Of a stretch of DNA of 64,000 nucleotides, positions 1 through 64,000 are shown piece by piece; the first letter of the stretch is position 1, and every line of letters begins with the position of its first letter. The stretch comes from Polaromonas sp. (GTDB taxonomy: Bacteria > Pseudomonadota > Gammaproteobacteria > Burkholderiales > Burkholderiaceae_C). The stretch lies in the NCBI GenBank assembly GCA_013297865.1, contig JAAFIP010000015.1, positions 31,359 through 95,358 on the forward strand. The letters run 5' to 3'. The notes under the pieces are model-generated. The model searched no databases and had not been told where the DNA came from. It was given only the letters and a program-made list of their open reading frames with translations. The position numbers and the translations under genes are program-made.

Positions 1-287
1 TGCGCATTGGCATGAAAACCTCGGCCATCACCCTGGGCCGACTGGATGTGCCTGCCGTGATGCTTTTTTATGCAGTTTATCTGCTCATTTGGCTTGCAGC
101 CCAATCAAATATCGCGGGAGCAGCTATACTTTTAATAGTGACTATGGTGGCTCTTGCACAGGTAGCTTGGCACTACACACTCATTCGCAGCCGCTCGCGC
201 GAGGGCTGCTTTGCGGCGTTTCGCGCCAACCACTGGTTGGGCTTGACGCTGTTTGCGGGCATTGTTGCAGGGTATGCGTTGCATTAG
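1..287 (+). CDS. ubiA: 4-hydroxybenzoate polyprenyltransferase, C-terminal part (gene continues upstream of the window)
   Basis: The frame is open from the window edge. 'RIGMKTSAITLG' and 'REGCFAAFRANHWLGLTLF' resemble, from memory, E. coli UbiA 'KIGIKSTAILFG' and 'REACFKAFMNNNYVGLVLF'. The Met at 12 in the ORF track is internal. Carries repeat copy 1. Confidence 0.8.
   Translation, partial: RIGMKTSAITLGRLDVPAVMLFYAVYLLIWLAAQSNIAGAAILLIVTMVALAQVAWHYTLIRSRSREGCFAAFRANHWLGLTLFAGIVAGYALH
92..140 (+). repeat. dispersed repeat copy 1 (subfamily A), inside the ubiA 3' region
   Basis: 'GCTTGCAGCCCAATCAAATATCGCGGGAGCAGCTATACTTTTAATAG', translated as 'AAQSNIAGAAILLIV'. Confidence 0.9.
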
Positions 288-1201
288 TTTTGCAAAGCGG
301 TGACCTGCGCCAGGCGGCTGAGCAAAAAATCCACCAACACCCGCACCCGGGGCGCCAGGCCTGCGCGATGCGGGTAAAACATGGCCATGCTGGCATCGCC
401 GCTGTCGTGCTGACGCGCCAGCACCTCGGTCAAGTCGCCGCGCTGCAAAGCGTCAAACGCATGGTGACGCCCCATGCGCGCAATGCCCATGTGCAGCAGC
501 GCAGCGTCCAAAATCACTTCGGGGTCAGAGATCAGCAGCTTGGCCGGGCCTTCAAAGGCCACGACCTTGCCTTTGTCCTTGAACAGCCAGGGTGACAGGC
601 GACCCGAGAGAAACTTCACGCGCAGCAGGTCGTGCTGCGCCAGATCGCTGTAATGCCTGGGCGTGCCGCGCGCCTTCAGGTAGCGCGGCGTAGCCACCAG
701 CACAGACTCCAGCGTGCAGATTTTGCGCGCCACCATGCCTTCGGGCGGCTGCGAGCCACCGCGAATGCCCACATCAAAACCCTCTTTCACCAAGTCCACC
801 GTCTGGTCATTCAAGCTCAGCTCCACCTGCACATCGGGGTGCTGCGCATAAAACGCAGGCAGCAGCGGCAGCACATAGCGCCTGCCAAAGCCTACAGCGC
901 AGTTCAGGCGCACCAGGCCTTGCGGTTTCAGGCCCTGCGTGGCTGCCTGTGAAGCAGCCTCCAGCAGGCTGAGGCCTTCGCGCGTTTGCGCTATGAAAGC
1001 GCGGCCCTCTTCGGTGAGCGACAGCTGGCGCGTCGTGCGGTTAAACAGCCGCACCTGCAGCAGCGCCTCCAGCGCAGCCACGTTTTTGCTGACCGCCGCA
1101 GGGGTCAGATCCAGCACTTTGGCCGCCGCACTGAAGCTGCCGCTATCAGCCGCCTGCACAGCACTGAGCAGACCGGGCAAAGTGGTTTGCAGTTGTTTCA
1201 T
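284..1201 (-). CDS. LysR-family transcriptional regulator
   Basis: N-terminal wHTH 'SFSAAAKVLDLTPAAVSKNVAALEALLQVRLFNRTTRQLSLTEEG'. The 305 aa length is typical, and it is divergent from the next gene. Confidence 0.9.
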   Translation of the reverse strand: MKQLQTTLPGLLSAVQAADSGSFSAAAKVLDLTPAAVSKNVAALEALLQVRLFNRTTRQLSLTEEGRAFIAQTREGLSLLEAASQAATQGLKPQGLVRLNCAVGFGRRYVLPLLPAFYAQHPDVQVELSLNDQTVDLVKEGFDVGIRGGSQPPEGMVARKICTLESVLVATPRYLKARGTPRHYSDLAQHDLLRVKFLSGRLSPWLFKDKGKVVAFEGPAKLLISDPEVILDAALLHMGIARMGRHHAFDALQRGDLTEVLARQHDSGDASMAMFYPHRAGLAPRVRVLVDFLLSRLAQVTALQN

Positions 1202-1319
1202 AGGATTCCTATTCTCAACTCAAAGTTGAAGATGATATGAGCCATTATGTCTTTTTCTAAACCCAGCGCAAGCCCACAATCCATTCCATCGCAACACTTT
1301 ATTTGAAAGGACACTTACC

Positions 1320-2177
1320 ATGTCAAATACTATTTTGGTAACGGGTGCCAGCGGCACCATTGGCACCCAGCTCACGGCACAGCTGCGCGCGGCAGGCGCC
1401 AGCTTCGAGGTCATGACCTCCAAGGCCACTGACAGTGTAGGCGGTGTGCGTGCACGCCAAGCCTCGTTTGAGGATGTGGCCCAGCTGACCCGCGCCTTCG
1501 CGGGCATCGACACGCTGTTTGTGCTGCTGCCCCTGGCGCCGCATAAAGTTCAGCTGGCCCGCAACGTGGCGCAGGCCGCCAAAGCAGCAGGCGTCAAGCA
1601 CATGGTGCGCTCCAGTGGTGCAGGCGCTGACGCGAAGACAGCGTACGCACTGCCGCAGCTGCAAGGCACGATTGATGACATCCTGGCTGCTACGGGTATT
1701 GCCTGCACGTTCTTGCGCAACGCGGGCTTCATGCAGAACTACACTACTTTTGGCGCACAGATGGTCAAGGATGGCATGTGGTATGCCGCAAGCAACGATG
1801 CTGCACAAAGCCTGATCGACGTGCGCGATATTGCAGCCGTGGCCGCGCAGATACTGCAAAACCCCGCTGCCCATGCAGGCAAGGCCTACACCCTCACTGG
1901 CGGCGAGTCGCTCACAGACACGCAGCGCGTGGCAGCGCTGTCTGCCGTGCTGGGCAAGAGCGTGGGCTTCACGCCTATTTCTGTGGAATACGCAGCCAAC
2001 ACCATGAAAAATCAATGGGGCATGCCCGATGTGATGGTGGACTGGATGAGCTCACTCAACCAGATCGTCAGCGCAGGTTATGCCGCAGGCATCAGCCCCG
2101 ACGCGCAGGTCCTGCTGGGTCGCACGCCGATCAGCTTTTCGCAGTTTGCCAAAGACTATGCAACGCAATGGCAATAA
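1320..2177 (+). CDS. NmrA-like / atypical SDR NAD(P)-binding oxidoreductase
   Basis: N-terminal Rossmann motif 'ILVTGASGTIGTQL'; 285 aa; ATG start. Confidence 0.8.
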   Translation: MSNTILVTGASGTIGTQLTAQLRAAGASFEVMTSKATDSVGGVRARQASFEDVAQLTRAFAGIDTLFVLLPLAPHKVQLARNVAQAAKAAGVKHMVRSSGAGADAKTAYALPQLQGTIDDILAATGIACTFLRNAGFMQNYTTFGAQMVKDGMWYAASNDAAQSLIDVRDIAAVAAQILQNPAAHAGKAYTLTGGESLTDTQRVAALSAVLGKSVGFTPISVEYAANTMKNQWGMPDVMVDWMSSLNQIVSAGYAAGISPDAQVLLGRTPISFSQFAKDYATQWQ

Positions 2178-2214
2178 AGTTTTTAACCCCTGTTTTTATT
2201 TTTAGGAGTGCATC

Positions 2215-2862
2215 ATGAAAGTCGCTGTATTAGGAACCGGACAAGTCGCCATCGCTTTGGCCAAGGGCTTTGCAAGCCGTGGGCACAGCGTGGTGTTTGG
2301 CACACGCGATGTGCAGGGCAAAACCGCGCTGGAGGCGGTTGCCGCTGTCAGTGGCAGCAGCGCCGCGCCTTACGCTGAGGCAGCCAAGAGCGCGGATATG
2401 GCCGTGATTACCACCTCGTGGAGCGGCACGCAGAACGCGCTGCAGCTCACGGGCGCGGCCCATCTGGCGGGCAAGCTGGTGATCGATGTGACCAACCCGC
2501 TGGACTTTTCCACTGGCAAGCCTGCTTTGGCTGTGGGCTTTCCCAGCTCGGCAGGCCAGCAGATCCAGCAATGGCTGCCTGGTGCCCATGTGGTCAAGGC
2601 CTTCAACATCATCACGGCCACGCGCATGGTGGACCCGAAGTTTGAAGACGGCCAGGCCGATATGTTTATCGCTGGCAACGACGCAGCGGCCAAGGCCAAG
2701 ACGGTCGATATCCTGAAAAGCTTCGGCTGGCGCACGCCGGTAGACATGGGCGATATCAGCAAAGCCTATTTGCTCGAAGCACTGGCCATGATCTGGATTG
2801 AGTATGGTGTGTCGCGCAATTACTGGGCGCATGGCTTCAGCCTGCTGGGCGCGCAGAAATAA
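2215..2862 (+). CDS. NADPH-dependent F420 reductase-like (NPD/COG2085 family) oxidoreductase
   Basis: 'MKVAVLGTGQVAIALAKGFASRGHSVVFGTRD' dinucleotide-binding N-terminus; about 215 aa; RBS 'aggag' upstream. Confidence 0.8.
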   Translation: MKVAVLGTGQVAIALAKGFASRGHSVVFGTRDVQGKTALEAVAAVSGSSAAPYAEAAKSADMAVITTSWSGTQNALQLTGAAHLAGKLVIDVTNPLDFSTGKPALAVGFPSSAGQQIQQWLPGAHVVKAFNIITATRMVDPKFEDGQADMFIAGNDAAAKAKTVDILKSFGWRTPVDMGDISKAYLLEALAMIWIEYGVSRNYWAHGFSLLGAQK

Positions 2863-2874
2863 GCTGCGACTACC

Positions 2875-3342
2875 CTAACGCCGCAGCCGCGCCCGCGCTG
2901 CGGCCAGTCGTTCGTCCAGCACGCTGCCCAGCATCTCTGCCGAGGCTACGCCTTCGATGCGCGGTGCAATTTCTGCACCCTCGGCGTTCAGAAACAGCAC
3001 GGTAGGTGTGAGCAGGGCCTGGTATGCCACGGCAATATCCGCGCCATGGCTGGGCTGCCCTTTGACATCGGCCACCACCTGCTTGCGGTCGTTGACGGTA
3101 ATCTGAAAGGCATGCACACCTTCGCTGCGCATGGGCGCAAGGTAGTTGCGCCGCAGCAGCTCACACCACGGGCAGCCGGGCAGGCTCACCAGCAGCACCA
3201 GGGGCTCGCCCTTGGCTTGCGCAGCCTGTGCGGCGCTGCGCAGCGAAGCGGGTGTGGGCAAAGGGGTTTCACGCCGCTGGGCCACGGCCCAGCCACCGAG
3301 CGTGGTGGCTGCCCCTAGCATCACAGCGGTGCGGCGTTTCAT
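2875..3342 (-). CDS. secreted thioredoxin-fold protein (CPWC active-site motif)
   Basis: Signal-like N-terminus 'MKRRTAVMLGAATTLGGWAVA' and a 'PGCPWCELL' CxxC motif. The start at 3342 gives a 4-nt ATGA overlap with the upstream gene. The longer ORF-track start at 3453 is unlikely. Confidence 0.7.
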   Translation of the reverse strand: MKRRTAVMLGAATTLGGWAVAQRRETPLPTPASLRSAAQAAQAKGEPLVLLVSLPGCPWCELLRRNYLAPMRSEGVHAFQITVNDRKQVVADVKGQPSHGADIAVAYQALLTPTVLFLNAEGAEIAPRIEGVASAEMLGSVLDERLAAARARLRR

Positions 3343-4070
3343 GCAGCGCAGTCTTTCAGAATCTGCAGCAGCGCATCCGGCGCGCTCACCATCGGGTCGT
3401 GGCCAGTTTTGATTTCTACATAGCGGCCCGCGCGCTGCCACGCCCCGCCCCAAAACTGTGGGTCGCGCACGCGCTGTCGGATGCTGTCGATGGTGGCCAA
3501 CGCAGGGGTGCTGCAGTCGACAAAGGTGCGCGGCACACCGGCTACGCGCTGGATGTCAAAAGCCAGGGGGTGGGTGTAGGGCTCAGCCGGGTGTGGTGTC
3601 TGGCGGCGCTGCACCCAGGCATGGTCATCGCCGCTGAGCCCGAAGATGGCCGGGTCGGGCGGTGGCAGGGTGTAGTGCTCTGACGCGGCAGCGGCGGCCA
3701 GGCGCGCGTCGCGTGTGGCTGGCGCATGGCGAGAGCTCCAGCTCTCGCCGGGCTCAGGGATGGCTGCGTCCAAATACACCAGATGCTTCAGGCGCTGGGG
3801 CATGCGGTCTGCCACGGCGGTGCCGATCATGCCGGCATAGCTGTGCACCACCAGCACCACATCATGCAGCTCCTGTGCCTCGATCGTGTTAATGACGTCG
3901 GCAATATGCGTCTCCAGCGTGATGGCTTTGCTCAGCAGGTGGGCGCGCTCGCCCACGCCCGTCAATGTCACGGCATGGGCCACATGCCCTAAGCGCACCA
4001 GCGCGGGCTGCACCCGGCTCCAGCACCATGCACCGTGCCACGCGCCATGAACCAATACAAAAGTCGCCAT
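3339..4070 (-). CDS. alpha/beta hydrolase (methylesterase/salicylate-esterase-like)
   Basis: 'MATFVLVHGAWHGAWCW' and the nucleophile elbow 'VVHSYAG'; 243 aa. Confidence 0.8.
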   Translation of the reverse strand: MATFVLVHGAWHGAWCWSRVQPALVRLGHVAHAVTLTGVGERAHLLSKAITLETHIADVINTIEAQELHDVVLVVHSYAGMIGTAVADRMPQRLKHLVYLDAAIPEPGESWSSRHAPATRDARLAAAAASEHYTLPPPDPAIFGLSGDDHAWVQRRQTPHPAEPYTHPLAFDIQRVAGVPRTFVDCSTPALATIDSIRQRVRDPQFWGGAWQRAGRYVEIKTGHDPMVSAPDALLQILKDCAA

Positions 4071-4099
4071 TTCAATCTCTTTTTTAGAATAAAACAGGG

Positions 4100-4146
4100 C
4101 GCTAGCCCAATAAAAAGCCGCGGGAGCAGCTATTAAAAGTATAGTA
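4100..4146 (+). repeat. dispersed repeat copy 2 (subfamily B, hairpin form), intergenic
   Basis: 'CCAATAAAAAGCCGCGGGAGCAGCTATTAAAAGTATAG'. On the minus strand it reads AGCTGC-TCCC-GCGGCT followed by TTTTTATT, directly downstream of the CoA-transferase stop. Confidence 0.85.
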
Positions 4147-4157
4147 AATGCCCTGCA

Positions 4158-5363
4158 TTACCTCTTCAACCAGCTGCGCAGCACTTCATCCGTATGCTGC
4201 CCCAGCATGGGTGGCGGCAGGTCGTTGCGCGGCGGGGTGAGCGACATCTTGATCGGGCTGGCCACCAAGGGCACGGCGCCGTTTAAAGGATGCTCCCAGG
4301 TGTGCACCATGTTGCGCGCGACCACCTGGGGGTCGGCAAACACCTCGGCCAGGTTGTTGATCGCCCCGCAGGGCACCTTGGCCGCCTCCAGCGCGGCCAG
4401 CCAGTCGGCCTTGCTGCGGGTTTTGAAAACCGCCTCCAGCAGGGGCACCAGCGTGGCGCGGTGGCGCACGCGGTCTGCGTTTTTGGCAAAGCGGGCATCC
4501 GCCGCCAGCTGCGCCTGCCCTGCCACAGCACACATCTTGGCAAACTGGCCGTCGTTGCCCACGGCCAGAATCAGATGGTCTTTTTCACCACTGGGCATGG
4601 GCGCGGTTTCAAACACCTGGTAGGGCACGATGTTCTGGTGCGCGTTGCCTGCGCGGCCCGGCACCTTGCCGCCGATCAAGTAGTTAGCGCCCAGATTGGC
4701 CAGCATGGCCACCTGCGTGTCCAGCAGCGCCATGTCGATATGCTGGCCCTGGCCTGTGCGCTCGGCATGGCGCAGCGCCGCCAATATGGCCGTGCAGGCA
4801 TACATGCCGGTGAACAGATCAGCCACCGCCACGCCCACTTTCTGCGGCCCGCCGCCAATGTCGTCGCGCTCACCCGTCACGCTCATCAGCCCGCCCATGC
4901 CCTGCACGGCATAGTCGTAGCCTGCACGGTCTTTGTACGGCCCGCTCTGGCCAAAGCCGGTGATGCTGCAATACACCAAAGACGGCTTGATCTGCGAGAG
5001 CGCGGCGTAGTCCAGCCCATAGCGCGCCATGTCGCCGACCTTGAAATTCTCCACAAACACATCGCAGTGCATCACCAGATCGCGGATGGTCTGCTGCCCC
5101 TCGGGTGTGCTGATGTCGCAGGCTACCGAGCGCTTGTTGCGGTTGGTGCCCAGATAGTAAGCCGCCTCGCTGGTGTCCTGGCCCTGCGCATCGCGCAGAA
5201 ACGGCGGCCCCCAGGTGCGGGTGTCGTCCCCGCCCACGCCGTTTTTCAGTGGCTTTTCAATCTTCACCACATCCGCGCCCAGGTCTGCCAAGGTCTGGGT
5301 ACACCACGGCCCCGCCAGCACGCGCGAGAGGTCGAGGATTTTGATTCCGTCTAAGCTGTTCAT
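4158..5363 (-). CDS. family III CoA-transferase (CaiB/BaiF family)
   Basis: 'GIKILDLSRVLAGPWCTQTLADLGADVVKIEKP' is the canonical N-terminus of this family; 401 aa. Confidence 0.9.
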   Translation of the reverse strand: MNSLDGIKILDLSRVLAGPWCTQTLADLGADVVKIEKPLKNGVGGDDTRTWGPPFLRDAQGQDTSEAAYYLGTNRNKRSVACDISTPEGQQTIRDLVMHCDVFVENFKVGDMARYGLDYAALSQIKPSLVYCSITGFGQSGPYKDRAGYDYAVQGMGGLMSVTGERDDIGGGPQKVGVAVADLFTGMYACTAILAALRHAERTGQGQHIDMALLDTQVAMLANLGANYLIGGKVPGRAGNAHQNIVPYQVFETAPMPSGEKDHLILAVGNDGQFAKMCAVAGQAQLAADARFAKNADRVRHRATLVPLLEAVFKTRSKADWLAALEAAKVPCGAINNLAEVFADPQVVARNMVHTWEHPLNGAVPLVASPIKMSLTPPRNDLPPPMLGQHTDEVLRSWLKR

Positions 5364-5449
5364 GACAGTATTGTCTATCCAAAAAGCTTATCTGCGTGCA
5401 AATCTCCTGTGAGCGAGATGCAGGATTCCTTTCGAGGGGCGCGAAGCAT

Positions 5450-5473
5450 AAAAAAAGAGCTCCGAAGAGCTCT
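5450..5473 (-). terminator. rho-independent terminator of the large lipoprotein gene
   Basis: The minus strand reads AGAGCTC-TTCG-GAGCTCT followed by a T7 run, 30 nt after the stop at 5503. Confidence 0.8.
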
Positions 5474-5502
5474 TTATAAACGGTGCTGAACTACGACACC
5501 GA

Positions 5503-8304
5503 TCAGTTAGCCCACTCCGTGGCCTGTGTAATGCGGATGCGGTTGATGTAGGTGTTGAGGAACACATTGCGGTAGGTCACCGAGCTTGTGCTGCCATTGG
5601 TGTTGAGCACGCGGGAACCGTCCAAGCGTTCCACCACGCTGGTGTTGCCTGTGGGCACGCGGCAGCCAGTGAAGCTGGACACGTCAGCCGCGGCGAACGA
5701 CTTGACAGCCGACCCGCTGGTGGACAGCTGCTGGCGCTTGAGCAAGCTGCTCGATGAGCGGCGCACTGTCAAAGGCGACGTGGGCCCATCCAGCAGCGAG
5801 GAGAACAGACCGACCTGGTAGGGCGTAGGCGCAGCGGTGTTGTTGCTCCATTGCACCTGCAGGCTGGGCGCGGCCCCCTGGCTTGGTGTGAGCACCGCAT
5901 GGCTGGGGCTCAGATCATGCAGGGGCATGGTCTGCAGCGACTGGGGTGGCCGGGGCTGGGCGATGATGCGGTCCGTCTCGGTGGACAGCAACACGCCATT
6001 GATGCCGTACAGCGCAATGGTGTAGCGCGACCAAGGCTTAATAAGGCTGTAGTCGATAGCGGTCAATGCGTTGTTGGGGCCGTACGCAGACGTCGTCGTG
6101 CTAAATGCCAGGTCAACGCCCGATAACAGTGCGCGCCCGAGGTGGAAGCGGTTGGTGGTGCTACCAGTGAATGGCGGATATGTCACCGTACTGCTTCCTG
6201 TGTCGCCACCCGCGTAGGTCAATGCACCACTGAAATACGAAACGCCCAAGGTCTCAGCCGTCTGGGTGAATCCGACGCTGACGGTCGTTGACTTGGCGGG
6301 CTCAGTGCCCACATGCCCGAGAAGTTGGAACGTAGTGGTGGCAATGGGCGTCGTGGAGGTCACCATGGGCACTGTGCTGCCGGGCGGCTGTATAACGGAA
6401 CCAGGGCTCAGCACCAGCGTGGTGGTGACACTGGGGCGGCCATAGATAGCATAGCTGTAGAAGGTGAGAGTAGCGGTGCGCTGCGTACCTACGCTGACAA
6501 ACGGATCGTCTCCAGTAGCTGGCGTCGGTGGAATGACCGGAAGGAAGCCTGGAGGCGAACCGGGGTTACCAGGGTTATAGGCAGAATATAAGGTGGGTAG
6601 CGTGCTAGTAAATGGCGCATAAGTGAACGTCGTGACCTTGGGGCCGGGCACCAGGCCCGTTGACGAGTAGTAACCCAAATAGGTGGCCTCGGTGGGGATG
6701 GGCGCGCCCGATGGGGTGTGCGCTACATCGTCAGGGGCAATGCAGGCACCGGTCTGGGTGGATGAGGCGATGCGCGACACGACTACGCCACTGACAGGCA
6801 GGCCCGGCCCGGTCACTTTGGCATACTCAATGCCTGCATCTTCCCAGGCGCGGGTGGTGGTGTTGAAGCGCTGTGTGCCTACAAACAGACCCAGGCTGCT
6901 GAAGTCCAGTGACGGTGCTGCGGGGGCTGTCAAAGTGCCAGTCACCACATTGGTCGCTGCATTCAGGTTGGTGTAGCGGGTCATGCGCGGCGTGACGCTG
7001 AAAGAATAGTTGCTCTGACCACCGTAGAACCACCAGTCACTGCTGGAGCCATCGGTGTTGGCGATAGCCGAGCGTTGCGCGCCTGCGGCAGCAAAGCCAT
7101 CAAAACGGCGCATCGTGAAAACAGAGGTGCGGTAAGCCTGGTTGGCGGGCTGGTACCAGCGCAGCTCCACGACGGCCTTGTCCAAGTCGCTACCAGTGCC
7201 TGCAGCGTTCTCCTGCAGCAGCAGTTCAGGGGCATCAAACATGGCGCCTGTCATCACATCAGCGTTTTCAAGAACGCGGTTGCGGTCCCTGCGTCCACTC
7301 ATCTGCACCACCACCTCGGTAAAGTCGCGCCCGGAGCTTTTGAAATTGGGGTGTGCCAGACCTGCACAGGCGTTGCCTGCTGCGTTGTAGTCACGCGCAG
7401 AATCGGTCTGTGCAAAGCAGGCCGTCAGTTTATTGCGCAGCGAGTCCAGACGCGCAAAGTTAAGCTCTTTGCCAGACGTCAATACCAAAGGCGTGCTCGC
7501 AGTCAAAGGCGCGGACACCACAGCGCCCGCTGCGTCATAGCTGATCGTTTTGGGGTACAGGTCTGTTGCTCCACTGGGCGTGATCTCGTGGCGCACCTGG
7601 TCCAGCACCTTGTCGTAGCCTGTGCCGTCCGCGTAGAAGGGTGTGGTCACCGGGTCAAAGCTGCTGGTGCCTGAAACGCCAGCGCTGCTCAGCGCACTGC
7701 CAAAAGTGTCCAGCACCGTGGCTTTGGCGCTGCTGATGTTGGCCGCAGTGATGTCGGCAGGCGTGATGGCGCTGCTGGCGGTTCCCGTGATCAGACTGGT
7801 CATCTTGTCCGTGAGCGGCGTGATGTTGGCATTGATCACCGAGCCTGGCGTGATGGCGGTGTCGCTCACTGAGTAATAGATCTTGCCGTTCTGCGAAATG
7901 ACTTTGACCACCAGTGGGGCCACAAAGCCCGTCACCTTGGCAAAGTAATAGCCTTGTGCATTGGTTTTGACGCTGACGGTCTGTGCAGGAGACGACGCAT
8001 CGGTCACGATGACGGTGCCGTTGCTGATCGGTCCGCCTTCGGCGGCAGTGCCGTTGAGGCCTGCGTCGGTGCGGGTGTAAGACACGGGGGTGCTGCCATT
8101 GAGCGAAAAGCCCGACAGGCTTGCCGGGTCTATGGCGCCCTGGCTGCCCGCGATGGTGAAGGCAGGCGTGCTGGTGTTGGGGTTGCTACCTGAATTGGTG
8201 CCGGGGTCTGCGCTGCCCTGGGCTGGCGAACCGCCCCCTCCCCCGCAACCGCTCAAGGCGCCTAATAACGCCAGTGCCCACGTGGCCAGAAACTTAGAGT
8301 TCAT
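5503..8304 (-). CDS. large (about 933 aa) secreted lipoprotein of unknown function, Ser/Thr/Gly/Ala-rich
   Basis: Lipobox 'LLGALSGCGGGGGS' after the Met at 8304, a long uninterrupted ORF, and its own terminator. A 'GTVIVTDASSPAQTVSVKTNAQGYYFAKV' segment resembles a carboxypeptidase-regulatory-like beta sandwich. No catalytic motif recognised. Confidence 0.7.
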   Translation of the reverse strand: MNSKFLATWALALLGALSGCGGGGGSPAQGSADPGTNSGSNPNTSTPAFTIAGSQGAIDPASLSGFSLNGSTPVSYTRTDAGLNGTAAEGGPISNGTVIVTDASSPAQTVSVKTNAQGYYFAKVTGFVAPLVVKVISQNGKIYYSVSDTAITPGSVINANITPLTDKMTSLITGTASSAITPADITAANISSAKATVLDTFGSALSSAGVSGTSSFDPVTTPFYADGTGYDKVLDQVRHEITPSGATDLYPKTISYDAAGAVVSAPLTASTPLVLTSGKELNFARLDSLRNKLTACFAQTDSARDYNAAGNACAGLAHPNFKSSGRDFTEVVVQMSGRRDRNRVLENADVMTGAMFDAPELLLQENAAGTGSDLDKAVVELRWYQPANQAYRTSVFTMRRFDGFAAAGAQRSAIANTDGSSSDWWFYGGQSNYSFSVTPRMTRYTNLNAATNVVTGTLTAPAAPSLDFSSLGLFVGTQRFNTTTRAWEDAGIEYAKVTGPGLPVSGVVVSRIASSTQTGACIAPDDVAHTPSGAPIPTEATYLGYYSSTGLVPGPKVTTFTYAPFTSTLPTLYSAYNPGNPGSPPGFLPVIPPTPATGDDPFVSVGTQRTATLTFYSYAIYGRPSVTTTLVLSPGSVIQPPGSTVPMVTSTTPIATTTFQLLGHVGTEPAKSTTVSVGFTQTAETLGVSYFSGALTYAGGDTGSSTVTYPPFTGSTTNRFHLGRALLSGVDLAFSTTTSAYGPNNALTAIDYSLIKPWSRYTIALYGINGVLLSTETDRIIAQPRPPQSLQTMPLHDLSPSHAVLTPSQGAAPSLQVQWSNNTAAPTPYQVGLFSSLLDGPTSPLTVRRSSSSLLKRQQLSTSGSAVKSFAAADVSSFTGCRVPTGNTSVVERLDGSRVLNTNGSTSSVTYRNVFLNTYINRIRITQATEWAN

Positions 8305-8453
8305 TGTGATCGTCTCCTGCTTGAAATGAAAATGCCGCGTGCAAACGAAGCTCACACGCTCGCACGAATCTAAGGCGTGCCGCTGAGCCCGCTAGCCAAA
8401 TGCGTATCTCTTGTATCTCGGGCCGCTGCGACCCTGCGGCTCGGTTCCGCCGC

Positions 8454-9905
8454 TCAGGGCGTCTGGCCAAGCAGCGCGTCGCGCAGCTCCCAGGGCCAAT
8501 GCGCTGTGTAGCCCTCAGCCTGCAGCTCATGCAGGACGCTCTGGGCTTGCCCGCGCAGCAGTTCTGTCATCTGGCCGCAGACCATGCTGACAGCTTTGCG
8601 CTGCGCCAGGCCCTGCATATGGGTGTGTGCAAAGCGCAGATATAAAGTCCAGCCAATCGCTACCTGGCGCACATCGCCGCATTCTTTTAAGCGTTGGATG
8701 GCCTGTTGGTAGAAGGTTTCGCTGGCGGGATTGCTGCCGTCGACTTCCTGTGCCAGCGGGTCGTGGTACTCGATAGCTGACAGGCTGGCGTGGTGGTCCA
8801 GCCAGAAGTTGCCCAGAAAGATATATTCCCACGCGCTGTCTCGGGCTGCTTCCAGTTTGTCAGAGTAGGCCAGCGTCAGCCGGTGCCAGCGAAACACCTG
8901 CTGCAGGCTGGGCGCACCTTCCATCGCCAGGCCATAGACACTTTGCAGATGGAAAGCCAGATTGGCCACATAGGCCTGCAGGCGGTCCCAGTCTCGCTGC
9001 CACAGGCCCAGATAGATGGCGCAGTCGAAATGCTGCAGCGCATCGGTGTGCAGTGCGGCGGGCGTGTCGGTGCCATCGCCGAGTGTTGACAGCCCCAGCA
9101 GCTTTCTGCGCGTGACCAGCGCGCGCAAGTTGTGCCACTCCGCCTGGGTGCGCCAGTCGGTGCCCAGTGTGGGGGGCAGCTGCGTCACGGTATGCCATAG
9201 CGTAGCCGCTGCGCTGGCGGGCGCCTCGTCGTAGGCAATGCGCTGCAAGAAAAAGCTGGCATGCGCCTGCAGGCTAGGGTCTGCAGGCGTCTGCACGGCC
9301 AAGGCGCGCAGCGCCAGATCGCGCGCCGCATCAAAATGCCCCAGCCGTTTGTGCCACATGGCCTCACGCAGCCAGACGGTGCAGCGCGCCTCGGTGGTGA
9401 TCGGGCGGGCGTAGATGGGCTGCAGCGCCTCAATAGCGCTGCGGTAGCTGCCGTGCACTGCAAACCCATCGCTGATCAACAGGTCGGTCACCGTGGCGTG
9501 CAGCTGGTCGATGCAGGGCGTTTGCAGCAGGCGGGGGTAATTCGTTGGCGTCTGCGCTGCGCCCACGACGGAAAAAGTCACAGGTGACTGGTAGCTCATA
9601 TGCCACGGCCCTACCGTGCCCTTGCGTGGCGCTGATGCAAGGCGCAAAGGCTGCCCGGGCAGGGCGGCCAGAAAACTGTGGATGTTGGTCAGGATGCGCT
9701 GCAGCTGCATTCGGTTCAGCGGTTTGAGCTGGCCGTGCTGCTGCAGCGCATGCTGCAGGCTGCTGGCACTCAAAGCCTGTGTGGCCTGCGCAGCCTGCAG
9801 CAGCAGGGCCAGCACCCGTGCCTCCCAGCGCCGGTTGAAGCGGTGCCGCTCTCCGTCGAGCACAGAGACCTGGTTGAGCTGCTCGTCAATGAACAAATGC
9901 GTCAT
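8454..9905 (-). CDS. hypothetical protein, possible winged-helix N-terminus plus helical-repeat C-terminus
   Basis: 483-aa ORF with an ATG start. The N-terminal about 90 aa loosely fit an OmpR/CadC-type wHTH pattern ('VLDGERHRF...VLALLL...LNRMQLQRILTNIHSFL'). The remainder is helical and Trp/Leu-rich (TPR-like). Function not recognised. Confidence 0.6.
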   Translation of the reverse strand: MTHLFIDEQLNQVSVLDGERHRFNRRWEARVLALLLQAAQATQALSASSLQHALQQHGQLKPLNRMQLQRILTNIHSFLAALPGQPLRLASAPRKGTVGPWHMSYQSPVTFSVVGAAQTPTNYPRLLQTPCIDQLHATVTDLLISDGFAVHGSYRSAIEALQPIYARPITTEARCTVWLREAMWHKRLGHFDAARDLALRALAVQTPADPSLQAHASFFLQRIAYDEAPASAAATLWHTVTQLPPTLGTDWRTQAEWHNLRALVTRRKLLGLSTLGDGTDTPAALHTDALQHFDCAIYLGLWQRDWDRLQAYVANLAFHLQSVYGLAMEGAPSLQQVFRWHRLTLAYSDKLEAARDSAWEYIFLGNFWLDHHASLSAIEYHDPLAQEVDGSNPASETFYQQAIQRLKECGDVRQVAIGWTLYLRFAHTHMQGLAQRKAVSMVCGQMTELLRGQAQSVLHELQAEGYTAHWPWELRDALLGQTP

Positions 9906-10058
9906 GTTGTTGGTTTTTATTTTCAGCAGCCCGCCATGGATCGCGACGGTGTCTGTGCCTCGTCCTCAAGCGTGACACAGAATCAAGCGGGATTAATTCA
10001 CACAATCCGAAAATCAGGGCTATGCACGGCGCAGACACGTTGCAACGATAATAGAGCC

Positions 10059-10547
10059 ATGTTTAAACCATCAAAACGGCCTCCAGACCAATGGAATATC
10101 GCGGGAGCAGCTATTATTTTTATAGTGTTTTCTGCGCTGATGGCACTGGCTGCCTGCACTCCTGCGTTCAACTGGCGCGAGGTGGGGTTTGAGGGGCTGC
10201 CGGTCAATGCGCTGCTGCCCTGCAAGCCCGACCGTGGCCAGCGCATGGTGCCGCTGGCGGCCCTGGGCGGTGCACAGCGCCCGATGGTGATGGCCGGTTG
10301 TGAGGCCGGCGGCGCCACCTTCACCGTGGCCGTGCTCAATGTGCAGGACGCTGCCAAGGTGCAGGCGGTCAAGGCCGAGCTGGGCGCACTCAGCAAGGCC
10401 AGCCAGAGCCAGTATTTCACCCATGGCGCACTCGTGGTGCAGGCGGCGGTGTACGGCACGCCCAGCGCCGAGCGCGACGGCCCGGGCGCGCTGAGCACGC
10501 AGGCGCTGGAGACGTTTTTCACCGGAGTGAAGGTGGCGGGGCTATGA
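10059..10547 (+). CDS. small lipoprotein, unknown function
   Basis: 'MFKPSKRPPDQWNIAGAAIIFIVFSALMALAAC' is a signal peptide plus lipobox. The stop overlaps the MFS start (ATGA). The part of the ORF-track ORF upstream of 10059 is antisense to the previous gene. Repeat copy 3 forms part of the signal peptide. Confidence 0.6.
   Translation: MFKPSKRPPDQWNIAGAAIIFIVFSALMALAACTPAFNWREVGFEGLPVNALLPCKPDRGQRMVPLAALGGAQRPMVMAGCEAGGATFTVAVLNVQDAAKVQAVKAELGALSKASQSQYFTHGALVVQAAVYGTPSAERDGPGALSTQALETFFTGVKVAGL
10081..10127 (+). repeat. dispersed repeat copy 3 (subfamily A), inside lipoprotein signal-peptide coding region
   Basis: 'CCAATGGAATATCGCGGGAGCAGCTATTATTTTTATAG', translated as 'QWNIAGAAIIFIV'. 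Confidence 0.9.
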
Positions 10548-11809
10548 GCGGCCCGCTGCGGGCACACACCCTGCCGCGCGCTCTGGCGGTGCAGGTGTTT
10601 TTGGCGTTTGCGCTGGCGTATTTTCTGTCGGCCCTGGTGCGCGCCATCACGGCCACGCTGTCACCCGTGCTGCGCGCCGAGTTTGCGCTCTCCTCGGGCG
10701 ATCTGGGGCTGCTGGCCGGGGGCTATTTTCTGGGCTTTGCGCTCACGCAGCTGCCGCTGGGCAAATGGCTTGATACCCATGGGCCCCGCAAGGTGATTTT
10801 GTGTTTTCTCAGCGTCGCGGTGCTGGGCTGCCTGGCGTTTGCCATGGCGCCGAACTTCACCGGCCTGCTGGCCGCGCGGGTGCTGTGCGGTGTGGGCGTG
10901 AGCGCCTGCCTGATGGCCCCGCTGACGGCCTATCGCCGCTGGTTCCAGCCCGAGATGCAGCTGCGCGCCAACTCGTGGATGCTGATGACCGGCTCGCTGG
11001 GCATGGTGGCGTCCACCCTGCCAGTGCAGTGGCTGCTGCCGCAGCTGGGCTGGCGGCCTATCTTTGCGGCGCTGGCGCTGCTGATGGCGGTGTCCATCAT
11101 CGTGCTGGCCTGGCGCCTACCTGCCTGGCCCGCCCTGCACGCAGCCGACCCCACCGCCCCTGCAGCGGACGACGGTGGCTACCGCGCCATCTGGCAGCAC
11201 CCGTACTTTCGCCGCCATCTGTGGGCGGGCTTTTTCAACTATGGCGGCCTGCTGGCCGTGCAGACCCTGTGGGCCGGGCCCTGGCTGGTACAGGTCAGTG
11301 GCTACACACCCGCCCAGGCGGCCACCGGGCTGTTCTGGATCAATGTGTGCATGCTGTGCACCTTCTGGACCTGGGGTCTGCTTAACCCCGCGCTGGCGCG
11401 CCGCGGCTGGCATGCCGACTGGCTGATCGCCCGCGGCGCACCAATCAGCCTGATCGTACTTGCTATGATTTGCATAGCTGGCCCCGCGACCCAATGGTGG
11501 GCCTGGGCGCTGTTTTGCATGGGCTGCAGCTTCATGTCCCTGGCCCAGCCGGCCGTGGGCATGGCCTTTCCCCAGGCGCTGGCGGGCCGCGCCCTGAGTG
11601 CCTACAACCTGGTGATTTTCAGCGGCGTGTTTGCCGTGCAGTGGGGCATTGGCCTGCTGATTGACCTGTTCACCACACGCGGCATGGCCACCGCAGATGC
11701 CTTCCGCGCCGCGCTGGGCGTGTTTTTTATCTGCAGCCTGGCGTCGTATCTGCGATTTGTTTTGGATAATAAGACCATCTCACCTGCCAGACTCCACACC
11801 GCCGCATGA
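10544..11809 (+). CDS. MFS transporter
   Basis: 421 aa with about 12 predicted hydrophobic spans and an MFS-type 'GKWLDTHGPRKV' loop motif between TM2 and TM3. Confidence 0.85.
   Translation: MSGPLRAHTLPRALAVQVFLAFALAYFLSALVRAITATLSPVLRAEFALSSGDLGLLAGGYFLGFALTQLPLGKWLDTHGPRKVILCFLSVAVLGCLAFAMAPNFTGLLAARVLCGVGVSACLMAPLTAYRRWFQPEMQLRANSWMLMTGSLGMVASTLPVQWLLPQLGWRPIFAALALLMAVSIIVLAWRLPAWPALHAADPTAPAADDGGYRAIWQHPYFRRHLWAGFFNYGGLLAVQTLWAGPWLVQVSGYTPAQAATGLFWINVCMLCTFWTWGLLNPALARRGWHADWLIARGAPISLIVLAMICIAGPATQWWAWALFCMGCSFMSLAQPAVGMAFPQALAGRALSAYNLVIFSGVFAVQWGIGLLIDLFTTRGMATADAFRAALGVFFICSLASYLRFVLDNKTISPARLHTAA
11462..11506 (-). repeat. dispersed repeat copy 4 (diverged), inside MFS gene
   Basis: 'GCTATGATTTGCATAGCTGGCCCCGCGACCCAATGGTGGGCCTG'. 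The core has several substitutions and is translated as 'LAMICIAGPATQWW'. Confidence 0.6.
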
Positions 11810-12249
11810 ACCACATCGTCATCATCGCCCACGCACCGCTGGCCTCGGCCCTGCGCAGCTGCGCGCTGCATGTGTTTCCCGATTGCGGCGAGTCGGTCAC
11901 CGCCTTGGACGTGCAGCCCAATACGCCGCCCGAAGAAACCGTGGCCATGGCGCGCATCATGCTGGCCCAGCGCAGCGCCCCCAGCGCCCTGCTGCTGGCC
12001 GACATCTTCGGCGCAACGCCCTCCAACGTCGCGCGCGAGCTGGCCGACGGCGTCAACACCAAGCTGATCACCGGCGTCAACCTGCCCATGCTGCTGCGTG
12101 CCATCACCTACCGCCACGAAAGCCTGGACGCGCTGGTCGCCCGCGCGCTGGCTGGTGGCGCACAAGGGGTCATGCAGGTGGCAGTCACCGCCCCACAAAA
12201 CCAAGCCAAAAAAGCCCATGATCCAGACCACCATCACCATCAGCAATAA
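11806..12249 (+). CDS. PTS EIIA component, mannose/fructose family
   Basis: 'MNHIVIIAHAPLASALRSCALHVFPD' is the typical EIIA(Man) N-terminus with the phospho-His region. It has an ATGA overlap with the MFS stop, and its 3' end overlaps ptsH by 32 nt. Confidence 0.85.
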   Translation: MNHIVIIAHAPLASALRSCALHVFPDCGESVTALDVQPNTPPEETVAMARIMLAQRSAPSALLLADIFGATPSNVARELADGVNTKLITGVNLPMLLRAITYRHESLDALVARALAGGAQGVMQVAVTAPQNQAKKAHDPDHHHHQQ

Positions 12250-12487
12250 ACTCGGCCTGCATGCCCGGGCCTCAGCCAAGCTCACCAAGCTGGCGGGCAG
12301 TTTTCCGTGCGAAGTGTGGATGGCCCGCGGCGAGCGGCGCGTCAACGCCAAGTCCATCATGGGCGTGATGATGCTGGCCGCAGGCATCGGCGTGGACGTC
12401 ATGGTCGAAACTAACGGTGCGCAAGAGCAGGAGGCGATGGACGCGCTGATTGCACTGATCAACGACAAGTTTGGTGAGGGCGAGTAA
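12218..12487 (+). CDS. ptsH: phosphocarrier protein HPr
   Basis: 'MIQTTITISNKLGLHARASAKL' carries the HPr active-site His context (GLHARA); 89 aa. Confidence 0.9.
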   Translation: MIQTTITISNKLGLHARASAKLTKLAGSFPCEVWMARGERRVNAKSIMGVMMLAAGIGVDVMVETNGAQEQEAMDALIALINDKFGEGE

Positions 12488-12546
12488 ATGAGCCCGCGCG
12501 CCACCTGCTGCACCATGCTCCTGCCAGACTGCGGGGCCAAGCAGCC

Positions 12547-14334
12547 ATGACCTTTTCCATCCACGGTCTTGCGGTCTCGCGCGGCATCGCCATCGGGCGG
12601 GCCGTGCTGGTGGCCTCCAGCCGCATGGATGTGGCCCACTACTTCATCAAGACCGAACAGATCGACGACGAGCTGCTGCGCGTGCGCCATGCCAAAGACG
12701 CGGTGGTGGGCGAGCTGATCAAGCTGCAGCACTCCCTGGTGGGCAAAGACGCCAAAGACGCCCCCGCCGAGCTCACCGCGCTGCTGGATGTGCACCAGAT
12801 GCTGCTGCAGGACCAGACCCTGCAGGACGGTGTGACCCACTGGATCAAAGACCGCCTGTACAACGCCGAGTGGGCGCTGACCACCCAGCTGGAGGTGGTT
12901 TCGCGCCAGTTTGACGAGATGGAGGACGAATACCTGCGCGAGCGCAAAGCCGACCTGGAGCAGGTGGTTGAGCGGGTGCTGCGCGTGATGAAGGGCGTGG
13001 CCTCGCCCATTGCCTCACCGCCGCCGCCCAGAAAGCGCCAAGGCGGCCAGCAGGACCTGCTGCCCACCGACGCGCAGGACGTGCCCCTGATCCTGATTGC
13101 GCACGACCTGAACCCTGCCGACATGCTGCAGTTCAAAACCAGCGTGTTTGCAGGCTTTGTCACCGACGTGGGCGGCAAAACCTCGCACACCGCCATCGTC
13201 GCGCGCAGTATGGACATCCCCGCCGTGGTGGGCGCGCGCACCGCCAGCCAGCTGGTGCGCCAGGACGACTGGATCATTGTGGACGGCGACGCAGGCATCA
13301 TGGTGGTTGATCCCTCGCCCATCATCCTGGCCGAATACGGCTTCAAGCAGCGCCAGGGCGAGCTCGAGCGCGAGCGTCTGGCGCGGCTGCTGCACACGCC
13401 TGCGGTCACGCTGGACGGCCAGAAAATCGAGCTGCTGGCCAATATCGAAATGCCCGAAGACGCGGCGCCCGCGCTGGCCGCAGGGGCCGTGGGCGTGGGC
13501 TTGTTTCGCAGCGAGTTCCTCTTCATGGGCCGTGCTGGCAAGCTGCCCAACGAAGACGAGCAGTACGCCGCCTATGTGCGCGCGGTCGAGGGCATGCAAG
13601 GCCTGCCGGTCACCATTCGCACGGTTGATGTGGGCGCTGACAAGCCGCTGGACGGCCACGGCGACAAAAGCAGCGACAAAGGCCACAGCCATATCAACCC
13701 CGCGCTAGGCCTGCGCGCTATCCGCTGGAGCCTGGCCGAGCCGGCCATGTTCCGCACCCAGCTGCGCGCCATCCTGCGCGCAGCGGCGCATGGCCAAGTC
13801 AATCTGCTGATCCCCATGCTCAGTGCCGCCAGCGAAATCCGCCAGACCCTGCGCCAGCTGGACCTGGCCCGCGCCGAGCTGGACAACCGCGGCGCGGCCT
13901 ATGGCAATGTACGGCTGGGCGCCATGATCGAGATCCCCGCCGCCGCGCTGTCGCTGCCCGTCTTTCTGAAATATTTCGACTTCCTGTCCATCGGCACCAA
14001 TGACCTGATCCAGTACACCCTGGCGATCGACCGTGCGGACGAAACCGTGGCCCACCTGTATGACCCGCTGCACCCGGCCGTGCTACAGCTGATCGCGCAG
14101 ACCATCGCTGCCTGCAACGCCCAAGGCAAGGGCGTCAGCGTCTGCGGCGAGATGGCGGGCGACACTGGCATGACCCGCCTGCTACTAGGTATGGGCCTGC
14201 GCACCTTCTCCATGCATCCTGCCCAGATACTGGCCGTCAAACAGGAGGTGCTGCGCGCCGACGCAGCCAAGCTCCAGACCCTGGCGGGCCGCGTGCTGGT
14301 GGCGGATGACCCCGCGGCCGAATTGGCAGGATAG
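12547..14334 (+). CDS. ptsI: phosphoenolpyruvate-protein phosphotransferase (Enzyme I)
   Basis: The phospho-His motif 'GGKTSHTAIVARSMDIPAVVG' and the C-terminal PEP-utilising domain 'SIGTNDLIQYTLAIDR'; 595 aa. Confidence 0.95.
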   Translation: MTFSIHGLAVSRGIAIGRAVLVASSRMDVAHYFIKTEQIDDELLRVRHAKDAVVGELIKLQHSLVGKDAKDAPAELTALLDVHQMLLQDQTLQDGVTHWIKDRLYNAEWALTTQLEVVSRQFDEMEDEYLRERKADLEQVVERVLRVMKGVASPIASPPPPRKRQGGQQDLLPTDAQDVPLILIAHDLNPADMLQFKTSVFAGFVTDVGGKTSHTAIVARSMDIPAVVGARTASQLVRQDDWIIVDGDAGIMVVDPSPIILAEYGFKQRQGELERERLARLLHTPAVTLDGQKIELLANIEMPEDAAPALAAGAVGVGLFRSEFLFMGRAGKLPNEDEQYAAYVRAVEGMQGLPVTIRTVDVGADKPLDGHGDKSSDKGHSHINPALGLRAIRWSLAEPAMFRTQLRAILRAAAHGQVNLLIPMLSAASEIRQTLRQLDLARAELDNRGAAYGNVRLGAMIEIPAAALSLPVFLKYFDFLSIGTNDLIQYTLAIDRADETVAHLYDPLHPAVLQLIAQTIAACNAQGKGVSVCGEMAGDTGMTRLLLGMGLRTFSMHPAQILAVKQEVLRADAAKLQTLAGRVLVADDPAAELAG

Positions 14335-14336
14335 TT

Positions 14337-14382
14337 GCTATTTATTTAATAGCTGTCCCCGCGACATTCTATTGGCCTGAGG
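14337..14382 (-). repeat. dispersed repeat copy 5 (subfamily A), intergenic after ptsI
   Basis: 'GCTATTTATTTAATAGCTGTCCCCGCGACATTCTATTGGCCTGAGG', starting 3 nt after the ptsI stop. Confidence 0.85.
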
Positions 14383-14411
14383 CACTTATTTACTAATAAA
14401 AAGCGGCTTGT

Positions 14412-14431
14412 GACGGCTTGCTGAAGCCGTC
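14412..14431 (+). terminator. stem-loop downstream of ptsI (weak T tract)
   Basis: GACGGCTT-gctg-AAGCCGTC is a perfect 8-bp stem, followed by TCTCTAC. Confidence 0.35.
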
Positions 14432-14528
14432 TCTACAGCCGCCACACAGCCGTTGGATGAACGCCACCCACATGCCGCCTAAGTAATCCACGCAGCCCCT
14501 GCACAGCGCCGCCTGCGACAATATCGCC

Positions 14529-14948
14529 ATGAAATTGCAAACTCCTTTTCTCTGGGCCGTGGGGGCCTTGCTGGTTGCCCTGGCCTACCAGCGCTTTGGC
14601 TGGGCTGGCGTGGCGCTGGTGGCGGGCGGCATCGTGTTTTGGATGCTGCTGCACTTCACCCGCATGATGACGGTGCTCCGGCGTGCGGCCAACGCACCAA
14701 TGGGCCATGTGGCCAGCGCCGTCATGCTCAACGCCAAGCTCAAGACTGGCGTGACCCTGCTGCATGTCACCGCGATGACCCGCAGCCTGGGCGCGCTGCA
14801 AAGCGACAAGGACGCCCAGCCTGAGGTCTACCGCTGGACAGATACCGGCGGCTCCCATGTCACCTGCACCTTCGCGGGCGGCAAATTGACGCATTACGTG
14901 CTGTGGCGGCCCGAGCAGGTGGTACAGGCCGAGCCCGGCGGCGCGTAA
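14529..14948 (+). CDS. hypothetical small membrane protein (2 TM)
   Basis: ATG start, two N-terminal hydrophobic helices, and codon usage like the neighbouring genes. No family recognised. Confidence 0.5.
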   Translation: MKLQTPFLWAVGALLVALAYQRFGWAGVALVAGGIVFWMLLHFTRMMTVLRRAANAPMGHVASAVMLNAKLKTGVTLLHVTAMTRSLGALQSDKDAQPEVYRWTDTGGSHVTCTFAGGKLTHYVLWRPEQVVQAEPGGA

Positions 14949-14993
14949 AATCAGGGGTTTTGACACTTCATCAGCCCCACACAAGGAACTCGC

Positions 14994-15935
14994 ATGGCAA
15001 CCCAAGCCCCCAGCATGTCGGACCGCGACGGCAAAATTTGGATGGACGGCCTGATGGTCGAATGGCGCGACGCCAAGATCCACGTGCTCACCCACACCCT
15101 GCACTATGGCTGCGGCGCGTTTGAAGGCGTGCGCGCCTACCACCTGCAGGACGGCAGCACCGGCATCTTCCGTTTGGAAGAGCACACCGAGCGCCTGTTC
15201 AACAGCGCCAAAATTTTGCGCATGAAAATTCCGTTCACCAAAGAACAGGTCATGCAGGCCCAACTGGACGTCGTGCGCGCCAACAAGCTGCCCAGCTGCT
15301 ATATCCGGCCCTTGACCTGGATTGGCGACAAAAAGCTCGGCGTGTCTCCCAAGGGCAACGACATCCACCTCATGGTGGCGGCCTGGGCCTGGGGCGCGTA
15401 CCTGGGCGACGAGGGCCTCAAGCGCGGCATCCGCGTCAAGACGAGCAGCTTCACGCGCCACCATGTCAACATCACCATGATCCATGCCAAGGCGGTGAGT
15501 AACTACACCAACTCGATTCTGGCCAACATGGAAGCCACCGACGAAGGCTACGACGAAGCCCTGCTGCTGGACCCACAGGGCTTTGTGTCCGAGGGCGCGG
15601 GCGAGAACGTGTTTGTGGTGCGCAAGGGCGTGGTCTACACGCCTGATTCAAGCGCAGGTGCATTGAACGGCATCACCCGCAACACGATTTTCTCCATCTG
15701 TAAAGATCTGGGGATTGATATCCGCGAAAAGCCGATCACCCGCGACGAAATCTACATCGCCGACGAAGCGTTTTTCAGCGGCACCGCCGCTGAAGTCACG
15801 CCGATTCGCGAGCTCGACCGCATCGAGATTGGCAGCGGCTCACGTGGCCCCATCACCGAAAAAATCCAGGCCGCGTTCTTTGACATCGTCAATGGCCGCA
15901 ATCCCAAATACGCCAGCTGGCTGAGCAAGGTTTGA
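14994..15935 (+). CDS. ilvE: branched-chain amino acid aminotransferase
   Basis: 'HVLTHTLHYGCGAFEGVRAY', 'EGAGENVF' and 'GITR' are class IV aminotransferase motifs; RBS 'aaggaa'; 313 aa. Confidence 0.95.
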   Translation: MATQAPSMSDRDGKIWMDGLMVEWRDAKIHVLTHTLHYGCGAFEGVRAYHLQDGSTGIFRLEEHTERLFNSAKILRMKIPFTKEQVMQAQLDVVRANKLPSCYIRPLTWIGDKKLGVSPKGNDIHLMVAAWAWGAYLGDEGLKRGIRVKTSSFTRHHVNITMIHAKAVSNYTNSILANMEATDEGYDEALLLDPQGFVSEGAGENVFVVRKGVVYTPDSSAGALNGITRNTIFSICKDLGIDIREKPITRDEIYIADEAFFSGTAAEVTPIRELDRIEIGSGSRGPITEKIQAAFFDIVNGRNPKYASWLSKV

Positions 15936-15945
15936 TGACTTTGCG

Positions 15946-15981
15946 GGACAGACCAACGAACAGCGCATCGTTGCTCTGTCC
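15946..15981 (+). other. extended stem-loop after ilvE (no T tract)
   Basis: GGACAGA..AACGA-loop-TCGTT..TCTGTCC; the two stem segments give 12 paired positions. Confidence 0.3.
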
Positions 15982-16001
15982 TCAACTGACTAAAGGAATG
16001 T

Positions 16002-16202
16002 ATGGCATCCATCGAACTCAAGGCCGCTGACCTCAACCCGCAGGGCGGCGTGTTCTGCCCCAATAAGCTGGCCGGTATGCAGCTGTGGAACTCCCATCCC
16101 CGCGTGTATCTGGACATCGCGAAGAACCACGAAGCCAAGTGCCCCTACTGCGGCACCGAGTATAAGCTCAAAGCTGGCGAGCACGTGGGTGGCCACCACT
16201 GA
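16002..16202 (+). CDS. zinc-finger (CHCC-type) domain protein
   Basis: 66 aa with 'CPNK...KCPYCGTEY'; RBS 'aaaggaa'. A small ORF of this kind is commonly found conserved upstream of waaF. Confidence 0.75.
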   Translation: MASIELKAADLNPQGGVFCPNKLAGMQLWNSHPRVYLDIAKNHEAKCPYCGTEYKLKAGEHVGGHH

Positions 16203-17238
16203 GTCTGGCGCGCTGCCGCGCACGAAGGCGACAGTGCGTGCGCTGGTGATTGCGCCGCAGTGGATTGGCGATGCGGTGATGACCGAGCCACTGCTGCGCC
16301 GCCTGCATGCGCGCGGCGAGCACATCACCGTGGGCGCCCTGCCTTGGGTGGCCCCAGTCTACCGCTGCATGCCCCAGGTGGAAGAGGTCATCGAGTTTCC
16401 GTTTGCGCACGGCGGCCTGCAGCTCAAGGCGCGCCGCACCATCGCGCAGCAGATTGAGGGCCGGTTCGATGTGGCCTATGTGCTGCCCAACTCGCTCAAG
16501 AGCGCCCTGCTGCCGCTGTTGGCCGGCATAGACAGGCGCGTAGGCTACATGGGCGAGGCGCGGGTGGGCTTGCTCACCCACCGGCTCAAAAACCCGCCCA
16601 AAGATAAACGCCCGCCGATGGTGGCGTTCTACTCGGCGCTTAGCGGCGACACAGAGGTGTCAGGCGACCGGCCGCATCTGCAGGTGAGCGAGGCCGACGT
16701 CGCGCAGACCCTGCAGGGTCTGCAGCTGCAACGCGGGCGCTACGCCGTCTTTGTGCCTGGCGCAGAATATGGCAGCGCCAAGCGCTGGCCTGCCGCGCAT
16801 TTTGCCGCCTTGGCGCGGCAGCAAGGTGTGCCTGTGCTGTTGCTGGGCTCAGGCAAAGATGCCGCCTTGTGCGAAGAGCTGGTAGCCATGGCGCCTGAGC
16901 AGTGCATCAGCCTGGCGGGCAAAACCTCGCTGATCCAGGCCATCCATGTGCTGGCAGCCAGCCGCTATGTTGTCACCAATGACTCCGGCTTGATGCATGT
17001 GGCCGCTGCGCTGGACGTGCCCCAGGTCGCACTGTTTGGCTCCAGCAGCCCATTGCACACACCACCGCTGAGCCAGGCTGCCCAGGTGCTGTGGCTCAAA
17101 AACGATCCCGCCTACCAACCCGCGCTCGACTGCGCCCCCTGCTTTGAGCGCGAGTGCCCGCTGGGCCATACCCGCTGCTTGCAGGACATAACATCTGAAC
17201 AGGTAATACAACGCATTCACGCGCTGGCATCTCAATAA
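16189..17238 (+). CDS. waaF: ADP-heptose:LPS heptosyltransferase II
   Basis: 'RALVIAPQWIGDAVMTEPLL' and 'VTNDSGLMHVAAAL' are GT9 family motifs. GTG start, exact start uncertain. Confidence 0.9.
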   Translation: MATTESGALPRTKATVRALVIAPQWIGDAVMTEPLLRRLHARGEHITVGALPWVAPVYRCMPQVEEVIEFPFAHGGLQLKARRTIAQQIEGRFDVAYVLPNSLKSALLPLLAGIDRRVGYMGEARVGLLTHRLKNPPKDKRPPMVAFYSALSGDTEVSGDRPHLQVSEADVAQTLQGLQLQRGRYAVFVPGAEYGSAKRWPAAHFAALARQQGVPVLLLGSGKDAALCEELVAMAPEQCISLAGKTSLIQAIHVLAASRYVVTNDSGLMHVAAALDVPQVALFGSSSPLHTPPLSQAAQVLWLKNDPAYQPALDCAPCFERECPLGHTRCLQDITSEQVIQRIHALASQ

Positions 17239-17272
17239 ATTGCGCAAGCCACTGCACCGTTATGATGCCACC

Positions 17273-18622
17273 ATGAACGCACCGCAGTCGCACGATAACT
17301 CCCCCTCGCCGTCAACAGCCAAACTGACCTGGCTGCAAACCCTCAAGGTCTATACCGAAGCGCCGACACTGCGCATGCTGAGCCTGGGCTTTTCTGCCGG
17401 GCTGCCCTTGCTGCTGGTGCTGGGCACCTTGAGCTTCTGGTTGCGCGAGGCGGGCATCAACCGTGCCACCATTGGCTACCTCAGCTGGATTGGCCTGGCC
17501 TATGGTTTCAAATGGTGCTGGGCACCGCTGGTGGACCGCTTGCCGATTCCCGTGCTGACCCGGCTGCTGGGGCGCAGGCGCAGCTGGCTTTTGCTGTCAC
17601 AGCTGGCCATCATGGCGGGCCTGGTGGGCATGGCGCTGAACGATCCCAAGCTTACGCTGATGCCGGTGGTGTGGTGCGCACTGGTGGTGGCTTTTGCTTC
17701 AGCCACGCAGGACATTGCGCTGGACGCCTTTCGCATCGAAAGCGCCGACATGCAGCGCCAGCCTGCCCTGGCCGCAGCCTACCAGACGGGTTACCGCATT
17801 GCCATGATCTGGGCGGGCGCAGGCGTGCTCAAGATTGCAGCGCGCGCCGAGGTGGCTGATGTGGCCAACTACCAGCATGCCGCCTGGCAGGTGGCCTATC
17901 TGGTCATGGCCGCGTCGATGCTGGTGGGTGTGCTGACGGTGCTGTTTACCGCTGAGCCCGCAGGGCGAGAGATGCCGTCTGCCAAAAACCTGGCCCAATG
18001 GCTGCAGACCGCTCTGATTGAGCCATTCACCGATTTTTTCAGCCGCTACAAACTGCAGGCCGCCCTGATTTTGGCCCTGATCGCCATCTACCGCATCAGT
18101 GATGTGGTCATGGGCATCATGGCCAATCCGTTTTATGTCGACATGGGCTACAGCAAGGACGAGGTGGCCAATATCACCAAGGTGTATGGCGTGGTCATGA
18201 CCTTGCTGGGCGCGTTTATCGGCGGCGTGCTGTCCATGCGCCTGGGGGTCATGCGTGTGCTGGCGTTGGGCGCGCTGCTGTCCGCAGGCAGCAACCTGCT
18301 GTTTGCCTGGCTGGGCACGCGCGGGCATGATGTGCAGGCCCTGATCTGGGTGATTTCTGCGGACAATCTGGCCAGCGGTATTGCCTCGGCAGCGTTTATT
18401 GCCTATCTTTCAAGCCTGACCAATATTCAGTATTCGGCCACCCAGTATGCGCTGTTCACCTCCATGATGCTGCTGCTGCCCAAGTTCATTGCGGGCTTCT
18501 CGGGTGAGTTTGTCAACCGGTTTGGTTACCAGAACTTTTTCATTGGCACGGCCCTGCTGGGCGTGCCCTCGTTGCTGCTGGTTGTGCTGGCCGCGCGCGC
18601 GGCGCCCGCAAAAACCCAGTGA
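17273..18622 (+). CDS. ampG: AmpG-family muropeptide/MFS permease
   Basis: 'LSLGFSAGLPLLLVLGTLSFWLREAG' and 'GYLSWIGLAYGFKWCWAPLVDR' are typical of AmpG. The first in-frame ATG at 17273 is preferred over the TTG at 17240. Confidence 0.85.
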   Translation: MNAPQSHDNSPSPSTAKLTWLQTLKVYTEAPTLRMLSLGFSAGLPLLLVLGTLSFWLREAGINRATIGYLSWIGLAYGFKWCWAPLVDRLPIPVLTRLLGRRRSWLLLSQLAIMAGLVGMALNDPKLTLMPVVWCALVVAFASATQDIALDAFRIESADMQRQPALAAAYQTGYRIAMIWAGAGVLKIAARAEVADVANYQHAAWQVAYLVMAASMLVGVLTVLFTAEPAGREMPSAKNLAQWLQTALIEPFTDFFSRYKLQAALILALIAIYRISDVVMGIMANPFYVDMGYSKDEVANITKVYGVVMTLLGAFIGGVLSMRLGVMRVLALGALLSAGSNLLFAWLGTRGHDVQALIWVISADNLASGIASAAFIAYLSSLTNIQYSATQYALFTSMMLLLPKFIAGFSGEFVNRFGYQNFFIGTALLGVPSLLLVVLAARAAPAKTQ

Positions 18623-18698
18623 AGTGCGGGGTTGAGGTGGCTTGCTGCTAGGCGCTGATTACAATGGCCCATGTCCAGAAGTTAATGCCGCACTGTCT

Positions 18699-19730
18699 AT
18701 GCAACATCCACGACTGAATTTGGGTCTGATCGGCTTTTCTGCCGAGCAGCAGACACTGATCCAGGCCCAGCTGGAGCGTGCTCCTGCCCAAATGGCAGGC
18801 TCAGATGCCAACAAGGTCGACCCCAACTATCCTATCTGGCTGATCACGGGCTACCGCGAGGCTAATGCCCTGCTGCTCAACGCAGACCACGTCTCCTGGG
18901 CCGATGCACAGGACCTGCGCTTTCACAGCGACGCGCAGCACAGCGATATCGTGGGGCTGCGTCCCAGCGAGCTGACCATGCCGTTTGCCATCTGCGGCAC
19001 CATCACACCACAGATGGCCGCAATCGTCTCAGACAAGGTGCCCAACACCGTATTGCACGATGAGCGCAGCATGGTGCACGCCCTGCAGTATTTCGAGGCC
19101 CTGCTGCGTCCGCTGCGCACGGTCTATGCCCTGGCCTACCAGATGGCCGAGCGCAGCCACGAGCTGGACAACAGCCATGTGTTCCACGTCGAGCGTGATG
19201 GCAAGCTCGAAGCGATTGTGGACATGCCCAGTCAGCGCGTGATGGTGCGCGACGGGCTGCGCCCTTTTGACCTGGATAACGCTTACTGGGCCCGCCGCCC
19301 TCCGTCAGCCAACAACTGCCCGGTCGGCTTTGTCGAGCTGACCACCGAGGAGCTGTCCTGGGTGCTGGCCATGCACGGCAAAAATTACGTGCTGCCCGAG
19401 CGTTACTTCAAAAAGAAAATCTACCTGCGCCGTCTGCCCCATGTGCGCATCGGCATGTTCTATCCCAGGCACAAGCCTCTGCTGGAGCTACTCAGCCAGC
19501 AAGGCTGGAGTTTTGCAGACCTGGCGGCCGCACTGGACGGAAACGATGAGCTGCTCAAGCGTGATCTGTATGCGCTGTACCTGTGCCGCGCCGTCACCAC
19601 CACCGCGCGCAAGCTGCCGCCCGGGGTGAGCTATGAGGCGTCGTTACAGAACTCAGATGCTGGGCAAAGTACAACCCCCAGTCTGATGGAAGATTTCCAC
19701 CTGGCCACCATCGCAGCCGACCTGCGCTAG
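18699..19730 (+). CDS. hypothetical protein (343 aa), no recognisable domain
   Basis: Long ORF with normal amino-acid composition and an ATG at 18699. No motifs recognised. Confidence 0.55.
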   Translation: MQHPRLNLGLIGFSAEQQTLIQAQLERAPAQMAGSDANKVDPNYPIWLITGYREANALLLNADHVSWADAQDLRFHSDAQHSDIVGLRPSELTMPFAICGTITPQMAAIVSDKVPNTVLHDERSMVHALQYFEALLRPLRTVYALAYQMAERSHELDNSHVFHVERDGKLEAIVDMPSQRVMVRDGLRPFDLDNAYWARRPPSANNCPVGFVELTTEELSWVLAMHGKNYVLPERYFKKKIYLRRLPHVRIGMFYPRHKPLLELLSQQGWSFADLAAALDGNDELLKRDLYALYLCRAVTTTARKLPPGVSYEASLQNSDAGQSTTPSLMEDFHLATIAADLR

Positions 19731-19768
19731 GGCCTGTTTACCTCAGCTGGCGCCGCTGCGCTGGCAGC

Positions 19769-21448
19769 TCAGGCGACCACGGCAAAACTGTTGGCCTGCG
19801 CGCGAGGCCAGTACAGCTTGAACACATTGTGCTGCGCGTCCAGCTCGCCACCGAGCAGCCCGCCCTCGGGCATGTGCGGCACCAGATTGGCCAACAGGCG
19901 CACCTGGTTGTCGTCCAGCCGGCGCACAATATGGTGCGCGGTGATGGCCCCGGGGTGCGTCAGGCCCGCAGCCTGCACCATCTCCTTGAGCGCGTGCAGG
20001 GTCTGCTGGTGAAAGTGGTAGACCCGGTCTGCCTTGGTGGGCACATGCAGGGCTTTTTGGCGTTGCGGGTCCTGGGTGGTCACGCCCGTGGGGCAGTGCC
20101 CCGTGTGGCAGGCCTGCGCCTGGATGCAGCCCAGCGCAAACATGAAGCCGCGTGCCGAGTTGCACCAGTCTGCGCCCAGCGCCATCATGCGTGCGATGTC
20201 AAAGGCGCTGACCACTTTGCCCGCGCAGCCCAGGCGAATTCTCTCGCGCAGCTTTACGCCCTTGAGCGTGTTGTGCACCAGCAGCAGGCCCTCCTGCAGC
20301 GGCGCGCCCACATGGTCAGTAAACTCCAGCGGCGCAGCCCCGGTGCCTCCTTCGGCCCCGTCCACCACGATGAAATCCGGCGTGATGCCCGTCGCCTGCA
20401 TGGCCTTGACGATAGCAAACCACTCCCAGGGATGGCCGATGCACAGTTTGAAGCCAGTGGGCTTGCCGCCCGAGAGCTCGCGCAAGCGGGCGATGAATTG
20501 CATCATCTCGATCGGTGTGCTGAACGCGCTGTGCGAGGCGGGTGACACGCAGTCCACCCCCACCTGCACACCGCGTGCGGCGGCTATCTCGGGCGTCACC
20601 TTGGGGCCTGGCAGCACTCCACCGTGGCCTGGTTTGGCCCCCTGGCTGAGCTTGAGCTCGATCATTTTGACCTGAGGGTCGCGCGCGTTGGCCTCGAACT
20701 TGTGAGCGTTGAAACTGCCATCGTTGTTGCGGCAGCCAAAATAGCCCGAGCCAATCTCCCAGACCAAGTCGCCACCGTGCACCTTGTGGTACTGGCTGAT
20801 GGAGCCTTCGCCCGTGTCGTGTGCAAAACCGCCGCGTTTGGCTCCGTGGTTGAGCGCCAGGATGGCGTTGGCACTGAGCGCACCAAAGCTCATGGCCGAA
20901 ATGTTGAACACACTCATGGCATAGGGCTGGGTGCAGCCACTAGCCGTCGTGCCCACCGTCACGCGAAAATCATGGGAGGCAAGCTGGGTGGGTGCGATCG
21001 AATGGTTGATCCACTCATAGCCTTGCGCGCCCACATCCAGCTGCGTGCCGAACGGGCGCTTGTCGCTCTCGCCCTTGGCACGCTGGTAGACCAGCGAGCG
21101 CTGTGCGCGTGAGAACGGCGCGGCTTCGTTGTCGCTTTCCAGAAAATACTGCCGCATCTCCGGGCGGATGTATTCGAGCAGAAAGCGGAAATGACCGATC
21201 ACCGGGTAGTTGCGCAAAATCGCATGCCGGCTCTGCAGCACATCGCGCGCGCCCAGGATGCTCAGGCCCAGAAAAAGCAGGCCATACAGCCAGCCCACAT
21301 CGAAAGCGATGATGCTAAACAGGCACAGCAGGGTCGCGAAAATGCACAGGCCCCAGGCGGTATAGCGAATCGGAAAATAGGCGTTGGCCCTGGCGATGGT
21401 TTCTGCAATCATGGCTTGGATGCTAATGGGTAATGGGTTTTTAACCAA
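19769..21448 (-). CDS. FMN-binding glutamate synthase family protein (GltB domain-2-like, membrane anchored)
   Basis: 'KLSQGAKPGHGGVLPG', 'GFKLCIGHPWEW' and 'VVDGAEGGTGAAP' motifs, with N-terminal TM helices. The start is either the TTG at 21448 or the ATG at 21412. Confidence 0.85.
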   Translation of the reverse strand: MVKNPLPISIQAMIAETIARANAYFPIRYTAWGLCIFATLLCLFSIIAFDVGWLYGLLFLGLSILGARDVLQSRHAILRNYPVIGHFRFLLEYIRPEMRQYFLESDNEAAPFSRAQRSLVYQRAKGESDKRPFGTQLDVGAQGYEWINHSIAPTQLASHDFRVTVGTTASGCTQPYAMSVFNISAMSFGALSANAILALNHGAKRGGFAHDTGEGSISQYHKVHGGDLVWEIGSGYFGCRNNDGSFNAHKFEANARDPQVKMIELKLSQGAKPGHGGVLPGPKVTPEIAAARGVQVGVDCVSPASHSAFSTPIEMMQFIARLRELSGGKPTGFKLCIGHPWEWFAIVKAMQATGITPDFIVVDGAEGGTGAAPLEFTDHVGAPLQEGLLLVHNTLKGVKLRERIRLGCAGKVVSAFDIARMMALGADWCNSARGFMFALGCIQAQACHTGHCPTGVTTQDPQRQKALHVPTKADRVYHFHQQTLHALKEMVQAAGLTHPGAITAHHIVRRLDDNQVRLLANLVPHMPEGGLLGGELDAQHNVFKLYWPRAQANSFAVVA

Positions 21449-21466
21449 GTCGTCACAAAAATCGGC

Positions 21467-22363
21467 TCAGGCGCCGAAAAACCGCTGCAGCGCCTGCGCC
21501 GTCGGGTCGGGCAGCTCTTCGGGAATAAAGTGGCCTGCGGGCAAGGCCTGGCCAGTGACTTGGCCCTGGCACTGGGCCTGCCATAAATCCAGCGGCTGGA
21601 ACATGCGGTGCACCACGCCGCGTTCGCCCCACAGCACCAAGGTGTCGCAGGCAATTTTCTGGCCCGCAGCGCGGCTGGCGCGGTCATGCTCCAGGTCAAT
21701 GCCTGCGCTGGCACGGTAGTCTTCACACATGGCGTGGATGGACGCCATCTGCCCAAAGCAGCGCTCGTACTCGGCCAGGGCCTGAGGCTCGATATAACCC
21801 AGCCCGGCACTGCCCCAGCCGCCCAGCTTGGCATGCAGATAGTTTTTCCAGTCGCTGTAGATCATGCGCTCAGGCAAGGGGCTGGGCTGGATCAGGTGAA
21901 ACCAGTGGTAGTAAGCACGGGCAAACGCCATATCGGTAGCGTTGTACATGTCCAGTGTGGGCGCAATGTCGATCACGCAGAGTTTTTTCACCTGGGCAGG
22001 GTGGTCCAGTGCCAGACGGTGCGCCACGCGGCCACCGCGGTCGTGGCCACACAGGTCGAATGTCTCGATGCCCAGCGCCGCCATCACATCCACCAGGTCC
22101 TGCGCCATCATCCGTTTGCTGGCCTGTACGTGGTCCGCGGTCGCCAGCAGCTTGGACGAGTCTCCATAGCCGCGCAGGTCGGGCATGACCACAAAGTAAT
22201 CTTTGACCAGCAGCTGCGCTACGCGATGCCACATGACATGGCATTGCGGAAAGCCATGCACCAGCAGCAACGCAGGTTTGCTGCGGTCGCCGCCATGGCG
22301 AGCAAAAATATCGACACCGTTGACCGCAAATTTCTGTGTTTTAAATCCGTCAAACCAAACCAT
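21467..22363 (-). CDS. alpha/beta hydrolase, haloacetate dehalogenase/epoxide hydrolase-like
   Basis: 'PALLLVHGFPQCHVMWHRVA', 'DLRGYGDS' and the nucleophile 'CGHDRGGRV'. The start at Met 22363 ('MVWFDGF') is preferred. Confidence 0.8.
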   Translation of the reverse strand: MVWFDGFKTQKFAVNGVDIFARHGGDRSKPALLLVHGFPQCHVMWHRVAQLLVKDYFVVMPDLRGYGDSSKLLATADHVQASKRMMAQDLVDVMAALGIETFDLCGHDRGGRVAHRLALDHPAQVKKLCVIDIAPTLDMYNATDMAFARAYYHWFHLIQPSPLPERMIYSDWKNYLHAKLGGWGSAGLGYIEPQALAEYERCFGQMASIHAMCEDYRASAGIDLEHDRASRAAGQKIACDTLVLWGERGVVHRMFQPLDLWQAQCQGQVTGQALPAGHFIPEELPDPTAQALQRFFGA

Positions 22364-22488
22364 CGCAACATGCTCCGCAAATGCTATAGGCCCATAGGGT
22401 ACAGCATTACAGGTGCGGCGCAAGCCACCCATGAAAATCATCCAAGCATAGCTTCAGGGACTCCAGATGGACGGTGAGGTCCAAAGCT

Positions 22489-23682
22489 TCAGGCTTGTAT
22501 AAAACGTTCCAGCGCCCGCCGGGGTGTCGCTGGCGGCGGGCTGGCAGTGTAGCCCAGGCGGCAGAACATTTGTACGGTGGCATCAGCCGCAGTGCTGGGA
22601 GCATTCTTACCCAGAATCAGTTGATGTATCTTGTCGTAGTATGGTTTCATATCGGAAAACTCTTGCAAGGCTTGGCTCATTGGGTGTACACCCACACCCA
22701 GCTCGCTGGCTTTGAGCTGCAAACGTACATAGGCGCGCCCAGCATCTATTTGCTGGCTACGGCTATTGCCCGCACTGGTCAGCCACACAAAGCCCATGGC
22801 CGTACGACTGTGCCCCTCAAAGCGACCAAAGGCGGTTTTGTAGGCGGTAGTGCCTTGCGCAAGAGGCGCATTTCTGTCTACCATGCCTACGGCGTTTGCA
22901 AAGCGGACAAAGCCCGTGTTGAGTGAAATGCCGTCGCGGTGTTTCAGAATCTCAGCAGGTCCAATCCGGGTAAGTTGGAGGCTTTCCAGCGAAGTGCGCG
23001 GATTGAGCAACTCTACCTGCGCAGATTGCCAGCAGAGCTCACGCATGGCAGGCAGTTTGGCATCATCCACTGTACCGCCTAGCGTGATGCCGTTGACATT
23101 GCTGCTCTCCAGCAATGTCTGTAGCGTTACAGCGCTGACTGCGCGTGTGGCATCGTAATCGCTTTTGGGTGTGTGGCGTTTCAAGATTTGTGCAAACAAG
23201 GCATCTGGTGCAGCTTCAGATGCAGGTTTGCCCAATGCAATGCGTGCAATAGGTCGTCCGTCCCACGCATTGAGATCCAATGGCAGTTCACCTTCAGGCC
23301 ACAGGGTGACCTTTGCTGCCAGACCTTCTTTAGCCAAAGCCATGACCAATAGCTCTAAAAATGCGCCATGCCCTATCAAGATTTGCCGTCCAAACGGGTC
23401 TGTTTCAGGCAGCACACGCTGTGGATCGGTTTTTAAAACGATGACATCAGGCTGGCGCAAATCGACCAACCATGGTTGCAAATTATGCGGATTAGGGGCG
23501 GTAATAGCGTAGGCTACGGCACGGCGGCGCGGGTCTGTCTCATTGCCCGGGCCTTTCCAGGCCTCGATGGCAGCATCAGGATATGCACCTGTGGTGGCGC
23601 ATCCACTGAGCGATGCGGTTGTTGTGACAGCGGCGGCAATAGTGCCACCGCCAACCAGTCGAATGAATTTACGGCGTTGCAT
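22489..23682 (-). CDS. Tat-signal nitroreductase-fold protein (Acg-like FMN-binding family)
   Basis: Twin-arginine signal 'MQRRKFIRLVGGGTIAAAV...LSGCA' and 'ITAPNPHNLQPWLVDL'. GC is lower, about 55%. Confidence 0.75.
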   Translation of the reverse strand: MQRRKFIRLVGGGTIAAAVTTTASLSGCATTGAYPDAAIEAWKGPGNETDPRRRAVAYAITAPNPHNLQPWLVDLRQPDVIVLKTDPQRVLPETDPFGRQILIGHGAFLELLVMALAKEGLAAKVTLWPEGELPLDLNAWDGRPIARIALGKPASEAAPDALFAQILKRHTPKSDYDATRAVSAVTLQTLLESSNVNGITLGGTVDDAKLPAMRELCWQSAQVELLNPRTSLESLQLTRIGPAEILKHRDGISLNTGFVRFANAVGMVDRNAPLAQGTTAYKTAFGRFEGHSRTAMGFVWLTSAGNSRSQQIDAGRAYVRLQLKASELGVGVHPMSQALQEFSDMKPYYDKIHQLILGKNAPSTAADATVQMFCRLGYTASPPPATPRRALERFIQA

Positions 23683-23731
23683 GGCTTTTCCTTTCAGTAG
23701 GGGGTTACGTAATAACAAAATGCAATGAGAC

Positions 23732-24553
23732 TCAGTTCAGAAACGGCAGGCCATTGCGGGCTTGCATGAATGTCCAGAAGCAAAAACCCGTGTACGCTGC
23801 AGCGAAGGCCCACACAGCGCGCACCGCAGGGGCTTGCGGTACTCGGACCCACGTCAACGCCAAGGCAAATGCAGGGATGAAATGCATGGCATGGATGCCA
23901 AAGAAATGGGCTACACGCAAGTCGCCGCCACTACGGGACCATTTGACTATTGGCAAGCCACCGCTGTCCGTCAGTGCGCCTCCTACCCAGTGGCCAGTGC
24001 GCTGTGCGCTAAGGTAGCCACCGAACCCTGTACCGATGAAAAAGGTTAAACCCAATCCCAAAATAACAGCGAGCGTGATGGCGGGCGGCAAGCTATAGGA
24101 TGGGTTGCGGGCAATCAGTATGGCAAGAGCCAATGATGCACTGGCCAACACCACTGCGCCAATGCCCATCAGGGTGTACATGGTGGATAAAAACGGCGTT
24201 GCAGTATTGAAATGCGAGGCCTGCCCCTGACTGCCTTGCCAGGTGATATAGGCCACCTCAAACAAACCAGCAATGACAGCGGCCCACACCACATAGCGTG
24301 CCGTCTTGGTGCGCAATGCAGCGGTGGGCAGCCAGACCATAAAGAGCGCCAAAGTCAGCAAATAGACGCCTGTCGAGAGCTGAAATTTAAATGGCTTTAG
24401 CCAAACACTCACACCTTGCAGCTGGCGACTGTCGGGTAGCGACAGTGCCAAGGTGGCTATGGACATGCACAACAGTATCCAACCAATCCAATAAAGTGGT
24501 GGTGCTGCAATGCGAACTTGGGCAAATAGACTGTCACCTGAAGTCATGGACAT
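23732..24553 (-). CDS. hypothetical polytopic membrane protein
   Basis: About 7 hydrophobic helices. Start uncertain (24553 or 24607). No family recognised. Confidence 0.5.
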   Translation of the reverse strand: MSMTSGDSLFAQVRIAAPPLYWIGWILLCMSIATLALSLPDSRQLQGVSVWLKPFKFQLSTGVYLLTLALFMVWLPTAALRTKTARYVVWAAVIAGLFEVAYITWQGSQGQASHFNTATPFLSTMYTLMGIGAVVLASASLALAILIARNPSYSLPPAITLAVILGLGLTFFIGTGFGGYLSAQRTGHWVGGALTDSGGLPIVKWSRSGGDLRVAHFFGIHAMHFIPAFALALTWVRVPQAPAVRAVWAFAAAYTGFCFWTFMQARNGLPFLN

Positions 24554-24767
24554 CTTTCGGGCTGTGTTGATACCCTGTATTGTCAAAATCACATCGGAAA
24601 TACGCAATTGGCTATCTGTTCATAGCAGAATTACATAAATGAATAACCGATAAGCTTGGACACACCCATTTTTGCAATGCCCGACCATGACAGCTTGCTG
24701 GCGGTAGCAGTGCGCAGCGCAAGATCACATGGCTTGGCGCAAAGCCGTGCGAATACAGCAACGGGGT

Positions 24768-25667
24768 TTACAAGATGCGTTGCAGCGCAGTAGCCAACGC
24801 GTCATAGACCTTACGGATCCGTGGACTGGTGCGGATTTCGCGGTGCACAGCCAGCCACATCGGAAGCGGCGGTATGTTCAAGTCTGGCAGCAGGTGCACC
24901 AGATCAGGGTCATTGCGCGCCACATACTCGGCCAAAAAACCGATTCCCACTCCTGCACGCACCGCCTGCCACTGCACGATCAGGTCATCGCTGCGCACGG
25001 CAAAAATCTCTTTGGGCACGTCATAGCCCATCTGCTGGAAGCCGCGCCGGATGACATCAATGGCATCGTCACCAATCAGTGCATGCTCCAGCAGGTCTGC
25101 AGGCGCGGTGGGTGTGCCGCGGCGCTGCAGATAGTCACGGTGTGCATACACGCCCAGGCGCACTTCACCGATTTTTTTGGCTACCAAGGAGGCCTGCTCT
25201 GGCCGCGCCATGCGGATGGCGATATCTGCCTCGCGGCGCAGCAGATTGCTGAACTGGTTGCTTGACACGATCTCAAACTGCACTTGTGGCATGTCCTGGC
25301 GCATCTGCGCGAGAACTGGCGGCAGCAGCGCGCAGGCCACGGGCTGGCTGGCACTGATGCGCACGCTGCCCTGCACGTTAAGTTGCGCTCCTGTGGCTTG
25401 CTGGGCCAGCTGCATCGCGCCCAGCTCCATGCTGCGTGCGGTATCTGCCAGTGCCAGCGCAGCGGCAGTAGGGTTCAGGCCACGCCCGGTGCGCTCAAAA
25501 AGCACACTGCCCAGTTGGCTTTCCAGCTCGGTGATCTGCCGCCCCACGGTGGGCTGGCTGGTCTTGAGCACGCGCGCCGCGCCCAGCAGGCTGCCATGGT
25601 CCAGCACCGCCAGAAAGGAACGCACCAGGTCCCAGCTGAAGGACTGGCTTTCTATTGCTTTGCGCAT
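24768..25667 (-). CDS. LysR-family transcriptional regulator
   Basis: wHTH 'FLAVLDHGSLLGAARVLKTSQPTVGRQITELESQLGSVLFERTGRG'. Divergent from the next gene. Confidence 0.9.
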   Translation of the reverse strand: MRKAIESQSFSWDLVRSFLAVLDHGSLLGAARVLKTSQPTVGRQITELESQLGSVLFERTGRGLNPTAAALALADTARSMELGAMQLAQQATGAQLNVQGSVRISASQPVACALLPPVLAQMRQDMPQVQFEIVSSNQFSNLLRREADIAIRMARPEQASLVAKKIGEVRLGVYAHRDYLQRRGTPTAPADLLEHALIGDDAIDVIRRGFQQMGYDVPKEIFAVRSDDLIVQWQAVRAGVGIGFLAEYVARNDPDLVHLLPDLNIPPLPMWLAVHREIRTSPRIRKVYDALATALQRIL

Positions 25668-25770
25668 GATGACTTATTCATTTTTGAAACTCTGCTGTAC
25701 ACACATAGGCAATTGTGTATCACAGCGATTGTTTTGACAATCACTTTCACAGTTGAACAAAGGAATCACC

Positions 25771-26682
25771 ATGCAGCAAACCATCGTCATCACAGGCGCC
25801 AGCGGCCGCTTGGGCCAAGCCTGCAGTCAGGCCTTTTCAGATGCGCACTGGCGTGTGCTGGCACACAGCCTGTCGGGCCCATCGGCAGACAATACGCCGC
25901 TGCCGCAGCAGGCAGATGTGCTTTTGCATGCCGCCAACCCGCCTTACACGCAGTGGCACACCCAGGCCCTGCTCGCGCTGGAAAAATCCATTGCCTTGAG
26001 CCTGCAGCTGGGCGCAGTGCTGATGCTGCCAGGCAATGTCTATAACTACCAACCTGTGCCTGCACTGTTGACCGAGGCGTTGCCGCAGCACAGCAGCACG
26101 CGCAAAGGGCAGCTGCGCATCGCCATGGAGACCTTGCTCAGGCGTGCCAGCGAGCAGCAGGGCCTGCAAGTCGTCGTGTTGCGCGCTGGAGACTTTTTTG
26201 GCTCGGGCACGGGCAGCTGGTTCGATCTGGCGCTGGCCTCCAAGCTGCGCAAGGGCCAGTTGGTCTACCCTGGCCCGGTGGACATACCCCACGCCTGGGC
26301 CTACCTGCCCGATCTTGCGCAAACACTGCTGCTTCTGGCGCAGCAACGCGATCAACTGGCGGCGTATGAAAGCCTGCATTTCCCGGGCCACACGCTCAGC
26401 GGCACCGACTGGCTGCATGCGCTAGAGCCCATGGCCCGCAGTCAAGGCTGGCTCAAGCCAGGCCAGGCGTTGCAACTCAAATCCATGCCATGGACGCTGA
26501 TGTCCTGGCTGGCGCCACTGGTGCCGATGTGGCGCGAAGTGCTGGAGATGCGCTATCTGTGGGACCAGCCCCATGCGCTACACAGCGCTCGCCTGCCGCA
26601 ACTACTTGGCACGGTGCCCAGCACGCCACTGCCGCTGGCCCTGCAGGCTTCGTTGCAGCAATTGGGCCTATCCACCTCGTAG
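25771..26682 (+). CDS. NAD-dependent epimerase/dehydratase-family protein
   Basis: 'IVITGASGRLGQA' Rossmann motif. The ATG at 25771 has the RBS 'aaggaa'. Confidence 0.75.
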   Translation: MQQTIVITGASGRLGQACSQAFSDAHWRVLAHSLSGPSADNTPLPQQADVLLHAANPPYTQWHTQALLALEKSIALSLQLGAVLMLPGNVYNYQPVPALLTEALPQHSSTRKGQLRIAMETLLRRASEQQGLQVVVLRAGDFFGSGTGSWFDLALASKLRKGQLVYPGPVDIPHAWAYLPDLAQTLLLLAQQRDQLAAYESLHFPGHTLSGTDWLHALEPMARSQGWLKPGQALQLKSMPWTLMSWLAPLVPMWREVLEMRYLWDQPHALHSARLPQLLGTVPSTPLPLALQASLQQLGLSTS

Positions 26683-26711
26683 GCCCTCATCTTTAACCTC
26701 AGGAGTTTTTC

Positions 26712-27434
26712 ATGACCATTTCTTCATCCCTCCCATCCACATCGCAGCATGCTTTCAACGCCAAGCTGGCAGGCCTGTTGTTCATCATCACCGCCCTGCT
26801 GTCGTTTGCGCCGCTGGTAATACTGGGCTCGGCCATTGGCTGGCCTGCATCTTTGGGCAAACCGGCGGCTGAGCAGCTCAGTGCCATAGCCAAGGTGCCG
26901 CAGGCACTGGCCCTGGGCTACGGCGTGTATCTGCTGTATTCGATCCTGGTGCTGCCGGTGATGGTGCTGGCAGCACGCCATATTTTCGGCACGCTGGCAG
27001 CCACAGGCGCGATGCTGGTGGTGGCTTTTGCTGCCTTATCTGCGTTGGCGCGTAGCATCGGCATCCTGCGCTGGCTCACCGTGATGCCCGAGCTTGCCCA
27101 GCAACATGCCAGCGCCGACCCCGCGACGCGCAGCACGATAGAGCTGGTGTTCAACGCCATCACGCGCTGGGGTGGCGGCATCGGTGAATTGCTGGGGGTC
27201 AGCCTGTTTATGGGGCTGTCGCTGGCCGTAGCCATGGCAGGTGCCTGGTCTGTGCGCAGCCTGCCGCGCTGGCTGACCTTGCTGGGCATGTTGGCTGCCG
27301 CGCTGTTGCTGGGATTGTTTTTGCCCGCGGTCGGCTTGGCCATCAATGTGCCGGTGGCCGCAGCGGTATCCACCCTGTCGGTCTGGATGCTGGCAACAGG
27401 GGCCTGGCTGCTGGTGGCGCGGCGCTCCGCTTAG
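26712..27434 (+). CDS. membrane protein (DUF4386-like)
   Basis: 240 aa with 6 hydrophobic helices; RBS 'aggag'. The family assignment is from memory of similar sequences. Confidence 0.6.
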   Translation: MTISSSLPSTSQHAFNAKLAGLLFIITALLSFAPLVILGSAIGWPASLGKPAAEQLSAIAKVPQALALGYGVYLLYSILVLPVMVLAARHIFGTLAATGAMLVVAFAALSALARSIGILRWLTVMPELAQQHASADPATRSTIELVFNAITRWGGGIGELLGVSLFMGLSLAVAMAGAWSVRSLPRWLTLLGMLAAALLLGLFLPAVGLAINVPVAAAVSTLSVWMLATGAWLLVARRSA

Positions 27435-27967
27435 ACATGCGGGTCGTTGTTCAGCAAAGTCAGCAGACGCTGCAGCGCATGGGCCACCGTAGCTTCGCGC
27501 ACAGCAGCGCGGTCACCTTCAAAGCGCTGCATCTCGCTGTGCAGCGCCCCATGCACCGAAAAGCCAAACCACACAGTGCCCACTGGCTTGGCTGCGCTGC
27601 CGCCCGTGGGGCCTGCAATGCCAGTGACGGCGATGCTGATCTGCGCCTTGGAGTGGCGCACTGCACCAAAAGCCATGGCGCGTGCCACCCCTTCGCTGAC
27701 GGCGCCCTGCTGCGCAATCAGCTGCGCGTCAACGCCCAGCAGCTCGGTCTTGGCCTCGTTGGAATAGGTCACAAAGCCGCGCTCAAACCAGTCGGACGAG
27801 CCTGCCAGCGCGGTGCACGCGGCAGCGATCATGCCGCCAGTGCAGCTTTCTGCGGTGGCCAGCTTATAGCCATCTTTGATAAGCTTTTCGGCCAGCAGCC
27901 CAATAGAATATCGCGGGAGCAGCTCTTGATTTAATAGCAATTGATTGTCTTGACCAAGCACAGCCAT
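27431..27967 (-). CDS. pncC: CinA-family nicotinamide-nucleotide amidohydrolase (PncC-type)
   Basis: 'TAESCTGGMIAAA', 'GSSDWFERGFVTYSNEAK' and 'GIAGPTGGSAAKPVGTVWF'. The start abuts the pgpA stop. The N-terminus carries repeat copy 6. Confidence 0.9.
   Translation of the reverse strand: MAVLGQDNQLLLNQELLPRYSIGLLAEKLIKDGYKLATAESCTGGMIAAACTALAGSSDWFERGFVTYSNEAKTELLGVDAQLIAQQGAVSEGVARAMAFGAVRHSKAQISIAVTGIAGPTGGSAAKPVGTVWFGFSVHGALHSEMQRFEGDRAAVREATVAHALQRLLTLLNNDPHV
27892..27940 (+). repeat. dispersed repeat copy 6 (subfamily A), inside cinA/pncC 5' region
   Basis: 'CCAATAGAATATCGCGGGAGCAGCTCTTGATTTAATAGC'. Read on the minus strand it encodes 'LLNQELLPRYSIGLLA' (residues about 10-26). Confidence 0.9.
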
Positions 27968-28537
27968 TCAAAACCTCCACAACGCAATCAGCAGCAGCGT
28001 GCAGGCTGCTGCGATCAGATCGTCAAAAATAATACCAAATCCACCGCGCGCGCCAAAGCCCTTGAACAGCGCATCGGCCCAAGCCACCGGGCCAGGCTTG
28101 ACCGCGTCAAAAAACCGAAACAGGCCAAACGCCACCAGCTGCGCCCACAGCCCGGCGGGGGCGATAAACCACAGGATGATCCAGAAGGCCAGCACCTCGT
28201 CCCATACGATATTGCCAGGGTCCATCACGCGCATGTGCCGGGCCGTCACGGTGCAGGCCCACCAGCCCAGCGGCAGCGCAGCGGCAATCACGGCGGCGAT
28301 CTGCTCAGGGCTCAAATACAGCTGCATCACGCCAAACGCCGCCCAGGCCCACAGGGTGCCTGCCGTGCCCGGCGCAATGCGCGACAGCCCTGAGCCAAAG
28401 CCCAGCGCCACCCAATGGGCAGGGTGCGAGAGCATGAAACGCACCGTGGGGTGCAGCACGCTGGGGCGCACCGAGGGCGCAGTGGCTGGCGTGGCCGCAG
28501 CGTCAGTGGGGGCCAAAGGAGGAAGCGGCTCGGTCAT
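27968..28537 (-). CDS. pgpA: phosphatidylglycerophosphatase A
   Basis: 'GFGSGLSRIAPGTAGTL' and 'DEVLAFW...FRFFDAVKPGPV' PgpA motifs. The start at 28537 overlaps the LysR stop (ATGA). Confidence 0.85.
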   Translation of the reverse strand: MTEPLPPLAPTDAAATPATAPSVRPSVLHPTVRFMLSHPAHWVALGFGSGLSRIAPGTAGTLWAWAAFGVMQLYLSPEQIAAVIAAALPLGWWACTVTARHMRVMDPGNIVWDEVLAFWIILWFIAPAGLWAQLVAFGLFRFFDAVKPGPVAWADALFKGFGARGGFGIIFDDLIAAACTLLLIALWRF

Positions 28538-29481
28538 GTGCGAGATTGTGCCTTCTTCCGGGGGGCTGGCGCACGCGGCGCCGTGATTTCCATGCCGTGG
28601 CCCTGCAGCCACTGTGCAAAAAAGTCGATGCAGACGCGCACCTTGGGGCTGCGGTGGCGCTCCTGCAGCATCACCGCGTTGATCGGCACCACCGGCGACT
28701 CGACGATATCGTTGAGCACATACACCAGCGCGCCGCTTTGCACCAAGGGGTCACAGATGGCGGTGTTGCCGCGCACAATGCCCAGGCCTTCGAGCGCAAT
28801 GCGCATCATGATGCCGGTGGAGCTGGCGCGGTAGTGGCCGCGCGGCTGGTACACCAGCGGCTTGCCATCAACGATAAACGGCCAGCGGTTGAACGCTGGA
28901 ATCACGCTGTTGGTGATCAGGCGGTGCTGGTCCAGGTCAGCCACGGTGCGCGGCGTGCCATGGTTTTGAAGGTAGCCTGGCGTGGCATAGATGCGCCGTC
29001 CATGCTGGCCAATCACGCGTGCCACCAGATTGTCCGAGCCCAGAGGCCCGGTGCGGATGGCAAAGTCAATGCCCTGGCGGGCGATGTCGATGGCGCGGTC
29101 ATCCACATGCAGTTCCACACTGAGCTGGGGGTGTAGCTGCGCCAGCGCATGCAGGCTGGGCACGATCACATAGTTGGCCATTGCGGGGCTCACGCCGATA
29201 TGCACCGTGCCGCTGATGGCCGCCTGGTTGGACGCAAACTCCGCTTCCAAGTCAGCCAGGCTCTGCAACATTCTGTGGCCATGCTCCAGCAGCGCCTGCC
29301 CCGGCTCGGTCAGCGACAGACCGTGGGTGGAGCGGTGCAGCAGGCGCACCTGGTGCAAAGCCTCCAGCCGCGAGATGGCGCGCGACACCAGGCTGACCGG
29401 CACGTCGCGCTCGCGCGCCACCGCCGACAGCGAGCCCAGCTCGGCTACCCGCGTGAAGACACGTACATCATCAAGATCCAT
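28534..29481 (-). CDS. LysR-family transcriptional regulator
   Basis: wHTH 'FTRVAELGSLSAVARERDVPVSLVSRAISRLEALHQVRLLHRSTHGLSLTEPG'; 315 aa. Confidence 0.9.
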   Translation of the reverse strand: MDLDDVRVFTRVAELGSLSAVARERDVPVSLVSRAISRLEALHQVRLLHRSTHGLSLTEPGQALLEHGHRMLQSLADLEAEFASNQAAISGTVHIGVSPAMANYVIVPSLHALAQLHPQLSVELHVDDRAIDIARQGIDFAIRTGPLGSDNLVARVIGQHGRRIYATPGYLQNHGTPRTVADLDQHRLITNSVIPAFNRWPFIVDGKPLVYQPRGHYRASSTGIMMRIALEGLGIVRGNTAICDPLVQSGALVYVLNDIVESPVVPINAVMLQERHRSPKVRVCIDFFAQWLQGHGMEITAPRAPAPRKKAQSRT

Positions 29482-29842
29482 GGTGAGGTGTTTGGCTGGG
29501 GATTTGATTTTGCAAAAATTGCAAAAGCATTATGCAGCCCGCAGGCTTTCCGTGCAAGTGCAGAGGTTCTACAGTCAACTCATCCCCAGCCACCCTGCCG
29601 GGGATTATCAAGGAGAGCACCATGCGAACATCCCGGTCCCCCAGCACCGCTTTCAGCCCCATCAGCCAGCAAGACTATTTGCGTATTTCGCAAAACGCCC
29701 GCGCTGCCGCGCTCAAGGCCCGCCGCCAGGCCGTACAGGCCTTTTGGGCAGGCGCCTGGCGTGCACTGCGCAGTCTGGGCCAGCGCCCCAGCGTGCGCCT
29801 GGGCGCTGGCCACAACGTGCACCGCGCAGGAGTTTAAGCACC

Positions 29843-30253
29843 ATGCCTACACTGCGTCTGCAGGTCGCGCCCCTGCTCAACCCTGAACGCTACGCCGCAC
29901 TGGGCGCAGCCCTGACCCGCATCACCGCGCAGGTGCTGCACAAAAAAGCCGAGGTCACGGCCGTGATGATTGACGACCTGCCCGCCGCGCGCTATCTGGT
30001 GGGCGGGCGCGATACGGCCCAGCCCATCGCCTGTCTGGAGATCAGTATCACTGCGGGCACCAACACCGCTGAGGAAAAATCCCAATTCATCCGCGAGGCG
30101 CATGCCGAACTGCAACGCCAGCTGGGCACCAGTGGCCAGAGCCTGCACGAGGCCAGCTATGTGATCGTGCGCGAGCTGCCCGCCAGTGACTGGGGCTATG
30201 CGGGCCTGACGCAGGCCGCGCGCCGCACGCTGCAGCCGGTGGCTATGACTTAA
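29843..30253 (+). CDS. tautomerase-superfamily protein (long 4-OT-like)
   Basis: It begins 'MPTLRL', and Pro-1 after Met removal is the tautomerase hallmark. About 136 aa, divergent from the LysR gene. The 3' end overlaps the thiL 3' end by 11 nt (convergent). Confidence 0.7.
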   Translation: MPTLRLQVAPLLNPERYAALGAALTRITAQVLHKKAEVTAVMIDDLPAARYLVGGRDTAQPIACLEISITAGTNTAEEKSQFIREAHAELQRQLGTSGQSLHEASYVIVRELPASDWGYAGLTQAARRTLQPVAMT

Positions 30254-31217
30254 AGTGGTCGAAGGACGCGAAGGTGTTGGGCACCAGCGCGCCCTGTGCA
30301 TCGCGCAGCACCAGCTGTGTGTCGGCCGTGATGCGCCCGATGCGCTTGGCCGGGGTAACGGCCCGGCCCGCGGCCTGGGCCACGGCTTCGCGGGCACTGG
30401 GCGGCGCGGTGAAGACCAGCTCGTAGTCATCACCGCCATTGGCCGTCATTTCACGGCAGAAATCTGATGAAAAACCGTGCCCAGCCCAATGAAATATCGC
30501 GAGAGCAGCTACATTATCAATAGCAACTTCCGCTCCGCAGCGGCTCGCCTTGAGGATATGGCCCAAGTCGCCCAGCAGACCGTCGCTCACGTCAATGGCG
30601 GAGGTGGCAATGCCGCGCAAGGCCTGGCCCAGCGCGACCCGTGGCGTGGGCCGCTCCATGCGCGCACGCGCGCTGGCAAACATGGCGGCATCCAGCTGCA
30701 CTGTGCCGCGAAAGGCCTCCAGTGCCAGCCGCGCATCGCCCACCGAGCCGCTGACATAGATGTCGTCGCCCGGCTGCGCGCCCGAGCGCAGCAGCGCCTG
30801 CCCGGGTGGCACCTCGCCTATCACGGTGATGCAGATGTTCAGCGGCCCCTGGGTGGTGTCGCCGCCCACCAGCGCGCAGCCATGCTGGTCGGCCAGCGCA
30901 AACAGGCCTTTGGAAAAACCGTGCAGCCAGGTGGTGTCCACGCGCGGCAAAGCCAGCGCCAGCGTAAAGGCCACGGGCTTGGCACCGCAAGCGGCCAGGT
31001 CGCTCAGGTTCACCGCCAAGGCCTTATGCCCCAGTGCATCGGGCGATACGGTAGACACAAAATGCCGCCCCTCCACCAGCATGTCGCTGCTAATGGCCAG
31101 CTGCATGCCCGCGCGCGGGGCCAGCAGGGCGCAGTCATCGCCGATGCCCTTGACCACGTTGTCGCCAGGGGCATAGTCGCGCTGAAAATACTGCGCGATC
31201 AGGTCAAACTCACCCAT
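30243..31217 (-). CDS. thiL: thiamine-monophosphate kinase
   Basis: 'GEFDLIAQYF', 'GIGDDCALL', 'AISSDMLVEGRHF' and 'GGDDYELVFT'. The ATG at 31217 has the RBS 'gaggag'. Carries repeat copy 7. Confidence 0.9.
   Translation of the reverse strand: MGEFDLIAQYFQRDYAPGDNVVKGIGDDCALLAPRAGMQLAISSDMLVEGRHFVSTVSPDALGHKALAVNLSDLAACGAKPVAFTLALALPRVDTTWLHGFSKGLFALADQHGCALVGGDTTQGPLNICITVIGEVPPGQALLRSGAQPGDDIYVSGSVGDARLALEAFRGTVQLDAAMFASARARMERPTPRVALGQALRGIATSAIDVSDGLLGDLGHILKASRCGAEVAIDNVAALAIFHWAGHGFSSDFCREMTANGGDDYELVFTAPPSAREAVAQAAGRAVTPAKRIGRITADTQLVLRDAQGALVPNTFASFDHFKS
30481..30526 (+). repeat. dispersed repeat copy 7 (subfamily A), inside thiL
   Basis: 'CCAATGAAATATCGCGAGAGCAGCTACATTATCAATAGC'. 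Read on the minus strand it encodes 'IDNVAALAIFHWAG'. Confidence 0.85.
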
Positions 31218-31230
31218 GGCGGCACGCTCC

Positions 31231-31623
31231 TCAGTGCATGGTGGGCTTGCCACCCAGTGCGCTCAGGGCGTCCAGTACAAACATGGGGATGTCTGCGTCA
31301 AATTTTTCACCGTCTTCGGCCACACAAAAATAGCTGCCGTGCATGGTGCCGGTGGGCGTGCGCAGGCGGCAGCCACTGGTGTACTGAAAGCTCTCGCCGG
31401 GCTTGAGCAGCGGCTGCTCGCCCACCACGCCCAGACCCTTGACCTTGTCATTGCGGCCATCGGCATCGTTGATGCTCCAGCTGCGCGAGATCAGCTGGGC
31501 GGGCACCTTGCCGGTGTTGGTGATGGTGACCGTGTAGGCGAAGGTGTACACGCCCTGCTCGGGTGCGGACTGGTCTGCGAGGTACTCGGGTTGAACTTGA
31601 ACACTGAATTGGTACTGGGCCAT
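31231..31623 (-). CDS. apaG: ApaG (DUF525) protein
   Basis: 'YTFAYTVTITNTG...QLISRSWSINDADG...VVGEQPLLKPGESFQYTSG...GTMHGSY' is the canonical ApaG fold sequence. The ATG lies 4 nt after the RND stop codon. Confidence 0.9.
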   Translation of the reverse strand: MAQYQFSVQVQPEYLADQSAPEQGVYTFAYTVTITNTGKVPAQLISRSWSINDADGRNDKVKGLGVVGEQPLLKPGESFQYTSGCRLRTPTGTMHGSYFCVAEDGEKFDADIPMFVLDALSALGGKPTMH

Positions 31624-31627
31624 CCCC

Positions 31628-34600
31628 TTATGGTACTGCTTTGTGGGCCACTTCGGCAGCAGTGCCAGGCTTTGCATGCGCGGCTGCACGCTGTGGGCGA
31701 TTTGTCAGTTTGCGCCACAGCTTGCCGCACTGGTGCTCAAAATCATCCACAAAGGTGTACACCGATGGAATGACCAGCAGGCTCAGGAAGGTCGAGGTGA
31801 TCAGCCCACCGATCACCGCCACTGCCATCGGGCTGCGGAAGCTTCCGTCAGCCGCACCCCAGCCCAAGGCGATCGGCATCATGCCTGCGCCCATGGCAAT
31901 GGTGGTCATCACGATCGGGCGCGCGCGCTTGTGGCAGGCGTCCAGCAGCGCATCCAGCCGGTTCATGGGCGCTACCGCGGGCTGCGTGTCAGTGGCTGCT
32001 TTGCCACGGCGCGCCTCAATGGCGTACTCCACCAGCAAGATCGAGTTCTTGGTGGCAATACCCATCAGCATGATCAGTCCGATCAGCGAGGGCATCGAAA
32101 AGCTCTTGTCCGCCAGCAGCAGGCCCACAAACGCACCGCCCAACGATAGCGGCAGCGCCGCGAGAATGGTCAGTGGATGCAGGAAGTCCTTGAACAGCAG
32201 CACCAGCACGATGTAGATGCACAGCACTGCAGTCAGCATGGCCAGGCCGAAGCTGGCAAACAGCTCCACAAACACTTCTGCATCACCAATCGTCACCTGT
32301 TTCACGCCTGCGGGCAGGTTCTGGATGGCGGGTAGTTTGTTCACTGCAGTGGTTATATCGCCCAGCGCCTGGCCTGAGAGCTCCACTTCAAACTGCACGT
32401 TGCGCGAGCGGTTGAAGCGGTCAATCACCGCCGGGCCGCCCGACAGCTCCAGCGTGGCCACCTGGCTGAGCATCACCGGCCCGCGCGCGCCGGGCACCAT
32501 CAGGCGCTCCAGCGTGGCAACGTCGCTGCGCGCGCTGTCGTCCAGCCGCGTGACGATCGGCACCTGGCGCTGCGACAGGTTCATCTTAGGCAGGGAGGCA
32601 TCAAAGTCGCCCACGGTAGCAATGCGCAGGGTCTCGCCAATGGCGCTGCTGGTCACGCCCAGGTCAGCCATGCGCGTGAAGTCAGGCCGCACCGTCACCT
32701 CGGGCCGCACCAGCGAGGCGCTTGACGCCACCGAGCCCAGGCCTGGAATGGTGCGCAGGTCTTTTTCCAGCGCGGCGGCTGCCGCAGCCAGGGCCACCGG
32801 GTCTTCGCTGGTCAGTGCCAGCACCAGCTTTTCGCCCGAGCCGCCCAGGCCCACCTTGCTGCGCACACCGGGCAGCTCTTCCAGGGCTTTGCGGATGTTG
32901 TTTTCAATACCCTGCTTGCGCGGCCGCGTGCCGCGCTCAGCTAGCAAAATCGTGAGCGTGGCTTTGCGAGCTTCAGACGCGCCACCCGGGGCAAACGGGT
33001 CGCCGCCCGCCGCGCCACCGCCAATAGTGGTGTAGACCGACTTCACATGCTCCACTTTGCTGATCAGCTGGCGCGCCCGCTCAGCAGCGACTTTGGTCTC
33101 TGCGAGCTTGGTGCCCGGTGGCAGCTCCAGGTACGCCTGGGTCTGGCTGTTGTCATCCGGCGGGATAAAGCCCGTGGGCAGCAGCGGAATCAGCAGCAGC
33201 GAGCCGACAAAAAATCCGCCCGCCACCAGCGCCGTGATCCAGCGGTACTTGAGGCACCAGCGGCTGGCGCGCATGTACCACTGCATCACCGGGCCGTCTT
33301 TTTCAACGTAGTTCACAATCGGCTTGAGGATGTAGGCCGCCATCATGGGTGTGAGCATGCGCGCCACGATCAAGGAGGCAAACACCGCCAGCGAGGCCGT
33401 CCAGCCAAACTGCTTGAAGAACTTGCCGACAATGCCGCTCATGAAAGCGGTGGGCAAAAACACCGCAATCAACGTGAAGGTGGTGGCAATCACCGCCAGG
33501 CCAATCTCATCTGCCGCTTCCATTGCCGCTTGATAGGGCGTCTTGCCCATGCGCAAATGGCGCACAATGTTTTCCACCTCGACAATTGCGTCGTCTACCA
33601 ATATGCCGATCACCAGGCTAAGTGCCAGCAAGGTCACCACGTTGATGGTGAAGCCCAAGTAGTTCATGCCAATAAAGGCCGGGATCACCGACAGCGGCAG
33701 CGCCACGGCTGACACAAATGTCGCCCGCCAGTCGCGCAGGAATATCCACACCACCAGCACCGCCAGCAGCGCGCCTTCTATCAGCAGGGTCAGCGAGGCA
33801 GCGTATTCCTCCTCCACCGGTGTGACGAAGTCAAAGGCTTCGGTCAGCTCCATGTCGGGGTGCGCTGCCTTGAGCTCCTTGAGCGCTGCGCGCACGCCCT
33901 GACCGACTTCCACTTCACTGGCGCCTTTGCTGCGTGCAACCTCAAAACCCACTACGGGCACGCCGTTGAGCAGTGCGGTCGAGCGTGGCTCGGCAATCGT
34001 GTCTTTCACCTCGGCCACCTGGTCCAGGCGCACTTTGCGCCCATCGCCCACCGACAGCTGCATGGCGGCCAGCTCAGCGGCTGACTTGACCGTGGCCAAG
34101 GTGCGCACAGGCTGCTCGCTGGTGCCCAGGTCGGCGCGGCCCCCTGCGGTTTCCATCTGCACCTCGCGCAGCTGGCGCGAGACGGCGGCGGCGCTCACGC
34201 CCAGCGACTGCATCTTGGCGCTGTCCAGCGCAATGCGCACCTCACGGTTGACACCACCCACGCGCGTGACCGAGCCCACGCCTTTGACAGCCAGCAGCTT
34301 GCGCGTGAGCGTATCGTCTACAAACCAGGACAGCGCCTCGTCGTCCATCGCTTTGCTGCGGATGGTGTAGGCCAGCACCGCCCCGCCCGAGATGTTGACC
34401 TTGTTGACAATCGGGTCACGCAGGTCGGCGGGCAAATCAGCGCGCACCTGCTGCACGGCAGAGCGGGTTTCGTCCAGCGCTTCCTGCGTGGGTTTTTCCA
34501 GGCGGAACTCGGCAGTGATGGTCACCACACCGTCCTGCACCTTGGTGTAGATATTTTTCAGGCCTTGCAGCGAGGCAATCGAATTTTCTATCTTGCGCGC

Positions 34601-34789
34601 CACCTCGGTCTCCATCTGCGAGGGCGAGCCGCCCGGCAGGCTGGCCGTGATGATGATGTTGGGCACATCCAGGTCTGGAAAGTTCTGCACCTTCATGTTC
34701 TGGTAGCCCAGCACACCTGCAAAGCACAGCAGGACAAAAAACATAATGGCCGCAATCGGGTTGCGTATGCACCAAGCAGATACGTTCAT
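31628..34789 (-). CDS. RND efflux transporter, inner-membrane permease (AcrB/HAE1-like)
   Basis: 1053 aa with an 'MNVSAWCIRNPIAAIMFFVLL' N-terminus and 12-TM architecture with two large periplasmic loops. Confidence 0.95.
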   Translation of the reverse strand: MNVSAWCIRNPIAAIMFFVLLCFAGVLGYQNMKVQNFPDLDVPNIIITASLPGGSPSQMETEVARKIENSIASLQGLKNIYTKVQDGVVTITAEFRLEKPTQEALDETRSAVQQVRADLPADLRDPIVNKVNISGGAVLAYTIRSKAMDDEALSWFVDDTLTRKLLAVKGVGSVTRVGGVNREVRIALDSAKMQSLGVSAAAVSRQLREVQMETAGGRADLGTSEQPVRTLATVKSAAELAAMQLSVGDGRKVRLDQVAEVKDTIAEPRSTALLNGVPVVGFEVARSKGASEVEVGQGVRAALKELKAAHPDMELTEAFDFVTPVEEEYAASLTLLIEGALLAVLVVWIFLRDWRATFVSAVALPLSVIPAFIGMNYLGFTINVVTLLALSLVIGILVDDAIVEVENIVRHLRMGKTPYQAAMEAADEIGLAVIATTFTLIAVFLPTAFMSGIVGKFFKQFGWTASLAVFASLIVARMLTPMMAAYILKPIVNYVEKDGPVMQWYMRASRWCLKYRWITALVAGGFFVGSLLLIPLLPTGFIPPDDNSQTQAYLELPPGTKLAETKVAAERARQLISKVEHVKSVYTTIGGGAAGGDPFAPGGASEARKATLTILLAERGTRPRKQGIENNIRKALEELPGVRSKVGLGGSGEKLVLALTSEDPVALAAAAAALEKDLRTIPGLGSVASSASLVRPEVTVRPDFTRMADLGVTSSAIGETLRIATVGDFDASLPKMNLSQRQVPIVTRLDDSARSDVATLERLMVPGARGPVMLSQVATLELSGGPAVIDRFNRSRNVQFEVELSGQALGDITTAVNKLPAIQNLPAGVKQVTIGDAEVFVELFASFGLAMLTAVLCIYIVLVLLFKDFLHPLTILAALPLSLGGAFVGLLLADKSFSMPSLIGLIMLMGIATKNSILLVEYAIEARRGKAATDTQPAVAPMNRLDALLDACHKRARPIVMTTIAMGAGMMPIALGWGAADGSFRSPMAVAVIGGLITSTFLSLLVIPSVYTFVDDFEHQCGKLWRKLTNRPQRAAAHAKPGTAAEVAHKAVP

Positions 34790-34815
34790 GGTGATTCTCC
34801 TGAGGGCAAAGGGGT

Positions 34816-35982
34816 TTACTTGGATGCAGCGGCTGAGGCCGGTGCAGCAGGTGCGGTAGCTGCGATCAGCTTGACCGTGTCACCATCGGCCAAAAACGCC
34901 GCGCCACTGGCTACAAAACGGTCGCCGCTTTTTGCGCCCTGCAATATCTCCACCGCGTCGCCCACGCGGCGGCCCGTCTGCAGCTTGACCTGGCTGACCT
35001 TGTTGGTCGCCTCGATGCGCATGGCGTAGGTGAAGCCATCACGCAGCACCAGGGCCTGCTGCGGCAGGGTGAGCGCGTTGGCGCTGCCCAGGGCAAACTC
35101 GCCTTTGGCAAACATGCCGGCTTTGATGTCGGGGTGCTGCGGCAGATCGACATAGACCAGCGCGTTGCGGGTTTGCGCGTCCACCGTGGGTGCCACCATG
35201 CGCACCTTGCCCTGCACCTGGGTGCCGCTGGCTGCAGTGACGGTGGCTACCGTGCCAGGTTTGAGACGCGCCACCTCGGCGCTCGTGACCTCGGCGCGCC
35301 ACTCCAGGCGGCCCTGGCGGATCATGCGAAACAGCTCCGTGCCTGCGCCCACCACCGAGCCCACCGTGGCCGTGCGTGACGAAATCACGCCATTGTCGGG
35401 GGCGGTGAGCTGGCCATTTTTCAGCCGCAGCTGTGCATTGGTCAGCAAGGCACGCGATGCCTCCACCCGTGCCTTGGCCGTGGCCTCGGCGGTGGTGAAC
35501 TGCGCAATCTGCTGCGCACTCAAAGCGCCGGTGTCCTGCAAGCTGCGGGCACGCGCGGCGTTGGCTGCTGCTTCTCCTGCAGTAGCCTGCGCCTCGGCCA
35601 GCGAGGCCTGTGCCTGCAGCACGTCAGCGCGGGCCGTATCGGCGTTGAACACGGCCAGCACCTGGCCTTTTTTCACCACATCGCCTACGTTAACGCGCAC
35701 TTCGGTCAGCTTCAGGCCGTTGACCTCCGCACCAATCAGGGCCTCCTGCCAGGCGGCCACATTGCCGTTGGCCAGCAGCTGCAGGCCCAGCGCGCCATTG
35801 CTGGGGCTGATCGCACTGACACTGAGCGCGGCTTTGGGTGGGGCAGCGGTCTTGCCATCCTTTTTATCCGTCTGAGCCCAAGTTTGAGACAGAAAAAGGC
35901 CACCAGCCGTTAAAAATATCGCGGCGGCAGCTATGGTATTCATAGCATTTAATTTAAAGAAAGGAAAAGATTTCATACACAA
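34816..35982 (-). CDS. RND efflux membrane fusion (periplasmic adaptor) protein
   Basis: Biotinyl-lipoyl-like and coiled-coil regions ('VGDVVKKGQVLAVFNADTARADVLQAQASLAEAQA'). Start uncertain (35982, 35976 or 35943). Repeat copy 8 lies in the signal peptide. Confidence 0.9.
   Translation of the reverse strand: MCMKSFPFFKLNAMNTIAAAAIFLTAGGLFLSQTWAQTDKKDGKTAAPPKAALSVSAISPSNGALGLQLLANGNVAAWQEALIGAEVNGLKLTEVRVNVGDVVKKGQVLAVFNADTARADVLQAQASLAEAQATAGEAAANAARARSLQDTGALSAQQIAQFTTAEATAKARVEASRALLTNAQLRLKNGQLTAPDNGVISSRTATVGSVVGAGTELFRMIRQGRLEWRAEVTSAEVARLKPGTVATVTAASGTQVQGKVRMVAPTVDAQTRNALVYVDLPQHPDIKAGMFAKGEFALGSANALTLPQQALVLRDGFTYAMRIEATNKVSQVKLQTGRRVGDAVEILQGAKSGDRFVASGAAFLADGDTVKLIAATAPAAPASAAASK
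35912..35946 (+). repeat. dispersed repeat copy 8 (partial, diverged), in the MFP signal-peptide region
   Basis: 'AAAAATATCGCGGCGGCAGCTATGGTATTCATAGC'. It lacks the CCAAT arm. Read on the minus strand it encodes 'MNTIAAAAIF'. Confidence 0.6.
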
Positions 35983-36047
35983 CTCCCAAAATAACAGGCC
36001 TTCATGGCCTCAAAACCATTCAAATACACCATCCAGTGCCAGCAGCA

Positions 36048-37541
36048 TTACGGCAGGGCCTTGCCCATGCCCTGCGCGCTGGGGCTCCAGCCGCCGCCCG
36101 CAGCGCGGTACAGGCTCAGCCAGGCGGCAACACGCTCGCGGTTGAGCGCCACTTCGCTTTGCTGCGCGGCTACGGCCGTGCGGCGTGCGTCTTCCAGCTC
36201 GACCAAGCTGGCCAATCCCGCGCGGTAGCGCGCCTGTGTGGCGTCCAGCGAGGCCTTGTAGCCTGCGGCTGCAGCCTGCACGCTGGTGGCTCGCTGGCCT
36301 GTGCTGTCCAGGTTGACCAGGGCTTCTTCCACTTCACGCACAGCGTTGCGCACCTTGGCACGCAGGGTGACCACGGCTTCGTCGTAGGCAGCCACGGCAG
36401 CCTGCGCGTTGGCAGCATTGCGCCCGCCGTCAAAAATCGGCACTGACAGCATCACCGGCCCCAGCGACCAGGTCACGCCCTCGGTGGTCATGCCCATCTG
36501 GCGCTGTGCACCCGCGCCTACACTGCCGCTGAGCGAGAGCATCGGCAGGCGGCGCGCCTGGGCGGCGTTGGCATCGGCGCTGGCTGCGGCCACACTGCGC
36601 TGGGCACTGGCAATGTCCGGGCGCTGCACCAGCACCTGCGCGGGCAGACTATTGATGCTGAACAAGGCGTTAGGCACGGTGATCTTCTGGGCCGTGGGCT
36701 GGTTGGCCATCAGCTTGGTGCGCAGGTCAGCCTCGGGCAGGCCGGTCAGTGCCACGAGCGCTTTGAGGCGCACCTCGCACTGGGCCTTGGCAGACTGCAA
36801 GGTATTGACCGCATCGGCCGCACTGGCCCGCGCCAGCTCAGCCGATGCAGGCGCGGCCAGGCCAGCCTTGGCTGTCAGGTCGGCCAGGCGCGCGGTCTCA
36901 GCGCGTGAGGTGGCATCGCTTTGGGCCACGGCGATGCTGCCCAGGCATGAATACCATTCGTAGTAAGCCACAGCGGTTTCAGCCGCCACGCTCACGCGCG
37001 CCTCGTGCCAGCCGATCTCTGCGCCCGCCAGGCGCTCCTGCGCTGCGCTGCTGCTGGCGCGGTTGGTGCCAAAAATATCTGCCTCCCACGAGGCTTGCAG
37101 AGCAATGCTGGCGCTGGTGCCCACAGGCGCATCGGGCGCCTGCACGCCGCGGCTGGCCTGGGCTGTGGCGTTCACGCCGGGCAACAAGGCAGCGCGTGCG
37201 CCAGTAGCTGCAGCGCGCGCCTGGGCCACACGCGCGCGCGCGCTGGCCAAGGTGGCGCTTTCCTTCTGGGCCGCGTCAATCATCTGTATCAGCAGGTTGT
37301 CGCCCAGCTGAGCCCACCACTGGGCCAGCTGCTCCATGCTGCCGCCATGGGGCAGTGTGGCCTGCCACTGCGCAGGTGCGCTGATCTGGCTGTCAGCGCG
37401 TGTCTGCTCTGCGTTAGGCAGGCCTGCCACGCTGGCGCAGCCTGCGAGCAAGGCCAGCAGCAGGGCGCTGGCACCACTGGCGGTGCGGCGCAGGGCGGGG
37501 GCGGGAGTCGCGGGGTTGTTTCGGTCAGTAGTTAATGGCAT
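36048..37541 (-). CDS. outer-membrane efflux lipoprotein (NodT/OprM family)
   Basis: Lipobox 'LLALLAGCASV', two OEP repeats, 497 aa. Confidence 0.9.
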   Translation of the reverse strand: MPLTTDRNNPATPAPALRRTASGASALLLALLAGCASVAGLPNAEQTRADSQISAPAQWQATLPHGGSMEQLAQWWAQLGDNLLIQMIDAAQKESATLASARARVAQARAAATGARAALLPGVNATAQASRGVQAPDAPVGTSASIALQASWEADIFGTNRASSSAAQERLAGAEIGWHEARVSVAAETAVAYYEWYSCLGSIAVAQSDATSRAETARLADLTAKAGLAAPASAELARASAADAVNTLQSAKAQCEVRLKALVALTGLPEADLRTKLMANQPTAQKITVPNALFSINSLPAQVLVQRPDIASAQRSVAAASADANAAQARRLPMLSLSGSVGAGAQRQMGMTTEGVTWSLGPVMLSVPIFDGGRNAANAQAAVAAYDEAVVTLRAKVRNAVREVEEALVNLDSTGQRATSVQAAAAGYKASLDATQARYRAGLASLVELEDARRTAVAAQQSEVALNRERVAAWLSLYRAAGGGWSPSAQGMGKALP

Positions 37542-37552
37542 TGCATATCCTT

Positions 37553-38215
37553 TCAGGCGACAGCCGCAGCGCGGCGCGCGCCTTCGGCGTCGATCATGGC
37601 GTGGGCATACATCACCAGCCGCTGGCCCATGGTATCCAGCGCTTTGGCGCCCGTCACTATGCGGGGGTGCAGCTTGAGGCTCAGCTCGCGCCCCACATAC
37701 ATATGCACGCCCAACGCCACAATCGCCAAGGCCAGGCGCACGATATCGTCATCGCTTTTCTTGACACCGTAGTGACGGCACAGTAGCTTGGTCAGCGCCG
37801 CGAGGTAAGGCTTGATGTCCTGATTAACCTCCTCTTCCCACAGATCGGTAGGCTCCACCATCTCTCGCATGTGCAGACGGATGCATTGCTGCACCAGCAC
37901 GTTTTGCTTCAAGGGTTCGATAAAGCCAAAGTACAGGCCCTGCAAGGCCTGCTCCAGGGTCAAACTCTCGCTGTCAAACAGGGCAATATCGTCCTTGGGG
38001 CTGCCCATCGGTTCGGTAAAGGCGGCGCGGTACAGCCCTGCCTTGTCACCAAAGTAGTAGCTGATGGCCGCAATGTTCACCCCCGCTTCATTGGCGATTT
38101 GGCGGGTGGAGGTCTTGCTGTAGCCATGCTCGGCAAAACACTGCACAGCGGCGTGCAAGAGGCGCAGACGGGATTCTTCGCCGTCGACCCTTGCGGGTAA
38201 GTGAGTAGTACGCAT
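37553..38215 (-). CDS. TetR-family transcriptional repressor
   Basis: HTH 'FAEHGYSKTSTRQIANEAGVNIAAISYYFGDK'. It is the first gene of the efflux operon. Confidence 0.9.
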   Translation of the reverse strand: MRTTHLPARVDGEESRLRLLHAAVQCFAEHGYSKTSTRQIANEAGVNIAAISYYFGDKAGLYRAAFTEPMGSPKDDIALFDSESLTLEQALQGLYFGFIEPLKQNVLVQQCIRLHMREMVEPTDLWEEEVNQDIKPYLAALTKLLCRHYGVKKSDDDIVRLALAIVALGVHMYVGRELSLKLHPRIVTGAKALDTMGQRLVMYAHAMIDAEGARRAAAVA

Positions 38216-38234
38216 GCAGACAGTGTAGCAAGTA

Positions 38235-38250
38235 AATCAATCGATTGATT
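38235..38250. promoter_or_regulatory. perfect 16-bp palindrome, candidate TetR operator
   Basis: AATCAATCGATTGATT lies 20 nt upstream of the tetR start codon in an AT-rich spacer. Confidence 0.5.
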
Positions 38251-38270
38251 AGTTTAATTGTAAAGAATTT

Positions 38271-38296
38271 AAAATTTTTGAAACCTCCCGAGGGGG
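38271..38296 (-). terminator. terminator-like hairpin after the mipA-like gene
   Basis: The minus strand reads CCCCC-TCG-GGAGG followed by TTTCAAAAATTTT, 33 nt after the stop at 38329. Confidence 0.45.
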
Positions 38297-38328
38297 CTCG
38301 CGCACCCTACGGGAGTCGGGGTCCATGC

Positions 38329-39252
38329 TTAAAATTTGTAGTTCACGCCAGCAGTGACAGTGGTCTGGGCTTTCTTCTGTACCAGGGGGCTTTTGGCAGC
38401 ATCGCCGCGCAGCTGGCTCACAGCCACACCCGCGTTGGCGGACCAGTTGGGTGTGAATTTGTATTCCCCGCCCACCGTCAGGCCCACACTCTTGATACCA
38501 GCGCCCGCATTGTAGGCTTTGAAGCTGCTGTTGGCAGCCTGCGCACTGGTGACACCAAAGTAAGCCTGGTTATATTTCTTGTCAGCCCAGACGATATTGG
38601 GCGAGAAGGACAAGGTGAAATTGCTGCTGATCTGCCAGGGAATGTCGGTGCTCAGCTCCACACGCGTGCCGCCATGGCCGCTCAGGCTGCGGTCTCTGGC
38701 GTTGGGCTTGCCGTCGCCAGCGCCCCTGACAACAGACAGCATGATGGGCACACCTGCATTGACGTGGCCAAACACACCATACTCTGCGGCTGACTTGATC
38801 TCGCCCATGCCCCGAAGGCGCTTGCTGCCCGGGCGAAACAAGGTGCCGTCTTTGTTGTCAACACGCCCGGTGTTGGCGCCCAAGGTGATGCCGAAAGAGT
38901 AATCTTCTTTGTCAATGATGGTCCAGGCGGCGCCCAGGCCTTTGCCTCCGAGCGAAAACGTGCCATAGTCCTGTGTCTTGTAGCTGATGCTCAGGCTGGG
39001 GGCCAGCCCGGTGACCGTTTTGCTCGCGCCTTCGTACTCTGGCGTGGACACCACCGACGCACCGATGGACACATCCCAGGGGCCGGTGTCTTTTTTCTTT
39101 TCTGCGCTTTGGGCCAGCGCAGACTGTGCTGCCAGAGCCAGCACCAAGGCCAGGCCCAGGCCAGCGCGTGCGCGCGAAGGCGCCAAACCAAGCTGCGCCA
39201 GACCACGGCGTGCGGGGACAGATGTCGAGAGATAAGGCATAGATAGCTCCAA
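38329..39252 (-). CDS. MipA/OmpV-family outer-membrane protein
   Basis: Signal peptide ending 'ALAQS', alternating beta-strand pattern, and a C-terminal 'TAGVNYKF' aromatic terminus. Confidence 0.8.
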   Translation of the reverse strand: MELSMPYLSTSVPARRGLAQLGLAPSRARAGLGLALVLALAAQSALAQSAEKKKDTGPWDVSIGASVVSTPEYEGASKTVTGLAPSLSISYKTQDYGTFSLGGKGLGAAWTIIDKEDYSFGITLGANTGRVDNKDGTLFRPGSKRLRGMGEIKSAAEYGVFGHVNAGVPIMLSVVRGAGDGKPNARDRSLSGHGGTRVELSTDIPWQISSNFTLSFSPNIVWADKKYNQAYFGVTSAQAANSSFKAYNAGAGIKSVGLTVGGEYKFTPNWSANAGVAVSQLRGDAAKSPLVQKKAQTTVTAGVNYKF

Positions 39253-39305
39253 AAAAGTAAGATCGCTATCGTAGAAATGGGCGGATAAAAGTACCTTGGT
39301 ACTCG

Positions 39306-39354
39306 CTTAAACAGGTTTAATGCGAACTTAAGCAAGCTTCGATTACATTTTTAA
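39306..39354 (+). promoter_or_regulatory. phased yTTAA direct repeats in the mipA / response-regulator divergent spacer
   Basis: CTTAA (39306), TTTAA (39316), CTTAA (39327) and TTTAA (39350). The 10-11-nt phasing is typical of OmpR/PhoB-family sites. Confidence 0.3.
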
Positions 39355-39357
39355 GTT

Positions 39358-40020
39358 ATGCGACTGCTACTTCTTGAAGATGATCTGCAACTGGGCAAAG
39401 CCCTGCAGACCGCCCTGGGCCAGAGCGGGTTTCAGACCGTGTGGGTGCGGCGCGTGCAAGAAGCCAAAGCCCTGCTCGCCAGCGAGTCGTATGGCGCTGT
39501 GTTGCTGGACATCGGCCTGCCCGACGGCTCGGGTCTGGATGTGCTGGCCTGGCTGCGCAAAAGCGGCAGCGGCGTGCCGGTGGTCATGCTCACAGCCCGC
39601 GACAGCATCAACGACCGCATTGAAGGCTTGGACATGGGCGCTGACGACTATATGCCCAAGCCATTTGCCATCCCCGAGCTGGTCTCGCGTATCCATGCCA
39701 TCAGCCGGCGCAGCGCAGGCTTTGCCGAAGAGGTCTGGCGCATTGGCCAGCTCAGCTTGGAGCCTGCCAAACACCGTGCCAGCCTGGCCGAGGTGCCGCT
39801 GGAGCTGTCGCTGCGCGAATACACCCTGCTGCTGGAGCTGGCCAAAAGCGCGGGCCGCTACGTGACCCGCAGCAAGCTGGAGCAGGCGGTGTTCAGTGCC
39901 CAGACCGACATCGAGAGCAACGCGCTGGAGGTGCACATCCACCATCTGCGCAAAAAACTCGGTGCCCAGCGCATACAGACCATTCGCGGCGTCGGCTATT
40001 TACTGATGGAGCAACCATGA
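39358..40020 (+). CDS. OmpR/PhoB-family response regulator
   Basis: Receiver 'MRLLLLEDD...VLLDIGLPDGSG' plus a C-terminal wHTH 'LEVHIHHLRKKLG...IQTIRGVGYLL'. Confidence 0.9.
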   Translation: MRLLLLEDDLQLGKALQTALGQSGFQTVWVRRVQEAKALLASESYGAVLLDIGLPDGSGLDVLAWLRKSGSGVPVVMLTARDSINDRIEGLDMGADDYMPKPFAIPELVSRIHAISRRSAGFAEEVWRIGQLSLEPAKHRASLAEVPLELSLREYTLLLELAKSAGRYVTRSKLEQAVFSAQTDIESNALEVHIHHLRKKLGAQRIQTIRGVGYLLMEQP

Positions 40021-41423
40021 ACTTCTTCGTTCCCAGCCTGACACGGCGCATGGTCATTGGCGAGGTGATCGCCGTGGTGGTGTTTTCGCTGCTTTTGGTG
40101 GGCAATCTGCTGTGGGAGTTCATCAGGCAGGGCGAGGGCGAGCTTGACAAACAGCTGTTGTATTCAGCCAAGGCAACCGCCATGGCCGCACGCGCAGAGG
40201 CCAGCACACCGCTGGAGATGCAAATCGTTCTGCGCGGCCTGGAAACTGCAACACGTGAAGCGATAGCCTTGATCAAGAAGGATCGAGGAGAAGACCCCAA
40301 AACAGCGGCTTATGCCACGCGTATCACCGACCTGGAAGGCCGGGAAATCCATGTCACACCAGGCTACGAGCAACTGCCCATTGATCCGCAGGCGACGAAG
40401 GCTTACGACTTTCAGTACGATGGGCAGCGCTGGCGCGGGCTGAAATATCGCGCTGTAGAGCAGAACATGGTGGTCCATATAGCGCAAAGCACGGAATACA
40501 TCAGCACCGAGATGTGGACCCTGATCAAGACCTATATTATGTGGCCGCTGCTGTGGTTTTTGCCGTTGGCCTACATCACCAGCTGGCTGATGGTGTCGCG
40601 TGGCCTGCAGCCACTGCGGCGCCTCGCCGACAGCATTGCACGGCGCAACCCCAATGACCTGAGCCCCCTGGCCCATACGGCAATGCACACAGAAACCAAG
40701 CCCCTGGTGCAGGAAATCAATTCCCTGCTGTTCAAGCTCAACACTACGCTCAGCCGCGAGCGCAATTTTCTGGCCGATGCCGCGCATGAGCTGCGCACGC
40801 CGCTGGCAGTGATCCAGGCCCAGGTGCATGTGCTGCGTAATGCGCGCAACGAGGCCGACAAGGCCAGCGCTTCGGACGAGCTCAATATCGGTATCGAGCG
40901 CGCGGCCAGTTTGATCCAGAAGCTACTGCTGACTGCCAAGGTGAGCGTAGAGCACTTTGCCCCTCGTCTGGAGACGGTGGACCTGGTGTCGTTTGTGCAA
41001 GAGCGCATGGCCATGCTGTCGGTGCTGGCTGCCAACAAGCAGATTGACATGGAGCTGCAGGCGCCGCTGCAGTGCTTTATCCAGCTGGACCGCGAGACCT
41101 TTGTCTCTGCGGTGGATAACGTGCTGGACAACGCCATTCGCTACACCCCTGCTAACGGCCAGATCCAGGTGAGCATCGAGTCCGTGGGCACGGGCCAGGT
41201 GTGTGTGCGCGTGGCCGACAGCGGCGTGGGCATAGCGCCTGAGCTGCACGAGCGTGTATTTGAGCGCTTTTTCCGCATCACTGGCACCGAGCAGCAAGGC
41301 AGCGGGCTGGGCCTGGCGATTGTGAAAAAAGTGCTGGCGCTGCATGGCGGCAAGGTCGCCCTGCTGCCTGGCCTGAACCAGCGCGGCCTGGCGGTGGAGC
41401 TGACCATGCCGTTGGCTGGTTAG
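40017..41423 (+). CDS. sensor histidine kinase (periplasmic sensor, HisKA/HATPase_c)
   Basis: H-box 'FLADAAHELRTPLAVI', N-box 'VLDNAIRYTP' and G-boxes 'DSGVGI...GSGLGLAIV'. ATGA overlap with the response regulator gene. Confidence 0.9.
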   Translation: MNFFVPSLTRRMVIGEVIAVVVFSLLLVGNLLWEFIRQGEGELDKQLLYSAKATAMAARAEASTPLEMQIVLRGLETATREAIALIKKDRGEDPKTAAYATRITDLEGREIHVTPGYEQLPIDPQATKAYDFQYDGQRWRGLKYRAVEQNMVVHIAQSTEYISTEMWTLIKTYIMWPLLWFLPLAYITSWLMVSRGLQPLRRLADSIARRNPNDLSPLAHTAMHTETKPLVQEINSLLFKLNTTLSRERNFLADAAHELRTPLAVIQAQVHVLRNARNEADKASASDELNIGIERAASLIQKLLLTAKVSVEHFAPRLETVDLVSFVQERMAMLSVLAANKQIDMELQAPLQCFIQLDRETFVSAVDNVLDNAIRYTPANGQIQVSIESVGTGQVCVRVADSGVGIAPELHERVFERFFRITGTEQQGSGLGLAIVKKVLALHGGKVALLPGLNQRGLAVELTMPLAG

Positions 41424-41449
41424 GTCTTGCTCACCAACCGCGCTGGCAA

Positions 41450-43189
41450 TTACTTCAGAGCACTCCAGGCGGCATAGTCTTTGGGGTAGGCCTCTTTGTA
41501 GCGGGCCAGGTGGGCCATGGCCACATCGTCAAAGTGCAGCATCGTGGCCGACTCGATCAGCGCCTCAATCACCCGCGGCTCGGGCGAATAGTGCACCAGG
41601 TCCAGCGACAGCCGCAGCACATGCACCGCGGTTTGCGGTGTGAGTGGCGTGGTCACCAGCTCGGCAAACTGCGCCTGCCGCCTGAACAGCCAGCTGCGCT
41701 GCGCCGCGGCCATCACATCGCCCTCGTAGCGCGCGCTGCGTTGCTCCACGGGCAGGTAGATCTGGCTCACGCGGTGGTAGTCAAAGGCAGCATAGAGCGT
41801 AAAACACAATAACCCAATTGCTATGCTTTTAATAGCTGCTCCCGCGATATTCCATTGGCCTGCAGCCCTATTTTGTATATAAAAGCCCTTCCCAGAAGGC
41901 GCTGCAGCCGCTGCTGGGGCCAGCAGCAGCCCCAGGCACAGCCCCAGCGTCATCAAAAACGGCCCATACCACAGCGGATACTCCACCATGCTGTGCAGCG
42001 CCAGCAGCGCCAGCACACCCCAGGCCAGCTGGCGTGCAGCGTCTGCCTCGCGCCAGGGCGCAGCGCGCCACACCCACCAGGCCAGCGTGCCACAAAACAG
42101 CAGCGCAAAGGGCAGGCCCAGCTCGACGGCCAGGTGCAGCGGCAGGTTGTGGGCATTGTCCAGCAGGTCCATAAAACGCACGCCCTCCTGCGTGCCAAAG
42201 CTGGTGGCGTAGTGTGCATAGGCCAGCTCCCGCCAGCCCCAGCCCAGCCAGGGCTTTTGCGCAATCAGCTCGATCACATTGCTGTACAGCGCCACCCGCC
42301 CGCTGCCCGTGCTGTCCTGCATGCGCGAGAGCACACCACTGGAGGTGTTACCCACCACATCAGCAAACCAAGGCATCAGCGCCACCGCCACCGCATAGAT
42401 CAGCATGCTGCCCCAGGCCAGACGCTTCACCTGCGCCGACAGGCTGCCGCGCCACAGCCACACCAGCGCCCCGATCAGCAGCCACTGCAACGCCCCCGTG
42501 CGCGAGCTAGACAGCGCATTGCCCAGCGCCAGTGCGCCAGCTGCCAGCCACGGCCAGTAGCCCATCCCTTCGCGCCCCGCAGAGAGCTGCCGCAAATACA
42601 AAAGTGCCAACAGCCCCATGCCACACAGCGTAGCAAACTGATTACGCTGGCGCAGATTCGCATAGGCCGTGCCATCACCCGACACGCTGATCCACGGCGC
42701 AAACCAGTGCTCCACGCGCAAGTATTGGCACAGTGCCATCGCCACACTCACCAGCGCCACTACCAGCCAGGTGCGGGCCAGCCCAGGTAGCGCAACAGCC
42801 TGCCCCATGCTCCACAACTCTACGTCCCGTTGCGTCACATCCTGCCGCATCGGCCCCGCTGCGCCAGCTTGCTCTTGCCCTATACAAAGCCCCACAAACA
42901 GCATCAGCCCCACACTAGCCCAAGCCAGCAAAGTCGCCAGATTCTCCGCCCCCGCCCCCACCGAGCGCCCATGCAGCACAAAAAACAGTGCACACCCTAG
43001 CCCCAACACCATCGCCCCCCGCGGCTGCGCCACTGTACGCTGCCCCACAAGCGCCAGCCAGGCAGCACAGCCCACACACAGCAGCGACACCAACCAAGGC
43101 ACCATCGCCGCCGATGGTCCAGGCGCAAAAGGACTCAGCCAGGGCAGAGCCAGTACAGTAAAAAATAAAGAAGTGCGCAGCGAGGTCAT
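41450..43189 (-). CDS. PglL/PilO-type O-antigen ligase-like O-oligosaccharyltransferase (Wzy_C plus C-terminal Wzy_C_2-like domain)
   Basis: About 12 TM helices, a periplasmic-loop region 'SSRTGALQW', and a C-terminal soluble domain 'YHRVSQIY...LVHYSPEPRVIEALIESA'. It sits next to the pilin genes. Carries repeat copy 9. Confidence 0.8.
   Translation of the reverse strand: MTSLRTSLFFTVLALPWLSPFAPGPSAAMVPWLVSLLCVGCAAWLALVGQRTVAQPRGAMVLGLGCALFFVLHGRSVGAGAENLATLLAWASVGLMLFVGLCIGQEQAGAAGPMRQDVTQRDVELWSMGQAVALPGLARTWLVVALVSVAMALCQYLRVEHWFAPWISVSGDGTAYANLRQRNQFATLCGMGLLALLYLRQLSAGREGMGYWPWLAAGALALGNALSSSRTGALQWLLIGALVWLWRGSLSAQVKRLAWGSMLIYAVAVALMPWFADVVGNTSSGVLSRMQDSTGSGRVALYSNVIELIAQKPWLGWGWRELAYAHYATSFGTQEGVRFMDLLDNAHNLPLHLAVELGLPFALLFCGTLAWWVWRAAPWREADAARQLAWGVLALLALHSMVEYPLWYGPFLMTLGLCLGLLLAPAAAAAPSGKGFYIQNRAAGQWNIAGAAIKSIAIGLLCFTLYAAFDYHRVSQIYLPVEQRSARYEGDVMAAAQRSWLFRRQAQFAELVTTPLTPQTAVHVLRLSLDLVHYSPEPRVIEALIESATMLHFDDVAMAHLARYKEAYPKDYAAWSALK
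41820..41867 (-). repeat. dispersed repeat copy 9 (subfamily A, closest to consensus), inside the PglL-like gene
   Basis: 'GCTATGCTTTTAATAGCTGCTCCCGCGATATTCCATTGGCCTGCAGCC'. Read in the gene's sense it encodes 'AAGQWNIAGAAIKSIA'. Confidence 0.9.
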
Positions 43190-43264
43190 GTCCCAAGTCT
43201 AACCATGCCGGTCAATACATCGCTGCAAAACTTACGGCGGGCGACTAACACTCGCTAGGGGATG

Positions 43265-44053
43265 TTAGAAACCATCAATTGGGGCATAGGCCAAGGGCAA
43301 AGCGGTTTTAGCGTCAATAAAAGCAACCCAATCTGCAGTTTTAAAGCTTGTTACTGGGATATAGAGCAAACTGCTTTCTGCAACGCCACTATCGATAACT
43401 GTTTGATCAATCAAGCGAGAGGCCTCTGGGCGTTTGGCACGCAAATTTGCAATAGATTTTGCACGACTCAAAACTTGATTTCGACTTAACTCGTAACTTT
43501 GCCACCAGTCTGGTCGTACTGCTTCGTCTTGGCCCTGAAACGCTAGATCCAAACTTTTCGCCCTTTCAAGGGGATCTTTGGCACTACGTACCCCAATTAA
43601 TTTGGGCCCAAATATCGGTAACTTATGGAAGCCGCCTAGTTCAGGTTTAAGTTGCCCCTCTGGAATATCTGCTCTAGACACCACTCTTAAGCGGTCAACT
43701 TCATGGACTAGGTAAACAGGGCGCGCTAAATATACGGTATACAGACCATAAACCAAAGCGGCCATCTGAATAACTGCCACTATGCCCAGATCTCGAATAA
43801 GCTCACCGCGTGGTTTGGCAGGATTAAACAAAACAAATGTAAGCAACGGGCCACACACCACGTCCACCGAGATAATCAGTACAAACAACTCTCTGCCACC
43901 CGATAACTCACGGTAAGGGTAGGGATACCAAACGCCAAATACCAATACACCTGCAAAAAAAGCTACCAGCAAGCTGAGAAAGAGATGCCAAGCTGCAGCT
44001 TTTAAAGAATACTTAAGGCGCGTATTGAATATATTACTGACCAACAACTGCAT
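43265..44053 (-). CDS. TfpX/TfpZ (FimB)-family type IV pilin accessory protein
   Basis: 'VFGVWYPYPYRELSGG...ISVDVVCGPLLTFVLFNPAKPRGEL...ALVYGLYTVYLARP' matches my memory of this membrane protein family, which is encoded downstream of group III-V pilins. GC is low, about 42%. Confidence 0.75.
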   Translation of the reverse strand: MQLLVSNIFNTRLKYSLKAAAWHLFLSLLVAFFAGVLVFGVWYPYPYRELSGGRELFVLIISVDVVCGPLLTFVLFNPAKPRGELIRDLGIVAVIQMAALVYGLYTVYLARPVYLVHEVDRLRVVSRADIPEGQLKPELGGFHKLPIFGPKLIGVRSAKDPLERAKSLDLAFQGQDEAVRPDWWQSYELSRNQVLSRAKSIANLRAKRPEASRLIDQTVIDSGVAESSLLYIPVTSFKTADWVAFIDAKTALPLAYAPIDGF

Positions 44054-44101
44054 ACAAACTAAGACTGGTTTTCAAATTCATAATGTAGTTGTGAGTTTAC
44101 T

Positions 44102-44668
44102 TTAACGGCATTGTGCAGGCACGTACTTAGCTCGTACGGCAGTAGCACCTAATGCTGCAGGAATCACACCTGTACCAGCAAACTGAGCAGTAGCGGTTGC
44201 ATTTGTTTCAGAAACACATGCAAAGTCTATATCACCTGAAACTTGTGTTGCAGGTGTCAATGCAGTTAGCAGCGTCACAGCAGTTCCTGTTCCAGTGCGA
44301 ACGATCGGATGAATTTGAATCAGGCGCTCACCTGCTTTAATACCAACGCTAACGTCGTTGTACTGAATTGTCATGATACCGGTTGTAGTAGAACCTTGGA
44401 TGTTGTTAACGAACTTGCTGGTTGCACCAGTACCACCAGATTGGTTGTTAAAAGTTGTCATGGCTCCTGCCAAATCGGCAGCGGTAACCGCGCCGTAAGT
44501 AACTATGCCCTTCTTCAAAGGCTCAACCAAGCTCAAACCCTCAGTGATACGTGCGCGGATGGTGTAGTCTTGGTACGCGGGCAATGCAATAGCAGCCAAT
44601 ATACCAATAATCGCTACAACTATCATCAGTTCGATCAGGGTAAAGCCCTTTTGCAATAAACGTTTCAT
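44102..44668 (-). CDS. pilA: type IVa major pilin, paralog 2
   Basis: Class III signal '[35 protein letters not shown]' and a C-terminal Cys pair (disulfide loop). About 92% aa identity to paralog 1. Confidence 0.9.
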
Positions 44669-44688
44669 AATTAGCTCCAAGCAGTCAT

Positions 44689-44714
44689 TAAAAAAAAGAG
44701 CGCCTAAGCGCTCT
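44689..44714 (-). terminator. rho-independent terminator between the two pilin genes
   Basis: The minus strand reads AGAGCGC-TTAG-GCGCTCT followed by T8. It starts 26 nt after the paralog 1 stop. Confidence 0.8.
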
Positions 44715-44739
44715 TTTCAAGTAGAAACTATATTAGAGA

Positions 44740-45306
44740 TTAGCGGCATTGTGCAGGTACGTACTTGGCACGCACGGCAGTAGCGCCTAATGCTGCAGGG
44801 ATTACACCTGTACCAGCAAACTGAGCCGTAGCTGTAGCATTGGTTTCAGATACACATGCAAAGTCCACAGTACCCGATACTTGTGTTGCAGGTGTCAATG
44901 CAGTCTGCAAGGTCACAGCAGTACCTGTACCAGTGCGGACAATCGGATGAATTTGAATCAGGCGCTCAGCGGCTTTGATACCTACATTACCGTCGTTATA
45001 CTGAATCACCATAATACCGGTAGTAGTAGAACCTTGAATGTTGTTAACGAACTTGCTGGTTGCACCAGTACCACCAGATTGGTTGTTAAATGTTGTCATG
45101 GTTCCTGCCAAATCGGCAGCGGTAGAAGCGCCGTCCGTAGCTAAGGATTTCTTCAGAGGCTCAACCAAGCTCAAACCTTCAGTGATACGTGCACGGATGG
45201 TGTAGTCTTGATAAGCTGGCAGAGCAATAGCAGCCAAAATACCGATAATCGCCACAACGATCATCAATTCGATCAGGGTGAAACCCTTTTGCAGAGTACG
45301 CTTCAT
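44740..45306 (-). CDS. pilA: type IVa major pilin, paralog 1 (promoter-proximal)
   Basis: '[35 protein letters not shown]'; 188 aa; SD 'ctggaga'; sigma-54 promoter immediately upstream. Confidence 0.9.
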
Positions 45307-45344
45307 AAAAAAATCTCCAGGTTGGTTAAGAAAGCGATATCTAT

Positions 45345-45361
45345 TTGCAAGTGGTGTGCCA
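45345..45361 (-). promoter_or_regulatory. sigma-54 (-24/-12) promoter of pilA paralog 1
   Basis: The minus strand reads TGGCAC-ACCAC-TTGCA, an exact match to the TGGCAC-N5-TTGCW consensus and spacing, 39 nt upstream of the ATG. Confidence 0.85.
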
Positions 45362-45554
45362 GGGGCCTTGAATGCTATTTATGCGTGAAATGTCACAATA
45401 TAGATACTTTAGAACTAACTTTCAGAGCCAATTTTGTGTCACACGCCATCTGCACTGACAATTATGTTACTTGTGCGGACAAAATACGTAACAAAATTCG
45501 TGAAATGTGACCAGATGATGGTTTCCGTCTTGGCACGCAGCCGCTGGCCCGACG

Positions 45555-47987
45555 TTACTTCAGGCACACCGCTCGCACCTGTTTAAGGTCGGTCAGGCCC
45601 ATCAGAATCTTTTCCATGCCGTCCATCTTGAGGGTGCGCATGCCTTGGGCTACGGCCAGAGTGAATAGTTCGGCCACGCGGGCGCTCTCCTGGATGAGTT
45701 TTTTGATGGCGTCGTCGGCCACCAGCAGCTCGTGCAGGCCCACGCGACCTTTGTAGCCGGTGTGCTTACATTTGTCGCAGCCGCCCTGGCTGTTGACGCG
45801 GTAGAGCTTGAGGCTGCCGTCTTTGCCGTAGGCTTCGCTCCAGTGGTCCAGCAGGAGCTGCTGTTCGCCCCCGGGGTCGGCCTGCCAGGCAGCGGTGTGG
45901 CGCAGCTCGTCGGCATATTCGGTGATAAAGCTCTTGAGCTCGGTCGAAGTGGGCGTGTACTCTTCTTTGCAGTCGCACAGGCGCTTGGCCAGGCGTTGCG
46001 CCAGGATGCCCAGCAGCGCATCGGCAAAGTTGAACGGGTCCATGCCCATGTCCAGCAGCCGGGTGATGGACTCGGGCGCGCTGTTGGTGTGCAAGGTGCT
46101 GAACACCAGGTGGCCGGTGAGCGAGGCTTCCACACCCATGCTCACGGTTTCCTTGTCGCGGCTCTCGCCCACCATGATGATGTCGGGGTCGGCGCGCAGA
46201 AAGGCGCGCATGATCAGGGCAAAGTCAATACCGGCTTTTTTGTTGACCTGGACCTGACGCAGGCCCTTTTGGGTGATCTCCACCGGGTCTTCGGCCGTCC
46301 AGATCTTGGTGTCGGGCGTGTTGAGAAACTTGAGGATGCTATGCAATGTGGTGGTTTTGCCCGAACCGGTAGGGCCGCACACATAAAACAGGCCGTAGGG
46401 TTTGCTGACGGTTTTTTCCACACGCTCACGGTTGTGGGTGGTGAGGCCCAGTTTTTCCAGCGGGATAGGCTCGCCTGCGGCCAAAATGCGCATGACCACG
46501 TCTTCCACGCCGCCTGCGCTGGGGATGGTGGCCACGCGCAGCTCGATGTCCAGCGGGCCGTATTTTTTGAACTTGATCTTGCCGTCCTGCGGCTTGCGCC
46601 GCTCGGAGATGTCCAGGTCGCACATGATTTTCAGGCGAGTGACCATGGCCTGGCGAAAATGCGAAGGCACCTCGATATACGGTGCCAGCGTGCCGTCAAC
46701 GCGAAAGCGGATGCCGGTTTTGGCCTTGCCGGGCATGGGCTCGATGTGGATGTCCGAGGCCTTCTGGTGGTAGGCGTCCACAATGACCTTGTTGACAAAC
46801 TTTACCAGCTCGTTGTCGGCCGCGGCTGACTCGAGAGCCGAATCGTCAAAGCCAGAGTCGTCCAGCGGCGCGTTCATGTCGGCCAGTAGCTGGTCGATAG
46901 AGCCGCTGTCGTTGCCTGCGCCAAACAGCTGGCCCAGGGTTTCTTCAAACTCCGCATGGGTGGTGACGCGGTAGCTGACTTTGGACAGGCGCGGGAACAG
47001 CTGCTGCACCATGCGCGCGCCGCGCGTGGCCTCAGGGTCCAGGCACATCACCACCAGGCCTTCGGAGGTTTCTTCCAGCGGGATCCAGCCTTGCTGGTGG
47101 ATGAAGTCCACCTTCAGCGCAGCGTGCAGCATCTCCGAGCGGATGCGCCCGTTGCTAAATGGCTCATACGGCACACCAAAAAACTGCGCAAGCGACGGGC
47201 CGATCTGCGCGGGCTTGATGTGGTGGTCGGCCATCAGCATATGCTCCACCGACTGGCCCTGCTCGCGAGCCTTGCGCACACACTGCGCCAGCGCTTCGGC
47301 AGACAGCATCTCCTGGCTCACCAGCAAATCGTATTTGGTGGCTTTGCGCCGCTGGCTGTCTTCGGCGCGCTGCGCGCGCTGGCGGATGGCGGTGGCCAGG
47401 GTTTTGCACAGCTGGGTGGCGCCTTCAATCTCCAGCATACCAAATGGCGCATTGCTTTTGTTGTTGATCACCTGCAGCACACCATGCAGCTGCTGGCCGT
47501 CCACAATCGGCACCACCAGCATCTGCTTGGTGCGGTAGCCCGAGCGCTTGTCCACCTCTTTGAGAAAACTCAGCTGGGGATGGATGCGCTTGAGGCTCTC
47601 GTCGTCATACACATCGGCAATATTGACCATATCGCGCGACATGGCGGCATAGCCCGCAATGCTCTGCACGCCAATGGGCAGCTTGAGGTCTTTGGCCACC
47701 TGCAGGCCGGTTTTGACCTTGGAGATGATCGAGCTTTTGTCTTCGCTTACAGCGTACAGCGTGAGCCGGTCTGCATTGAGCAGCTTGCAGATGTCCTGGC
47801 TGGACTCCAGCATCAGCTGGTCAATGTTCTCGGTGTCGTGGATGCGGGTGGTGACCTGCTGTAGCTGGCGGTAAAACAGTACCTCAAAGGTGACGCCGCG
47901 TTTTTCAGGGGGCAGCAGCTGGGAGTTGAAAAACGCCTGTTCAGCGCTGGCATGCGCATGGCTCGACGGCGAAAACCCGGAGCTCAT
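45555..47987 (-). CDS. GAF domain-fused PilB/GspE-family (T2SSE) hexameric ATPase
   Basis: - 810 aa in total.
- N-terminal GAF-like region (about aa 40-200).
- T2SSE_N-like region (about aa 220-360).
- ATPase core: Walker A 'GPTGSGKTT', Asp box 'TAEDPVEI', Walker B 'DIIMVGESRD', His box 'GHLVFSTLHTN'.
- Zinc motif 'CDC...CDKC'. Confidence 0.9.
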   Translation of the reverse strand: MSSGFSPSSHAHASAEQAFFNSQLLPPEKRGVTFEVLFYRQLQQVTTRIHDTENIDQLMLESSQDICKLLNADRLTLYAVSEDKSSIISKVKTGLQVAKDLKLPIGVQSIAGYAAMSRDMVNIADVYDDESLKRIHPQLSFLKEVDKRSGYRTKQMLVVPIVDGQQLHGVLQVINNKSNAPFGMLEIEGATQLCKTLATAIRQRAQRAEDSQRRKATKYDLLVSQEMLSAEALAQCVRKAREQGQSVEHMLMADHHIKPAQIGPSLAQFFGVPYEPFSNGRIRSEMLHAALKVDFIHQQGWIPLEETSEGLVVMCLDPEATRGARMVQQLFPRLSKVSYRVTTHAEFEETLGQLFGAGNDSGSIDQLLADMNAPLDDSGFDDSALESAAADNELVKFVNKVIVDAYHQKASDIHIEPMPGKAKTGIRFRVDGTLAPYIEVPSHFRQAMVTRLKIMCDLDISERRKPQDGKIKFKKYGPLDIELRVATIPSAGGVEDVVMRILAAGEPIPLEKLGLTTHNRERVEKTVSKPYGLFYVCGPTGSGKTTTLHSILKFLNTPDTKIWTAEDPVEITQKGLRQVQVNKKAGIDFALIMRAFLRADPDIIMVGESRDKETVSMGVEASLTGHLVFSTLHTNSAPESITRLLDMGMDPFNFADALLGILAQRLAKRLCDCKEEYTPTSTELKSFITEYADELRHTAAWQADPGGEQQLLLDHWSEAYGKDGSLKLYRVNSQGGCDKCKHTGYKGRVGLHELLVADDAIKKLIQESARVAELFTLAVAQGMRTLKMDGMEKILMGLTDLKQVRAVCLK

Positions 47988-48775
47988 AGGTCAAATACTT
48001 GCCCCGCCCGCAGCCAGCGGATGTCATGGCTCACATGGGGGCCAGAGGGATGGGTCTGGTCAAAGCGTTGCACCTCTTCCATGATCAGGTCGGTCTCAGC
48101 TGGCTTGGTATGGGTGATGTAAATCGGAAAGTGCTTGTCCTGGGCGATCTGGTCCAGCTCGTCTGCCAGTGCGGTGGGCGAGAGGTGCAGGCTGCGTTTG
48201 GCCAGCTCCTGCTCACGGTTGCTGAAAGCGGTTTCTATCACTAGCATCGCCACGTTCATGGAGTTCAGACGCTGCCAGAAGGCGGCGTTGCGCTCGGTAT
48301 CGCCAGTAAACACCCAGCTGCTTCGGCCTGCATGCACCGCGTAGCCCACCGCAGGCACGGTGTGCACTGCTGGCATCACCTCGACGGTTTTGCCTGCGAT
48401 TTGCAGGATTTGGCCGGTATGGATCGGGTGAAAACTCAAAAACGGCGCTTCGGCCGACGGAATTTGGCTGAAGTCGGGCCAGATGGCGTTATTGAAAATA
48501 TGCTGGCGCAGGGCGGCAATCGTCTCGGGCAGGGCATGCACGCGCAAAGGCGCGCTGCGCTGGGCTGCGACCGAGTCGATCATCAGCGGCAACGAGGCGA
48601 TATGGTCCAGATGCGAATGGGTCAGCAGCACATCGTTGATCTGGCACATCTCATCCAGACGGAGGTCGCCCACGCCCGTGCCTGCGTCCACCAGCAGGTC
48701 GGCATCAATCAGGAAGGAGGTGGTACGGCAGTCCTTGGCAATCGCGCCAGAGCATCCTAAAACCCGTACTTTCAT
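47984..48775 (-). CDS. class II 3',5'-cyclic-nucleotide phosphodiesterase (MBL fold)
   Basis: 'MKVRVLGCSG' and 'LLTHSHLDHIASLPL' match the start of the class II PDE signature H-x-H-L-D-H-[LIVM]-x-[GS]. The stop overlaps the ATPase start (ATGA). The start is at 48775, or possibly 48802. Confidence 0.8.
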   Translation of the reverse strand: MKVRVLGCSGAIAKDCRTTSFLIDADLLVDAGTGVGDLRLDEMCQINDVLLTHSHLDHIASLPLMIDSVAAQRSAPLRVHALPETIAALRQHIFNNAIWPDFSQIPSAEAPFLSFHPIHTGQILQIAGKTVEVMPAVHTVPAVGYAVHAGRSSWVFTGDTERNAAFWQRLNSMNVAMLVIETAFSNREQELAKRSLHLSPTALADELDQIAQDKHFPIYITHTKPAETDLIMEEVQRFDQTHPSGPHVSHDIRWLRAGQVFDL

Positions 48776-48812
48776 TGTGCAAAATTCCCCAAAGACATAC
48801 ATCGCCTATGCA

Positions 48813-51062
48813 TTATTTAGTATCAAAATTGGTTGCGCCGTCCCACGCGGGATCAATAGGCAACATACGCATAGAGGCTACACGCTCTGAGTACAGTTGG
48901 TAAAGGTATTTTTTGGCATTTACGCGCTGCAAATTAAGTATTTGTACATCGCATTGCTCCCAGTCCTGGTTTCTGTAGGCCTTAAGTAAGCCATTCCAGA
49001 TTTTCAGCTCGTCGGCCTGATCTTTGCCCAGATGGTCAGCGCTGGCCACGGGCATGAAGATGGAAACGGCCTGTTCCTTGCCCTTGACGCGCACTTTGTC
49101 CAGCTCCTGCCAGGCAAAATCAGGCGCCAGCCTGCGGGTGGACTCACTCACCACAATCTCCACGCCATAGTTTTTGGACAGTCCTTCCAGCCGCGAGCCC
49201 AGGTTGACGGCGTCGCCAATGACGGTATAGCTTTTGCGGATCGACGAGCCCATGTCGCCTACGCACATATTGCCCGTGTTCAGGCCAATGCCGATGCCGA
49301 TGGCGGGCAAGCCCTTGGCCTCGTGCTCGGCATTGAGGGTGCGCACGGCCTGCGCCATCTCGATGGCGGTTTTTACCGCCAGCGAGGCGTGCTGTGGCGA
49401 GTCCACTGGCGCGCCCCAAAACGCCATCACGCAGTCGCCCATGTATTTGTCGATGGTGCCCCGATTGGCGCGGATCAGGTCGGTCAGGCGGCTGAAGACA
49501 GTGTTCAGCAGGGCCTGCAGCTGGGTGGGCTCCATGTTCTCAGACAGCTTGGTAAAGCCGCGCATGTCACAGAACATGACGGTCAGCTCCTTGCTGGCGG
49601 CCTTCATGTTGTAACTGTCGGGGTCTTTGACCATTTCATCGACCAGCTCGGGCGGCACATAGGTGCCAAACAGGTTGGCGATCTGGCGCTTGGATTTGCT
49701 CTCGACAAAATAGCCGTAACTCATGTTGAGCGCAAAGGCCGTCAGCGACATGATCAACGCCGCAGCCAGGGGCAACACCAGACCATAGCCCAGGTACATC
49801 CAGAAATTCAGGCCCACTACTGCGCCGATTACCAGCAAGCTCAGCGCGACAGCCTTGGGCGCAGACAGCATCGGCAGCGCAATGGCCAGAATCAGGCCGG
49901 CGAGCACCAGCACCACCACCTCAAAACCAATGGCGTAATCAGGCCGCACAGGCACACGGCCATCAAGCAGGCCAGAGATCATGTTGGCATGCACCTCTAC
50001 CCCCGGGTAGGTCTCGCCCACGGGGGTGACGCGCAGGTCCAGCAGGCCGGGGGCTGTGGTGCCCAGCAGCACGATCCGGTCTTTGAGCGCACCCGCAGGC
50101 ACCCGCTGCATCACCACATCCGAGGCAGAGTAGTATTTGAAGGAGCCGCCAGTCGTGTTGCCCGGGCCCCGAAACGGGATCAAAGCGGAGACTTTGTCAT
50201 CCACCGGAATGGCCAGGCTCTTGCCGTCCTGGCGCAGCAAAATGCTCTCCAGTCCCTGGTAATTGCGTGCCAGAAAGCGCTCTTGTGGAAAGCCCGGCTC
50301 GATTTTGGGCAAACCGGTGAGCATGCGGAAAATGCCCAGCGACAGAGATTCGTAATACTGCCCCTTGTGCTCCGCCACCAGCGGGATGGATCGCACCACA
50401 CCGTCGAGGTCAGTAATGGAGTTGAAAAACCCGGCCATGGGCGCTGCTTTGGCCAGGGACTCAATATTGGAGCCAAAGCCCGACCAACTGGTGAATTTGA
50501 TGGGCTTGCCTTGCAATGCGTCACGCTGCATCACGGGGGCAGGCAGCGCGCCGCTGGTGCGGCCATCGCGGTCACTGGTGAAGTAGTAGCCCATCACTAC
50601 GGCGCGTTTATCTAGAGACTTGGCAAATGCGGCGTCGTAGTCCAGGCTGTTTTCAATCTGTCCCAGACGCTCGGCAAACCCGGCCTGGTCCTTGAGCTCG
50701 TTGCTGGCCAGCTGGCGCAGGCGCTTGAGACCCGAGCTCTCGTCGGCTTCCGCAAACACCACGTCAAAACCCAAAATGGCGATTTTCTGGCGCTCGAACA
50801 GCTCATCCACCAGGGTGGCCATTTTGTTGCGGCCCCAGGGCCAGCGGCCGACTTCGGCCAGGCTTTTCTCGTCAATGTCGATGATCGCAATGCGCTCATC
50901 CAGGGTCTTGGGCATGGTCGCGCTCAGGCGCGAGTCGTAGATGATGTCATCCAGACGCTGGAAGACATTGATGGGCAACATGCCGCTGGCGTGCAGCAAG
51001 GCAATGACTAGGGGGATAAGTGTGACGGCGATGCGGCGCCAATGTTTCAGCAGCACCTGCAT
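48813..51062 (-). CDS. CHASE2 sensor-linked class III adenylate/guanylate cyclase
   Basis: N-terminal CHASE2 region ('IAIIDIDEKSLAEVGRWPWGR'), then 3-4 TM helices, then the cyclase domain 'VMFCDMRGFT...DKYMGDCVMAFWGAP...GDAVNLGSRLE' with both metal Asp residues and the Asn/Arg pair present. Confidence 0.9.
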   Translation of the reverse strand: MQVLLKHWRRIAVTLIPLVIALLHASGMLPINVFQRLDDIIYDSRLSATMPKTLDERIAIIDIDEKSLAEVGRWPWGRNKMATLVDELFERQKIAILGFDVVFAEADESSGLKRLRQLASNELKDQAGFAERLGQIENSLDYDAAFAKSLDKRAVVMGYYFTSDRDGRTSGALPAPVMQRDALQGKPIKFTSWSGFGSNIESLAKAAPMAGFFNSITDLDGVVRSIPLVAEHKGQYYESLSLGIFRMLTGLPKIEPGFPQERFLARNYQGLESILLRQDGKSLAIPVDDKVSALIPFRGPGNTTGGSFKYYSASDVVMQRVPAGALKDRIVLLGTTAPGLLDLRVTPVGETYPGVEVHANMISGLLDGRVPVRPDYAIGFEVVVLVLAGLILAIALPMLSAPKAVALSLLVIGAVVGLNFWMYLGYGLVLPLAAALIMSLTAFALNMSYGYFVESKSKRQIANLFGTYVPPELVDEMVKDPDSYNMKAASKELTVMFCDMRGFTKLSENMEPTQLQALLNTVFSRLTDLIRANRGTIDKYMGDCVMAFWGAPVDSPQHASLAVKTAIEMAQAVRTLNAEHEAKGLPAIGIGIGLNTGNMCVGDMGSSIRKSYTVIGDAVNLGSRLEGLSKNYGVEIVVSESTRRLAPDFAWQELDKVRVKGKEQAVSIFMPVASADHLGKDQADELKIWNGLLKAYRNQDWEQCDVQILNLQRVNAKKYLYQLYSERVASMRMLPIDPAWDGATNFDTK

Positions 51063-51156
51063 ACCGTCTCCTATGGTGCAATGGGGTCGTGATGGGGCTC
51101 AGGCAGACAGGTCAATCCAGCGGCCTTGGCATCAAGGCGACGCAGAGGGGCCCGCC

Positions 51157-51798
51157 TCAGCCTTGGACAAACTGCATCTGAGTGCCAGCAAGCTCGAGAA
51201 CATCCATGTCTTTAAGTGTGACAGGCTCCGCGCCAATAGGCGCACCGTTGAGCGTGGGCTTGTTGGAGCCTTCCACATGGGCCACCACAAAGCCATGGGG
51301 GCGCTTGGTAATGGCAGCAACGGCCACACCGGGCTTGCCAATCGTAGTGACTACCTTGACCAGAGGCACTTCGCGGCCGGCAGCGGCACCTGAGAGCACC
51401 TTGATGGCCGCATTGACCGAAGGCGCAGCAGCAGCACTGGCCGCAGGCGGCATGGCGACACCGGCAGAACCGGGTTTGACGACCATCGTCTGCTCAAAAC
51501 TCGCATTGGCCGCTTCGTTGACAAATTTGATCTTATATTTGCCGATTTCAACAGTATCGTTGTTTGCCAACAACTGTTTTTTGGCAGCTTTGCCGTTGAC
51601 ATAGGTGCCATTGGTGCTGTTGAGGTCTTCCAGGTACACCTCATTGCCCGTCATCTGCATGACGGCGTGCTCGCCACTGACGGCCAGATTGTCGATGACA
51701 ATGTCGTTGTAAGGACGCCGTCCCAGGGTGGTACGGTCCTTCGTTAGCTGGACTTCCTTGATGACGACACCGTCGATCGATACGATCATTTTCGGCAT
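51157..51798 (-). CDS. FHA domain protein (N-terminal FHA plus second beta-rich domain)
   Basis: 'TTLGRRPYNDIVIDNLAVSGEHAVM...LNSTNGTYVNG' carries the FHA signature residues G-R, S-x-x-H and N-G; 213 aa. Confidence 0.85.
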   Translation of the reverse strand: MPKMIVSIDGVVIKEVQLTKDRTTLGRRPYNDIVIDNLAVSGEHAVMQMTGNEVYLEDLNSTNGTYVNGKAAKKQLLANNDTVEIGKYKIKFVNEAANASFEQTMVVKPGSAGVAMPPAASAAAAPSVNAAIKVLSGAAAGREVPLVKVVTTIGKPGVAVAAITKRPHGFVVAHVEGSNKPTLNGAPIGAEPVTLKDMDVLELAGTQMQFVQG

Positions 51799-51832
51799 GG
51801 CCGACTCCTGTTGATATAGCTATACATTTATT

Positions 51833-52618
51833 CTACTTTCTCAGTAAGCGCGACATCAAGCCACGCTTGTTTGAGCCTTCTTTGGCCTGCATCAGCAGCA
51901 CCGTAATATTATCCCTGCCACCAGCCTCATTGGCCGCTGCAATCAAGGTATTGCACTTTTGCTCCAGCGTCTCATCGTTACGCAAGATCTGTGCAATGCC
52001 GTCGTCGTCCACCATGTCAGACAGGCCATCAGAACACATCAAGTACAGATCGCCAACCTCCACGCGGTGCTCATTGACTTCCAGCAACACCGTGTCTTCC
52101 ACGCCCAGTGCGCGGGTGACCAGGTTTTTGTTCAGCGATGTAGCAGCCTGCTCAGGAGTGATTAAGCCTGCATCAAGCTGTTCCTGCAAGAGCGAATGGT
52201 CCCTGGTGATCTGGCTGAACTCCTCGCCACGCAGGCGATAGCAGCGCGAATCGCCAATATGGCCGAGCATCAGGCGTGCTTCGTGGCACACCCCCACCAC
52301 CAGCGTGGTGCCCATGCCGGCGTACTGCGGATTGGAGTTGGCAGCATTGAAGATCGAACGATTGGCGTTGTCCACGCAGATTTCCAGCGCGCGGCGCACT
52401 TCGCGGGCATTGGCGGTTTTGCCCACCTGCGACAGCCAGCGGCTGAGTTCGGAGCGGATAAACGCGGTGGCCATGCCACTGGCGACTTCGCCAGCGTTAT
52501 AGCCGCCCATGCCATCGGCTAGGACGGCCAGCTGGGTGGGTGCATCAAAAGTGACCGAATCCTCGTTGTTGTCTCGCGCGAGTCCGGGGTCGGTATGGGT
52601 ACAAAATTGGTAAATCAT
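51833..52618 (-). CDS. PP2C-family Ser/Thr protein phosphatase
   Basis: 'RDNNEDS', 'LADGMGG', 'CSDGLSD' and 'GGRDNITVLL' are PPM motifs; 261 aa. Confidence 0.9.
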   Translation of the reverse strand: MIYQFCTHTDPGLARDNNEDSVTFDAPTQLAVLADGMGGYNAGEVASGMATAFIRSELSRWLSQVGKTANAREVRRALEICVDNANRSIFNAANSNPQYAGMGTTLVVGVCHEARLMLGHIGDSRCYRLRGEEFSQITRDHSLLQEQLDAGLITPEQAATSLNKNLVTRALGVEDTVLLEVNEHRVEVGDLYLMCSDGLSDMVDDDGIAQILRNDETLEQKCNTLIAAANEAGGRDNITVLLMQAKEGSNKRGLMSRLLRK

Positions 52619-52647
52619 GGTATAGCCGGGGCCTACTATAACGAGTT

Positions 52648-55386
52648 TTAGCTATGAGTCCCCGAATTGGGAGGGGGCGCGACTATGGTTTTCTCGAACT
52701 TTGAAGGCTCAGGCGTGAATTTTTGCGTTGCAGCAAAACCATCTGGACTGGTTTTGGACACTGCTGGCGCGCTCATGATACGGGTGGGCTCTTCTGCGTC
52801 TGCGCTGGCGACAACAGGACGCGGGCTGGCTACTGTCTGGGGCTGGGTATCGCCCACACCCATCTCGGCGATGGCCAGGCGCAGATCGCTGGCCAGTTGC
52901 TCGCCATCCTGGTAGCGCGTCTCAGGGCGTTTGCTCAGTGCGCGCATCACCACATGGGCTACTCGCTCGCTCAGGTCGGCTCGGATGGCGCGTACATCGG
53001 GGGCTTCTTCGTTGGCGATTTTGTACATCAGCTCAGCCATTGAGTCACCACGGAACGGCAGCACGCCAGCAAGCATCTGGAAAAGCATCACGCCCAGGGA
53101 ATACAGGTCTGAGCGCCCGTCGACTTTTTTGCCCGCAATCTGCTCGGGTGACATGAAGCTGGGGGTGCCCAGCACCAGACCGGTTTTGGTTTTGCTGGAG
53201 TCGGTAATGCGTGCAATGCCAAAGTCGGTCACCTTGACCGTGTCGCTGTCCAGCTCATACATGATGTTGGCAGGCTTGATGTCACGGTGCACCACATTCT
53301 GGCGGTGTGCATAAGCCAGCGCCTGCGCCACGCGCTCCACAATCGACAGCACCTTGGCCACCGGCAGCAAACTGCCTTGTTTGCAGAAATCCACCAGGTC
53401 TTTGCCTTTGAGAAACTCCATGGCGATGTAGGCCAGATCATGCTCTTCGCCCGCATCAAAAATCGTCACGATGTTCTGGTGCTGCAGGCGCCCTGCGGTT
53501 TCTGCCTCGCGGAAGAAGCGCTCACGCGCATCAATCAGCTCATCCCCATCGAACTCCTGCGACAAGGCCATGGTCTTGATAGCCACAACGCGGCCAATCT
53601 TGGGGTCCTTGCCCAGATAGACCACCCCCATCGCGCCCTTGCCCAGTTCTTTTTCGACCTGGTAACGGCCCAGCATGGGTTTCTCCACGCCGCCGCCGTC
53701 CAGTAGCATGGTGCCGCCAGGGTGCGCGCCTGTGCCACCGAGGATGACGGTTTCCGAGAGGTTTTTGGCACGGCTGAGTTTGGCATCCAGCCCTTTGTAG
53801 CTGCGGTCCAGCCCGGCCATGTGCTCATACACCGCCTGGGCCTTGTTGAACTGGCGCTTGCGCTCAAAATCCAGCGCCAGATTGCCCAGGTTACCCATCA
53901 GGGCGTCACTCACCGGCACGCGGCGAAAACGGTCAAATGCCATGTCCAGCTGGCCTTGGCCCTGCAACGCCAGGCCCATCATGCGGTTGGTCTCGGCAGA
54001 CTCCTCATCGCTTTTAACTTTGCCTGCTTCGGTGAACAGGAAACGTTTGGTGGTCAGCGCCAGGTGGCCGATCACCAGCAGCATGGCGGGAAACACCAGC
54101 TTGAGCCACTTGCTGTTTTGCGAGAGCAGCACATATTCAGCGATCAAAAACAGCGCGAACACTGCGCCCGTCATGACCGCGCCCTGGCCTGCAGACAGGC
54201 GCGGCAGCAGCACAATCAGATAGGCCATGGTCAACAGCACGGCCAGACCGGAGGTGATGTAAGCCCATGAGGGCGTGCTGACGAAGTGCTCAGACAGAAT
54301 GCCCGAGGTGACATGGGCCGTGAGCTCTACCGGGGTCATGGAGCGGCCCAGCGGCGTGGGAAACTCCACACCCAAACCTGCTGCGGTAGGGCCGAGCAGC
54401 ACGATTTTGTTGGCGTATTTGCTGGCTTGTACTTTGCCAGACAGCACATCAAAGGCAGAGTCGGTGGCAAATGCGGTCTTGCCATCGCGGTCGGCGTAGA
54501 AGAAGGGGCGCATCAAGGCCGCGCCGCCTTCGTCAGTACCAATGCGCAGCTTGCCCAGCTGAATTTCAAACGGATTGTCGTTCACACGGATGTCAGCCGG
54601 GCCCAGATTGAGACTGCGGGCTGCCGCCAAAAGCGCTATCGAGGGAACAAGCTGGCCGTAGTAGTTGGTAAGCAAAGGCTCGCTGCGTATCGCGCCGTCA
54701 ATATCTGCCACCTTGCTGGCATGCCCGATGCCAATGGCCTTGCTGCCCAAAATCTCCAGCGGCTCCAAAATACCGGCCGCCTCTACGCCCAGCAGTGTGG
54801 CAGGCGCGGCAACCAGGCTTTTGGTGGTGCCCGGGCTCAGGGGTTTGTCTGGCTTGCCACGGGCTTCACCCGGCGTGAAAGACGCCGCCAGAATGACCTT
54901 GTTGGATGCCGCAATCGACTGCGCCAGTTTGGCGTCACTGTTGAGTGCTTCTTCACCCTCGGTGGCGATCTTGTTGACCGCCTCCAGCGTGGAGTTGCTG
55001 GCCGAGGGGTCGATGGCCAGCGCCTCGCGGATCTTGCGCAGATAGGGCAAGCCGCGCTCCATCTGCGGCTCAAAATAGAACACGGTGTTGACGATGGACT
55101 TGGGTGCGCCGGAGTTGATTTTGTCGATCAGCTGGGCCTGCACATCGCGCGACCAGGGCCAGCGACCGATATTGGCAATGCTTTGGTCATCAATGGCGAT
55201 GATGGCGATCTGGTCAGAAGGCTTTTTGTTGGCCGCGCTGAGGGATACGTCGTAGAAGCGGTTTTCAAACGTATCTACAAAGTTGGTACTTTTGTAGAGC
55301 AGCAGTACGCCAAGCACCACCAGGACGCCCACAAACCAGTCGGAGCGCCAGAATTGGCTACGTTTTGAAGAAGATCCTGTCCCCAC
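52648..55386 (-). CDS. CHASE2 sensor-linked Hanks-type Ser/Thr protein kinase
   Basis: - N-terminal CHASE2 region ('IAIIAIDDQSIANIGRWPWSR').
- TM cluster followed by a helical linker.
- Kinase domain with 'GKGAMGVVY', 'VAIKTM', 'HRDIKPANI', 'DFGIA' and 'GTPSFMSPE'.
- Pro/Ser-rich tail.
- 912 aa in total. Confidence 0.9.
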   Translation of the reverse strand: MGTGSSSKRSQFWRSDWFVGVLVVLGVLLLYKSTNFVDTFENRFYDVSLSAANKKPSDQIAIIAIDDQSIANIGRWPWSRDVQAQLIDKINSGAPKSIVNTVFYFEPQMERGLPYLRKIREALAIDPSASNSTLEAVNKIATEGEEALNSDAKLAQSIAASNKVILAASFTPGEARGKPDKPLSPGTTKSLVAAPATLLGVEAAGILEPLEILGSKAIGIGHASKVADIDGAIRSEPLLTNYYGQLVPSIALLAAARSLNLGPADIRVNDNPFEIQLGKLRIGTDEGGAALMRPFFYADRDGKTAFATDSAFDVLSGKVQASKYANKIVLLGPTAAGLGVEFPTPLGRSMTPVELTAHVTSGILSEHFVSTPSWAYITSGLAVLLTMAYLIVLLPRLSAGQGAVMTGAVFALFLIAEYVLLSQNSKWLKLVFPAMLLVIGHLALTTKRFLFTEAGKVKSDEESAETNRMMGLALQGQGQLDMAFDRFRRVPVSDALMGNLGNLALDFERKRQFNKAQAVYEHMAGLDRSYKGLDAKLSRAKNLSETVILGGTGAHPGGTMLLDGGGVEKPMLGRYQVEKELGKGAMGVVYLGKDPKIGRVVAIKTMALSQEFDGDELIDARERFFREAETAGRLQHQNIVTIFDAGEEHDLAYIAMEFLKGKDLVDFCKQGSLLPVAKVLSIVERVAQALAYAHRQNVVHRDIKPANIMYELDSDTVKVTDFGIARITDSSKTKTGLVLGTPSFMSPEQIAGKKVDGRSDLYSLGVMLFQMLAGVLPFRGDSMAELMYKIANEEAPDVRAIRADLSERVAHVVMRALSKRPETRYQDGEQLASDLRLAIAEMGVGDTQPQTVASPRPVVASADAEEPTRIMSAPAVSKTSPDGFAATQKFTPEPSKFEKTIVAPPPNSGTHS

Positions 55387-55567
55387 GGCCCGCCCCTTTG
55401 CGAGATGTCAACGCGCAGTCTCAAGTTGCGGCGCCAAGTTATTACTGCTGGCGAAATTTTTACCAGGCCCCAACATTACCAGAGCGGATATGCCCAGACA
55501 AGGGAGTTTGTCACAAAACGCCTGTTTTCTGTTGCAAATAGGCGCCACCGAGCCGGCCGCACAAAGC

Positions 55568-55593
55568 ATCAGGGCCTGCGAACGGGCCCTGAT
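55568..55593 (-). terminator. stem-loop after the TerC-family gene (weak T tract)
   Basis: ATCAGGGCC-loop-GGCCCTGAT (9-bp stem), 23 nt after the stop at 55616. Confidence 0.35.
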
Positions 55594-55615
55594 AGCAGGG
55601 TACAAACAGTTCAGT

Positions 55616-56311
55616 TTAAGCGGCGGCTTGGCTGCGCTTTTGCATCCACAGGCCCAGGCTGACGACAATGGCAGCGCCCACCACGCCAGCGAACAGGATG
55701 GTCTGCTCACCCATCTTGCCGAACCAGCCCACAAAAGCCGGGTCGGTCAGCAGCATTTCGCCGGCCAGGAAGCCCAGCAGCGCAGCACCCAAGGTGATGA
55801 TGATGGGGAAACGTTCCATGATTTTCATCAGCAGGGTGGAGCCAAAAATGATCAGGGGAATGCTGACCAGCAGACCCAGCACGAGCAAGGCCGTGCTGCC
55901 CTTGGCCGCAGCAGCGACGGCGAGCACGTTGTCCAGGCTCATCACCAGGTCAGCAATCAGGATGGTGCGGATCGCAGCGCCCAGACCGTTGATTTCCTTG
56001 CCGTGGCTGTCATCGTCACCGCCACCGCTGAGCAAATCTACGCCAATATAGACCAGCAGCACTGCACCGATGATCTTCAAATAGGGCAGTGCGAGCAGTT
56101 GAACAGCGACCACTGTCAAAATAATACGCATCACAATGGCGGCAGCGCTGCCCCAGAAGATGGCTTTATTTTGGTGCTCGGGCTTGAGGGACCGGGCAGC
56201 CATCGCAATGACTACGGCGTTGTCGCCCGATAAAACGATGTTGGCCAGCATGATGGAGCCCAAAGCGCTCCACATCGCAGCAGATGAAATATCGAGTCCG
56301 AAAAACACCAT
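55616..56311 (-). CDS. TerC/YjbE-family integral membrane protein
   Basis: 'NIVLSGDNAVVIAMAAR' and 'IADLVMSLDNVLAVAAAA' are duplicated TerC motifs. The ATG at 56311 has the RBS 'aagga'. Confidence 0.85.
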   Translation of the reverse strand: MVFFGLDISSAAMWSALGSIMLANIVLSGDNAVVIAMAARSLKPEHQNKAIFWGSAAAIVMRIILTVVAVQLLALPYLKIIGAVLLVYIGVDLLSGGGDDDSHGKEINGLGAAIRTILIADLVMSLDNVLAVAAAAKGSTALLVLGLLVSIPLIIFGSTLLMKIMERFPIIITLGAALLGFLAGEMLLTDPAFVGWFGKMGEQTILFAGVVGAAIVVSLGLWMQKRSQAAA

Positions 56312-56483
56312 GTCTTGTATCCTTGTTGTAGTTGCACCGAAAAAAAGCGCTTCAGGCAGGGCCAGCACTTTTAGTCACCCGCTGGAGCAACAACGAGTGT
56401 AAACGGCGATACACGCCATGGTGTGCGTAAAACTGCTTACCGTTGGGATGGCGTCAGCCATCCCTGCTGGCACCAGCTCTGGC

Positions 56484-57377
56484 CTAGAGCATCGCCTTCA
56501 GCAGCTTGGCCATCTCGGACGGGTTGCGTGTGACTTTAAAGCCGCACTCTTCCATCACCGCCAGCTTGGCGTCTGCCGTGTCAGCGCCGCCGCTGATCAG
56601 CGCGCCGGCATGGCCCATGCGCTTGCCTGCGGGGGCGGTAACGCCCGCGATAAAGCCGACGATGGGCTTTTTCATGTTGGCTTTGCACCAGCGGGCAGCG
56701 TCTGCCTCGTCCGGGCCGCCGATCTCGCCAATCATGATGACAGCGTCGGTGTCCGGGTCGTCGTTGAAGGCCTTCATCACGTCGATGTGCTTCAGACCGT
56801 TGATCGGGTCGCCACCGATGCCCACTGCGCTGGACTGGCCCAGGCCGATTTCGGTCAGCTGCGCCACGGCTTCGTAGGTGAGCGTGCCTGAGCGCGAGAC
56901 CACGCCAATGCGGCCCTTGCGGTGGATGTGGCCGGGCATGATGCCAATCTTGATTTCATCTGGTGTGATCAGGCCCGGGCAGTTGGGGCCCAGCAGCAAG
57001 GTGCGCTTGCCGCCAGCGGCTTCTTTGGCCTTCATGCGGTTGCGCACTTCCAGCATGTCACGCACGGGGATGCCCTCGGTGATGCAAATCGCCAGGTCCA
57101 GGTCGGCTTCGACAGCTTCCCAGATGGCCGCGGCAGCGCCTGCGGGCGGCACATAGATCACGCTGACCGTAGCGCCGGTGGTGGCAGCAGCTTCTTTGAC
57201 CGATGCGTAGATCGGGATGTTGAAAATCGACTCGCCCGCCTTCTTGGGGTTTACGCCCGCGACGAAGCAGTTTTTGCCGTTGGCGTATTCCTGGCACTTC
57301 TCGGTGTGAAACTGGCCGGTCTTGCCGGTGATGCCTTGGGTGATGACTTTGGTGTTTTTGTTGATGTAAATACTCAT
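56484..57377 (-). CDS. sucD: succinyl-CoA synthetase alpha subunit
   Basis: 'MSIYINKNTKVITQGITGKTGQFH', 'SRSGTLTYE' and 'MGHAGA'; 297 aa. Confidence 0.95.
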   Translation of the reverse strand: MSIYINKNTKVITQGITGKTGQFHTEKCQEYANGKNCFVAGVNPKKAGESIFNIPIYASVKEAAATTGATVSVIYVPPAGAAAAIWEAVEADLDLAICITEGIPVRDMLEVRNRMKAKEAAGGKRTLLLGPNCPGLITPDEIKIGIMPGHIHRKGRIGVVSRSGTLTYEAVAQLTEIGLGQSSAVGIGGDPINGLKHIDVMKAFNDDPDTDAVIMIGEIGGPDEADAARWCKANMKKPIVGFIAGVTAPAGKRMGHAGALISGGADTADAKLAVMEECGFKVTRNPSEMAKLLKAML

Positions 57378-57504
57378 GATGGATCCTTGTCAAAACGCGA
57401 TGGAGGATGCGTGCCTTTTCAAGCGGCCACCTCGGAACCGGCTCTGCCGGGCCGATGGTGGCGCCCCCTGGAGGGGGAGGCGCCGCAGGCGCATCGGGGG
57501 TGGG

Positions 57505-58668
57505 TCATTTAGCTACAGCGGCGACGACTTTCTGGGCCGCCTCAGCCATGCTGTCAGCACTGATGATGGGCAGGCCAGAGTCCTTGAGCATTTGTTTGCC
57601 CAGCTCTTCGTTGGTGCCTTTCATGCGCACGACCAGGGGCACGCTCAGGTTGGTGGCTTTACAGGCAGTGATGATGCCGGTGGCAATGGTGTCGCACTTC
57701 ATGATGCCGCCAAAGATGTTGACCATGATGGCCTTGACCTTGGGGTTTTTCAGCATGATCTTGAAAGCTTCGGTCACTTTCTCGGGTGTAGCGCCACCGC
57801 CGACATCCAGGAAGTTGGCAGGCTCTGCGCCATACAGCTTGATGGTGTCCATGGTGGCCATGGCCAGGCCTGCGCCGTTGACCAGGCAGCCGATGTTGCC
57901 GTCCAGCGAAATGTAGGCCAGGTCGAATTTGGAGGCTTCGATCTCGGCCGGGTCTTCTTCGTCCAGGTCGCGCAGGGCAACGATTTCGGGGTGGCGGAAC
58001 AGCGCGTTGCTGTCAAAGTTGAACTTGGCGTCCAGCGCCTTGATGCCGCCATTGCCTTCCAGGATCAGCGGGTTGATCTCGACCAGTGCTGCGTCGGTAT
58101 CCATATAGCACTTGTAGAGCTTTTGCAGCACGTCCACGCAGGCAGCGGTGGAGGCGGCGGGCACGGTCATGCCGTCGGAGAGCGTTTTGCCCTGCTCGGC
58201 GGTCAGGCCGATGGCGGGGTCTACAAACACGGTGATGATTTTCTCGGGCGTGTCGTGCGCCACGGCTTCAATGTCCATGCCGCCTTCGCTGCTGGCCATG
58301 AACACCACTTTCTGCGTAGCGCGGTCGGTCACTACGGAGACATAGAGTTCTTTTTTGATGTCGGCGCCATCTTCGATGAACAGGCGGCGCACTTTTTGGC
58401 CTTCAGGGCCGGTTTGCACGGTTTTGAGCTGCATGCCCAAAATCTCACCGGAGAGCTTTTTGACATCATCAATGCTGCGAGCCAGCTTGACGCCGCCGCC
58501 CTTGCCGCGGCCACCCGCGTGGATCTGTGCCTTGACCACCCAGACTGGGCCGCCCAGCTTCTGTGCGGCTTCCACCGCTTCTTGCACGGTGAATGCAGGG
58601 ATGCCGCGCGGGACGGGAATGCCAAAAGAGCGCAAGATGTCCTTGCCTTGGTACTCATGGATTTTCAT
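57505..58668 (-). CDS. sucC: succinyl-CoA synthetase beta subunit
   Basis: '[22 protein letters not shown]', '[18 protein letters not shown]' and '[18 protein letters not shown]'; 387 aa. Confidence 0.95.
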
Positions 58669-58842
58669 AGGTTGTGATCCGAGTGGTGATGATAAAAATT
58701 AGTCAGAAATGGAATGATGTCGTGCACAATTTGCATACCGATAACCGTGCAATTACAGCGGGTGAACTGTATCATGTTGCAATGCACAAAGTTTGTGCGC
58801 AAACTTACAGCCCGGTCCACAGGCAAAAAGCGAGATTTAACC

Positions 58843-59799
58843 ATGGCAGCACCCAAAGCAAAAGTCTTTATTGATGGCGAAGCAGGCACCACCGGCCTGC
58901 AGATTCGCGAGCGTCTGGCCACCATGGACCAGGTGGAGGTCATCAGCATTGCGCCCGAGCGGCGCAAAGACCCCGAGGCCAAGAAAGAGCTGTTTGCCGC
59001 AGCAGACCTGGTGGTGCTGTGTCTGCATGACCAGTCCGCTATTGAATCTGTAGCTGCCTGCGCGACTATCCAGAGGGCTGCAGGCCAAAAACCCTTGAAA
59101 ATCATTGACGCTTCCACGGCCCATCGCGTGGCCCCTGGCTGGGTGTTTGGCTTTCCCGAGCTGTCAGCCCAACATCGGCAAGCCGTTCAAAACGCCCAGT
59201 TCGTCTCCAACCCCGGCTGCTATGCCACGGGAGCCATTGCCATACTTCGCCCCTTGGTGGACGCAGGCATCTTGCCCAAAGACCATCCGCTGGCGCTGCC
59301 CGCCGTCAGCGGCTACAGCGGCGGTGGCCGCCAGATGATTGAAGACTACGAAGGCAAAAACGGCGAAAAAGGCAGCGCACCCGCCTACGAGCTATACGCC
59401 CTGGGTCTCAAGCACAAACACATCCCAGAGATCATGGCGCACACCGGCATCACCCGCCGCCCCATCTTTATCCCCAGCGTGGGCAACTTTGCCCAAGGCA
59501 TGCTGGTGGAGCTGCCGCTGCACCTGGACACCCTGCCCGGCAAACCGCGCATCGCTGACCTGCACGCCGCCTACGCCAAGCATTACGCTGGCAGCCAGTG
59601 GGTGCGGGCCGAGCCCGCCACCGAAAACGGCAAGCTCGACCCGCTCGCGCTCAACGGCACCAACCAGCTGGAAATCCGCGTGTTTGGCAACGACGAGGCC
59701 CAGCAAGCCGTGGTTGTCGCCCGGCTGGACAACCTGGGTAAAGGCGCCAGCGGCGCAGCCGTGCAAAACCTGAAGCTGATGCTGGGCCTGGACGGCTAG
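58843..59799 (+). CDS. argC: N-acetyl-gamma-glutamyl-phosphate reductase (short, type 2 form)
   Basis: '[19 protein letters not shown]' and the active site '[11 protein letters not shown]'. The ATG at 58843 is preferred over the longer ORF-track start. Confidence 0.9.
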
Positions 59800-59898
59800 C
59801 CGTCTGGTCAGCTGCAAGCCCTAATCGAGAGGCTGCATCCTCCTGCCTGGCATGCCTGTGGCCGCACCGGCGTCTACCCTGGCTGAGCGATCAGGCTC

Positions 59899-60348
59899 CT
59901 AGCGCACATACGGATTGTTGGGCCGCGCATCGCGGGCGTTGCGCCTGCCATCGCCATCCCGGTCGCGGTCAAAGCGGTTGCGCACACCGTCGCCGTCCCG
60001 GTCCCGGTAGTAGGCGGCATGCTGCTCGCGCACCCAGCTGTCGCGGACAAAGATCACCGGCTGGTTGCAGGCTTGGTAGCGGGCGCAGTAGCGCGGCCAG
60101 TTGCTGGAGTGGGCCACGGGAACATACAGGTAGATCGGCGCGCGCTCGACGACCACAGGCGCGGGCGTGATGACCACGGGCCGGGGGACCAGCCAGCCAA
60201 CCTGCGGCACCGGCCCACCCAGCGTCACCCTGCCGTACACGCCAGGCTGGTGCACGTTGACCGTCACGCTCGCTGCCATGGCAGCGCCTGTCCACAACGC
60301 TGCTCCTGCAGCCAAGCTTGCGAACTTGTACAACATATTTGCTTTCAT
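59899..60348 (-). CDS. small secreted protein with C-terminal Asp/Arg-rich D-x-D-G-D repeats
   Basis: Signal 'ASLAAGAALWTGAAMA' and a C-terminal 'RDRDGDGVRNRFDRDRDGDGRRNARD' (thrombospondin type 3-like calcium-binding repeat pattern). Confidence 0.5.
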   Translation of the reverse strand: MKANMLYKFASLAAGAALWTGAAMAASVTVNVHQPGVYGRVTLGGPVPQVGWLVPRPVVITPAPVVVERAPIYLYVPVAHSSNWPRYCARYQACNQPVIFVRDSWVREQHAAYYRDRDGDGVRNRFDRDRDGDGRRNARDARPNNPYVR

Positions 60349-60489
60349 GAAACCACCTCGTCGTTAGCATCGAAGCACCCAGTCTGGAGGTGCATCATGG
60401 CTGCCGTGTGAGCGGGCCGTAAACTTGGGTAAACGGATGCGAAAGTCTGTAGGAGGTGTTGCTGCAGGGGTCTAAAGCACACCCTGTTT

Positions 60490-60537
60490 GCTATAAATTA
60501 AATAGCTGCTCCCGCAGCTTTTTATTGGTCTCAAGCC
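60490..60537 (-). repeat. dispersed repeat copy 10 (subfamily B, hairpin form), intergenic
   Basis: 'GCTATAAATTAAATAGCTGCTCCCGCAGCTTTTTATTGGTCTCAAGCC'. It has an AGCTGC-TCCC-GCAGCT stem flanked by A/T runs on both sides and lies 24 nt after the stop at 60561. Confidence 0.85.
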
Positions 60538-60560
60538 GGTTTTCATTACTATTTCAGGCG

Positions 60561-62198
60561 CTAATCGCCATAGATGCTGGCGGGAATCCGGTTGCCCAGG
60601 GTTTGCCAGATGTAGCGGGTCAGCGTGTGGGGCTTGCCATACGCATCCACACCCGGGGCGCAAAAGCCGCGCTGGGTGTTGTTCACCGCAGGCACCGCGC
60701 CAGCAGGGACCGGGTTGGGCTCTGCAAAAACCGCCTTGATCTGGTCTTCATAGGGCCAGGGCCACAAAGGCACATTGGTCGTCTGGTCGTAGCCAGGCTC
60801 TCCCCAAGACGTGCCGTCTACCCCGTAGCGGGTGAGGATTTTGGCCCCGCTGATGTTGCTCTCGCGGTCTACGATATAGCGCAAGGCCGGGTTGGCCGCC
60901 GTGGCTACCTGGCTGTAGCCGCCGGTAAAGCCTGCGCTGCCAGTGCTGGAGAGATTCGGATTGCCCAGCAGCAGCGAGTCTGAAAATCGGTTTTGCGCAC
61001 CGATGATGTCGGCGTAAAAGGCATAAGGGTTCTGGCCTATGGTGAGCTGGTTCCACAGCGTGTCACCCCCATTGTTGTTGGCCCGCACACCCGCCAAAAA
61101 GCTGGTGCCCAGGTTGCCCCAGGCGACAGAGTTGACCAGATGGATCGACTTGCTGGCGGGGTATTCGGCCAGAAAAAAGCCAGCGTATTCGGCCCGGTTG
61201 TTCAACACAATCGAGCCATAAAACTTCAGGTTTTCGGTATTTTTGGGGTTGTAGACCCCGCCGTACACCGTGTCGCCTGCGGTAGGCCCCATCTGTCCGT
61301 CGATCACGATCAGGTTCTGCACCAGAAAGTCTTTGACCCGGATCGGCAGATCGTTGTTGCCGTAGATGGAAAAAGCCGCTTTGGGCTGCGCTGAGCTGAT
61401 GTAGTCCACACGTGCCACGATCCTGCGGAAGATGTTCTTGCTTTGGGTGGCGTCTGGCCCACCGGCGTTGAAGCCGTAGCGCGCATGCCCTACACCCGCC
61501 AGGTCTTCCATCAGGTTGTTGTTGCCGCCCACATAGAAAAAGCCGCCGTATTGCTCGGCCTCGCCCTGGCGCTTGAAAATGCTGCGCGTGATTTTGACAA
61601 AATTGCCATCGACCTGCCCTACAAACGGCGGATAGGCAGTGTCTTTTTGCACAAAAACGAAGCCATCGACCTTGATGTAATTGCCCGTGATGAACAGCGC
61701 ATTGTCGTAATAGTTCAGCGGGCCAGCGTTTTCGATCCGTACGGAGTAGGGGCTTTCGGCGCGGATGGTGGTCAGCTTTTGTGCGCTGCCGTTGGGAAAG
61801 GGGTGCATTTGCTGGTTGATGAAGTTGGCGCTGCCTGTGTACAGCCCGGCCTTCACCACGAGGGTGCCACCCGCAGACAGGCGGCTGATGCCCTTGGAAA
61901 GAGTCTTGTACGGGCTGGCTTGCGTACCAGCGCCAGAGGTGTCGTTGCCCGTGGTTGCCACCCATATCGCGTCAGCAGGCACTGGCTCCTGCGGTGTGGG
62001 GGGCACGGTCACCGTGGTGGTGCTGGTGGGAGTGGTGCCTGCCGAGGGCGTGCTGTCCTGGGGCGTGGACACGCTGGCAGCATTGCTGGCAGTGCTGGGG
62101 CCGCCAGAGCCGCCACCGCCACAGCTGCTTATCAGCAGCGCGGCCATACCTAACAGCAGCGCAAGTGAGATGCCACGCGGGCGCAGGAGATGGGTCAT
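60561..62198 (-). CDS. secreted lipoprotein with right-handed parallel beta-helix (pectate-lyase-fold/DUF1565-like) domain
   Basis: Lipobox 'LLISSCGGGGSGG', a Thr/Pro-rich linker, then 'TGNDTSGAGTQASPYKTLSKGISRLSAGGTLVVKAGLY', typical of beta-helix N-caps. Start at Met 62198. Confidence 0.7.
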   Translation of the reverse strand: MTHLLRPRGISLALLLGMAALLISSCGGGGSGGPSTASNAASVSTPQDSTPSAGTTPTSTTTVTVPPTPQEPVPADAIWVATTGNDTSGAGTQASPYKTLSKGISRLSAGGTLVVKAGLYTGSANFINQQMHPFPNGSAQKLTTIRAESPYSVRIENAGPLNYYDNALFITGNYIKVDGFVFVQKDTAYPPFVGQVDGNFVKITRSIFKRQGEAEQYGGFFYVGGNNNLMEDLAGVGHARYGFNAGGPDATQSKNIFRRIVARVDYISSAQPKAAFSIYGNNDLPIRVKDFLVQNLIVIDGQMGPTAGDTVYGGVYNPKNTENLKFYGSIVLNNRAEYAGFFLAEYPASKSIHLVNSVAWGNLGTSFLAGVRANNNGGDTLWNQLTIGQNPYAFYADIIGAQNRFSDSLLLGNPNLSSTGSAGFTGGYSQVATAANPALRYIVDRESNISGAKILTRYGVDGTSWGEPGYDQTTNVPLWPWPYEDQIKAVFAEPNPVPAGAVPAVNNTQRGFCAPGVDAYGKPHTLTRYIWQTLGNRIPASIYGD

Positions 62199-62330
62199 GG
62201 AACAAAGTTGTACCACTAAAGTGAGCATGCTTGCAACAGCGCAAGTGACCAAGCGGGTCAAATTTGCGATGCAAAGCCAAAGTTTTGCGTGGTTTTGGGC
62301 TGCTGTGGGGACCAGGACAGATTTTTAAAT

Positions 62331-62379
62331 GCTACAAATAATATAGCTGCTCCCGCGATATTCTATTGGGCTGGAGGCC
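62331..62379 (-). repeat. dispersed repeat copy 11 (subfamily A), forming the 3' end of a GNAT remnant
   Basis: 'GCTACAAATAATATAGCTGCTCCCGCGATATTCTATTGGGCTGGAGGCC'. The TAG stop at 62363-62365 lies inside its CCAATAG arm. Confidence 0.9.
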
Positions 62380-62653
62380 GATTGGATGCCAAATGACAGG
62401 TCATGAAGGCCAAATCCAGCCAGCGGTCGAACTTGAAGCCCACCTGACGCAGCACGCCCGCCTCTTCAAAGCCCAGCTGGCGGTGCAGCGCGATGCTGCC
62501 AGCGTTGACGGCGTCAATGCCGGCCACCATGGTGTGCAGGCCCTGGGCGCGGGCTGGGTGTAGGGTGTAGGGCGAGGTCATGGGTGGGCTGGAGTGGTGA
62601 AATAGCGGGGTGATGGCTAAGGGCGGTGTTCGATGACGACCAGGTACTGGCAA
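62363..62653 (-). pseudogene. remnant of a phosphinothricin-acetyltransferase-like GNAT (C-terminal half only)
   Basis: 'HTMVAGIDAVNAGSIALHRQLGFEEAGVLRQVGFKFDRWLDLAFM' matches the C-terminal half of PAT-type GNATs, which are normally about 170-180 aa. The space where the N-terminal half should be is occupied by the XRE-cupin gene, and the 3' end is replaced by repeat copy 11. Confidence 0.5.
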
Positions 62654-63300
62654 GGTGTGCCCAGCAGGTTCTCAAAAGCAAATCTCTCTTGGGCCCACAT
62701 GAACAAGGCGTCTCCCGCCATGAGATCTGTGGTGAGGGTGTTCTGCCCCAAAGCGCCATGCTGGGTGATGCGCAGGCCGTCCGTCTGGGCGATGATGTGT
62801 TGGCCGTAACCAGAGGAGGTGAGGGCGCTGGGGTGAGCTGCGTCGCCAGCCACGCTGGGGCCGTACTGTACGGTGGCTTGGGGCGGCAGTGTGACTGCAA
62901 CCACCTCTACCTGGGAGCGGGGTATGCGCGGCGTGACGGTTTCGCGCACAAAGCCGGTGGCCGGGTCTTGCCAGCGCATGCGCTGGCTGCGGCGCATGAT
63001 GGCACTGGGCTGGCTGTGCGCGGGCGCCAGCAGATCTGACAGGCTGATGCCCAGGGCCGTGCACAGCTTGTGCAGCAAGGCGGCGGTGGCGCTGGCCTCG
63101 GCGCGCTCGATCTTGGAGATCATGGCCCGGCTCACGCCGCTGCCGGCGGCCAGATCCTGCAAGGTCAGGCTACGCTCAGCGCGCAGCGCCTTCAAGCGCG
63201 CAGCGATATGGGCATCGATCGGCGCGGCGCCAGGCAAGGCGTCGGCGTTAGCAGCGGGTGACGCCAGTGTCTTGTTAGTAAGAGGCTTTGTGTATTCCAT
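62617..63300 (-). CDS. XRE-family HTH regulator with C-terminal cupin domain
   Basis: HTH 'LTLQDLAAGSGVSRAMISKIERAEASATAALLHKLCTALGISLSDL' plus a cupin-like C-terminal half; 227 aa. Confidence 0.85.
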   Translation of the reverse strand: MEYTKPLTNKTLASPAANADALPGAAPIDAHIAARLKALRAERSLTLQDLAAGSGVSRAMISKIERAEASATAALLHKLCTALGISLSDLLAPAHSQPSAIMRRSQRMRWQDPATGFVRETVTPRIPRSQVEVVAVTLPPQATVQYGPSVAGDAAHPSALTSSGYGQHIIAQTDGLRITQHGALGQNTLTTDLMAGDALFMWAQERFAFENLLGTPCQYLVVIEHRP

Positions 63301-63433
63301 TAAAATGGAATTTAATCTAATTTATATGAAATTACAAGCAGTCCCGGTAGCAGCAAAAGCGCCCGGTTGACTGCGCAAGTCGCTAGGCCTGCCATATAGC
63401 GGCTGCGGCTAGGGCAGCCAAAGCAGCGCTTGA

Positions 63434-63462
63434 TTGCGGTGGGCCTTGCTCCGCGCTATAAT
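63434..63462 (+). promoter_or_regulatory. candidate sigma-70 promoter of rpsL
   Basis: TTGCGG-N17-TATAAT, 78 nt upstream of the rpsL ATG. Confidence 0.5.
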
Positions 63463-63539
63463 GGAAAGCTTTTCCGCGTTCGCGTGACGAATTGTGAGCG
63501 GGGAAAAGATTTCTTTTTTATTCACGTTTAGGTAGATCA

Positions 63540-63917
63540 ATGCCCACCATTAACCAGCTCATACGCCATGGACGCGAGGTCGAAACGATCAAGTCGAAGT
63601 CCCCGGCTATGCAAAACTCCCCCCAGCGTCGGGGTGTGTGCACGCGTGTGTACACCACGACTCCCAAGAAACCCAACTCCGCGTTGCGTAAAGTTGCCAA
63701 AGTGCGCTTGACCAACGGTTTTGAGGTGATTTCCTACATCGGTGGCGAAGGCCACAACCTGCAGGAACACAGCGTAGTGCTGGTTCGCGGCGGTCGTGTC
63801 AAGGACTTGCCCGGTGTGCGTTACCACATCGTGCGTGGTTCGCTCGATTTGCAAGGCGTGAAAGACCGCAAGCAGTCGCGCTCCAAGTACGGCGCTAAAA
63901 AGCCAAAGGCTAAGTAA
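63540..63917 (+). CDS. rpsL: 30S ribosomal protein S12
   Basis: '[12 protein letters not shown]...[55 protein letters not shown]' is essentially invariant S12 sequence. Confidence 0.97.
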
Positions 63918-64000
63918 TTAGCCAGAGCCCCAGGCTCAAAAAAAGGTGCTGTTTCCCGCGTGGCGCGGTGAATGCAGCGTAGTGACTCCAGCAGACAATC

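Follow-up and report, generated by a model that had tools for sequence, protein, structure and literature searches.

A short repeat scattered over 64 kb of Polaromonas DNA (the whole stretch analysed, hereafter the window) was found to belong to a genuine family whose copies inside genes appear to have been written over existing codons, with none added, wherever a comparison with orthologs or profiles was possible. Since the in-gene copies add no codons and the repeat core has a different version in each related genome, the repeat does not appear to be the in-frame inserted element proposed earlier from the letters of this DNA (the sequence-only reading). We tentatively interpret it as a REP/REPIN-like family in which templated conversion keeps the copies uniform.

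The repeat is more frequent than expected by chance: the 21-nt core gave 9 matches at no more than 3 mismatches in the 64-kb window, whereas 100 shuffles gave an expectation of 0.01. When the repeat copies were made into a profile, it recovered all 11 copies listed previously and added a weak twelfth (59038-59093, minus strand). With 12 copies in 64 kb, this Polaromonas-type chromosome carries approximately one every 5 kb. The unit had been put at 45-50 nt; the repeat is real, but the unit is approximately 58-73 nt long, with the layout TTTT..AAAT-C-GGGCTGCAGCCC-AATAGAATAT-CGCGGGAGCA-GCTAT-N7-ATAGC-(A/G)..T. Its flanks are constant, ..AGCCC on one side and GCAGCTA(T/C)-N7-ATAGC on the other, and its centre spans 12-20 nt. 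Conservation was found to be position-specific. Because the core is nearly invariant while the N7 segment varies, the copies are apparently old but maintained. They occur in both orientations without polarity, and matches at a Hamming distance of 5-6 from the motif were at background level, with few intermediates. The core had been described as quasi-palindromic; in fact, the 20-nt core is not palindromic, and only two short palindromes, GGGCTGCAGCCC and GCTAT-N7-ATAGC, flank it. The latter, taken previously for a hairpin, is indeed present as a short palindrome, but the flanking palindromes showed no compensatory change, and a covariation test on 66 copies scored below shuffled controls.

Eight of the 12 window copies lie in ORFs, as do approximately two thirds of the copies across the gene-called loci, and no copy breaks the reading frame of its host. 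On the plus strand, copies were located inside the 3' part of ubiA (77..145, frame 3..287 +, read as AAQSNIAGAAILLIV, 46-55 bits), at the 5' end of the lipoprotein gene (10067..10132, gene 10059-10547 +, encoding PDQWNIAGAAIIFIV of the signal peptide, 56-62 bits), over codons 8-30 of cinA/pncC (27876..27944, gene 27431-27967 -, read as LLLNQELLPRYSIGLL, 57-60 bits), inside thiL (30465..30530, gene 30243-31253 -, read as AIDNVAALAIFHWAGHG) and over the N-terminus (membrane anchor/signal) of an RND membrane-fusion protein (35883..35952, gene 34816-35982 -, read as NTIAAAAIFLTAGG, 45-53 bits). The last of these had been regarded as a partial copy at 35912 and is of full length. On the minus strand, a diverged copy encodes LAMICIAGPATQWWAWAL of the MFS transporter (11456..11519, gene 10544-11809 +, 41 bits), another is read as AGQWNIAGAAIKSIA in the PglL/Wzy_C-type ligase (41814..41883, gene 41450-43189 -, 50-64 bits), and the weak twelfth copy lies inside an ArgC-like semialdehyde-dehydrogenase gene (58714-59799 +; GGCCTGCAGCCC..TCGCGCAGGCAGCTAC-N7-ATAGC, 26-31 bits). 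Pfam matches agreed with the host genes named earlier (UbiA, MFS_1, CinA, AIRS/AIRS_C of ThiL, an HlyD-type membrane-fusion protein, Wzy_C/PglL_A and a GNAT fragment), and the lipoprotein has its lipobox. The peptide readings NIAGAAI and IAA(P/L)AIF were likewise confirmed and recur in other genomes.

Three further minus-strand copies lie at or beyond gene ends. One is located between convergent genes and overlaps the stop of a PEP-utilising enzyme (14331..14400, gene 12547-14334 +, 41-58 bits); the gene order downstream of it is not conserved. Another is intergenic and lies 13 nt 3' of the stop of ORF 60561-62261 (-) (60486..60548, 47-52 bits). The third is located between this ORF and the GNAT fragment (62326..62392, fragment 62363-62653 -, 59-65 bits), overlaps the final codons of the fragment and provides its TAG stop.

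A real insertion was demonstrated solely for one intergenic copy. A spacer of 87 nt (4071..4157) separates the CoA-transferase gene (4158-5363 -) from the alpha/beta hydrolase gene (3339-4070 -) and contains a plus-strand profile match (4082-4151) with a T-rich inner extension. Of 13 related loci, 12 have the two genes in direct contact or overlapping (spacer -1 to +1 nt, mostly TGATG), and the remaining one has them 14 nt apart. The C-terminus of the window CoA-transferase is unlike the ..GKVI* of its orthologs. This copy is a true insertion. The comparison of occupied with empty sites therefore bore out insertion at this position but not in the ORFs, where the copies compared with orthologs are without indels. 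Additionally, 16 inverted pairs of units with gaps of 85-113 nt and conserved spacers of two classes were found in some related genomes. Such a doublet, consisting of two units and a conserved spacer, is approximately 290 nt long and multi-copy, and no target-site duplication was found at the 16 pairs. One doublet in related locus L054 bears L054's own core.

The genes hosting copies were compared with their orthologs. The MFS transporter had no indels relative to 16 orthologs, and residues at and around the site (VLATIIIAGPAAGAVAWALFC) were conserved; most orthologs use GC-rich codons there, and L070 and L108 have a partial motif. ThiL had no indels relative to 17 orthologs and was approximately 3 aa longer than solved ThiL structures (PDB chains). 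In the heptosyltransferase and TolC-like genes of relatives, no indels distinguished clade members with a copy from those without. Considering that UbiA residues 1-79 match positions 171-249 of the Pfam profile, this copy adds no residues, and the Wzy_C_2 match in the PglL-like ligase (residues 388-577, profile positions 2-185) leaves at most approximately 6 extra. The pre-Cys segment of the lipoprotein has 33 aa versus approximately 20-25 aa in orthologs; thus, this copy forms an N-terminal extension. Because orthologs at the in-ORF sites are equal in length, share part of the residues and encode them by ordinary GC-rich codons, the in-ORF copies are to be regarded as native coding segments converted to the motif rather than as inserted DNA. 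The thiL segment is under nucleotide-level constraint: its GC3 is 0.23 in the window versus 0.78 for the whole gene, and the same contrast was observed in 7 of 7 genomes (0.14-0.27 versus 0.52-0.78). Of the earlier comparison with Rickettsia palindromic elements (RPEs), the dispersed, coding-tolerated family is thus genuine, but in-frame insertion into genes did not hold.

Among the matches listed, the exact core was restricted to Polaromonas genome bins. Searches of related loci from outside the clade (822 kb), of PLSDB plasmids and of IMG/VR viral contigs gave no match to it, and a profile of all versions detected nothing in the 822 kb except a relic at the L070 MFS site. Six related loci had densities of 0.10-0.33 copies per kb, and the Polaromonas bins contained 100 copies in 271 kb of loci picked because they hold the core. 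Given the absence of plasmid and viral matches and of a transposase among the approximately 50 window ORFs scanned with Pfam, the repeat appears to be part of the core chromosome.

The centre of the unit was uniform within one genome and different between genomes, and copies at orthologous in-gene sites, thiL and cinA among them, bore the centre of the genome in which they reside. The 22-nt core in thiL was 78% identical to non-orthologous copies in its own genome versus 50% to orthologous copies elsewhere; for cinA, these values were 82% and 67%. The orthologous cinA site was occupied in L051, L052 (weakly, 14.9 bits), L053, L054 and L055, and where the core was readable (L051, L053-L055), it matched the version of its own genome. 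The membrane-fusion protein has an orthologous copy with a different core at L053 3970-4033. The amino acids tracked the DNA version (ELLPRYSIG versus ELFTLYSIG in cinA and ITAQ versus IQAQ in the heptosyltransferase). The copies undergo concerted evolution that overrides the amino acids. In genomes whose ThiL proteins are 83% identical, the versions disagree at approximately half of the 22 positions of the core, and templated replacement would fit such block-wise differences better than stepwise point mutation.

The reading that we favour, at less than even confidence, is that of a vertically inherited dispersed family confined to the Polaromonas-type clade and REP/REPIN (BIME)-like between genes, whose copies would be homogenised within a genome through a templated process of the gene-conversion type. 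If the constant flanks acted as homology arms and the centre was copied from copy to copy between them, both concerted evolution and block-wise core versions could result. Chance similarity in small-hydrophobic codons (..IAGAAI.. or ..IAAPAIF..) may seed overwriting in place where the protein tolerates it, and CAG or TGG would replace the TAG of CAATAG in the sense frame. A sequence-specific reader encoded in the genome would probably set the preferred centre, mobilise units and doublets and bias the conversion; the likeliest kind is an enzyme that cleaves DNA or is of the transposase type, comparable to a RAYT.

Several observations speak against this reading. No RAYT/IS200-like gene was found in an HUH-motif scan of 1.3 Mb, and no candidate reader was found among ORFs between flanking copies, although with approximately 0.45 Mb of clade DNA covered these negatives carry little weight; the mobilising enzyme suggested in the sequence-only reading was thus not recovered. 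RecA-type conversion would seem to demand more starting similarity than the heptosyltransferase or MFS sites offer, and we know of no documented gene conversion from a REP into weakly similar coding sequence. Classical REPs lie outside genes and form hairpins that have a GTAG head and show compensatory changes in the stem; in this family, approximately two thirds of the copies in gene-called loci are in ORFs, the conserved core forms no palindrome, and covariation is absent from the short palindromes. Moreover, origin in place without indels is precisely what uptake-signal drive predicts.

The main rival, which we consider rather unlikely, is an uptake-signal-like motif comparable to the DUS of Neisseriaceae or the USS of Pasteurellaceae. 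The DNA-uptake or recombination machinery would favour fragments bearing the motif, match-improving mutations would spread by transformation (molecular drive), and a receptor change would shift all sites to a new core. ORF copies without indels, arising in place at tolerant positions as USS and DUS do in coding regions (PMC2817400), are consistent with it, as are genome-specific versions at orthologous sites, the use of both orientations, the absence of structural covariation and of plasmid and viral matches, and a share in ORFs (8/12) close to the 65% of H. influenzae USS (PMC2817400). The window also encodes type IV pilins, a PglL-type ligase and a T2SSE-type ATPase. However, the conserved span of at least 45 nt (20-nt core) far exceeds any known uptake sequence (9-12-bp cores, approximately 30 bp with flanks; PMC2817400, PMC1626085, PMC2397512), the versions differ in blocks of approximately 10 positions rather than 1-2 bases, and intermediate matches are few. 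The 87-nt insertion and the multi-copy doublets with conserved spacers require a duplicative mechanism, which uptake drive does not supply, and no account of Polaromonas being naturally competent or selective in uptake turned up in the literature searched.

It is improbable that the copies are binding sites for a host architectural or regulatory protein, selected individually and co-evolving with it, such as a dimer bound to the GCTAT-N7-ATAGC palindrome with a second contact on the core. Position-specific conservation with a free N7, the irrelevance of orientation, the lack of an RNA structure signal and the persistence of constraint inside thiL in genomes down to 69% ThiL identity would suit such a protein, but approximately a thousand sites of at least 40 bits overriding residues of conserved enzymes would impose an implausible genetic load, and the block-wise change of all sites, the insertion and the amplified doublets would be left unexplained. 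A small MITE- or RPE-like mobile element that inserts in frame and adds a short hydrophobic peptide is very unlikely. The dispersion of the family, its one proven intergenic insertion, the MITE-like inverted doublets and a lipoprotein signal peptide approximately 10-13 aa longer than those of orthologs would agree with it, but every ortholog-comparable in-ORF copy shows no residues gained or lost within the alignment, and in the MFS and heptosyltransferase genes the copy still encodes the conserved native residues. Neither a target-site duplication nor a related transposase was found, and insertion alone cannot make orthologous copies follow the core version of their genome. Least probable of all is a transcribed structured RNA or a terminator/promoter module repeated genome-wide. 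In some reverse-orientation copies, a T-rich stretch comes after a GC hairpin, two copies overlap terminator-like hits, and several intergenic copies adjoin terminator-like hairpins. Nevertheless, Rfam yielded nothing for the repeat at E values as high as 5, folding of the copies gave z-scores of +0.12 to -2.7, inconsistent from copy to copy and without a stable fold, covariation and promoter-like hits within copies were absent, and copies lie inside ORFs in either orientation relative to the host gene.

With the REP/BIME/REPIN and RAYT systems of Enterobacteria and Pseudomonas (PMC3116915, PMC3337134, bioRxiv 10.1101/2021.07.10.451892), the family shares short units in hundreds of chromosomal copies, singlets or inverted doublets with a conserved spacer, no target-site duplication, and vertical, lineage-specific inheritance of a conserved core with variable loop positions. 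It differs in that its core is not a hairpin, has no evident GTAG-type head and lacks stem covariation, in that approximately two thirds of its copies in gene-called loci lie over native codons, and in that no RAYT was found. Palindromic units of E. coli and Salmonella reportedly have a species-specific consensus at homologous positions, as described by Gilson et al. in 1987. With DUS and USS (PMC2817400, PMC1626085, PMC2397512), the motif shares dense occurrence in both orientations and largely in ORFs, origin in place without indels, residues changed at tolerant positions, species-specific 'dialects' and absence from foreign DNA. It differs in its conserved span of at least 45 nt, its block-wise differences between genomes, its insertability as a unit of approximately 73-87 nt and its amplified 290-nt doublets.

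RPEs are also a repeat family in protein-coding genes with unbroken frames, and are said, after Ogata et al. in 2000, to be insertions adding a peptide segment; by contrast, the host proteins tested here keep their length and retain part of the native residues, and within each genome the copies show concerted evolution. The doublets of approximately 290 nt resemble bacterial MITEs (Correia/NEMIS, ERIC; reviewed in PMC10969869) in being non-coding and multi-copy with long terminal inverted arms. They differ in lacking both a target-site duplication and a parent IS whose ends match, and most units of the family are single arms. MITEs were reportedly noted in Polaromonas sp. JS666 by Mattes in 2008. 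The family appears to be undescribed: no published description of the core was found in the literature searched, Rfam gave no match, and the sequence is unrelated to BRE (TTTTTTTGGCCGCGGGCCGCCCAAGGCAAAAAAGCCCCC..., approximately 90 bp, 69% GC). BRE, the Beta-proteobacterial repeat element of Bordetella and Comamonadaceae (Hot et al. 2011, PMC3110155), has 29 copies in Polaromonas JS666 and is sometimes located inside coding sequence.

The 21-nt core of the repeat family, AATATCGCGGGAGCAGCTATT, was found nine times in the window at up to three mismatches, versus 0.01 matches expected from shuffled sequences. All 11 copies listed by the sequence-only reading were seen again upon extraction and alignment, and a profile built from them regained all 11 together with a weak twelfth copy at 59038-59093(-). 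The unit had been described as 45-50 nt long; when approximately 100 copies from other genomes were added, the consensus was found to span 58-73 nt and to read approximately TTTT..AAAT-C-GGGCTGCAGCCC-AATAGAATAT-CGCGGGAGCA-GCTAT-N7-ATAGC-(A/G)nnT. The conserved span from AGCCC to ATAGC comprises at least 45 nt, including a near-invariant core of 20 nt, and the N7 segment is AT-rich and otherwise free. Two sub-variants, AAT(A/G)G.. and TTTA(A/G)..., followed the GGGCTGCAGCCC block in the copies of loci L001-L050 (alignment A3) and may represent subfamilies or distinct arms.

The host genes named from the sequence agreed with the Pfam assignments, and the statement that no reading frame is broken also held: 8-9 of the 12 window copies sit in open frames, and none interrupts its host frame. 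Eight of the 12 window copies fall in ORFs, and in L051-L056, the loci with gene calls, the majority do likewise. For L001-L050, the in-ORF share of 25-30% is a lower bound, the gene calls there being crude.

When 185,579 species-representative genomes were searched for the 19-nt core, at least 50 loci were returned, and among the matches listed, all were in four Polaromonas genome bins. The window itself is core chromosome, with sucCD, rpsL, thiL, ubiA, genes for type IV pilins and an RND efflux system. Approximately 50 window ORFs were scanned; they are housekeeping genes, and none was a transposase or integrase. In PLSDB plasmids, the 70-nt consensus found nothing at E up to 0.01, where a hit must span approximately 26 nt or more, and the exact core was absent from IMG/VR viral contigs. 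No family copies were present in 822 kb of metagenomic loci carrying an ortholog of the window CoA-transferase (71-80% identity), and a profile covering all versions of the core detected nothing in these loci beyond one relic. A literature search for the core sequence gave no paper, in line with the earlier remark that no description of the family was known.

Orthologs of the MFS gene (window 10544-11809) in loci L070 (motif at 8538-8567) and L108 retain, at the same MFS site, a relic of part of the motif (GCTAT/GCTAC-N7-GTAGC/ATAGC plus GCGGG) in AT-rich codons. Neither locus has other copies, and one of them is 68% GC. This suggests that the family was formerly present in both lineages and has since been lost. 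The family is old: its thiL copy is present in genomes whose ThiL identity is as low as 69%, and both of these loci keep the MFS-site relic.

The sequence-only reading had proposed an in-frame inserted element resembling Rickettsia palindromic elements (RPEs). This proposal was not upheld, as the in-ORF copies compared (MFS, ThiL, heptosyltransferase and TolC-like) add no residues relative to orthologs without a copy; the outcome is the one that the reading itself had named as contradicting an insertion. In ThiL, the copy covers 22 codons, which show no gaps when aligned with 17 orthologs (69-84% identity), and solved ThiL structures are approximately three residues shorter at this site. The MFS transporter showed no indels and equal length in 16 orthologs from family-free genomes; residues at and near the copy site are kept (VLAMICIAGPATQWWAWALFC versus VLATIIIAGPAAGAVAWALFC), with GC-rich codons in most orthologs. 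The heptosyltransferase copies of L051 and L055 lie, without indels, over the conserved segment AGKTSL.QAI..AAS...V.NDSGLMH, and the window ortholog is copy-free. Similarly, a TolC-like gene has a partial copy in L053 and ordinary sequence of equal length in the window, again with no indels. According to Pfam profile coordinates, UbiA has no extra residues and Wzy_C_2 at most approximately six, and the lipoprotein N-terminus was the only one to exceed ortholog length.

The thiL segment had a GC3 of 0.14-0.27 versus 0.52-0.78 for the whole gene in seven of seven genomes, all of which kept GCTA(T/C)-N7-(A/G)TAGC in this segment. The dominant sense frame of the unit reads AQ(Q/W)NIAGAAI, the TAG of CAATAG being swapped for CAG or TGG, and the dominant antisense frame reads IAAPAIF(Y/H)WA. 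The bias of the copies toward membrane helices and signal peptides is due to these two frames. At the in-ORF copies, coding DNA has been remodelled in place.

The flanks of the unit (..AGCCC and GCAGCTA(T/C)-N7-ATAGC) are constant, and the centre between them is uniform within a genome and varies between genomes. It reads AATAGAATAT-CGC-GGGA-GCA in the window and L053, AATAAAATAC-TGC-ACAA-GCA in L054, AAGTATTTAC-TGC-TCAA-GCA in L051, ..(A/G)GC-GTAA-GCA in L055 and GTTATA.AATC-TG. in L056. At orthologous in-ORF sites (thiL, cinA and heptosyltransferase), each copy was found to have the version of its resident genome. Over the 22-nt centre, the thiL copy shared a mean identity of 78% with non-orthologous copies of its own genome versus 50% with orthologous thiL copies elsewhere; the corresponding values for cinA were 82% and 67%. 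The encoded residues change with the core (ELLPRYSIG versus ELFTLYSIG in CinA, ITAQ versus IQAQ in the heptosyltransferase), and the versions differ at approximately half of the 22 positions between genomes that are just 17% apart in ThiL. The copies evolve in concert, being homogenised within each genome around a variable centre.

Insertion was observed between genes. The genes for the CoA-transferase and a downstream hydrolase are adjacent in 13 related loci, and in 12 of them the stop codon of one touches or overlaps the start codon of the next (-1 to +1 nt, mostly TGATG), the remaining locus having a 14-nt spacer. In the window, this spacer is 87 nt long and consists of the repeat and a T-rich inner extension. 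This copy is a true insertion, showing that the unit can insert between genes; it provided the one clean empty site obtained. Downstream of ptsP, synteny was not conserved, and the hydrolase/Glu-synthase spacer (649 nt in L051 versus 112 nt in L055) differed in a complex manner. The C-terminus of the window CoA-transferase (4158-4200) reads ..EVLRSWLKR* versus ..GKVI* in orthologs. Residual similarity in the bases that follow (GGGCATTTAC versus GTGATTTGA) suggests that insertion of the repeat broke up the old stop region.

Besides many singlets, 16 doublets of two inverted units were found: 15 came from Polaromonas bins (271 kb), and L054 had one. In each, the GCTAT..ATAGC ends face outward around a conserved spacer of 85-113 nt, of which there are two classes, giving approximately 290 nt overall. 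The doublet arms form terminal inverted repeats of approximately 95 nt, which the singlets, the majority of copies, do not have. No consistent direct repeat indicative of a target-site duplication was seen beside the 16 aligned doublets. The doublets are non-coding and numerous in one Polaromonas bin (JAYVDN...), and include L006 1703-1929, L017 7287-7510, L001 2648-2867 and 12 others; that of L054 (8725-8951) has L054's own core, and the window has none.

The hairpin noted earlier in the 3' part was not borne out. The core is non-palindromic, the flanking palindromes are of 5 bp, and the three small palindromes showed no compensatory change, every covariation measure over 66 copies being below the shuffled controls. 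Rfam gave no match at gathering thresholds across the window and none at the copies in 1-15000 at E up to 5. A structured or stable RNA was rejected, as fold z-scores ranged inconsistently between copies from +0.12 to -2.7 and covariation was absent. A promoter or terminator module was likewise rejected, with no promoter-like hits in the copies and just two weak terminator-like overlaps.

Searches for a mobilising enzyme were negative. A six-frame regular expression for the HUH motif found none in 1.3 Mb, of which approximately 0.45 Mb is clade DNA, and in that clade DNA no autonomous IS, RAYT or other transposase lay beside copies or between inverted copies 0.4-1.1 kb apart; these searches have little power because only approximately 0.45 Mb of the scanned DNA is from the clade. 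ORFs between close copies were ordinary genes (ArsC-type phosphatase, aquaporin, enoyl-CoA hydratase, YfiH-like and glyoxalase-like). The 566-aa ORF at 60561-62261(-), bracketed by same-orientation copies at 60486-60548 and 62326-62392, was rejected as a transposase, having no Pfam hit and nothing transposase-like. Judging from its lipobox and Ser/Thr/Pro-rich linker, it looks like a secreted lipoprotein.

The family was compared with known systems. The doublets resemble MITEs in their terminal inverted arms, but most copies are single, target-site duplications are lacking, and no autonomous IS with the same ends was found in approximately 0.45 Mb of clade DNA. MITEs were reportedly described for Polaromonas sp. 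JS666 by Mattes in 2008. REP/REPIN elements or BIMEs likewise occur as singlets and inverted doublets with a conserved spacer and without target-site duplication, and REP/REPINs share the vertical inheritance with a lineage-specific consensus (here across genomes with as little as 69% ThiL identity). However, the present family has no hairpin with a GTAG head, its palindromes do not covary, its window copies lie mostly in ORFs whereas REP/REPINs are extragenic, and the cognate single-copy Y1/HUH RAYT of those systems was not found in the same clade DNA. DNA uptake sequences (DUS/USS) arise in coding DNA without indels and in genome-specific versions (PMC2817400), as does this family with its comparable 'dialects', but their core, which is recognised in duplex form, is 9-12 bp versus at least 45 conserved nt with a 20-nt core here. 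RPEs are also dispersed within ORFs with open frames, but the family adds no residues in most tested genes. BRE sequences of Polaromonas and Bordetella, taken from the supplement of Hot et al. (2011), were unrelated. The family shares features of REP/REPIN and uptake sequences and fails defining features of both; it is neither an RPE-type insertion nor a BRE.

The best explanation, which is favoured tentatively and falls somewhat short of probable, is a REP/REPIN-like family homogenised by templated conversion, with a genome-encoded reader. The constant flanks would provide homology by which the centre of one copy is transferred to another in a conversion-type process, and because the centre would be copied from a template, versions would differ block-wise. 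Where small hydrophobic residues can be accommodated, the same conversion may also overwrite coding sequence of partial similarity. A hypothetical sequence-specific reader, in the simplest case an enzyme that cleaves DNA or is of transposase type, like those of REP-RAYT systems, would determine which centre is preferred, would move units and doublets and would bias conversion. A stronger form is rather doubtful: a signature motif of at least 45 nt, its centre set by such a reader, would be actively copied over many sites, with conserved enzyme genes among them, by templated conversion new for bacterial repeats. Possible novel routes would be biased conversion driven by nicks or ssDNA intermediates, or a guide-like reader pairing with the variable centre.

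The main rival, drive by uptake signals, is on our analysis unlikely. It would predict the indel-free origin in ORFs, the genome-specific versions at orthologous sites and the absence from plasmids and phages, but it leaves the 87-nt insertion, the amplified 290-nt doublets, the block-wise differences and the length of the motif unexplained. Nor was there a clear excess of weak, intermediate proto-sites: Hamming distances of 5-6 from the core were at background, and the 1.5-2-fold excess at 7-8 may be compositional. A literature search found no report of uptake preference in Polaromonas. A protein-binding site, with each site under selection, fits worse and is improbable; in-frame insertion as in RPEs is very improbable, and an RNA or terminator role is scarcely credible.

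Solely as background to the uptake rival, the window contains a type IV pilus-type locus at 41450-47987. Its two tandem pilin-like genes at 44102-44680(-) and 44740-45306(-) (Pfam N_methyl) share 300-nt stretches (44102-44401 and 44740-45039) that are 86% identical, and they are adjoined by a PglL/Wzy_C-type O-glycosylation ligase (41450-43189(-)) and a GAF-MshEN-T2SSE ATPase (45555-47987(-)).

If conversion around a variable centre is confirmed, a dispersed repeat would reshape protein sequences without inserting anything, and codons of ThiL, heptosyltransferase, transporters and signal peptides would obey a DNA motif core that varies with the genome. The family would bridge REP/REPIN-type elements between genes and uptake-signal-type motifs within genes, which are usually treated apart, and would offer a tractable system for studying the means by which many dispersed copies stay identical, with gene conversion, nuclease-driven drive and uptake bias as candidates. 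If rewriting by a reader were true, the amino acids of many short stretches of the bacterial proteome would obey a selfish or self-marking DNA code differing by species. In practice, the motif makes spurious short ORFs and low-GC3 islands, which can mislead annotation and the detection of horizontal transfer in Polaromonas genomes and bins.

Other features of the window were also recorded. A 68-nt inverted repeat (24579-24646 and 25674-25741, 75% complementary) brackets a LysR-type regulator at 24768-25667(-) and is unrelated to the family. ORFs 5503-8355(-) and 8454-9905(-), of 950 and 483 aa, have coding-like GC3 and no Pfam match at E up to 1e-5. At 48813-55386, a signalling cluster encodes a CHASE2-adenylate/guanylate cyclase, an FHA-domain protein, a PP2C phosphatase and a CHASE2-Ser/Thr kinase. 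It contains a 64-nt direct repeat (50835-50898 and 55153-55216), which is probably due to the two CHASE2 proteins being paralogs.

Follow-up and report, generated by a model that had tools for sequence, protein, structure and literature searches.

Six minus-strand ORFs were found in the 64-kb window (the whole stretch of DNA analysed), following the gene for TerC and preceding the pilin genes, in the order CHASE2-kinase, PP2C phosphatase, FHA protein, CHASE2-cyclase, phosphodiesterase (PDE) and GAF-ATPase (Table 1). Their positions and order, claimed in an earlier sequence-only reading, were borne out by the ORF table and by Pfam, respectively, while its spacers of 29, 34, 94 and 37 nt, followed by a 4-nt ATGA overlap at 47984-47987, agreed with those recomputed from the coordinates. 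The 37-nt cyclase-PDE spacer presupposes that the PDE starts at 48775; an ATG at 48802 opens the mechanical ORF, but the former start was favored because the orthologues are 263 aa long. The catalytic motifs were intact in all enzymes, as that reading had stated, both in the translations and in alignments to solved structures.

Table 1. Features of the six-gene locus and its flanks in the 64-kb window.
Feature	Coordinates	Strand	Basis or remark
TerC stop codon	55616-55618		
TerC-kinase intergenic region, presumed promoter of the six-gene unit	55387..55615	minus	sequence read
Terminator-like hairpin past TerC	about 55568-55593		ATCAGGGCC-N8-GGCCCTGAT, then GCTTTGTG
Six-gene unit, co-directional ORFs	45555-55386	minus	
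Membrane Ser/Thr kinase, 912 aa, GTG start	52648..55386	minus	Pfam CHASE2 3.7e-48, Pkinase 3.9e-55
PP2C-type Ser/Thr phosphatase, 261 aa	51833..52618	minus	Pfam PP2C_2 2e-13; NCBIfam
FHA protein, 213 aa	51157..51798	minus	Pfam FHA 4.6e-22
FHA-protein linker Thr104 codon	51487-51489		
Membrane class III nucleotidyl cyclase, 749 aa	48813..51062	minus	Pfam CHASE2 5.6e-54, Guanylate_cyc 5.6e-27
MBL-fold cyclic-nucleotide PDE, class II type, 263 aa	47984..48775	minus	Pfam Lactamase_B_2, PDEase_II 1.1e-13
GAF-MshEN-PilB-like assembly ATPase, 810 aa	45555..47987	minus	Pfam GAF 3.6e-11, MshEN 2.5e-07, T2SSE 7.1e-112
ATPase: GAF domain, about aa 41-205	47373-47867	minus	
ATPase: MshEN-like helical bundle and alpha/beta domain, about aa 215-357	46917-47345	minus	
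ATPase: N2D+CTD core, aa 395-810	45558-46805	minus	
ATPase: net insertion of ~32 residues between two Cys pairs, aa 686-730	45798-45932	minus	
21-nt direct repeat, two copies, core CGTGAAATGT[C/G]AC	45381-45401 and 45496-45516	minus	upstream of the sigma-54 site
Sigma-54 -24/-12 promoter element TGGCACaccacTTGCA before pilA	45346..45361	minus	sequence read, consensus scan
pilA1, type IVa major pilin, 188 aa	44740..45306	minus	Pfam N_methyl, Pilin
pilA2, second pilin	44102..44668	minus	93% identical to pilA1
TfpX/TfpZ-family pilin accessory protein	43265..44053	minus	NCBIfam NF041437, 215 bits (cut-off 200)
PglL/Wzy_C-type O-oligosaccharyltransferase, likely pilin glycosylase	41450..43189	minus	Pfam PglL_A, Wzy_C, Wzy_C_2

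The proposed organization as a single operon-like unit was supported by short gaps across related loci (medians of 11, 43.5, 57.5, 15 and -4 nt, in gene order), and the promoter/terminator scan detected no convincing internal terminator within the six genes. No promoter was picked out in the TerC-kinase intergenic region, where the sigma-70 scan gave chance-level matches, and the 94-nt gap ahead of the cyclase gene could accommodate an internal promoter. At the other end, the exact sigma-54 pilin promoter predicted past the unit was present before pilA as the sole exact TGGCAC-N5-TTGCW match in the 64 kb (matches with up to one mismatch were not above chance); the distance of 248 nt assigned to it, however, is that from the ATPase stop to the pilA ATG, while the element itself sits 193 nt past the stop. 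The two 21-nt repeats upstream of it are candidate sites for an enhancer-binding protein.

Conservation of the arrangement was followed in a species-genome collection, in which at least 580 tblastn-confirmed stretches encoded a relative of the GAF-MshEN N-terminus and 62 loci were fully visible. The order sucCD-TerC-[six genes]-pilA was repeated across the Comamonadaceae, including Polaromonas and Variovorax, and its recurrence in dozens of species indicates that it is not due to chance. Synteny of the ATPase orthologues with the signalling genes, which the sequence-only reading had set as its own refutation test, held in this sample: all six genes were kept in 52 of the 62 fully visible Comamonadaceae loci. 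The phosphatase, FHA protein and ATPase made up an invariant core (62/62), the kinase gene was missing in 8 loci, and the cyclase and PDE genes, always gained or lost as a pair, were missing in 7 of 62 lineages. At greater distance (about 30% identity in the GAF-MshEN N-terminus), the GAF-ATPases were orphans without signalling neighbors. That the six genes are just neighbors, transcribed independently and unrelated in function, is very improbable: although the kinase and the cyclase-PDE pair are separately losable modules, 94 nt separate the FHA gene from the cyclase gene and the promoter/terminator scan was uninformative, most loci, drawn from many genera, maintain order and strand, and their median gaps range from -4 to 58 nt, the phosphatase-FHA-ATPase core is never split, and the writer/eraser/reader and kinase/phosphatase/reader sets match in function. 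We somewhat favor the reading that all six genes work together in a single regulatory unit, whose target would be an auxiliary PilB-like ATPase for type IV pilus assembly, encoded directly before the major pilin genes.

The ATPase had been described as a PilB/GspE motor, which stood as far as the family and its intact motifs (Walker A, Asp box, Walker B with Glu, His box and four Zn-site Cys) are concerned, while a canonical PilB it is not. Its core aligned with PilF, PilB and GspE at 1e-90 to 1e-101, and PilB was the top NCBIfam model, but the scores remained below both curated cut-offs (PilB 468.5 < 675.65, GspE 435.1 < 630.25), marking it as a divergent paralogue; no pilC, pilM or pilN was found near its gene in the 64-kb window. 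The protein shares the MshEN (GSPII)-N2D-CTD backbone and ATPase motifs with the c-di-GMP-gated ATPases whose MshEN domains are receptors (Vibrio cholerae MshE, PilB of Myxococcus xanthus and Chloracidobacterium, Thermus thermophilus PilF and Clostridium perfringens PilB2), and like them would be a hexameric motor with an N-terminal extension sensing a nucleotide second messenger. In contrast to them, the two RLGxxLLxxG...Q c-di-GMP motifs were absent, both in the window's ATPase and in all 12 relatives examined, its MshEN was only weakly similar to solved GSPII/MshEN domains, a cNMP-type GAF is fused in front, the unit includes its own cyclase and PDE genes, and the Zn region carries an insertion visible in the alignment.

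Such divergence leaves room for a function other than pilus extension, and the ATPase might serve another fibre or none. It could drive a different type IV filament (a secretion or DNA-uptake pseudopilus) or be a paralogue for regulation or sensing that leaves all pilus assembly to a canonical PilB elsewhere, as would fit the nearly equal PilB and GspE scores, the Zn-site insertion with CxC in place of CxxC, and the orphan position of the gene without a nearby platform-protein gene. Furthermore, the GAF-ATPase is one of three PilB paralogues in the related Ramlibacter tataouinensis (PMC3164672), and in Verminephrobacter, another member of the Comamonadaceae, canonical pilBC is required for pili. 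We nevertheless consider this unlikely, since 47 of 49 loci have a type IVa pilin gene downstream of the unit (within 1 kb in 32), gsp or com genes are absent nearby, and the motor motifs, all intact, are about 86% conserved. In addition, one distant family member adjoins two genes for PilZ proteins, which are a known kind of PilB cofactor.

By sequence, the closest solved relatives of the GAF domain were all cNMP-binding: CyaB2 (1YKD, 1.1e-25), PDE10A (1.4e-7), PDE2A, PDE6 and PDE5, with PtsP far behind (0.038). Conserved (S/T)GY(R/K)T...P and NK...F...E blocks were present, the NKFDE motif being approximate only (NK-x4-F-x3-E-I-E). An AF2 model of aa 1-395 (pLDDT 72.8) retrieved GAF folds in Foldseek, including the cAMP-bound GAF of Lcd1 and also non-cNMP GAFs (PtsP, phytochromes), a fold search that cannot separate cNMP-binding from other GAFs. 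The domain is nearest in sequence to those of Anabaena CyaB1/CyaB2, mammalian PDE2/5/6/10/11 and Leptospira Lcd1, shares their fold, and would follow the same logic of a cyclic nucleotide activating a fused output domain; it differs in being single instead of a tandem pair, and in having a secretion-type ATPase as output instead of a cyclase, PDE or diguanylate cyclase.

The cyclase consists of a CHASE2 sensor (aa 20-391), TM helices and a catalytic domain (aa 490-666), in which the two metal Asp, the Lys/Thr pair of class IIIb adenylate cyclases and the Asn/Arg residues are intact. Its closest solved structures were adenylate cyclases, including Pseudomonas aeruginosa CyaB (3R5G, 5.3e-32), with which IDKYMGD and YTVIGDAVNLGSRLE line up, supporting an adenylate-cyclase-like assignment at the sequence level. 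The PDE scored 51.4 bits against Pfam PDEase_II (cut-off 23.7), a match covering only profile positions 82-175 of 340, and had an intact HSHLDH motif and yeast PDE1 as its closest solved structure (4OJV, 4.6e-9; class II). The coupling of a class IIIb membrane cyclase's cAMP to type IV pilus biogenesis, predicted here, is known from the Pil-Chp/CyaB/Vfr system of P. aeruginosa, from which this locus differs in its sensor (CHASE2, not MASE2), in its PDE (class II-type, not CpdA) and in a predicted cAMP receptor on the motor itself; in Pseudomonas cAMP works via the transcription factor Vfr (PMC11656802).

The signalling genes may instead act on pilin expression or other targets, for example with cAMP working via a CRP/Vfr-type regulator, while the GAF binds another small molecule (cGMP or a metabolite) or is structural. 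Where cAMP is known to control type IV pili, it does so at the level of transcription (PMC11656802; bioRxiv 10.64898/2026.09.03.749161), the NCBIfam PtsP GAF model also matched the domain weakly, next to the non-cNMP GAFs in the fold search, and the GAF was equally conserved in loci without the cyclase-PDE pair (identity to the window's GAF 0.74 vs 0.76). The latter means that, even if the ligand is cAMP, there must be sources of it besides the local cyclase, and the claim of a self-contained second-messenger circuit was weakened to that extent; its writer/eraser/reader logic stood. This expression-directed alternative seems improbable in view of the cNMP-binding GAF relatives, the overlap of the PDE stop with the ATPase start (ATGA/GTGA) in 70 of 71 loci and the scan of the neighbors, among which no CRP-type gene was present. 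Moreover, the PDE-ATPase pair alone is retained by a relative of 48% identity whose genomic context is unrelated.

The kinase is built of an N-terminal TM segment, a periplasmic CHASE2 domain (aa 25-384; 28% identical to that of the cyclase), three TM helices, a linker, a Hanks-type kinase domain (aa 575-826) with intact GxGxxG, VAIK, HRDIKPxN, DFG and GTPxxMSPE motifs, and a Pro/Ala-rich tail; its orthologues, present in 54 of the 62 loci, were 62-70% identical. The phosphatase passed the NCBIfam Stp1/IreP PP2C cut-off (255.2 > 230) with RxxNED, DGMGG, GDSR, DGLSD and DN intact. In the FHA protein, a canonical FHA domain (aa 1-95) is followed by a variable Ala/Pro linker and a conserved all-beta domain (aa 130-213), the latter weakly FHA-like (Pfam Yop-YscD_cpl E 0.002, FHA E 0.08; hhalign of N- against C-domain E 0.058; AF2 model poor, pLDDT 55). 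The pThr-binding residues Arg27, Ser41, His44 and Asn63 were invariant in 69 of 69 sequences, while the linker Thr104, with a hydrophobic residue at +3, was kept in 67 and was absent solely in two loci, both also without kinase; this near-invariant residue is probably the best candidate phospho-site. Of the components of the phospho-threonine layer postulated on top of the circuit, the phosphatase and FHA protein were constant partners of the ATPase and the kinase was not.

A periplasmic-sensor Hanks-type kinase, a PP2C and an FHA scaffold with a candidate phospho-acceptor Thr outside the FHA domain, encoded with an ATPase-driven envelope machine, recall PpkA/PppA/Fha1 of the P. aeruginosa H1 type VI secretion system (T6SS). 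In contrast to the latter, T6SS genes are missing here, CHASE2 takes the place of vWA as the sensor and a PilB-like ATPase that of ClpV as the motor, some lineages do without the kinase, and the FHA protein is short and below the TagH/Fha cut-off (40.9 < 120.25). The actinobacterial switches GarA/OdhI are likewise small FHA proteins with a conserved phospho-acceptor Thr outside the domain, and OdhI was the top NCBIfam match (2.6e-17), although below membership (62.9 < 200); here, the Thr lies on the C-terminal side of the FHA domain, a second beta-domain is present, and the setting is a pilus locus, not central metabolism.

The pilus is a common phage receptor, and a Pycsar-like module that masks it, in which infection triggers cyclic nucleotide synthesis and pilus shutdown and the MBL-fold PDE is the counterpart of anti-Pycsar Apyc1, would account for the PADLOC matches of PycC to the cyclase domain (1e-30) and of PD-T4-6 to the kinase domain, as well as for precomputed Apyc1-family matches on the orthologous PDEs. 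It is extremely improbable, since the PADLOC matches reflect generic domain homology and did not extend to the PDE or the FHA protein, the locus lacks a Pycsar effector, which would join a cNMP-binding domain to TM or TIR, the cyclase combines the adenylate Lys/Thr pair with a periplasmic sensor, and the locus keeps a fixed core-genome position (sucCD-TerC...pilA) in successive genera at 65-90% identity, not that of a variable island.

On balance, our moderately held interpretation is that of an auxiliary ATPase for type IV pilus assembly, gated by cAMP and controlled through phospho-threonine and the FHA protein, with ligand, phospho-target and pilus output as predicted elements. The two membrane proteins would answer an envelope or extracellular cue through their periplasmic CHASE2 sensors, the class IIIb adenylate cyclase by producing cAMP and the Hanks-type kinase by phosphorylating a threonine. 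The N-terminal GAF of the ATPase would bind cAMP, the adjoining MshEN having apparently lost its c-di-GMP-binding motif in this lineage, and, on the model of CyaB1/2, PDE2/5/10 and Lcd1, the bound ligand would activate the hexameric motor by lifting its autoinhibition, while the class II-type PDE, translationally coupled to the ATPase, would hold local cAMP low and reset the switch. The kinase/PP2C pair would set the phosphorylation state of a threonine, possibly Thr104, and the FHA protein, with its canonical FHA and degenerate second beta-domain, would read the mark as an adaptor licensing or recruiting the ATPase, a step formally resembling PpkA/PppA/Fha1 of type VI secretion or the GarA/OdhI self-binding switch. 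The output would be pili of the downstream sigma-54-driven PilA, for whose assembly the canonical type IVa machine of the cell would lend its platform and alignment proteins.

No published experimental example of this signal-gated pilus-motor wiring was found in full-text literature searches, in keeping with the sequence-only reading, which named none for the combined architecture, and a 2024 review on PilB regulation mentions neither GAF nor FHA. If true, the locus would provide its carriers with an extra, apparently uncharacterized pilus-assembly motor under direct control by both cAMP and protein phosphorylation.

All six co-directional minus-strand open reading frames proposed in the sequence-only reading were found in the ORF list, and the claimed spacers (29, 34, 94 and 37 nt) and terminal ATGA overlap were reproduced from the coordinates with the start of the PDE gene taken at 48775, a start supported by the length of its orthologues, 263 aa. 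The catalytic and binding motifs, asserted to be intact, were whole in each of the six proteins, as judged from the translations and from alignments to solved structures. The cluster is preceded, in the same orientation, by TerC, sucD and sucC, with a hairpin after TerC and a 229-nt intergenic region ahead of the kinase gene; the promoter/terminator scan gave counts at chance level and was uninformative on operon structure.

Positions of the cluster genes and of other features in the window
Feature	Position	Strand	Domains or remarks
Kinase	52648–55386	minus	CHASE2 + Pkinase (Pfam)
Phosphatase	51833–52618	minus	PP2C (Pfam); above the NCBIfam Stp1-family PP2C cut-off
FHA protein	51157–51798	minus	FHA (Pfam)
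Cyclase	48813–51062	minus	CHASE2 + Guanylate_cyc (Pfam)
PDE	47984–48802 as ORF, or start at 48775	minus	Lactamase_B_2 / PDEase_II (Pfam)
ATPase	45555–47987	minus	GAF + MshEN + T2SSE (Pfam)
Direct repeat, two copies	45496–45516 and 45381–45401		21 nt each, 115 nt apart
Sigma-54 (-24/-12) element of pilA	45346–45361		exact consensus match
pilA1, pilA2, tfpZ	43265–45306		GC3 ~0.40
Efflux and regulatory genes	31628–41423		none pilus-related
ORF	60561–62261		566 aa; without Pfam match
ORF	23732–24607		GC3 0.60; neighbour of the next
ORF	22489–23718		409 aa; without Pfam match; GC3 0.53 (low, as in its neighbour)
ORF	18642–19730		362 aa; without Pfam match
ORF	8454–9905	minus	483 aa; GC3 0.73–0.77; without Pfam match at E ≤ 1e-5
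ORF	5503–8355	minus	950 aa; neighbour of the preceding, with the same GC3 range and Pfam result

The cluster ends just upstream of the pilin genes, as had been claimed, with the ATPase stop 248 nt from the pilA ATG. The sequence-only reading had measured this distance to a perfect sigma-54 promoter: the promoter element itself stands, TGGCACaccacTTGCA being the sole exact consensus match in 64 kb, while the 248 nt run to the start codon. Downstream follow two type IVa pilin genes with 93% identity, a TfpX/TfpZ-family accessory gene and a gene for a PglL/Wzy_C O-oligosaccharyltransferase. The pilA1-pilA2-tfpZ segment differs strongly in GC3 from all flanking genes (0.7–0.8), the window GC falls to 0.487 at 44–46 kb, and a hairpin with a T8 terminator separates the tandem copies pilA1 and pilA2; the cassette looks like a horizontally exchanged and recently duplicated one. 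Just upstream of the -24/-12 element, a direct repeat with the core CGTGAAATGT[C/G]AC occurs twice, providing candidate sites for a PilR-like enhancer-binding protein; the scanned parts of the window contained no pilR/pilS. Farther downstream, an RND efflux operon under TetR control (with genes for TetR, an outer-membrane factor, a membrane-fusion protein and AcrB), a gene for MipA and a two-component pair of the OmpR type separate the pilin glycosylation gene from the rest of the window. The pilin-modification cargo at the pilA locus differs among species: in several Polaromonas loci, such as that of Polaromonas sp. JS666 (L001, 12434–19098), the GAF-ATPase and pilin genes are kept apart by an insertion of three large opposite-strand genes for TPR + GT41-family glycosyltransferases.

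The conservation of the cluster was followed at several depths. The best 120 matches of the homologue searches were all orthologues, and full-length GAF-containing ATPases with 78–89% identity were named among the matches listed from Polaromonas, Variovorax, Ramlibacter, Rhizobacter and Burkholderiaceae. The gene order sucC-sucD-TerC-kinase-PP2C-FHA-cyclase-PDE-ATPase, with pilin genes behind it, occurs in both Polaromonas sp. JS666 and Variovorax terrae. When one genome per species was scanned with a 5-sequence alignment as query, at least 580 stretches were detected that code for a relative of the GAF-MshEN N-terminus; the window proteins were mapped on the best 80 of these, all from close Comamonadaceae relatives, while the neighbourhoods of more distant relatives were sampled one by one. 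Architectures were counted in the 62 loci with the full sucD-to-ATPase interval visible. All five upstream genes were present in 52 of them, PP2C and FHA only in five (e.g., Curvibacter and Hylemonella), the kinase alone was missing in three, and the cyclase together with the PDE in two (e.g., Rhodoferax). The invariant core is thus PP2C-FHA-ATPase (62/62); the cyclase and PDE form one module, neither ever occurring singly in these loci, and the kinase is a third, separable module. Median gaps between successive genes in the related loci were 11, 43.5, 57.5, 15 and -4 nt, the PDE stop overlapped the ATPase start (ATGA or GTGA) in 70 of 71 loci, and, of the 49 loci in which the sequence extended far enough beyond the ATPase, 47 had a pilin gene after it, in 32 cases no more than 1 kb away. 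The synteny of ATPase orthologues with the signalling genes, which had been put forward for checking, is therefore clearly kept, as the conserved order, gaps, PDE/ATPase overlap and downstream pilin show, and it is very improbable that the six genes are unrelated neighbours. The module is common in environmental Comamonadaceae, including Polaromonas, Rhodoferax, Ramlibacter, Variovorax, Curvibacter and Acidovorax.

The cyclase (Pfam 94.9 bits) aligned residue for residue with Pseudomonas aeruginosa CyaB over FCDMRGFT, IDKYMGD and YTVIGDAVNLGSRLE, and had both metal-binding Asp, the substrate-specifying pair Lys/Thr and the transition-state pair Asn/Arg, as in subclass IIIb adenylate cyclases. 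Its best solved matches were adenylate cyclases, including P. aeruginosa CyaB (5.3e-32), and because of these matches and the two residue pairs the expected product is cAMP. The PDE carried the HSHLDH motif within THSHLDHIASLP, i.e., the HxHLDH signature on a metallo-beta-lactamase fold characteristic of class II enzymes (PF02112). It scored 51.4 against a cut-off of 23.7 with the Pfam PDEase_II profile, covering positions 82–175 of 340 only, and matched the yeast class II PDE1 (4OJV) at 4.6e-9; it is predicted to be a 3',5'-cyclic-nucleotide phosphodiesterase of the class II type. The two CHASE2 sensors, in the kinase and the cyclase, were colinear with 28% identity.

The motor part of the ATPase is of the PilB/GspE/PilF type: T2SSE (PF00437) scored 374 bits against a cut-off of 24.9, the core matched PilF, PilB and GspE at 1e-90 to 1e-101, and the Walker A (GPTGSGKT), Asp box, Walker B with catalytic Glu and His box aligned with PilF 5OIU on a bilobed N2D + CTD core. 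All four Cys of the CTD zinc site were present (C671-x-C673 and C737-xx-C740), with the first pair as CxC, a spacing between the pairs that exceeds that of distant relatives by about 20 residues, and a net insertion of about 32 residues between them. The sequence-only reading had described a GAF + T2SSE_N + PilB/GspE ATPase; the T2SSE motor and the GAF domain hold, while both equivalog assignments failed, with 468.5 bits for PilB TIGR02538 (cut-off 675.65) and 435.1 bits for GspE TIGR02533 (cut-off 630.25), which rules out a canonical PilB or GspE. Judged from its sequence, the protein is a divergent paralogue, PilB-like in architecture. For Ramlibacter tataouinensis the genome paper reports a single type IV pilus machinery but three paralogues of PilB, and Rta_37350 is entered as 'sensor GAF domain; PilB' in a supplementary table of that paper (PMC3164672). 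In Verminephrobacter, another member of the Comamonadaceae, piliation needs a canonical pilBC (PMC4212676). Because of these reports an auxiliary role of the GAF-ATPase is more likely. The pilus genes adjoining it are only pilA, tfpZ and pglL; scanning of window regions revealed no pilC, pilD, pilM or other pilus machine gene, and a second T2SSE ATPase was absent from the window and from the surrounding ±10 kb in the 80 loci. That an ATPase with whole motor motifs, followed so regularly by a pilin gene, serves another function or none is considered unlikely.

The best solved relatives of the GAF domain were the cAMP-binding tandem GAFs of Anabaena CyaB2 (1YKD, 1.1e-25), followed by a GAF-HD-GYP protein, PDE10A (2ZMF, 1.4e-7), PDE2A (1MC0, 1.8e-6), PDE6 and PDE5, with the PtsP GAF far behind (0.038). 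In the AF2 model of ATPase residues 1–395 (pLDDT 72.8), a GAF fold comes first, then a helical bundle and an alpha/beta domain. Its closest sequence relatives and its fold make the domain a putative cNMP-binding GAF, although the fold alone does not separate these from phytochrome or PtsP GAFs, since the Foldseek matches covered every kind of GAF domain, the cAMP-bound Lcd1 GAF (5W10) among them. The position of the NKFDE motif reads N-K-x4-F-x3-E-I-E, an approximate match, and NK...F...D was present in several distant members. Pfam MshEN covered only aa 270–357, i.e., the alpha/beta half, and solved GSPII/MshEN domains gave marginal similarity with no significant match. The c-di-GMP motif of MshEN, RLGxx(L)(V/I)xxG(I/F)(L/V)xxxxLxxxLxxQ in two tandem copies of 24 residues, was absent from the window protein and 12 relatives, even when relaxed to [RK]xGxx[LIVM][LIVM]xxG. 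The conservation of the GAF domain did not decay in lineages without a local cyclase and PDE; of the self-contained second-messenger circuit that had been proposed, the cyclase, PDE and GAF identities stand, while the circuit is therefore not strictly self-contained. A GAF domain binding something else, with cAMP acting elsewhere, is about equally unlikely as an ATPase with another function or none.

The wider family was explored with an exhaustive profile search of the N-terminal 390 residues, giving 194 clusters (50% identity) at E ≤ 1e-30, among them many full-length GAF-MshEN-T2SSE proteins with 26–48% identity. The 48%-identical member stood in another context (RdgC and LTXXQ genes) with a gene for a PDE of the class II type only 5 nt ahead of it, its neighbourhood lacking kinase, FHA and cyclase genes, while members about 30% identical over the GAF-MshEN N-terminus, whose neighbourhoods were sampled singly, were orphans. 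The link between PDE and GAF-ATPase is therefore older than the six-gene cluster, which in its full form represents an elaboration of this link at the pilA locus of Comamonadaceae. In the locus of one distant relative (L085, 7494–8351), a GAF-MshEN-T2SSE ATPase with ~30% identity in the N-terminus and ~56% in the core adjoins two PilZ-domain genes, a hint that c-di-GMP acts on some members of the family via separate PilZ proteins.

In the FHA protein, the phospho-threonine-binding residues Arg27, Ser41, His44 and Asn63 were invariant in all 69 sequences, and Thr104, with a hydrophobic residue at +3, was present in 67 of them within an otherwise variable linker. The Thr104 segment was lost only in two Curvibacter loci (L042 and L065), both also without kinase, cyclase and PDE genes; a co-loss of the kinase and its phospho-acceptor is possible but only suggestive, because it may represent a single evolutionary event. 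Lineages without the kinase retained an intact FHA protein and PP2C; another kinase may substitute there. The C-terminal domain was conserved, all-beta and weakly FHA-like; weak profile matches faintly suggest a second FHA domain, and the AF2 model of the protein was poor (pLDDT 54.8). The formal likeness to the PpkA/PppA/Fha1 (TagH) control of type VI secretion was borne out in that a Hanks-type kinase, PP2C and FHA protein are encoded together here too, but the likeness is one of logic only: the FHA protein scored 40.9 with TIGR03354 (cut-off 120.25) and is no TagH/Fha1 equivalog. No type VI secretion genes were present in the window regions scanned.

From the observed domain identities and linkage we infer, as the most economical model, a PilB-like auxiliary assembly ATPase with two inputs. 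The first would be cAMP, written by the CHASE2 cyclase, removed by the translationally coupled PDE and read by the GAF domain at the position where related motors read c-di-GMP; ligand binding would activate the motor by analogy with CyaB1/2, PDE2/5 and Lcd1. The second would be a phospho-threonine mark written by the CHASE2 kinase, erased by PP2C and read by the FHA protein, which probably also carries it at Thr104, akin to PpkA/PppA/Fha1 or to a GarA-like self-binding switch. The output would be pili assembled from the adjacent sigma-54-driven pilin via the canonical platform. The complete proposition, an extension motor gated at the protein level by cAMP through a GAF domain replacing the c-di-GMP-sensing MshEN, plus an obligatory threonine-phosphorylation/FHA checkpoint as hitherto described for type VI secretion, both set by paired CHASE2 envelope sensors, is put forward tentatively, with rather less than even confidence. 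A Pycsar-like anti-phage defence role is the least credible alternative and was rejected: the PADLOC matches were generic kinase- and cyclase-domain ones only, no effector joining a cNMP-binding domain to a killing module of the TM or TIR kind was found, and the locus occupies a core-genome position. No rival accounts for the PDE/ATPase coupling and the cNMP-type GAF as well as the two-input model.

How pilus extension ATPases are controlled after translation is under active study, the known inputs being c-di-GMP (through MshEN, or PilZ/FimX) and polarity factors; to our knowledge, cAMP acts on pili through transcription (Vfr) only. Every component's family is already known, as is, separately, each control principle: the action of a second messenger at the N-terminus of a motor, and the control of an envelope machine by a kinase/PP2C/FHA checkpoint. 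In a 2024 review on how PilB is regulated, no GAF or FHA input is mentioned and cAMP is treated as a transcriptional signal only (PMC11656802), and in a 2026 Pil-Chp preprint cAMP acts through expression and machine abundance (bioRxiv 10.64898/2026.09.03.749161). The full-text literature search found no study of the six-gene module, its sole trace being the Rta_37350 table annotation, in agreement with the earlier statement that no characterised example of the combined architecture was known.

The importance of the module is real but, for now, moderate. A motor that carries a cNMP-type GAF sensor of its own and is served by a dedicated cyclase and a coupled PDE would add a direct cAMP input and would show a domain substitution at the sensing position. 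With the invariant PP2C-FHA partnership, the idea of a kinase/phosphatase/FHA checkpoint, familiar from type VI secretion, is extended to type IV filaments. Since the module is common and has natural variants without the kinase or the cyclase/PDE pair, it can be tested by comparative physiology and simple biochemistry. If true, it would represent a new, post-translational, two-input control of pilus assembly, widespread in Comamonadaceae, and would provide a genetic handle on what CHASE2 domains sense.

Follow-up and report, generated by a model that had tools for sequence, protein, structure and literature searches.

A GAF-fused PilB/GspE-type ATPase encoded beside a CHASE2 adenylyl cyclase in Polaromonas sp.: a candidate for direct cAMP input to type IV pilus extension

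To our knowledge, all characterised nucleotide inputs to motor ATPases of the PilB/MshE/PilF type consist of c-di-GMP acting on the MshEN domain, and cAMP control of type IV pili is known only via transcription factors. In the Pil-Chp/CyaB/Vfr system of P. aeruginosa and the Cya1/Sycrp1 system of Synechocystis, the function of type IV pili is under the control of cAMP, which is produced by a class III cyclase and acts via a CRP-family transcription factor. A 64-kb stretch of Polaromonas sp. DNA (the entire stretch is designated here as the window) encodes an assembly ATPase with a GAF domain fused in front of its MshEN domain, raising the question as to which signal this motor senses. The gene and the domains of its product were located as follows:

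45555..47987, minus strand: GAF-MshEN-T2SSE assembly ATPase, 810 aa (ORF with ATG start; Pfam domains)
47373..47867, minus strand: GAF domain assigned to the cNMP-binding subclass, residues ~41-205 (Pfam, phmmer, Foldseek, pocket residues)
46908..47342, minus strand: MshEN/GSPII-fold domain without the c-di-GMP motif, residues ~216-360 (Pfam, AF2, Foldseek, motif check)
45555..46820, minus strand: PilB/GspE-type ATPase core with N2 and C-terminal domains and a tetracysteine site (T2SSE 374 bits, PDB matches, motifs)

A preliminary description, made from the sequence, had read this ORF as an 810-aa ATPase in which a GAF domain is followed by a T2SSE_N/MshEN region and a complete ATPase core, and had proposed profile searches and a structure prediction of the N-terminal region. 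The ORF was shown to have this length and to lie on the minus strand, which the description had left unstated; the GAF, MshEN and T2SSE profiles were all matched in that order, and the AF2 model displayed a GAF fold at the N-terminus. T2SSE (PF00437) scored 374 bits at residues 390-804, and every core motif quoted previously was located exactly, i.e. Walker A (GPTGSGKTT, residue 538), the Asp box (EDPVE, residue 566), Walker B (DIIMVGESRD, residue 602), the His box (TGHLVFSTLHTN, residue 624) and the tetracysteine site (CDC at 671 and CDKC at 737).

Comparison of the core with the PDB returned Thermus PilF (E 3e-101), M. xanthus PilB (4e-95) and GspE (~1e-93); a PilT-type retraction ATPase was rejected, as PilT matched at E 5e-32 compared with ~1e-100 for PilF/PilB. 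The core is shared with V. cholerae MshE, M. xanthus PilB and T. thermophilus PilF (E 1e-92 to 1e-101 to PilF/PilB/GspE structures), in which, as here, an MshEN/GSPII fold directly precedes it. Unlike these motors, the ATPase scored below the NCBIfam equivalog cut-offs for PilB (TIGR02538, 468.5 bits versus 675.65) and GspE (TIGR02533, 435.1 versus 630.25), and as judged from its sequence it is a distinct subfamily within the PilB/GspE clade. No second T2SSE or GAF sequence was found elsewhere within the 64-kb window. An exact-sequence look-up retrieved no identical protein on record; short database entries named 'GAF domain-containing protein' correspond to frameshifted or truncated assemblies. 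A gene-fusion annotation artefact was also rejected, since the fused ORF is intact (~817-839 aa in the orthologues) at all 72 of the 72 readable genome loci.

The MshEN domain was shown to have kept its fold. MshEN (PF05157) was matched at residues 270-357 (31.0 bits, cut-off 23.1), and the domain core was modelled by AF2 with a pLDDT of >90. Because the phmmer match of this segment to PilF, the sole one in the PDB, was marginal (E 0.15), the fold was assigned from the AF2 model and its Foldseek matches, namely PilF-GSPIIB, VcMshEN, XpsE-N and XacPilB-N (8PDK, 9GLG, 5HTL for VcMshEN, 2D28 and 7LKM; target-normalised TM-scores of ~0.62-0.71). The c-di-GMP motif, a tandem 24-residue RLGxxL(L/V/I)xxG(L/V/I/F)(L/V/I)xxxxLxxxLxxQ with a 5-residue linker, was searched for with the strict and relaxed patterns of Wang et al. 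2016, neither of which matched the ATPase. The in-register half-motifs (T217-A240 and S246-F269) retain 6 of 11 positions each, with a preserved hydrophobic register and a linker that is likewise five residues long, and in-register comparison across the family showed R1, G3, G10 and Q24 to be absent from both. In VcMshE, R9 and Q32 are pivotal to c-di-GMP binding (PMC12943098). The preliminary description had suggested the GAF domain as a possible addition to c-di-GMP input; given an MshEN domain devoid of the c-di-GMP motif, however, the GAF domain looks from the sequence like a replacement input rather than an added one. In contrast to MshE, PilB and PilF, the ATPase combines the loss of this motif with a cNMP-type GAF domain fused in front.

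The GAF fold proposed previously for residues ~40-200 was borne out by profile and by structure: GAF (PF01590) scored 44.1 bits at residues 57-201 (cut-off 22.4), the AF2 model reached a mean pLDDT of 78.8 (~85-93 in the GAF core), and the top 50 Foldseek matches in the PDB were all GAF structures (E down to 7e-12), headed by cNMP GAFs. The GAF string that had been quoted lies exactly at residue 157. With phmmer, the best PDB match was the cAMP-bound tandem GAF of CyaB2 (1YKD, E 1.2e-24), followed by PmGH (4MCW) and then PDE10A, PDE2A, PDE6, PDE5 and Lcd1; PmGH, the second-best relative, is not known to have an established GAF ligand, which weakens the assignment somewhat. PtsP-GAF was matched only at E 0.096, and a phytochrome/CBCR or bilin-type GAF was rejected at E 8e-4 or weaker. 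The GAFs of Anabaena CyaB1/CyaB2 and of mammalian PDE2, PDE5, PDE6 and PDE10 are thus the best matches in both sequence and structure, sharing pocket residues (including the cAMP contacts R, T and D of CyaB2), N, K and F of NKFDE, and a long C-terminal helix directed towards the effector domain. Unlike these proteins, members of the present clade have one GAF where the others have two in tandem, and show E/I in place of D/E of NKFDE; their output domain is an AAA+-like secretion ATPase, whereas that of the others is the catalytic domain of a cyclase or phosphodiesterase.

In CyaB2 GAF-B, cAMP is contacted by R291, T293, I308, T309, D356 and N359 (PMC4411481), which were mapped by the phmmer alignment to R74, T76, V91, K92, D146 and S149 of the ATPase, respectively. 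R, T and D are identical (R74, T76 and D146), against which stand the replacements of N359 by Ser and of I308 by Val. Among species-level orthologues, R74, T76, K92, T93, A111, G112, V145, D146, S149 and T153 are each invariant (81 of 81), and the position of V91 is occupied by V, I, L or F only. D146 is retained in all 26 divergent cluster representatives, among which T76, T153, Q172, N175 and F182 are near-universal and most possess a full NKFDE motif. The string N-K-x4-F-x3-E, rightly described previously as close but not identical to NKFDE, was located at residue 176; in the ATPase clade N175, K177 and F182 are kept, with D replaced by E186 and E by I187. CyaB2-A/B and PDE10A-B, which bind cAMP, likewise have an Arg at the position of R74, whereas the cGMP binder PDE2A-B does not. 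The GAF domain is also more conserved than the MshEN domain (77% versus 66% identity to the query). On sequence grounds it belongs to the cyclic-nucleotide-binding subclass and is a predicted cNMP binder; as isolated CyaB2 GAF-B also binds cGMP, with an affinity only 10-fold lower (PMC4411481), sequence does not fix the choice between cAMP and cGMP.

The genes upstream of the ATPase gene provide candidates for the source and removal of such a ligand:

47984..48802, minus strand: MBL-fold class-II-like cNMP phosphodiesterase (Pfam PDEase_II, 51.4 bits)
48813..51062, minus strand: CHASE2-sensor class III (IIIb) adenylyl cyclase (Pfam CHASE2 and Guanylate_cyc)
51157..51798, minus strand: FHA-domain protein (Pfam FHA, 78.7 bits)
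51833..52618, minus strand: PP2C-type Ser/Thr phosphatase (Pfam PP2C_2 and PP2C)
52648..55386, minus strand: CHASE2-sensor Ser/Thr protein kinase (Pfam CHASE2 and Pkinase)

The phosphodiesterase gene, at its stop codon, and the ATPase gene, at its start codon, have 4 bp in common (ATGA), and a gap of 10 bp separates the cyclase and phosphodiesterase genes. This genomic context, i.e. a cyclase and a phosphodiesterase in the operon of the ATPase, went unnoticed in the preliminary description; it represents the strongest support for a cAMP input, and sets the locus apart from MshE, PilB and PilF, whose corresponding partners are pilC and pilD. The Guanylate_cyc domain of the cyclase scored 94.9 bits and resembles the catalytic domain of P. 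aeruginosa CyaB, alignment with which (3R5G) revealed a shared substrate pair, Lys in GTIDKYMGD and Thr in SYTVIGDAVN, together with the metal Asp pair and the transition-state Asn and Arg; the Glu/Gly pair of the guanylyl cyclase Cya2 is absent. Under class III nomenclature, the Lys/Thr pair is the ATP-specifying one. The cyclase has a single TM segment at the N-terminus and three at the C-terminus, and the topology of the kinase is similar. The phosphodiesterase exceeded the PDEase_II cut-off of 23.7 bits, although with a partial profile match, and its best PDB match was yeast PDE1 (4OJV, E 4.8e-9), with which it aligns at THxHLDHI and HxFNxxIWPD (THSHLDHI and HIFNNAIWPD in the phosphodiesterase). 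It scored 32.4 bits against the NCBIfam 'cyclic nucleotide-degrading phosphodiesterase' equivalog (NF041851, cut-off 400), and from its sequence it is a related MBL-fold enzyme with a predicted cNMP substrate.

Downstream of the ATPase gene, the window was shown to contain pilin-associated genes:

45346..45361, minus strand: sigma-54-type promoter element preceding the first pilin gene, TGGCAC-N5-TTGCA (sequence reading)
44740..45306, minus strand: first type IVa prepilin gene, product of 188 aa (Pfam N_methyl and Pilin; NCBIfam prepilin)
44102..44680, minus strand: second type IVa prepilin gene, product of 192 aa (Pfam, NCBIfam)
43265..44053, minus strand: TfpX/TfpZ-family pilin accessory protein (NCBIfam NF041437)
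41450..43189, minus strand: PglL/Wzy_C-type O-oligosaccharyltransferase (Pfam PglL_A, Wzy_C and Wzy_C_2)

As the preliminary description had observed, neither pilC nor pilD follows the ATPase gene, the two pilin genes, the TfpX/TfpZ gene (215 bits against NF041437, cut-off 200) and the PglL-type ligase gene being present instead; pilC, pilD and pilMNOPQ were not found within the 64-kb window. The ligase is likely to function in pilin glycosylation. Two prepilin genes lie directly downstream in the window, and of 59 relatives, 36 have such a gene no more than 1.5 kb away. The sigma-54 promoter is not a general feature, a strict match being present in eight of these 59.

Synteny was compared in a sample drawn from one betaproteobacterial radiation, in which, phylogenetic non-independence notwithstanding, the cyclase and phosphodiesterase genes adjoin the ATPase gene at 62 of 67 related loci. 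A locus scan was queried with four closer sequences, and the 80 loci returned are consequently all from Comamonadaceae and phylogenetically non-independent. Both genes are missing at five Comamonadaceae loci, each with an intact pocket, and the cyclase gene is missing at two loci of ~50% identity. The cyclase link is therefore not obligatory, and the co-evolution check, which detected no pocket decay in genomes without an adjacent cyclase/phosphodiesterase, added no support. The kinase, PP2C and FHA genes were kept together at 54 of 58 eligible loci; the FHA gene adjoins in nearly all relatives and the PP2C gene is likewise a conserved neighbour, these two being the most constant neighbours and remaining where the cyclase gene, or both cyclase and phosphodiesterase genes, are missing. 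The cluster also occurs in Gallionella and other relatives of ~50% identity, which often add a gene for a CAP-type cNMP_binding-rhodanese protein and a GAF-HD-GYP gene. In very distant family members (~29% identity), no adjacent cyclase gene was observed.

On balance, we lean towards a PilB-class type IV pilus extension ATPase in which cAMP has taken the place of c-di-GMP as the regulatory input. An extracytoplasmic cue would prompt the CHASE2 adenylyl cyclase, a membrane protein whose gene is the second one upstream, to produce cAMP, and the co-transcribed class-II-like phosphodiesterase would clear it, rendering the signal local and transient. The N-terminal GAF domain would act as the cAMP receptor: ligand binding may close its pocket and shift the long C-terminal helix (residues 184-214), as in GAF-regulated phosphodiesterases and the CyaB1/2 cyclases, this helix being predicted to run straight into the MshEN-fold domain. 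The N-terminal domains could then alter their hold on the ATPase hexamer or its docking to the pilus platform, thereby gating pilin polymerisation, with activation as the assumed sign. The upstream CHASE2 kinase, PP2C and FHA proteins probably constitute a second, phospho-threonine-dependent input.

The predicted logic resembles that of MshE, PilB and PilF, in that the motor's own N-terminal domain senses a nucleotide second messenger. It differs from Pil-Chp/CyaB/Vfr and Cya1/Sycrp1 in that cAMP is predicted to be received by the assembly ATPase, which would make control post-translational. In the H1-T6SS of P. aeruginosa, threonine phosphorylation involves PpkA, PppA and Fha1; there, as here, the genes for a membrane-bound Ser/Thr kinase that senses outside the cytoplasm, for a PP2C and for an FHA protein lie beside those of the machine that may be regulated, whereas the machine here is a type IV pilus and the kinase sensor is CHASE2. 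Tentatively, we extend the proposal to a large group of environmental Betaproteobacteria, in which direct allosteric control of the extension motor may have passed from c-di-GMP to cAMP. One operon would then provide the complete pathway, from the CHASE2 surface sensor-adenylyl cyclase and its dedicated phosphodiesterase to the GAF-gated PilB, as a local post-translational route that bypasses CRP/Vfr-type transcription; a threonine-phosphorylation checkpoint resembling that of the T6SS (CHASE2 kinase, PP2C and FHA) would be combined with it.

It is unlikely, though by no means negligibly so, that the GAF domain instead binds a different small molecule, which would then gate the ATPase: a cyclic mononucleotide other than cAMP, such as cGMP, or else a metabolite (2-oxoglutarate or glutamine, PtsP-type). 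GAF ligands are diverse (PMC4411481), the PtsP-GAF structure 3TRC was matched by Foldseek with a target-normalised TM-score of 0.83, and the ATPase gave a weak NCBIfam PtsP match (27.9 bits); the cGMP binding of CyaB2 GAF-B and the imperfect NKFDE motif are consistent with such a ligand, as is the additional match of the phosphodiesterase orthologues to Apyc1 (PF23023), a family degrading several cNMPs. Set against this are the E values of cNMP GAFs (1e-24) versus PtsP (0.096), the invariance among orthologues of the adenine-contacting Arg and Thr of CyaB2, and the adjoining cyclase with the CyaB-like Lys/Thr pair rather than the Glu/Gly pair of Cya2. A ligand-free GAF domain, serving as a dimerisation/scaffold module or as a dock for the FHA protein, kinase or phosphatase, with regulation by phosphorylation, would accord with the constancy of the PP2C and FHA genes even where the cyclase/phosphodiesterase genes are missing, and with the first 30 residues of the ATPase, which are Ser-rich and predicted to be disordered; GAF domains, moreover, often dimerise. 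We nonetheless judge this improbable, as invariance of the CyaB2/PDE2A cNMP-pocket residues in all 81 orthologues, including genomes without an adjacent cyclase, would be unexpected for a scaffold, translational coupling links a cNMP phosphodiesterase gene to that of the ATPase, and the clusters of sister clades carry further cNMP receptors.

Dual input, in which the divergent MshEN domain still binds c-di-GMP and the GAF domain supplies a second signal, appears very improbable. The intact fold resembles c-di-GMP-bound PilF-GSPIIB and VcMshEN, yet the known non-binders XpsE-N and Xanthomonas PilB-N fit it about equally well; similarly, the preserved hydrophobic register and linker are countered by the missing R, G and Q residues of both half-motifs, among which R9 and Q32 of VcMshE are pivotal. 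Wang et al. 2016 place the architecture among MshEN-containing proteins, but even their relaxed motif is unmatched here. If cAMP is indeed read directly by the motor, as preferred here, this would represent a second, mechanistically distinct gate on pilus extension, assign a function to the CHASE2 sensor and exemplify a compact domain swap rewiring a machine between second messengers.

The sole mention of a GAF-MshEN-T2SSE protein found in the full-text literature is that of Wang et al. 2016, and no characterisation of such a protein was found there. Supplementary Table 4 of that study lists Geobacter lovleyi Glov_1971, the domain order of which equals that of the ATPase, without function, ligand or reference and for gamma- and delta-proteobacteria only; the table does not describe the betaproteobacterial clade, the operon with cyclase and phosphodiesterase genes that this clade possesses, or the missing c-di-GMP motif. 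The family was identified in at least 591 species-level genomes, including those of Polaromonas, Variovorax, Rhodoferax, Ramlibacter, Acidovorax and Gallionella. An exhaustive search with the GAF-MshEN query (E <= 1e-30) returned 194 clusters at 50% identity, and among ten cluster representatives analysed by Pfam, seven displayed a GAF(1-3)-MshEN-T2SSE or GAF-T2SSE arrangement and three had other architectures.

The GAF-ATPase, encoded on the minus strand of the window, was confirmed to be an 810-aa ATPase in which a GAF domain precedes T2SSE_N, as the preliminary description had proposed. All three Pfam domains scored above their gathering cut-offs, and every motif string previously read from the sequence, from the GAF segment through to CDKC, was located in the protein. 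The absence of pilC and pilD after the gene was borne out by the genes of the window, and no further T2SSE or GAF sequence was found within its 64 kb.

Domains and motifs of the GAF-ATPase
45555..47987, minus strand: ORF, ATG start, 810 aa
Residues 57-201: GAF, Pfam 44.1 bits (gathering cut-off 22.4)
Residue 157: GAF string quoted in the preliminary description
Residue 176: NK-x4-F-x3-E
Residues 270-357: MshEN/T2SSE_N, Pfam 31.0 bits (gathering cut-off 23.1)
Residues 390-804: T2SSE, Pfam 374 bits (above gathering cut-off)
Residue 538: Walker A
Residue 566: EDPVE
Residue 602: Walker B
Residue 624: His box
Residues 671 and 737: CDC and CDKC

Residues 1-390 were modelled with AlphaFold2 from 42 homologues; the mean pLDDT was 78.8, with values of ~85-94 in the GAF and MshEN cores. 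In a Foldseek search of the PDB, the top matches were exclusively GAF structures (the PmGH HD-GYP GAF, PDE6C, PDE5A, Lcd1-GAF with cAMP, PtsP-GAF, CyaB2, PDE2A and PDE10A). Sequence searches concurred on the GAF subclass and provided a sharper picture: the best solved relative was Anabaena CyaB2, whose tandem GAF was solved with cAMP bound (1YKD, E 1.2e-24, GAF-A as well as GAF-B), followed by PmGH (3.8e-10), PDE10A GAF-B (4.5e-7), PDE2A GAF-B (7e-6) and then PDE6 and PDE5. PtsP-GAF reached an E value of only 0.096, and phytochrome/cyanobacteriochrome-type GAFs 8e-4 or weaker.

The cAMP contacts of CyaB2 GAF-B (R291, T293, I308, T309, D356 and N359; PMC4411481) correspond in a sequence alignment (offset 57) to R74, T76, V91, K92, D146 and S149 of the GAF-ATPase. 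Among species-level orthologues, R74, T76, K92, T93, A111, G112, V145, D146, S149, T153, N175 and F182 were each invariant (81/81), and identity to the query was higher in the GAF (77%) than in the MshEN domain (66%). D146 was also present in all 26 divergent cluster representatives (26-59% identity), in which T76, T153, Q172, N175 and F182 were nearly universal. An Arg at the R74 position is common to the cAMP binders CyaB2-A/B and PDE10A-B, and is not found in the cGMP binder PDE2A-B. Most of the 26 representatives carry the canonical D-E pair of the NKFDE signature, which argues for an origin of the family from genuine cNMP-type GAFs, followed by drift to E-I/V at these two positions in the clade of the GAF-ATPase.

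The genes from the CHASE2-kinase to the PglL-type ligase are all encoded on the minus strand and separated by short gaps.

Gene cluster surrounding the GAF-ATPase
52648-55386, minus: CHASE2-Ser/Thr kinase, 29-bp gap to PP2C
Minus: PP2C phosphatase, 34-bp gap to the FHA gene
Minus: FHA protein, 94-bp gap to the cyclase
48813-51062, minus: CHASE2-class III cyclase (class IIIb), 10-bp gap to the PDE
Minus: MBL/class-II-like PDE, 4-bp overlap (ATGA) with the GAF-ATPase start
Minus: 248-bp gap after the GAF-ATPase gene, holding the TGGCAC-N5-TTGCA element
45346-45361, minus: this element, a perfect sigma-54-type -24/-12 match, ~40 nt before the start codon of the first pilin gene
41450-45306, minus: after the gap, in order, two tandem T4a prepilin genes (188 and 192 aa), a TfpX/TfpZ-family gene (TfpZ) and a PglL/Wzy_C O-oligosaccharyltransferase

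The cyclase aligns with Pseudomonas aeruginosa CyaB (3R5G) and has the same substrate-specifying pair of Lys (GTIDKYMGD) and Thr (SYTVIGDAVN), whereas the guanylyl cyclase Cya2 has Glu and Gly at these positions; the metal-binding Asp, as well as Asn and Arg residues, are also common to the cyclase and CyaB. The best solved relative of the PDE is yeast PDE1, both containing THxHLDHI and HxFNxxIWPD, and PDE orthologues also match the Apyc1 cNMP-PDE family. Judged by sequence, the neighbouring cyclase and PDE fit a cAMP pathway. Cyclase and kinase are built alike on the sensor side (one N-terminal TM segment, CHASE2 and three TM segments), and may therefore read related extracytoplasmic cues through two different outputs.

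Given the sigma-54-type element in front of the first pilin gene, transcription of the pilins is probably separate from that of the cyclase-PDE-ATPase unit; only 8/59 relatives have a strict match to this element. The region 41450-45306 looks like a pilin glycosylation island, its TfpX/TfpZ-family accessory gene scoring above the cut-off of NF041437. TerC and sucC/sucD adjoin the cluster in the window (55616-57377, minus strand) and in the flanks of four loci of relatives (L001, L002, L003 and L084). That these neighbours persist as far as Gallionella indicates that the chromosomal location is old and has been inherited vertically, and that the cluster is not a mobile island.

Residues 205-390, modelled separately (core pLDDT >90), matched c-di-GMP-bound PilF-GSPIIB, VcMshEN (5HTL), XpsE-N and Xanthomonas PilB-N with target-normalised TM-scores of ~0.62-0.71, and are therefore predicted to adopt the MshEN/GSPII fold. 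The c-di-GMP motif, RLGxxL(L/V/I)xxG(L/V/I/F)(L/V/I)x4Lx3LxxQ in two copies with a 5-residue linker, was not matched anywhere in the GAF-ATPase in either its strict or relaxed form. Two in-register half-motif segments, T217-A240 and S246-F269, joined by the linker REQGQ, keep the hydrophobic positions and lack R1, G3, G10 and Q24, as is likewise the case across the divergent family. A dual input, in which MshEN retains c-di-GMP binding, would accord with the fold and the hydrophobic positions, but is highly improbable with this motif missing; binding of c-di-GMP by this domain is accordingly considered unlikely. The GAF domain had been regarded as a different, possibly additional, input; it looks more like a replacement input than an added one.

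In the best-supported reading, the GAF-ATPase would drive type IV pilus extension and be gated by cAMP. The CHASE2 cyclase would make cAMP, the co-transcribed PDE would remove it and the GAF domain would bind it; if PDEs and cyclases regulated by GAFs are taken as the model, the signal would then travel along the long helix at the C-terminal end of the GAF (residues 184-214 of the AlphaFold2 model), enter the MshEN-fold domain and so reach the ATPase. Both this analogy and the sign of regulation are inferences, as is the part played by the kinase/PP2C/FHA module. Cyclase and PDE were adjacent in 62/67 eligible loci; in the five loci without them, PP2C and FHA immediately precede the GAF-ATPase, whose GAF pocket is unchanged. 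Binding of another ligand would be compatible with the E-I/V substitution, yet is unlikely in view of the CyaB2-like contacts. Less likely still is a GAF serving as a ligand-free scaffold or docking module, to be set against the invariance of the pocket residues.

Relatives of the cAMP-gated candidate were detected in at least 591 genomes in a scan of GTDB species representatives; the best 80 of these were all Comamonadaceae (a Polaromonas MAG being closest, 81%), and the synteny evidence derives largely from one radiation. The fused ORF (~817-839 aa) was intact in 72/72 loci readable through to the stop, and kinase, PP2C and FHA occurred together in 54/58 eligible loci. PP2C and FHA were the most constant neighbours. 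Loci without the cyclase, or without cyclase and PDE, were L033, L044, L046, L052 and L077 (Curvibacter, Hylemonella and Rhodoferax MAGs), L090 and the P0119 locus; the latter two also keep PP2C and FHA directly upstream, the unchanged pocket referring to the five Comamonadaceae loci only. The cluster is retained at ~50% identity, in a Gallionella MAG and other relatives, often with extra cNMP_binding-rhodanese and GAF-HD-GYP genes, while two of these relatives lack the CHASE2 cyclase and CHASE2 kinase and keep PP2C, FHA and PDE.

CAP-type cNMP_binding-rhodanese and/or GAF-HD-GYP (HD_5) genes
L002: 8824-9909 and 12389-14011
L084: 8879-9973
L089: 12388-14064
L090: 8742-9824

The ATPase GAF and the GAF of the sister-clade GAF-HD-GYP protein share 28% identity (E 6e-12), which suggests possible cAMP to c-di-GMP cross-talk inside that cluster. 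Among members at ~29% identity, which are either orphans or multi-GAF paralogues in tandem, no adjacent cyclase was seen. In the metagenomic loci L087/L088 (4113-13378), three side-by-side paralogues (970, 954 and 1125 aa) carry 2-3 GAFs before MshEN-T2SSE, with no cyclase or pilin gene adjacent. An exhaustive representative search returned 194 clusters at E <= 1e-30, and 7/10 representatives scanned with Pfam had 1-3 GAF domains before MshEN-T2SSE. The same GAF or MshEN module type was also seen in other architectures (P0184, P0126 and P0122), namely HEAT-MshEN-TIR (1106 aa), Mrr_cat with four GAFs (854 aa) and four MshEN-like repeats in a protein that lacks any ATPase match (1003 aa).

The ATPase core was closest to Thermus PilF (3e-101), followed by Myxococcus xanthus and Geobacter PilB and GspE (~1e-92 to 1e-95), with PilT at only 5e-32. 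Scores for the NCBIfam PilB (468 bits, cut-off 676) and GspE (435 bits, cut-off 630) equivalogs were below cut-off, and by sequence the GAF-ATPase is assigned to a separate subfamily of assembly ATPases. The tetracysteine spacer between CDC 671 and CDKC 737 (residues ~672-736; window 45771-45975, minus strand) exceeds those of Thermus PilF and of the Pfam T2SSE profile by ~30-45 residues, a feature also seen in closer single-GAF relatives and less so in multi-GAF forms.

The architecture is not new, since 'GAF - MshEN - T2SSE' was listed by Wang et al. (2016, Supplementary Table 4) for Geobacter lovleyi Glov_1971 and gamma- and delta-proteobacteria, with no reference or function. Full-text literature searches yielded no characterisation of a GAF-MshEN-T2SSE protein and no case of cAMP acting directly on a PilB-type ATPase; a Ramlibacter genome paper goes no further than noting three PilB paralogues. 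A specific, testable mechanism is proposed here for this uncharacterised protein. The orthologous gene is frameshift-split in several public assemblies (L001 10001-12436, L002 10001-12371 and L003 10001-12411), the pieces being named 'GAF domain-containing protein', 'methionine-R-sulfoxide reductase with GAF domain' or 'ATPase, T2SS/T4P/T4SS family, partial'. Such splitting and piecewise annotation hide the fused architecture in protein databases, the Ramlibacter montanisoli orthologue being split into 365 and 454 aa.
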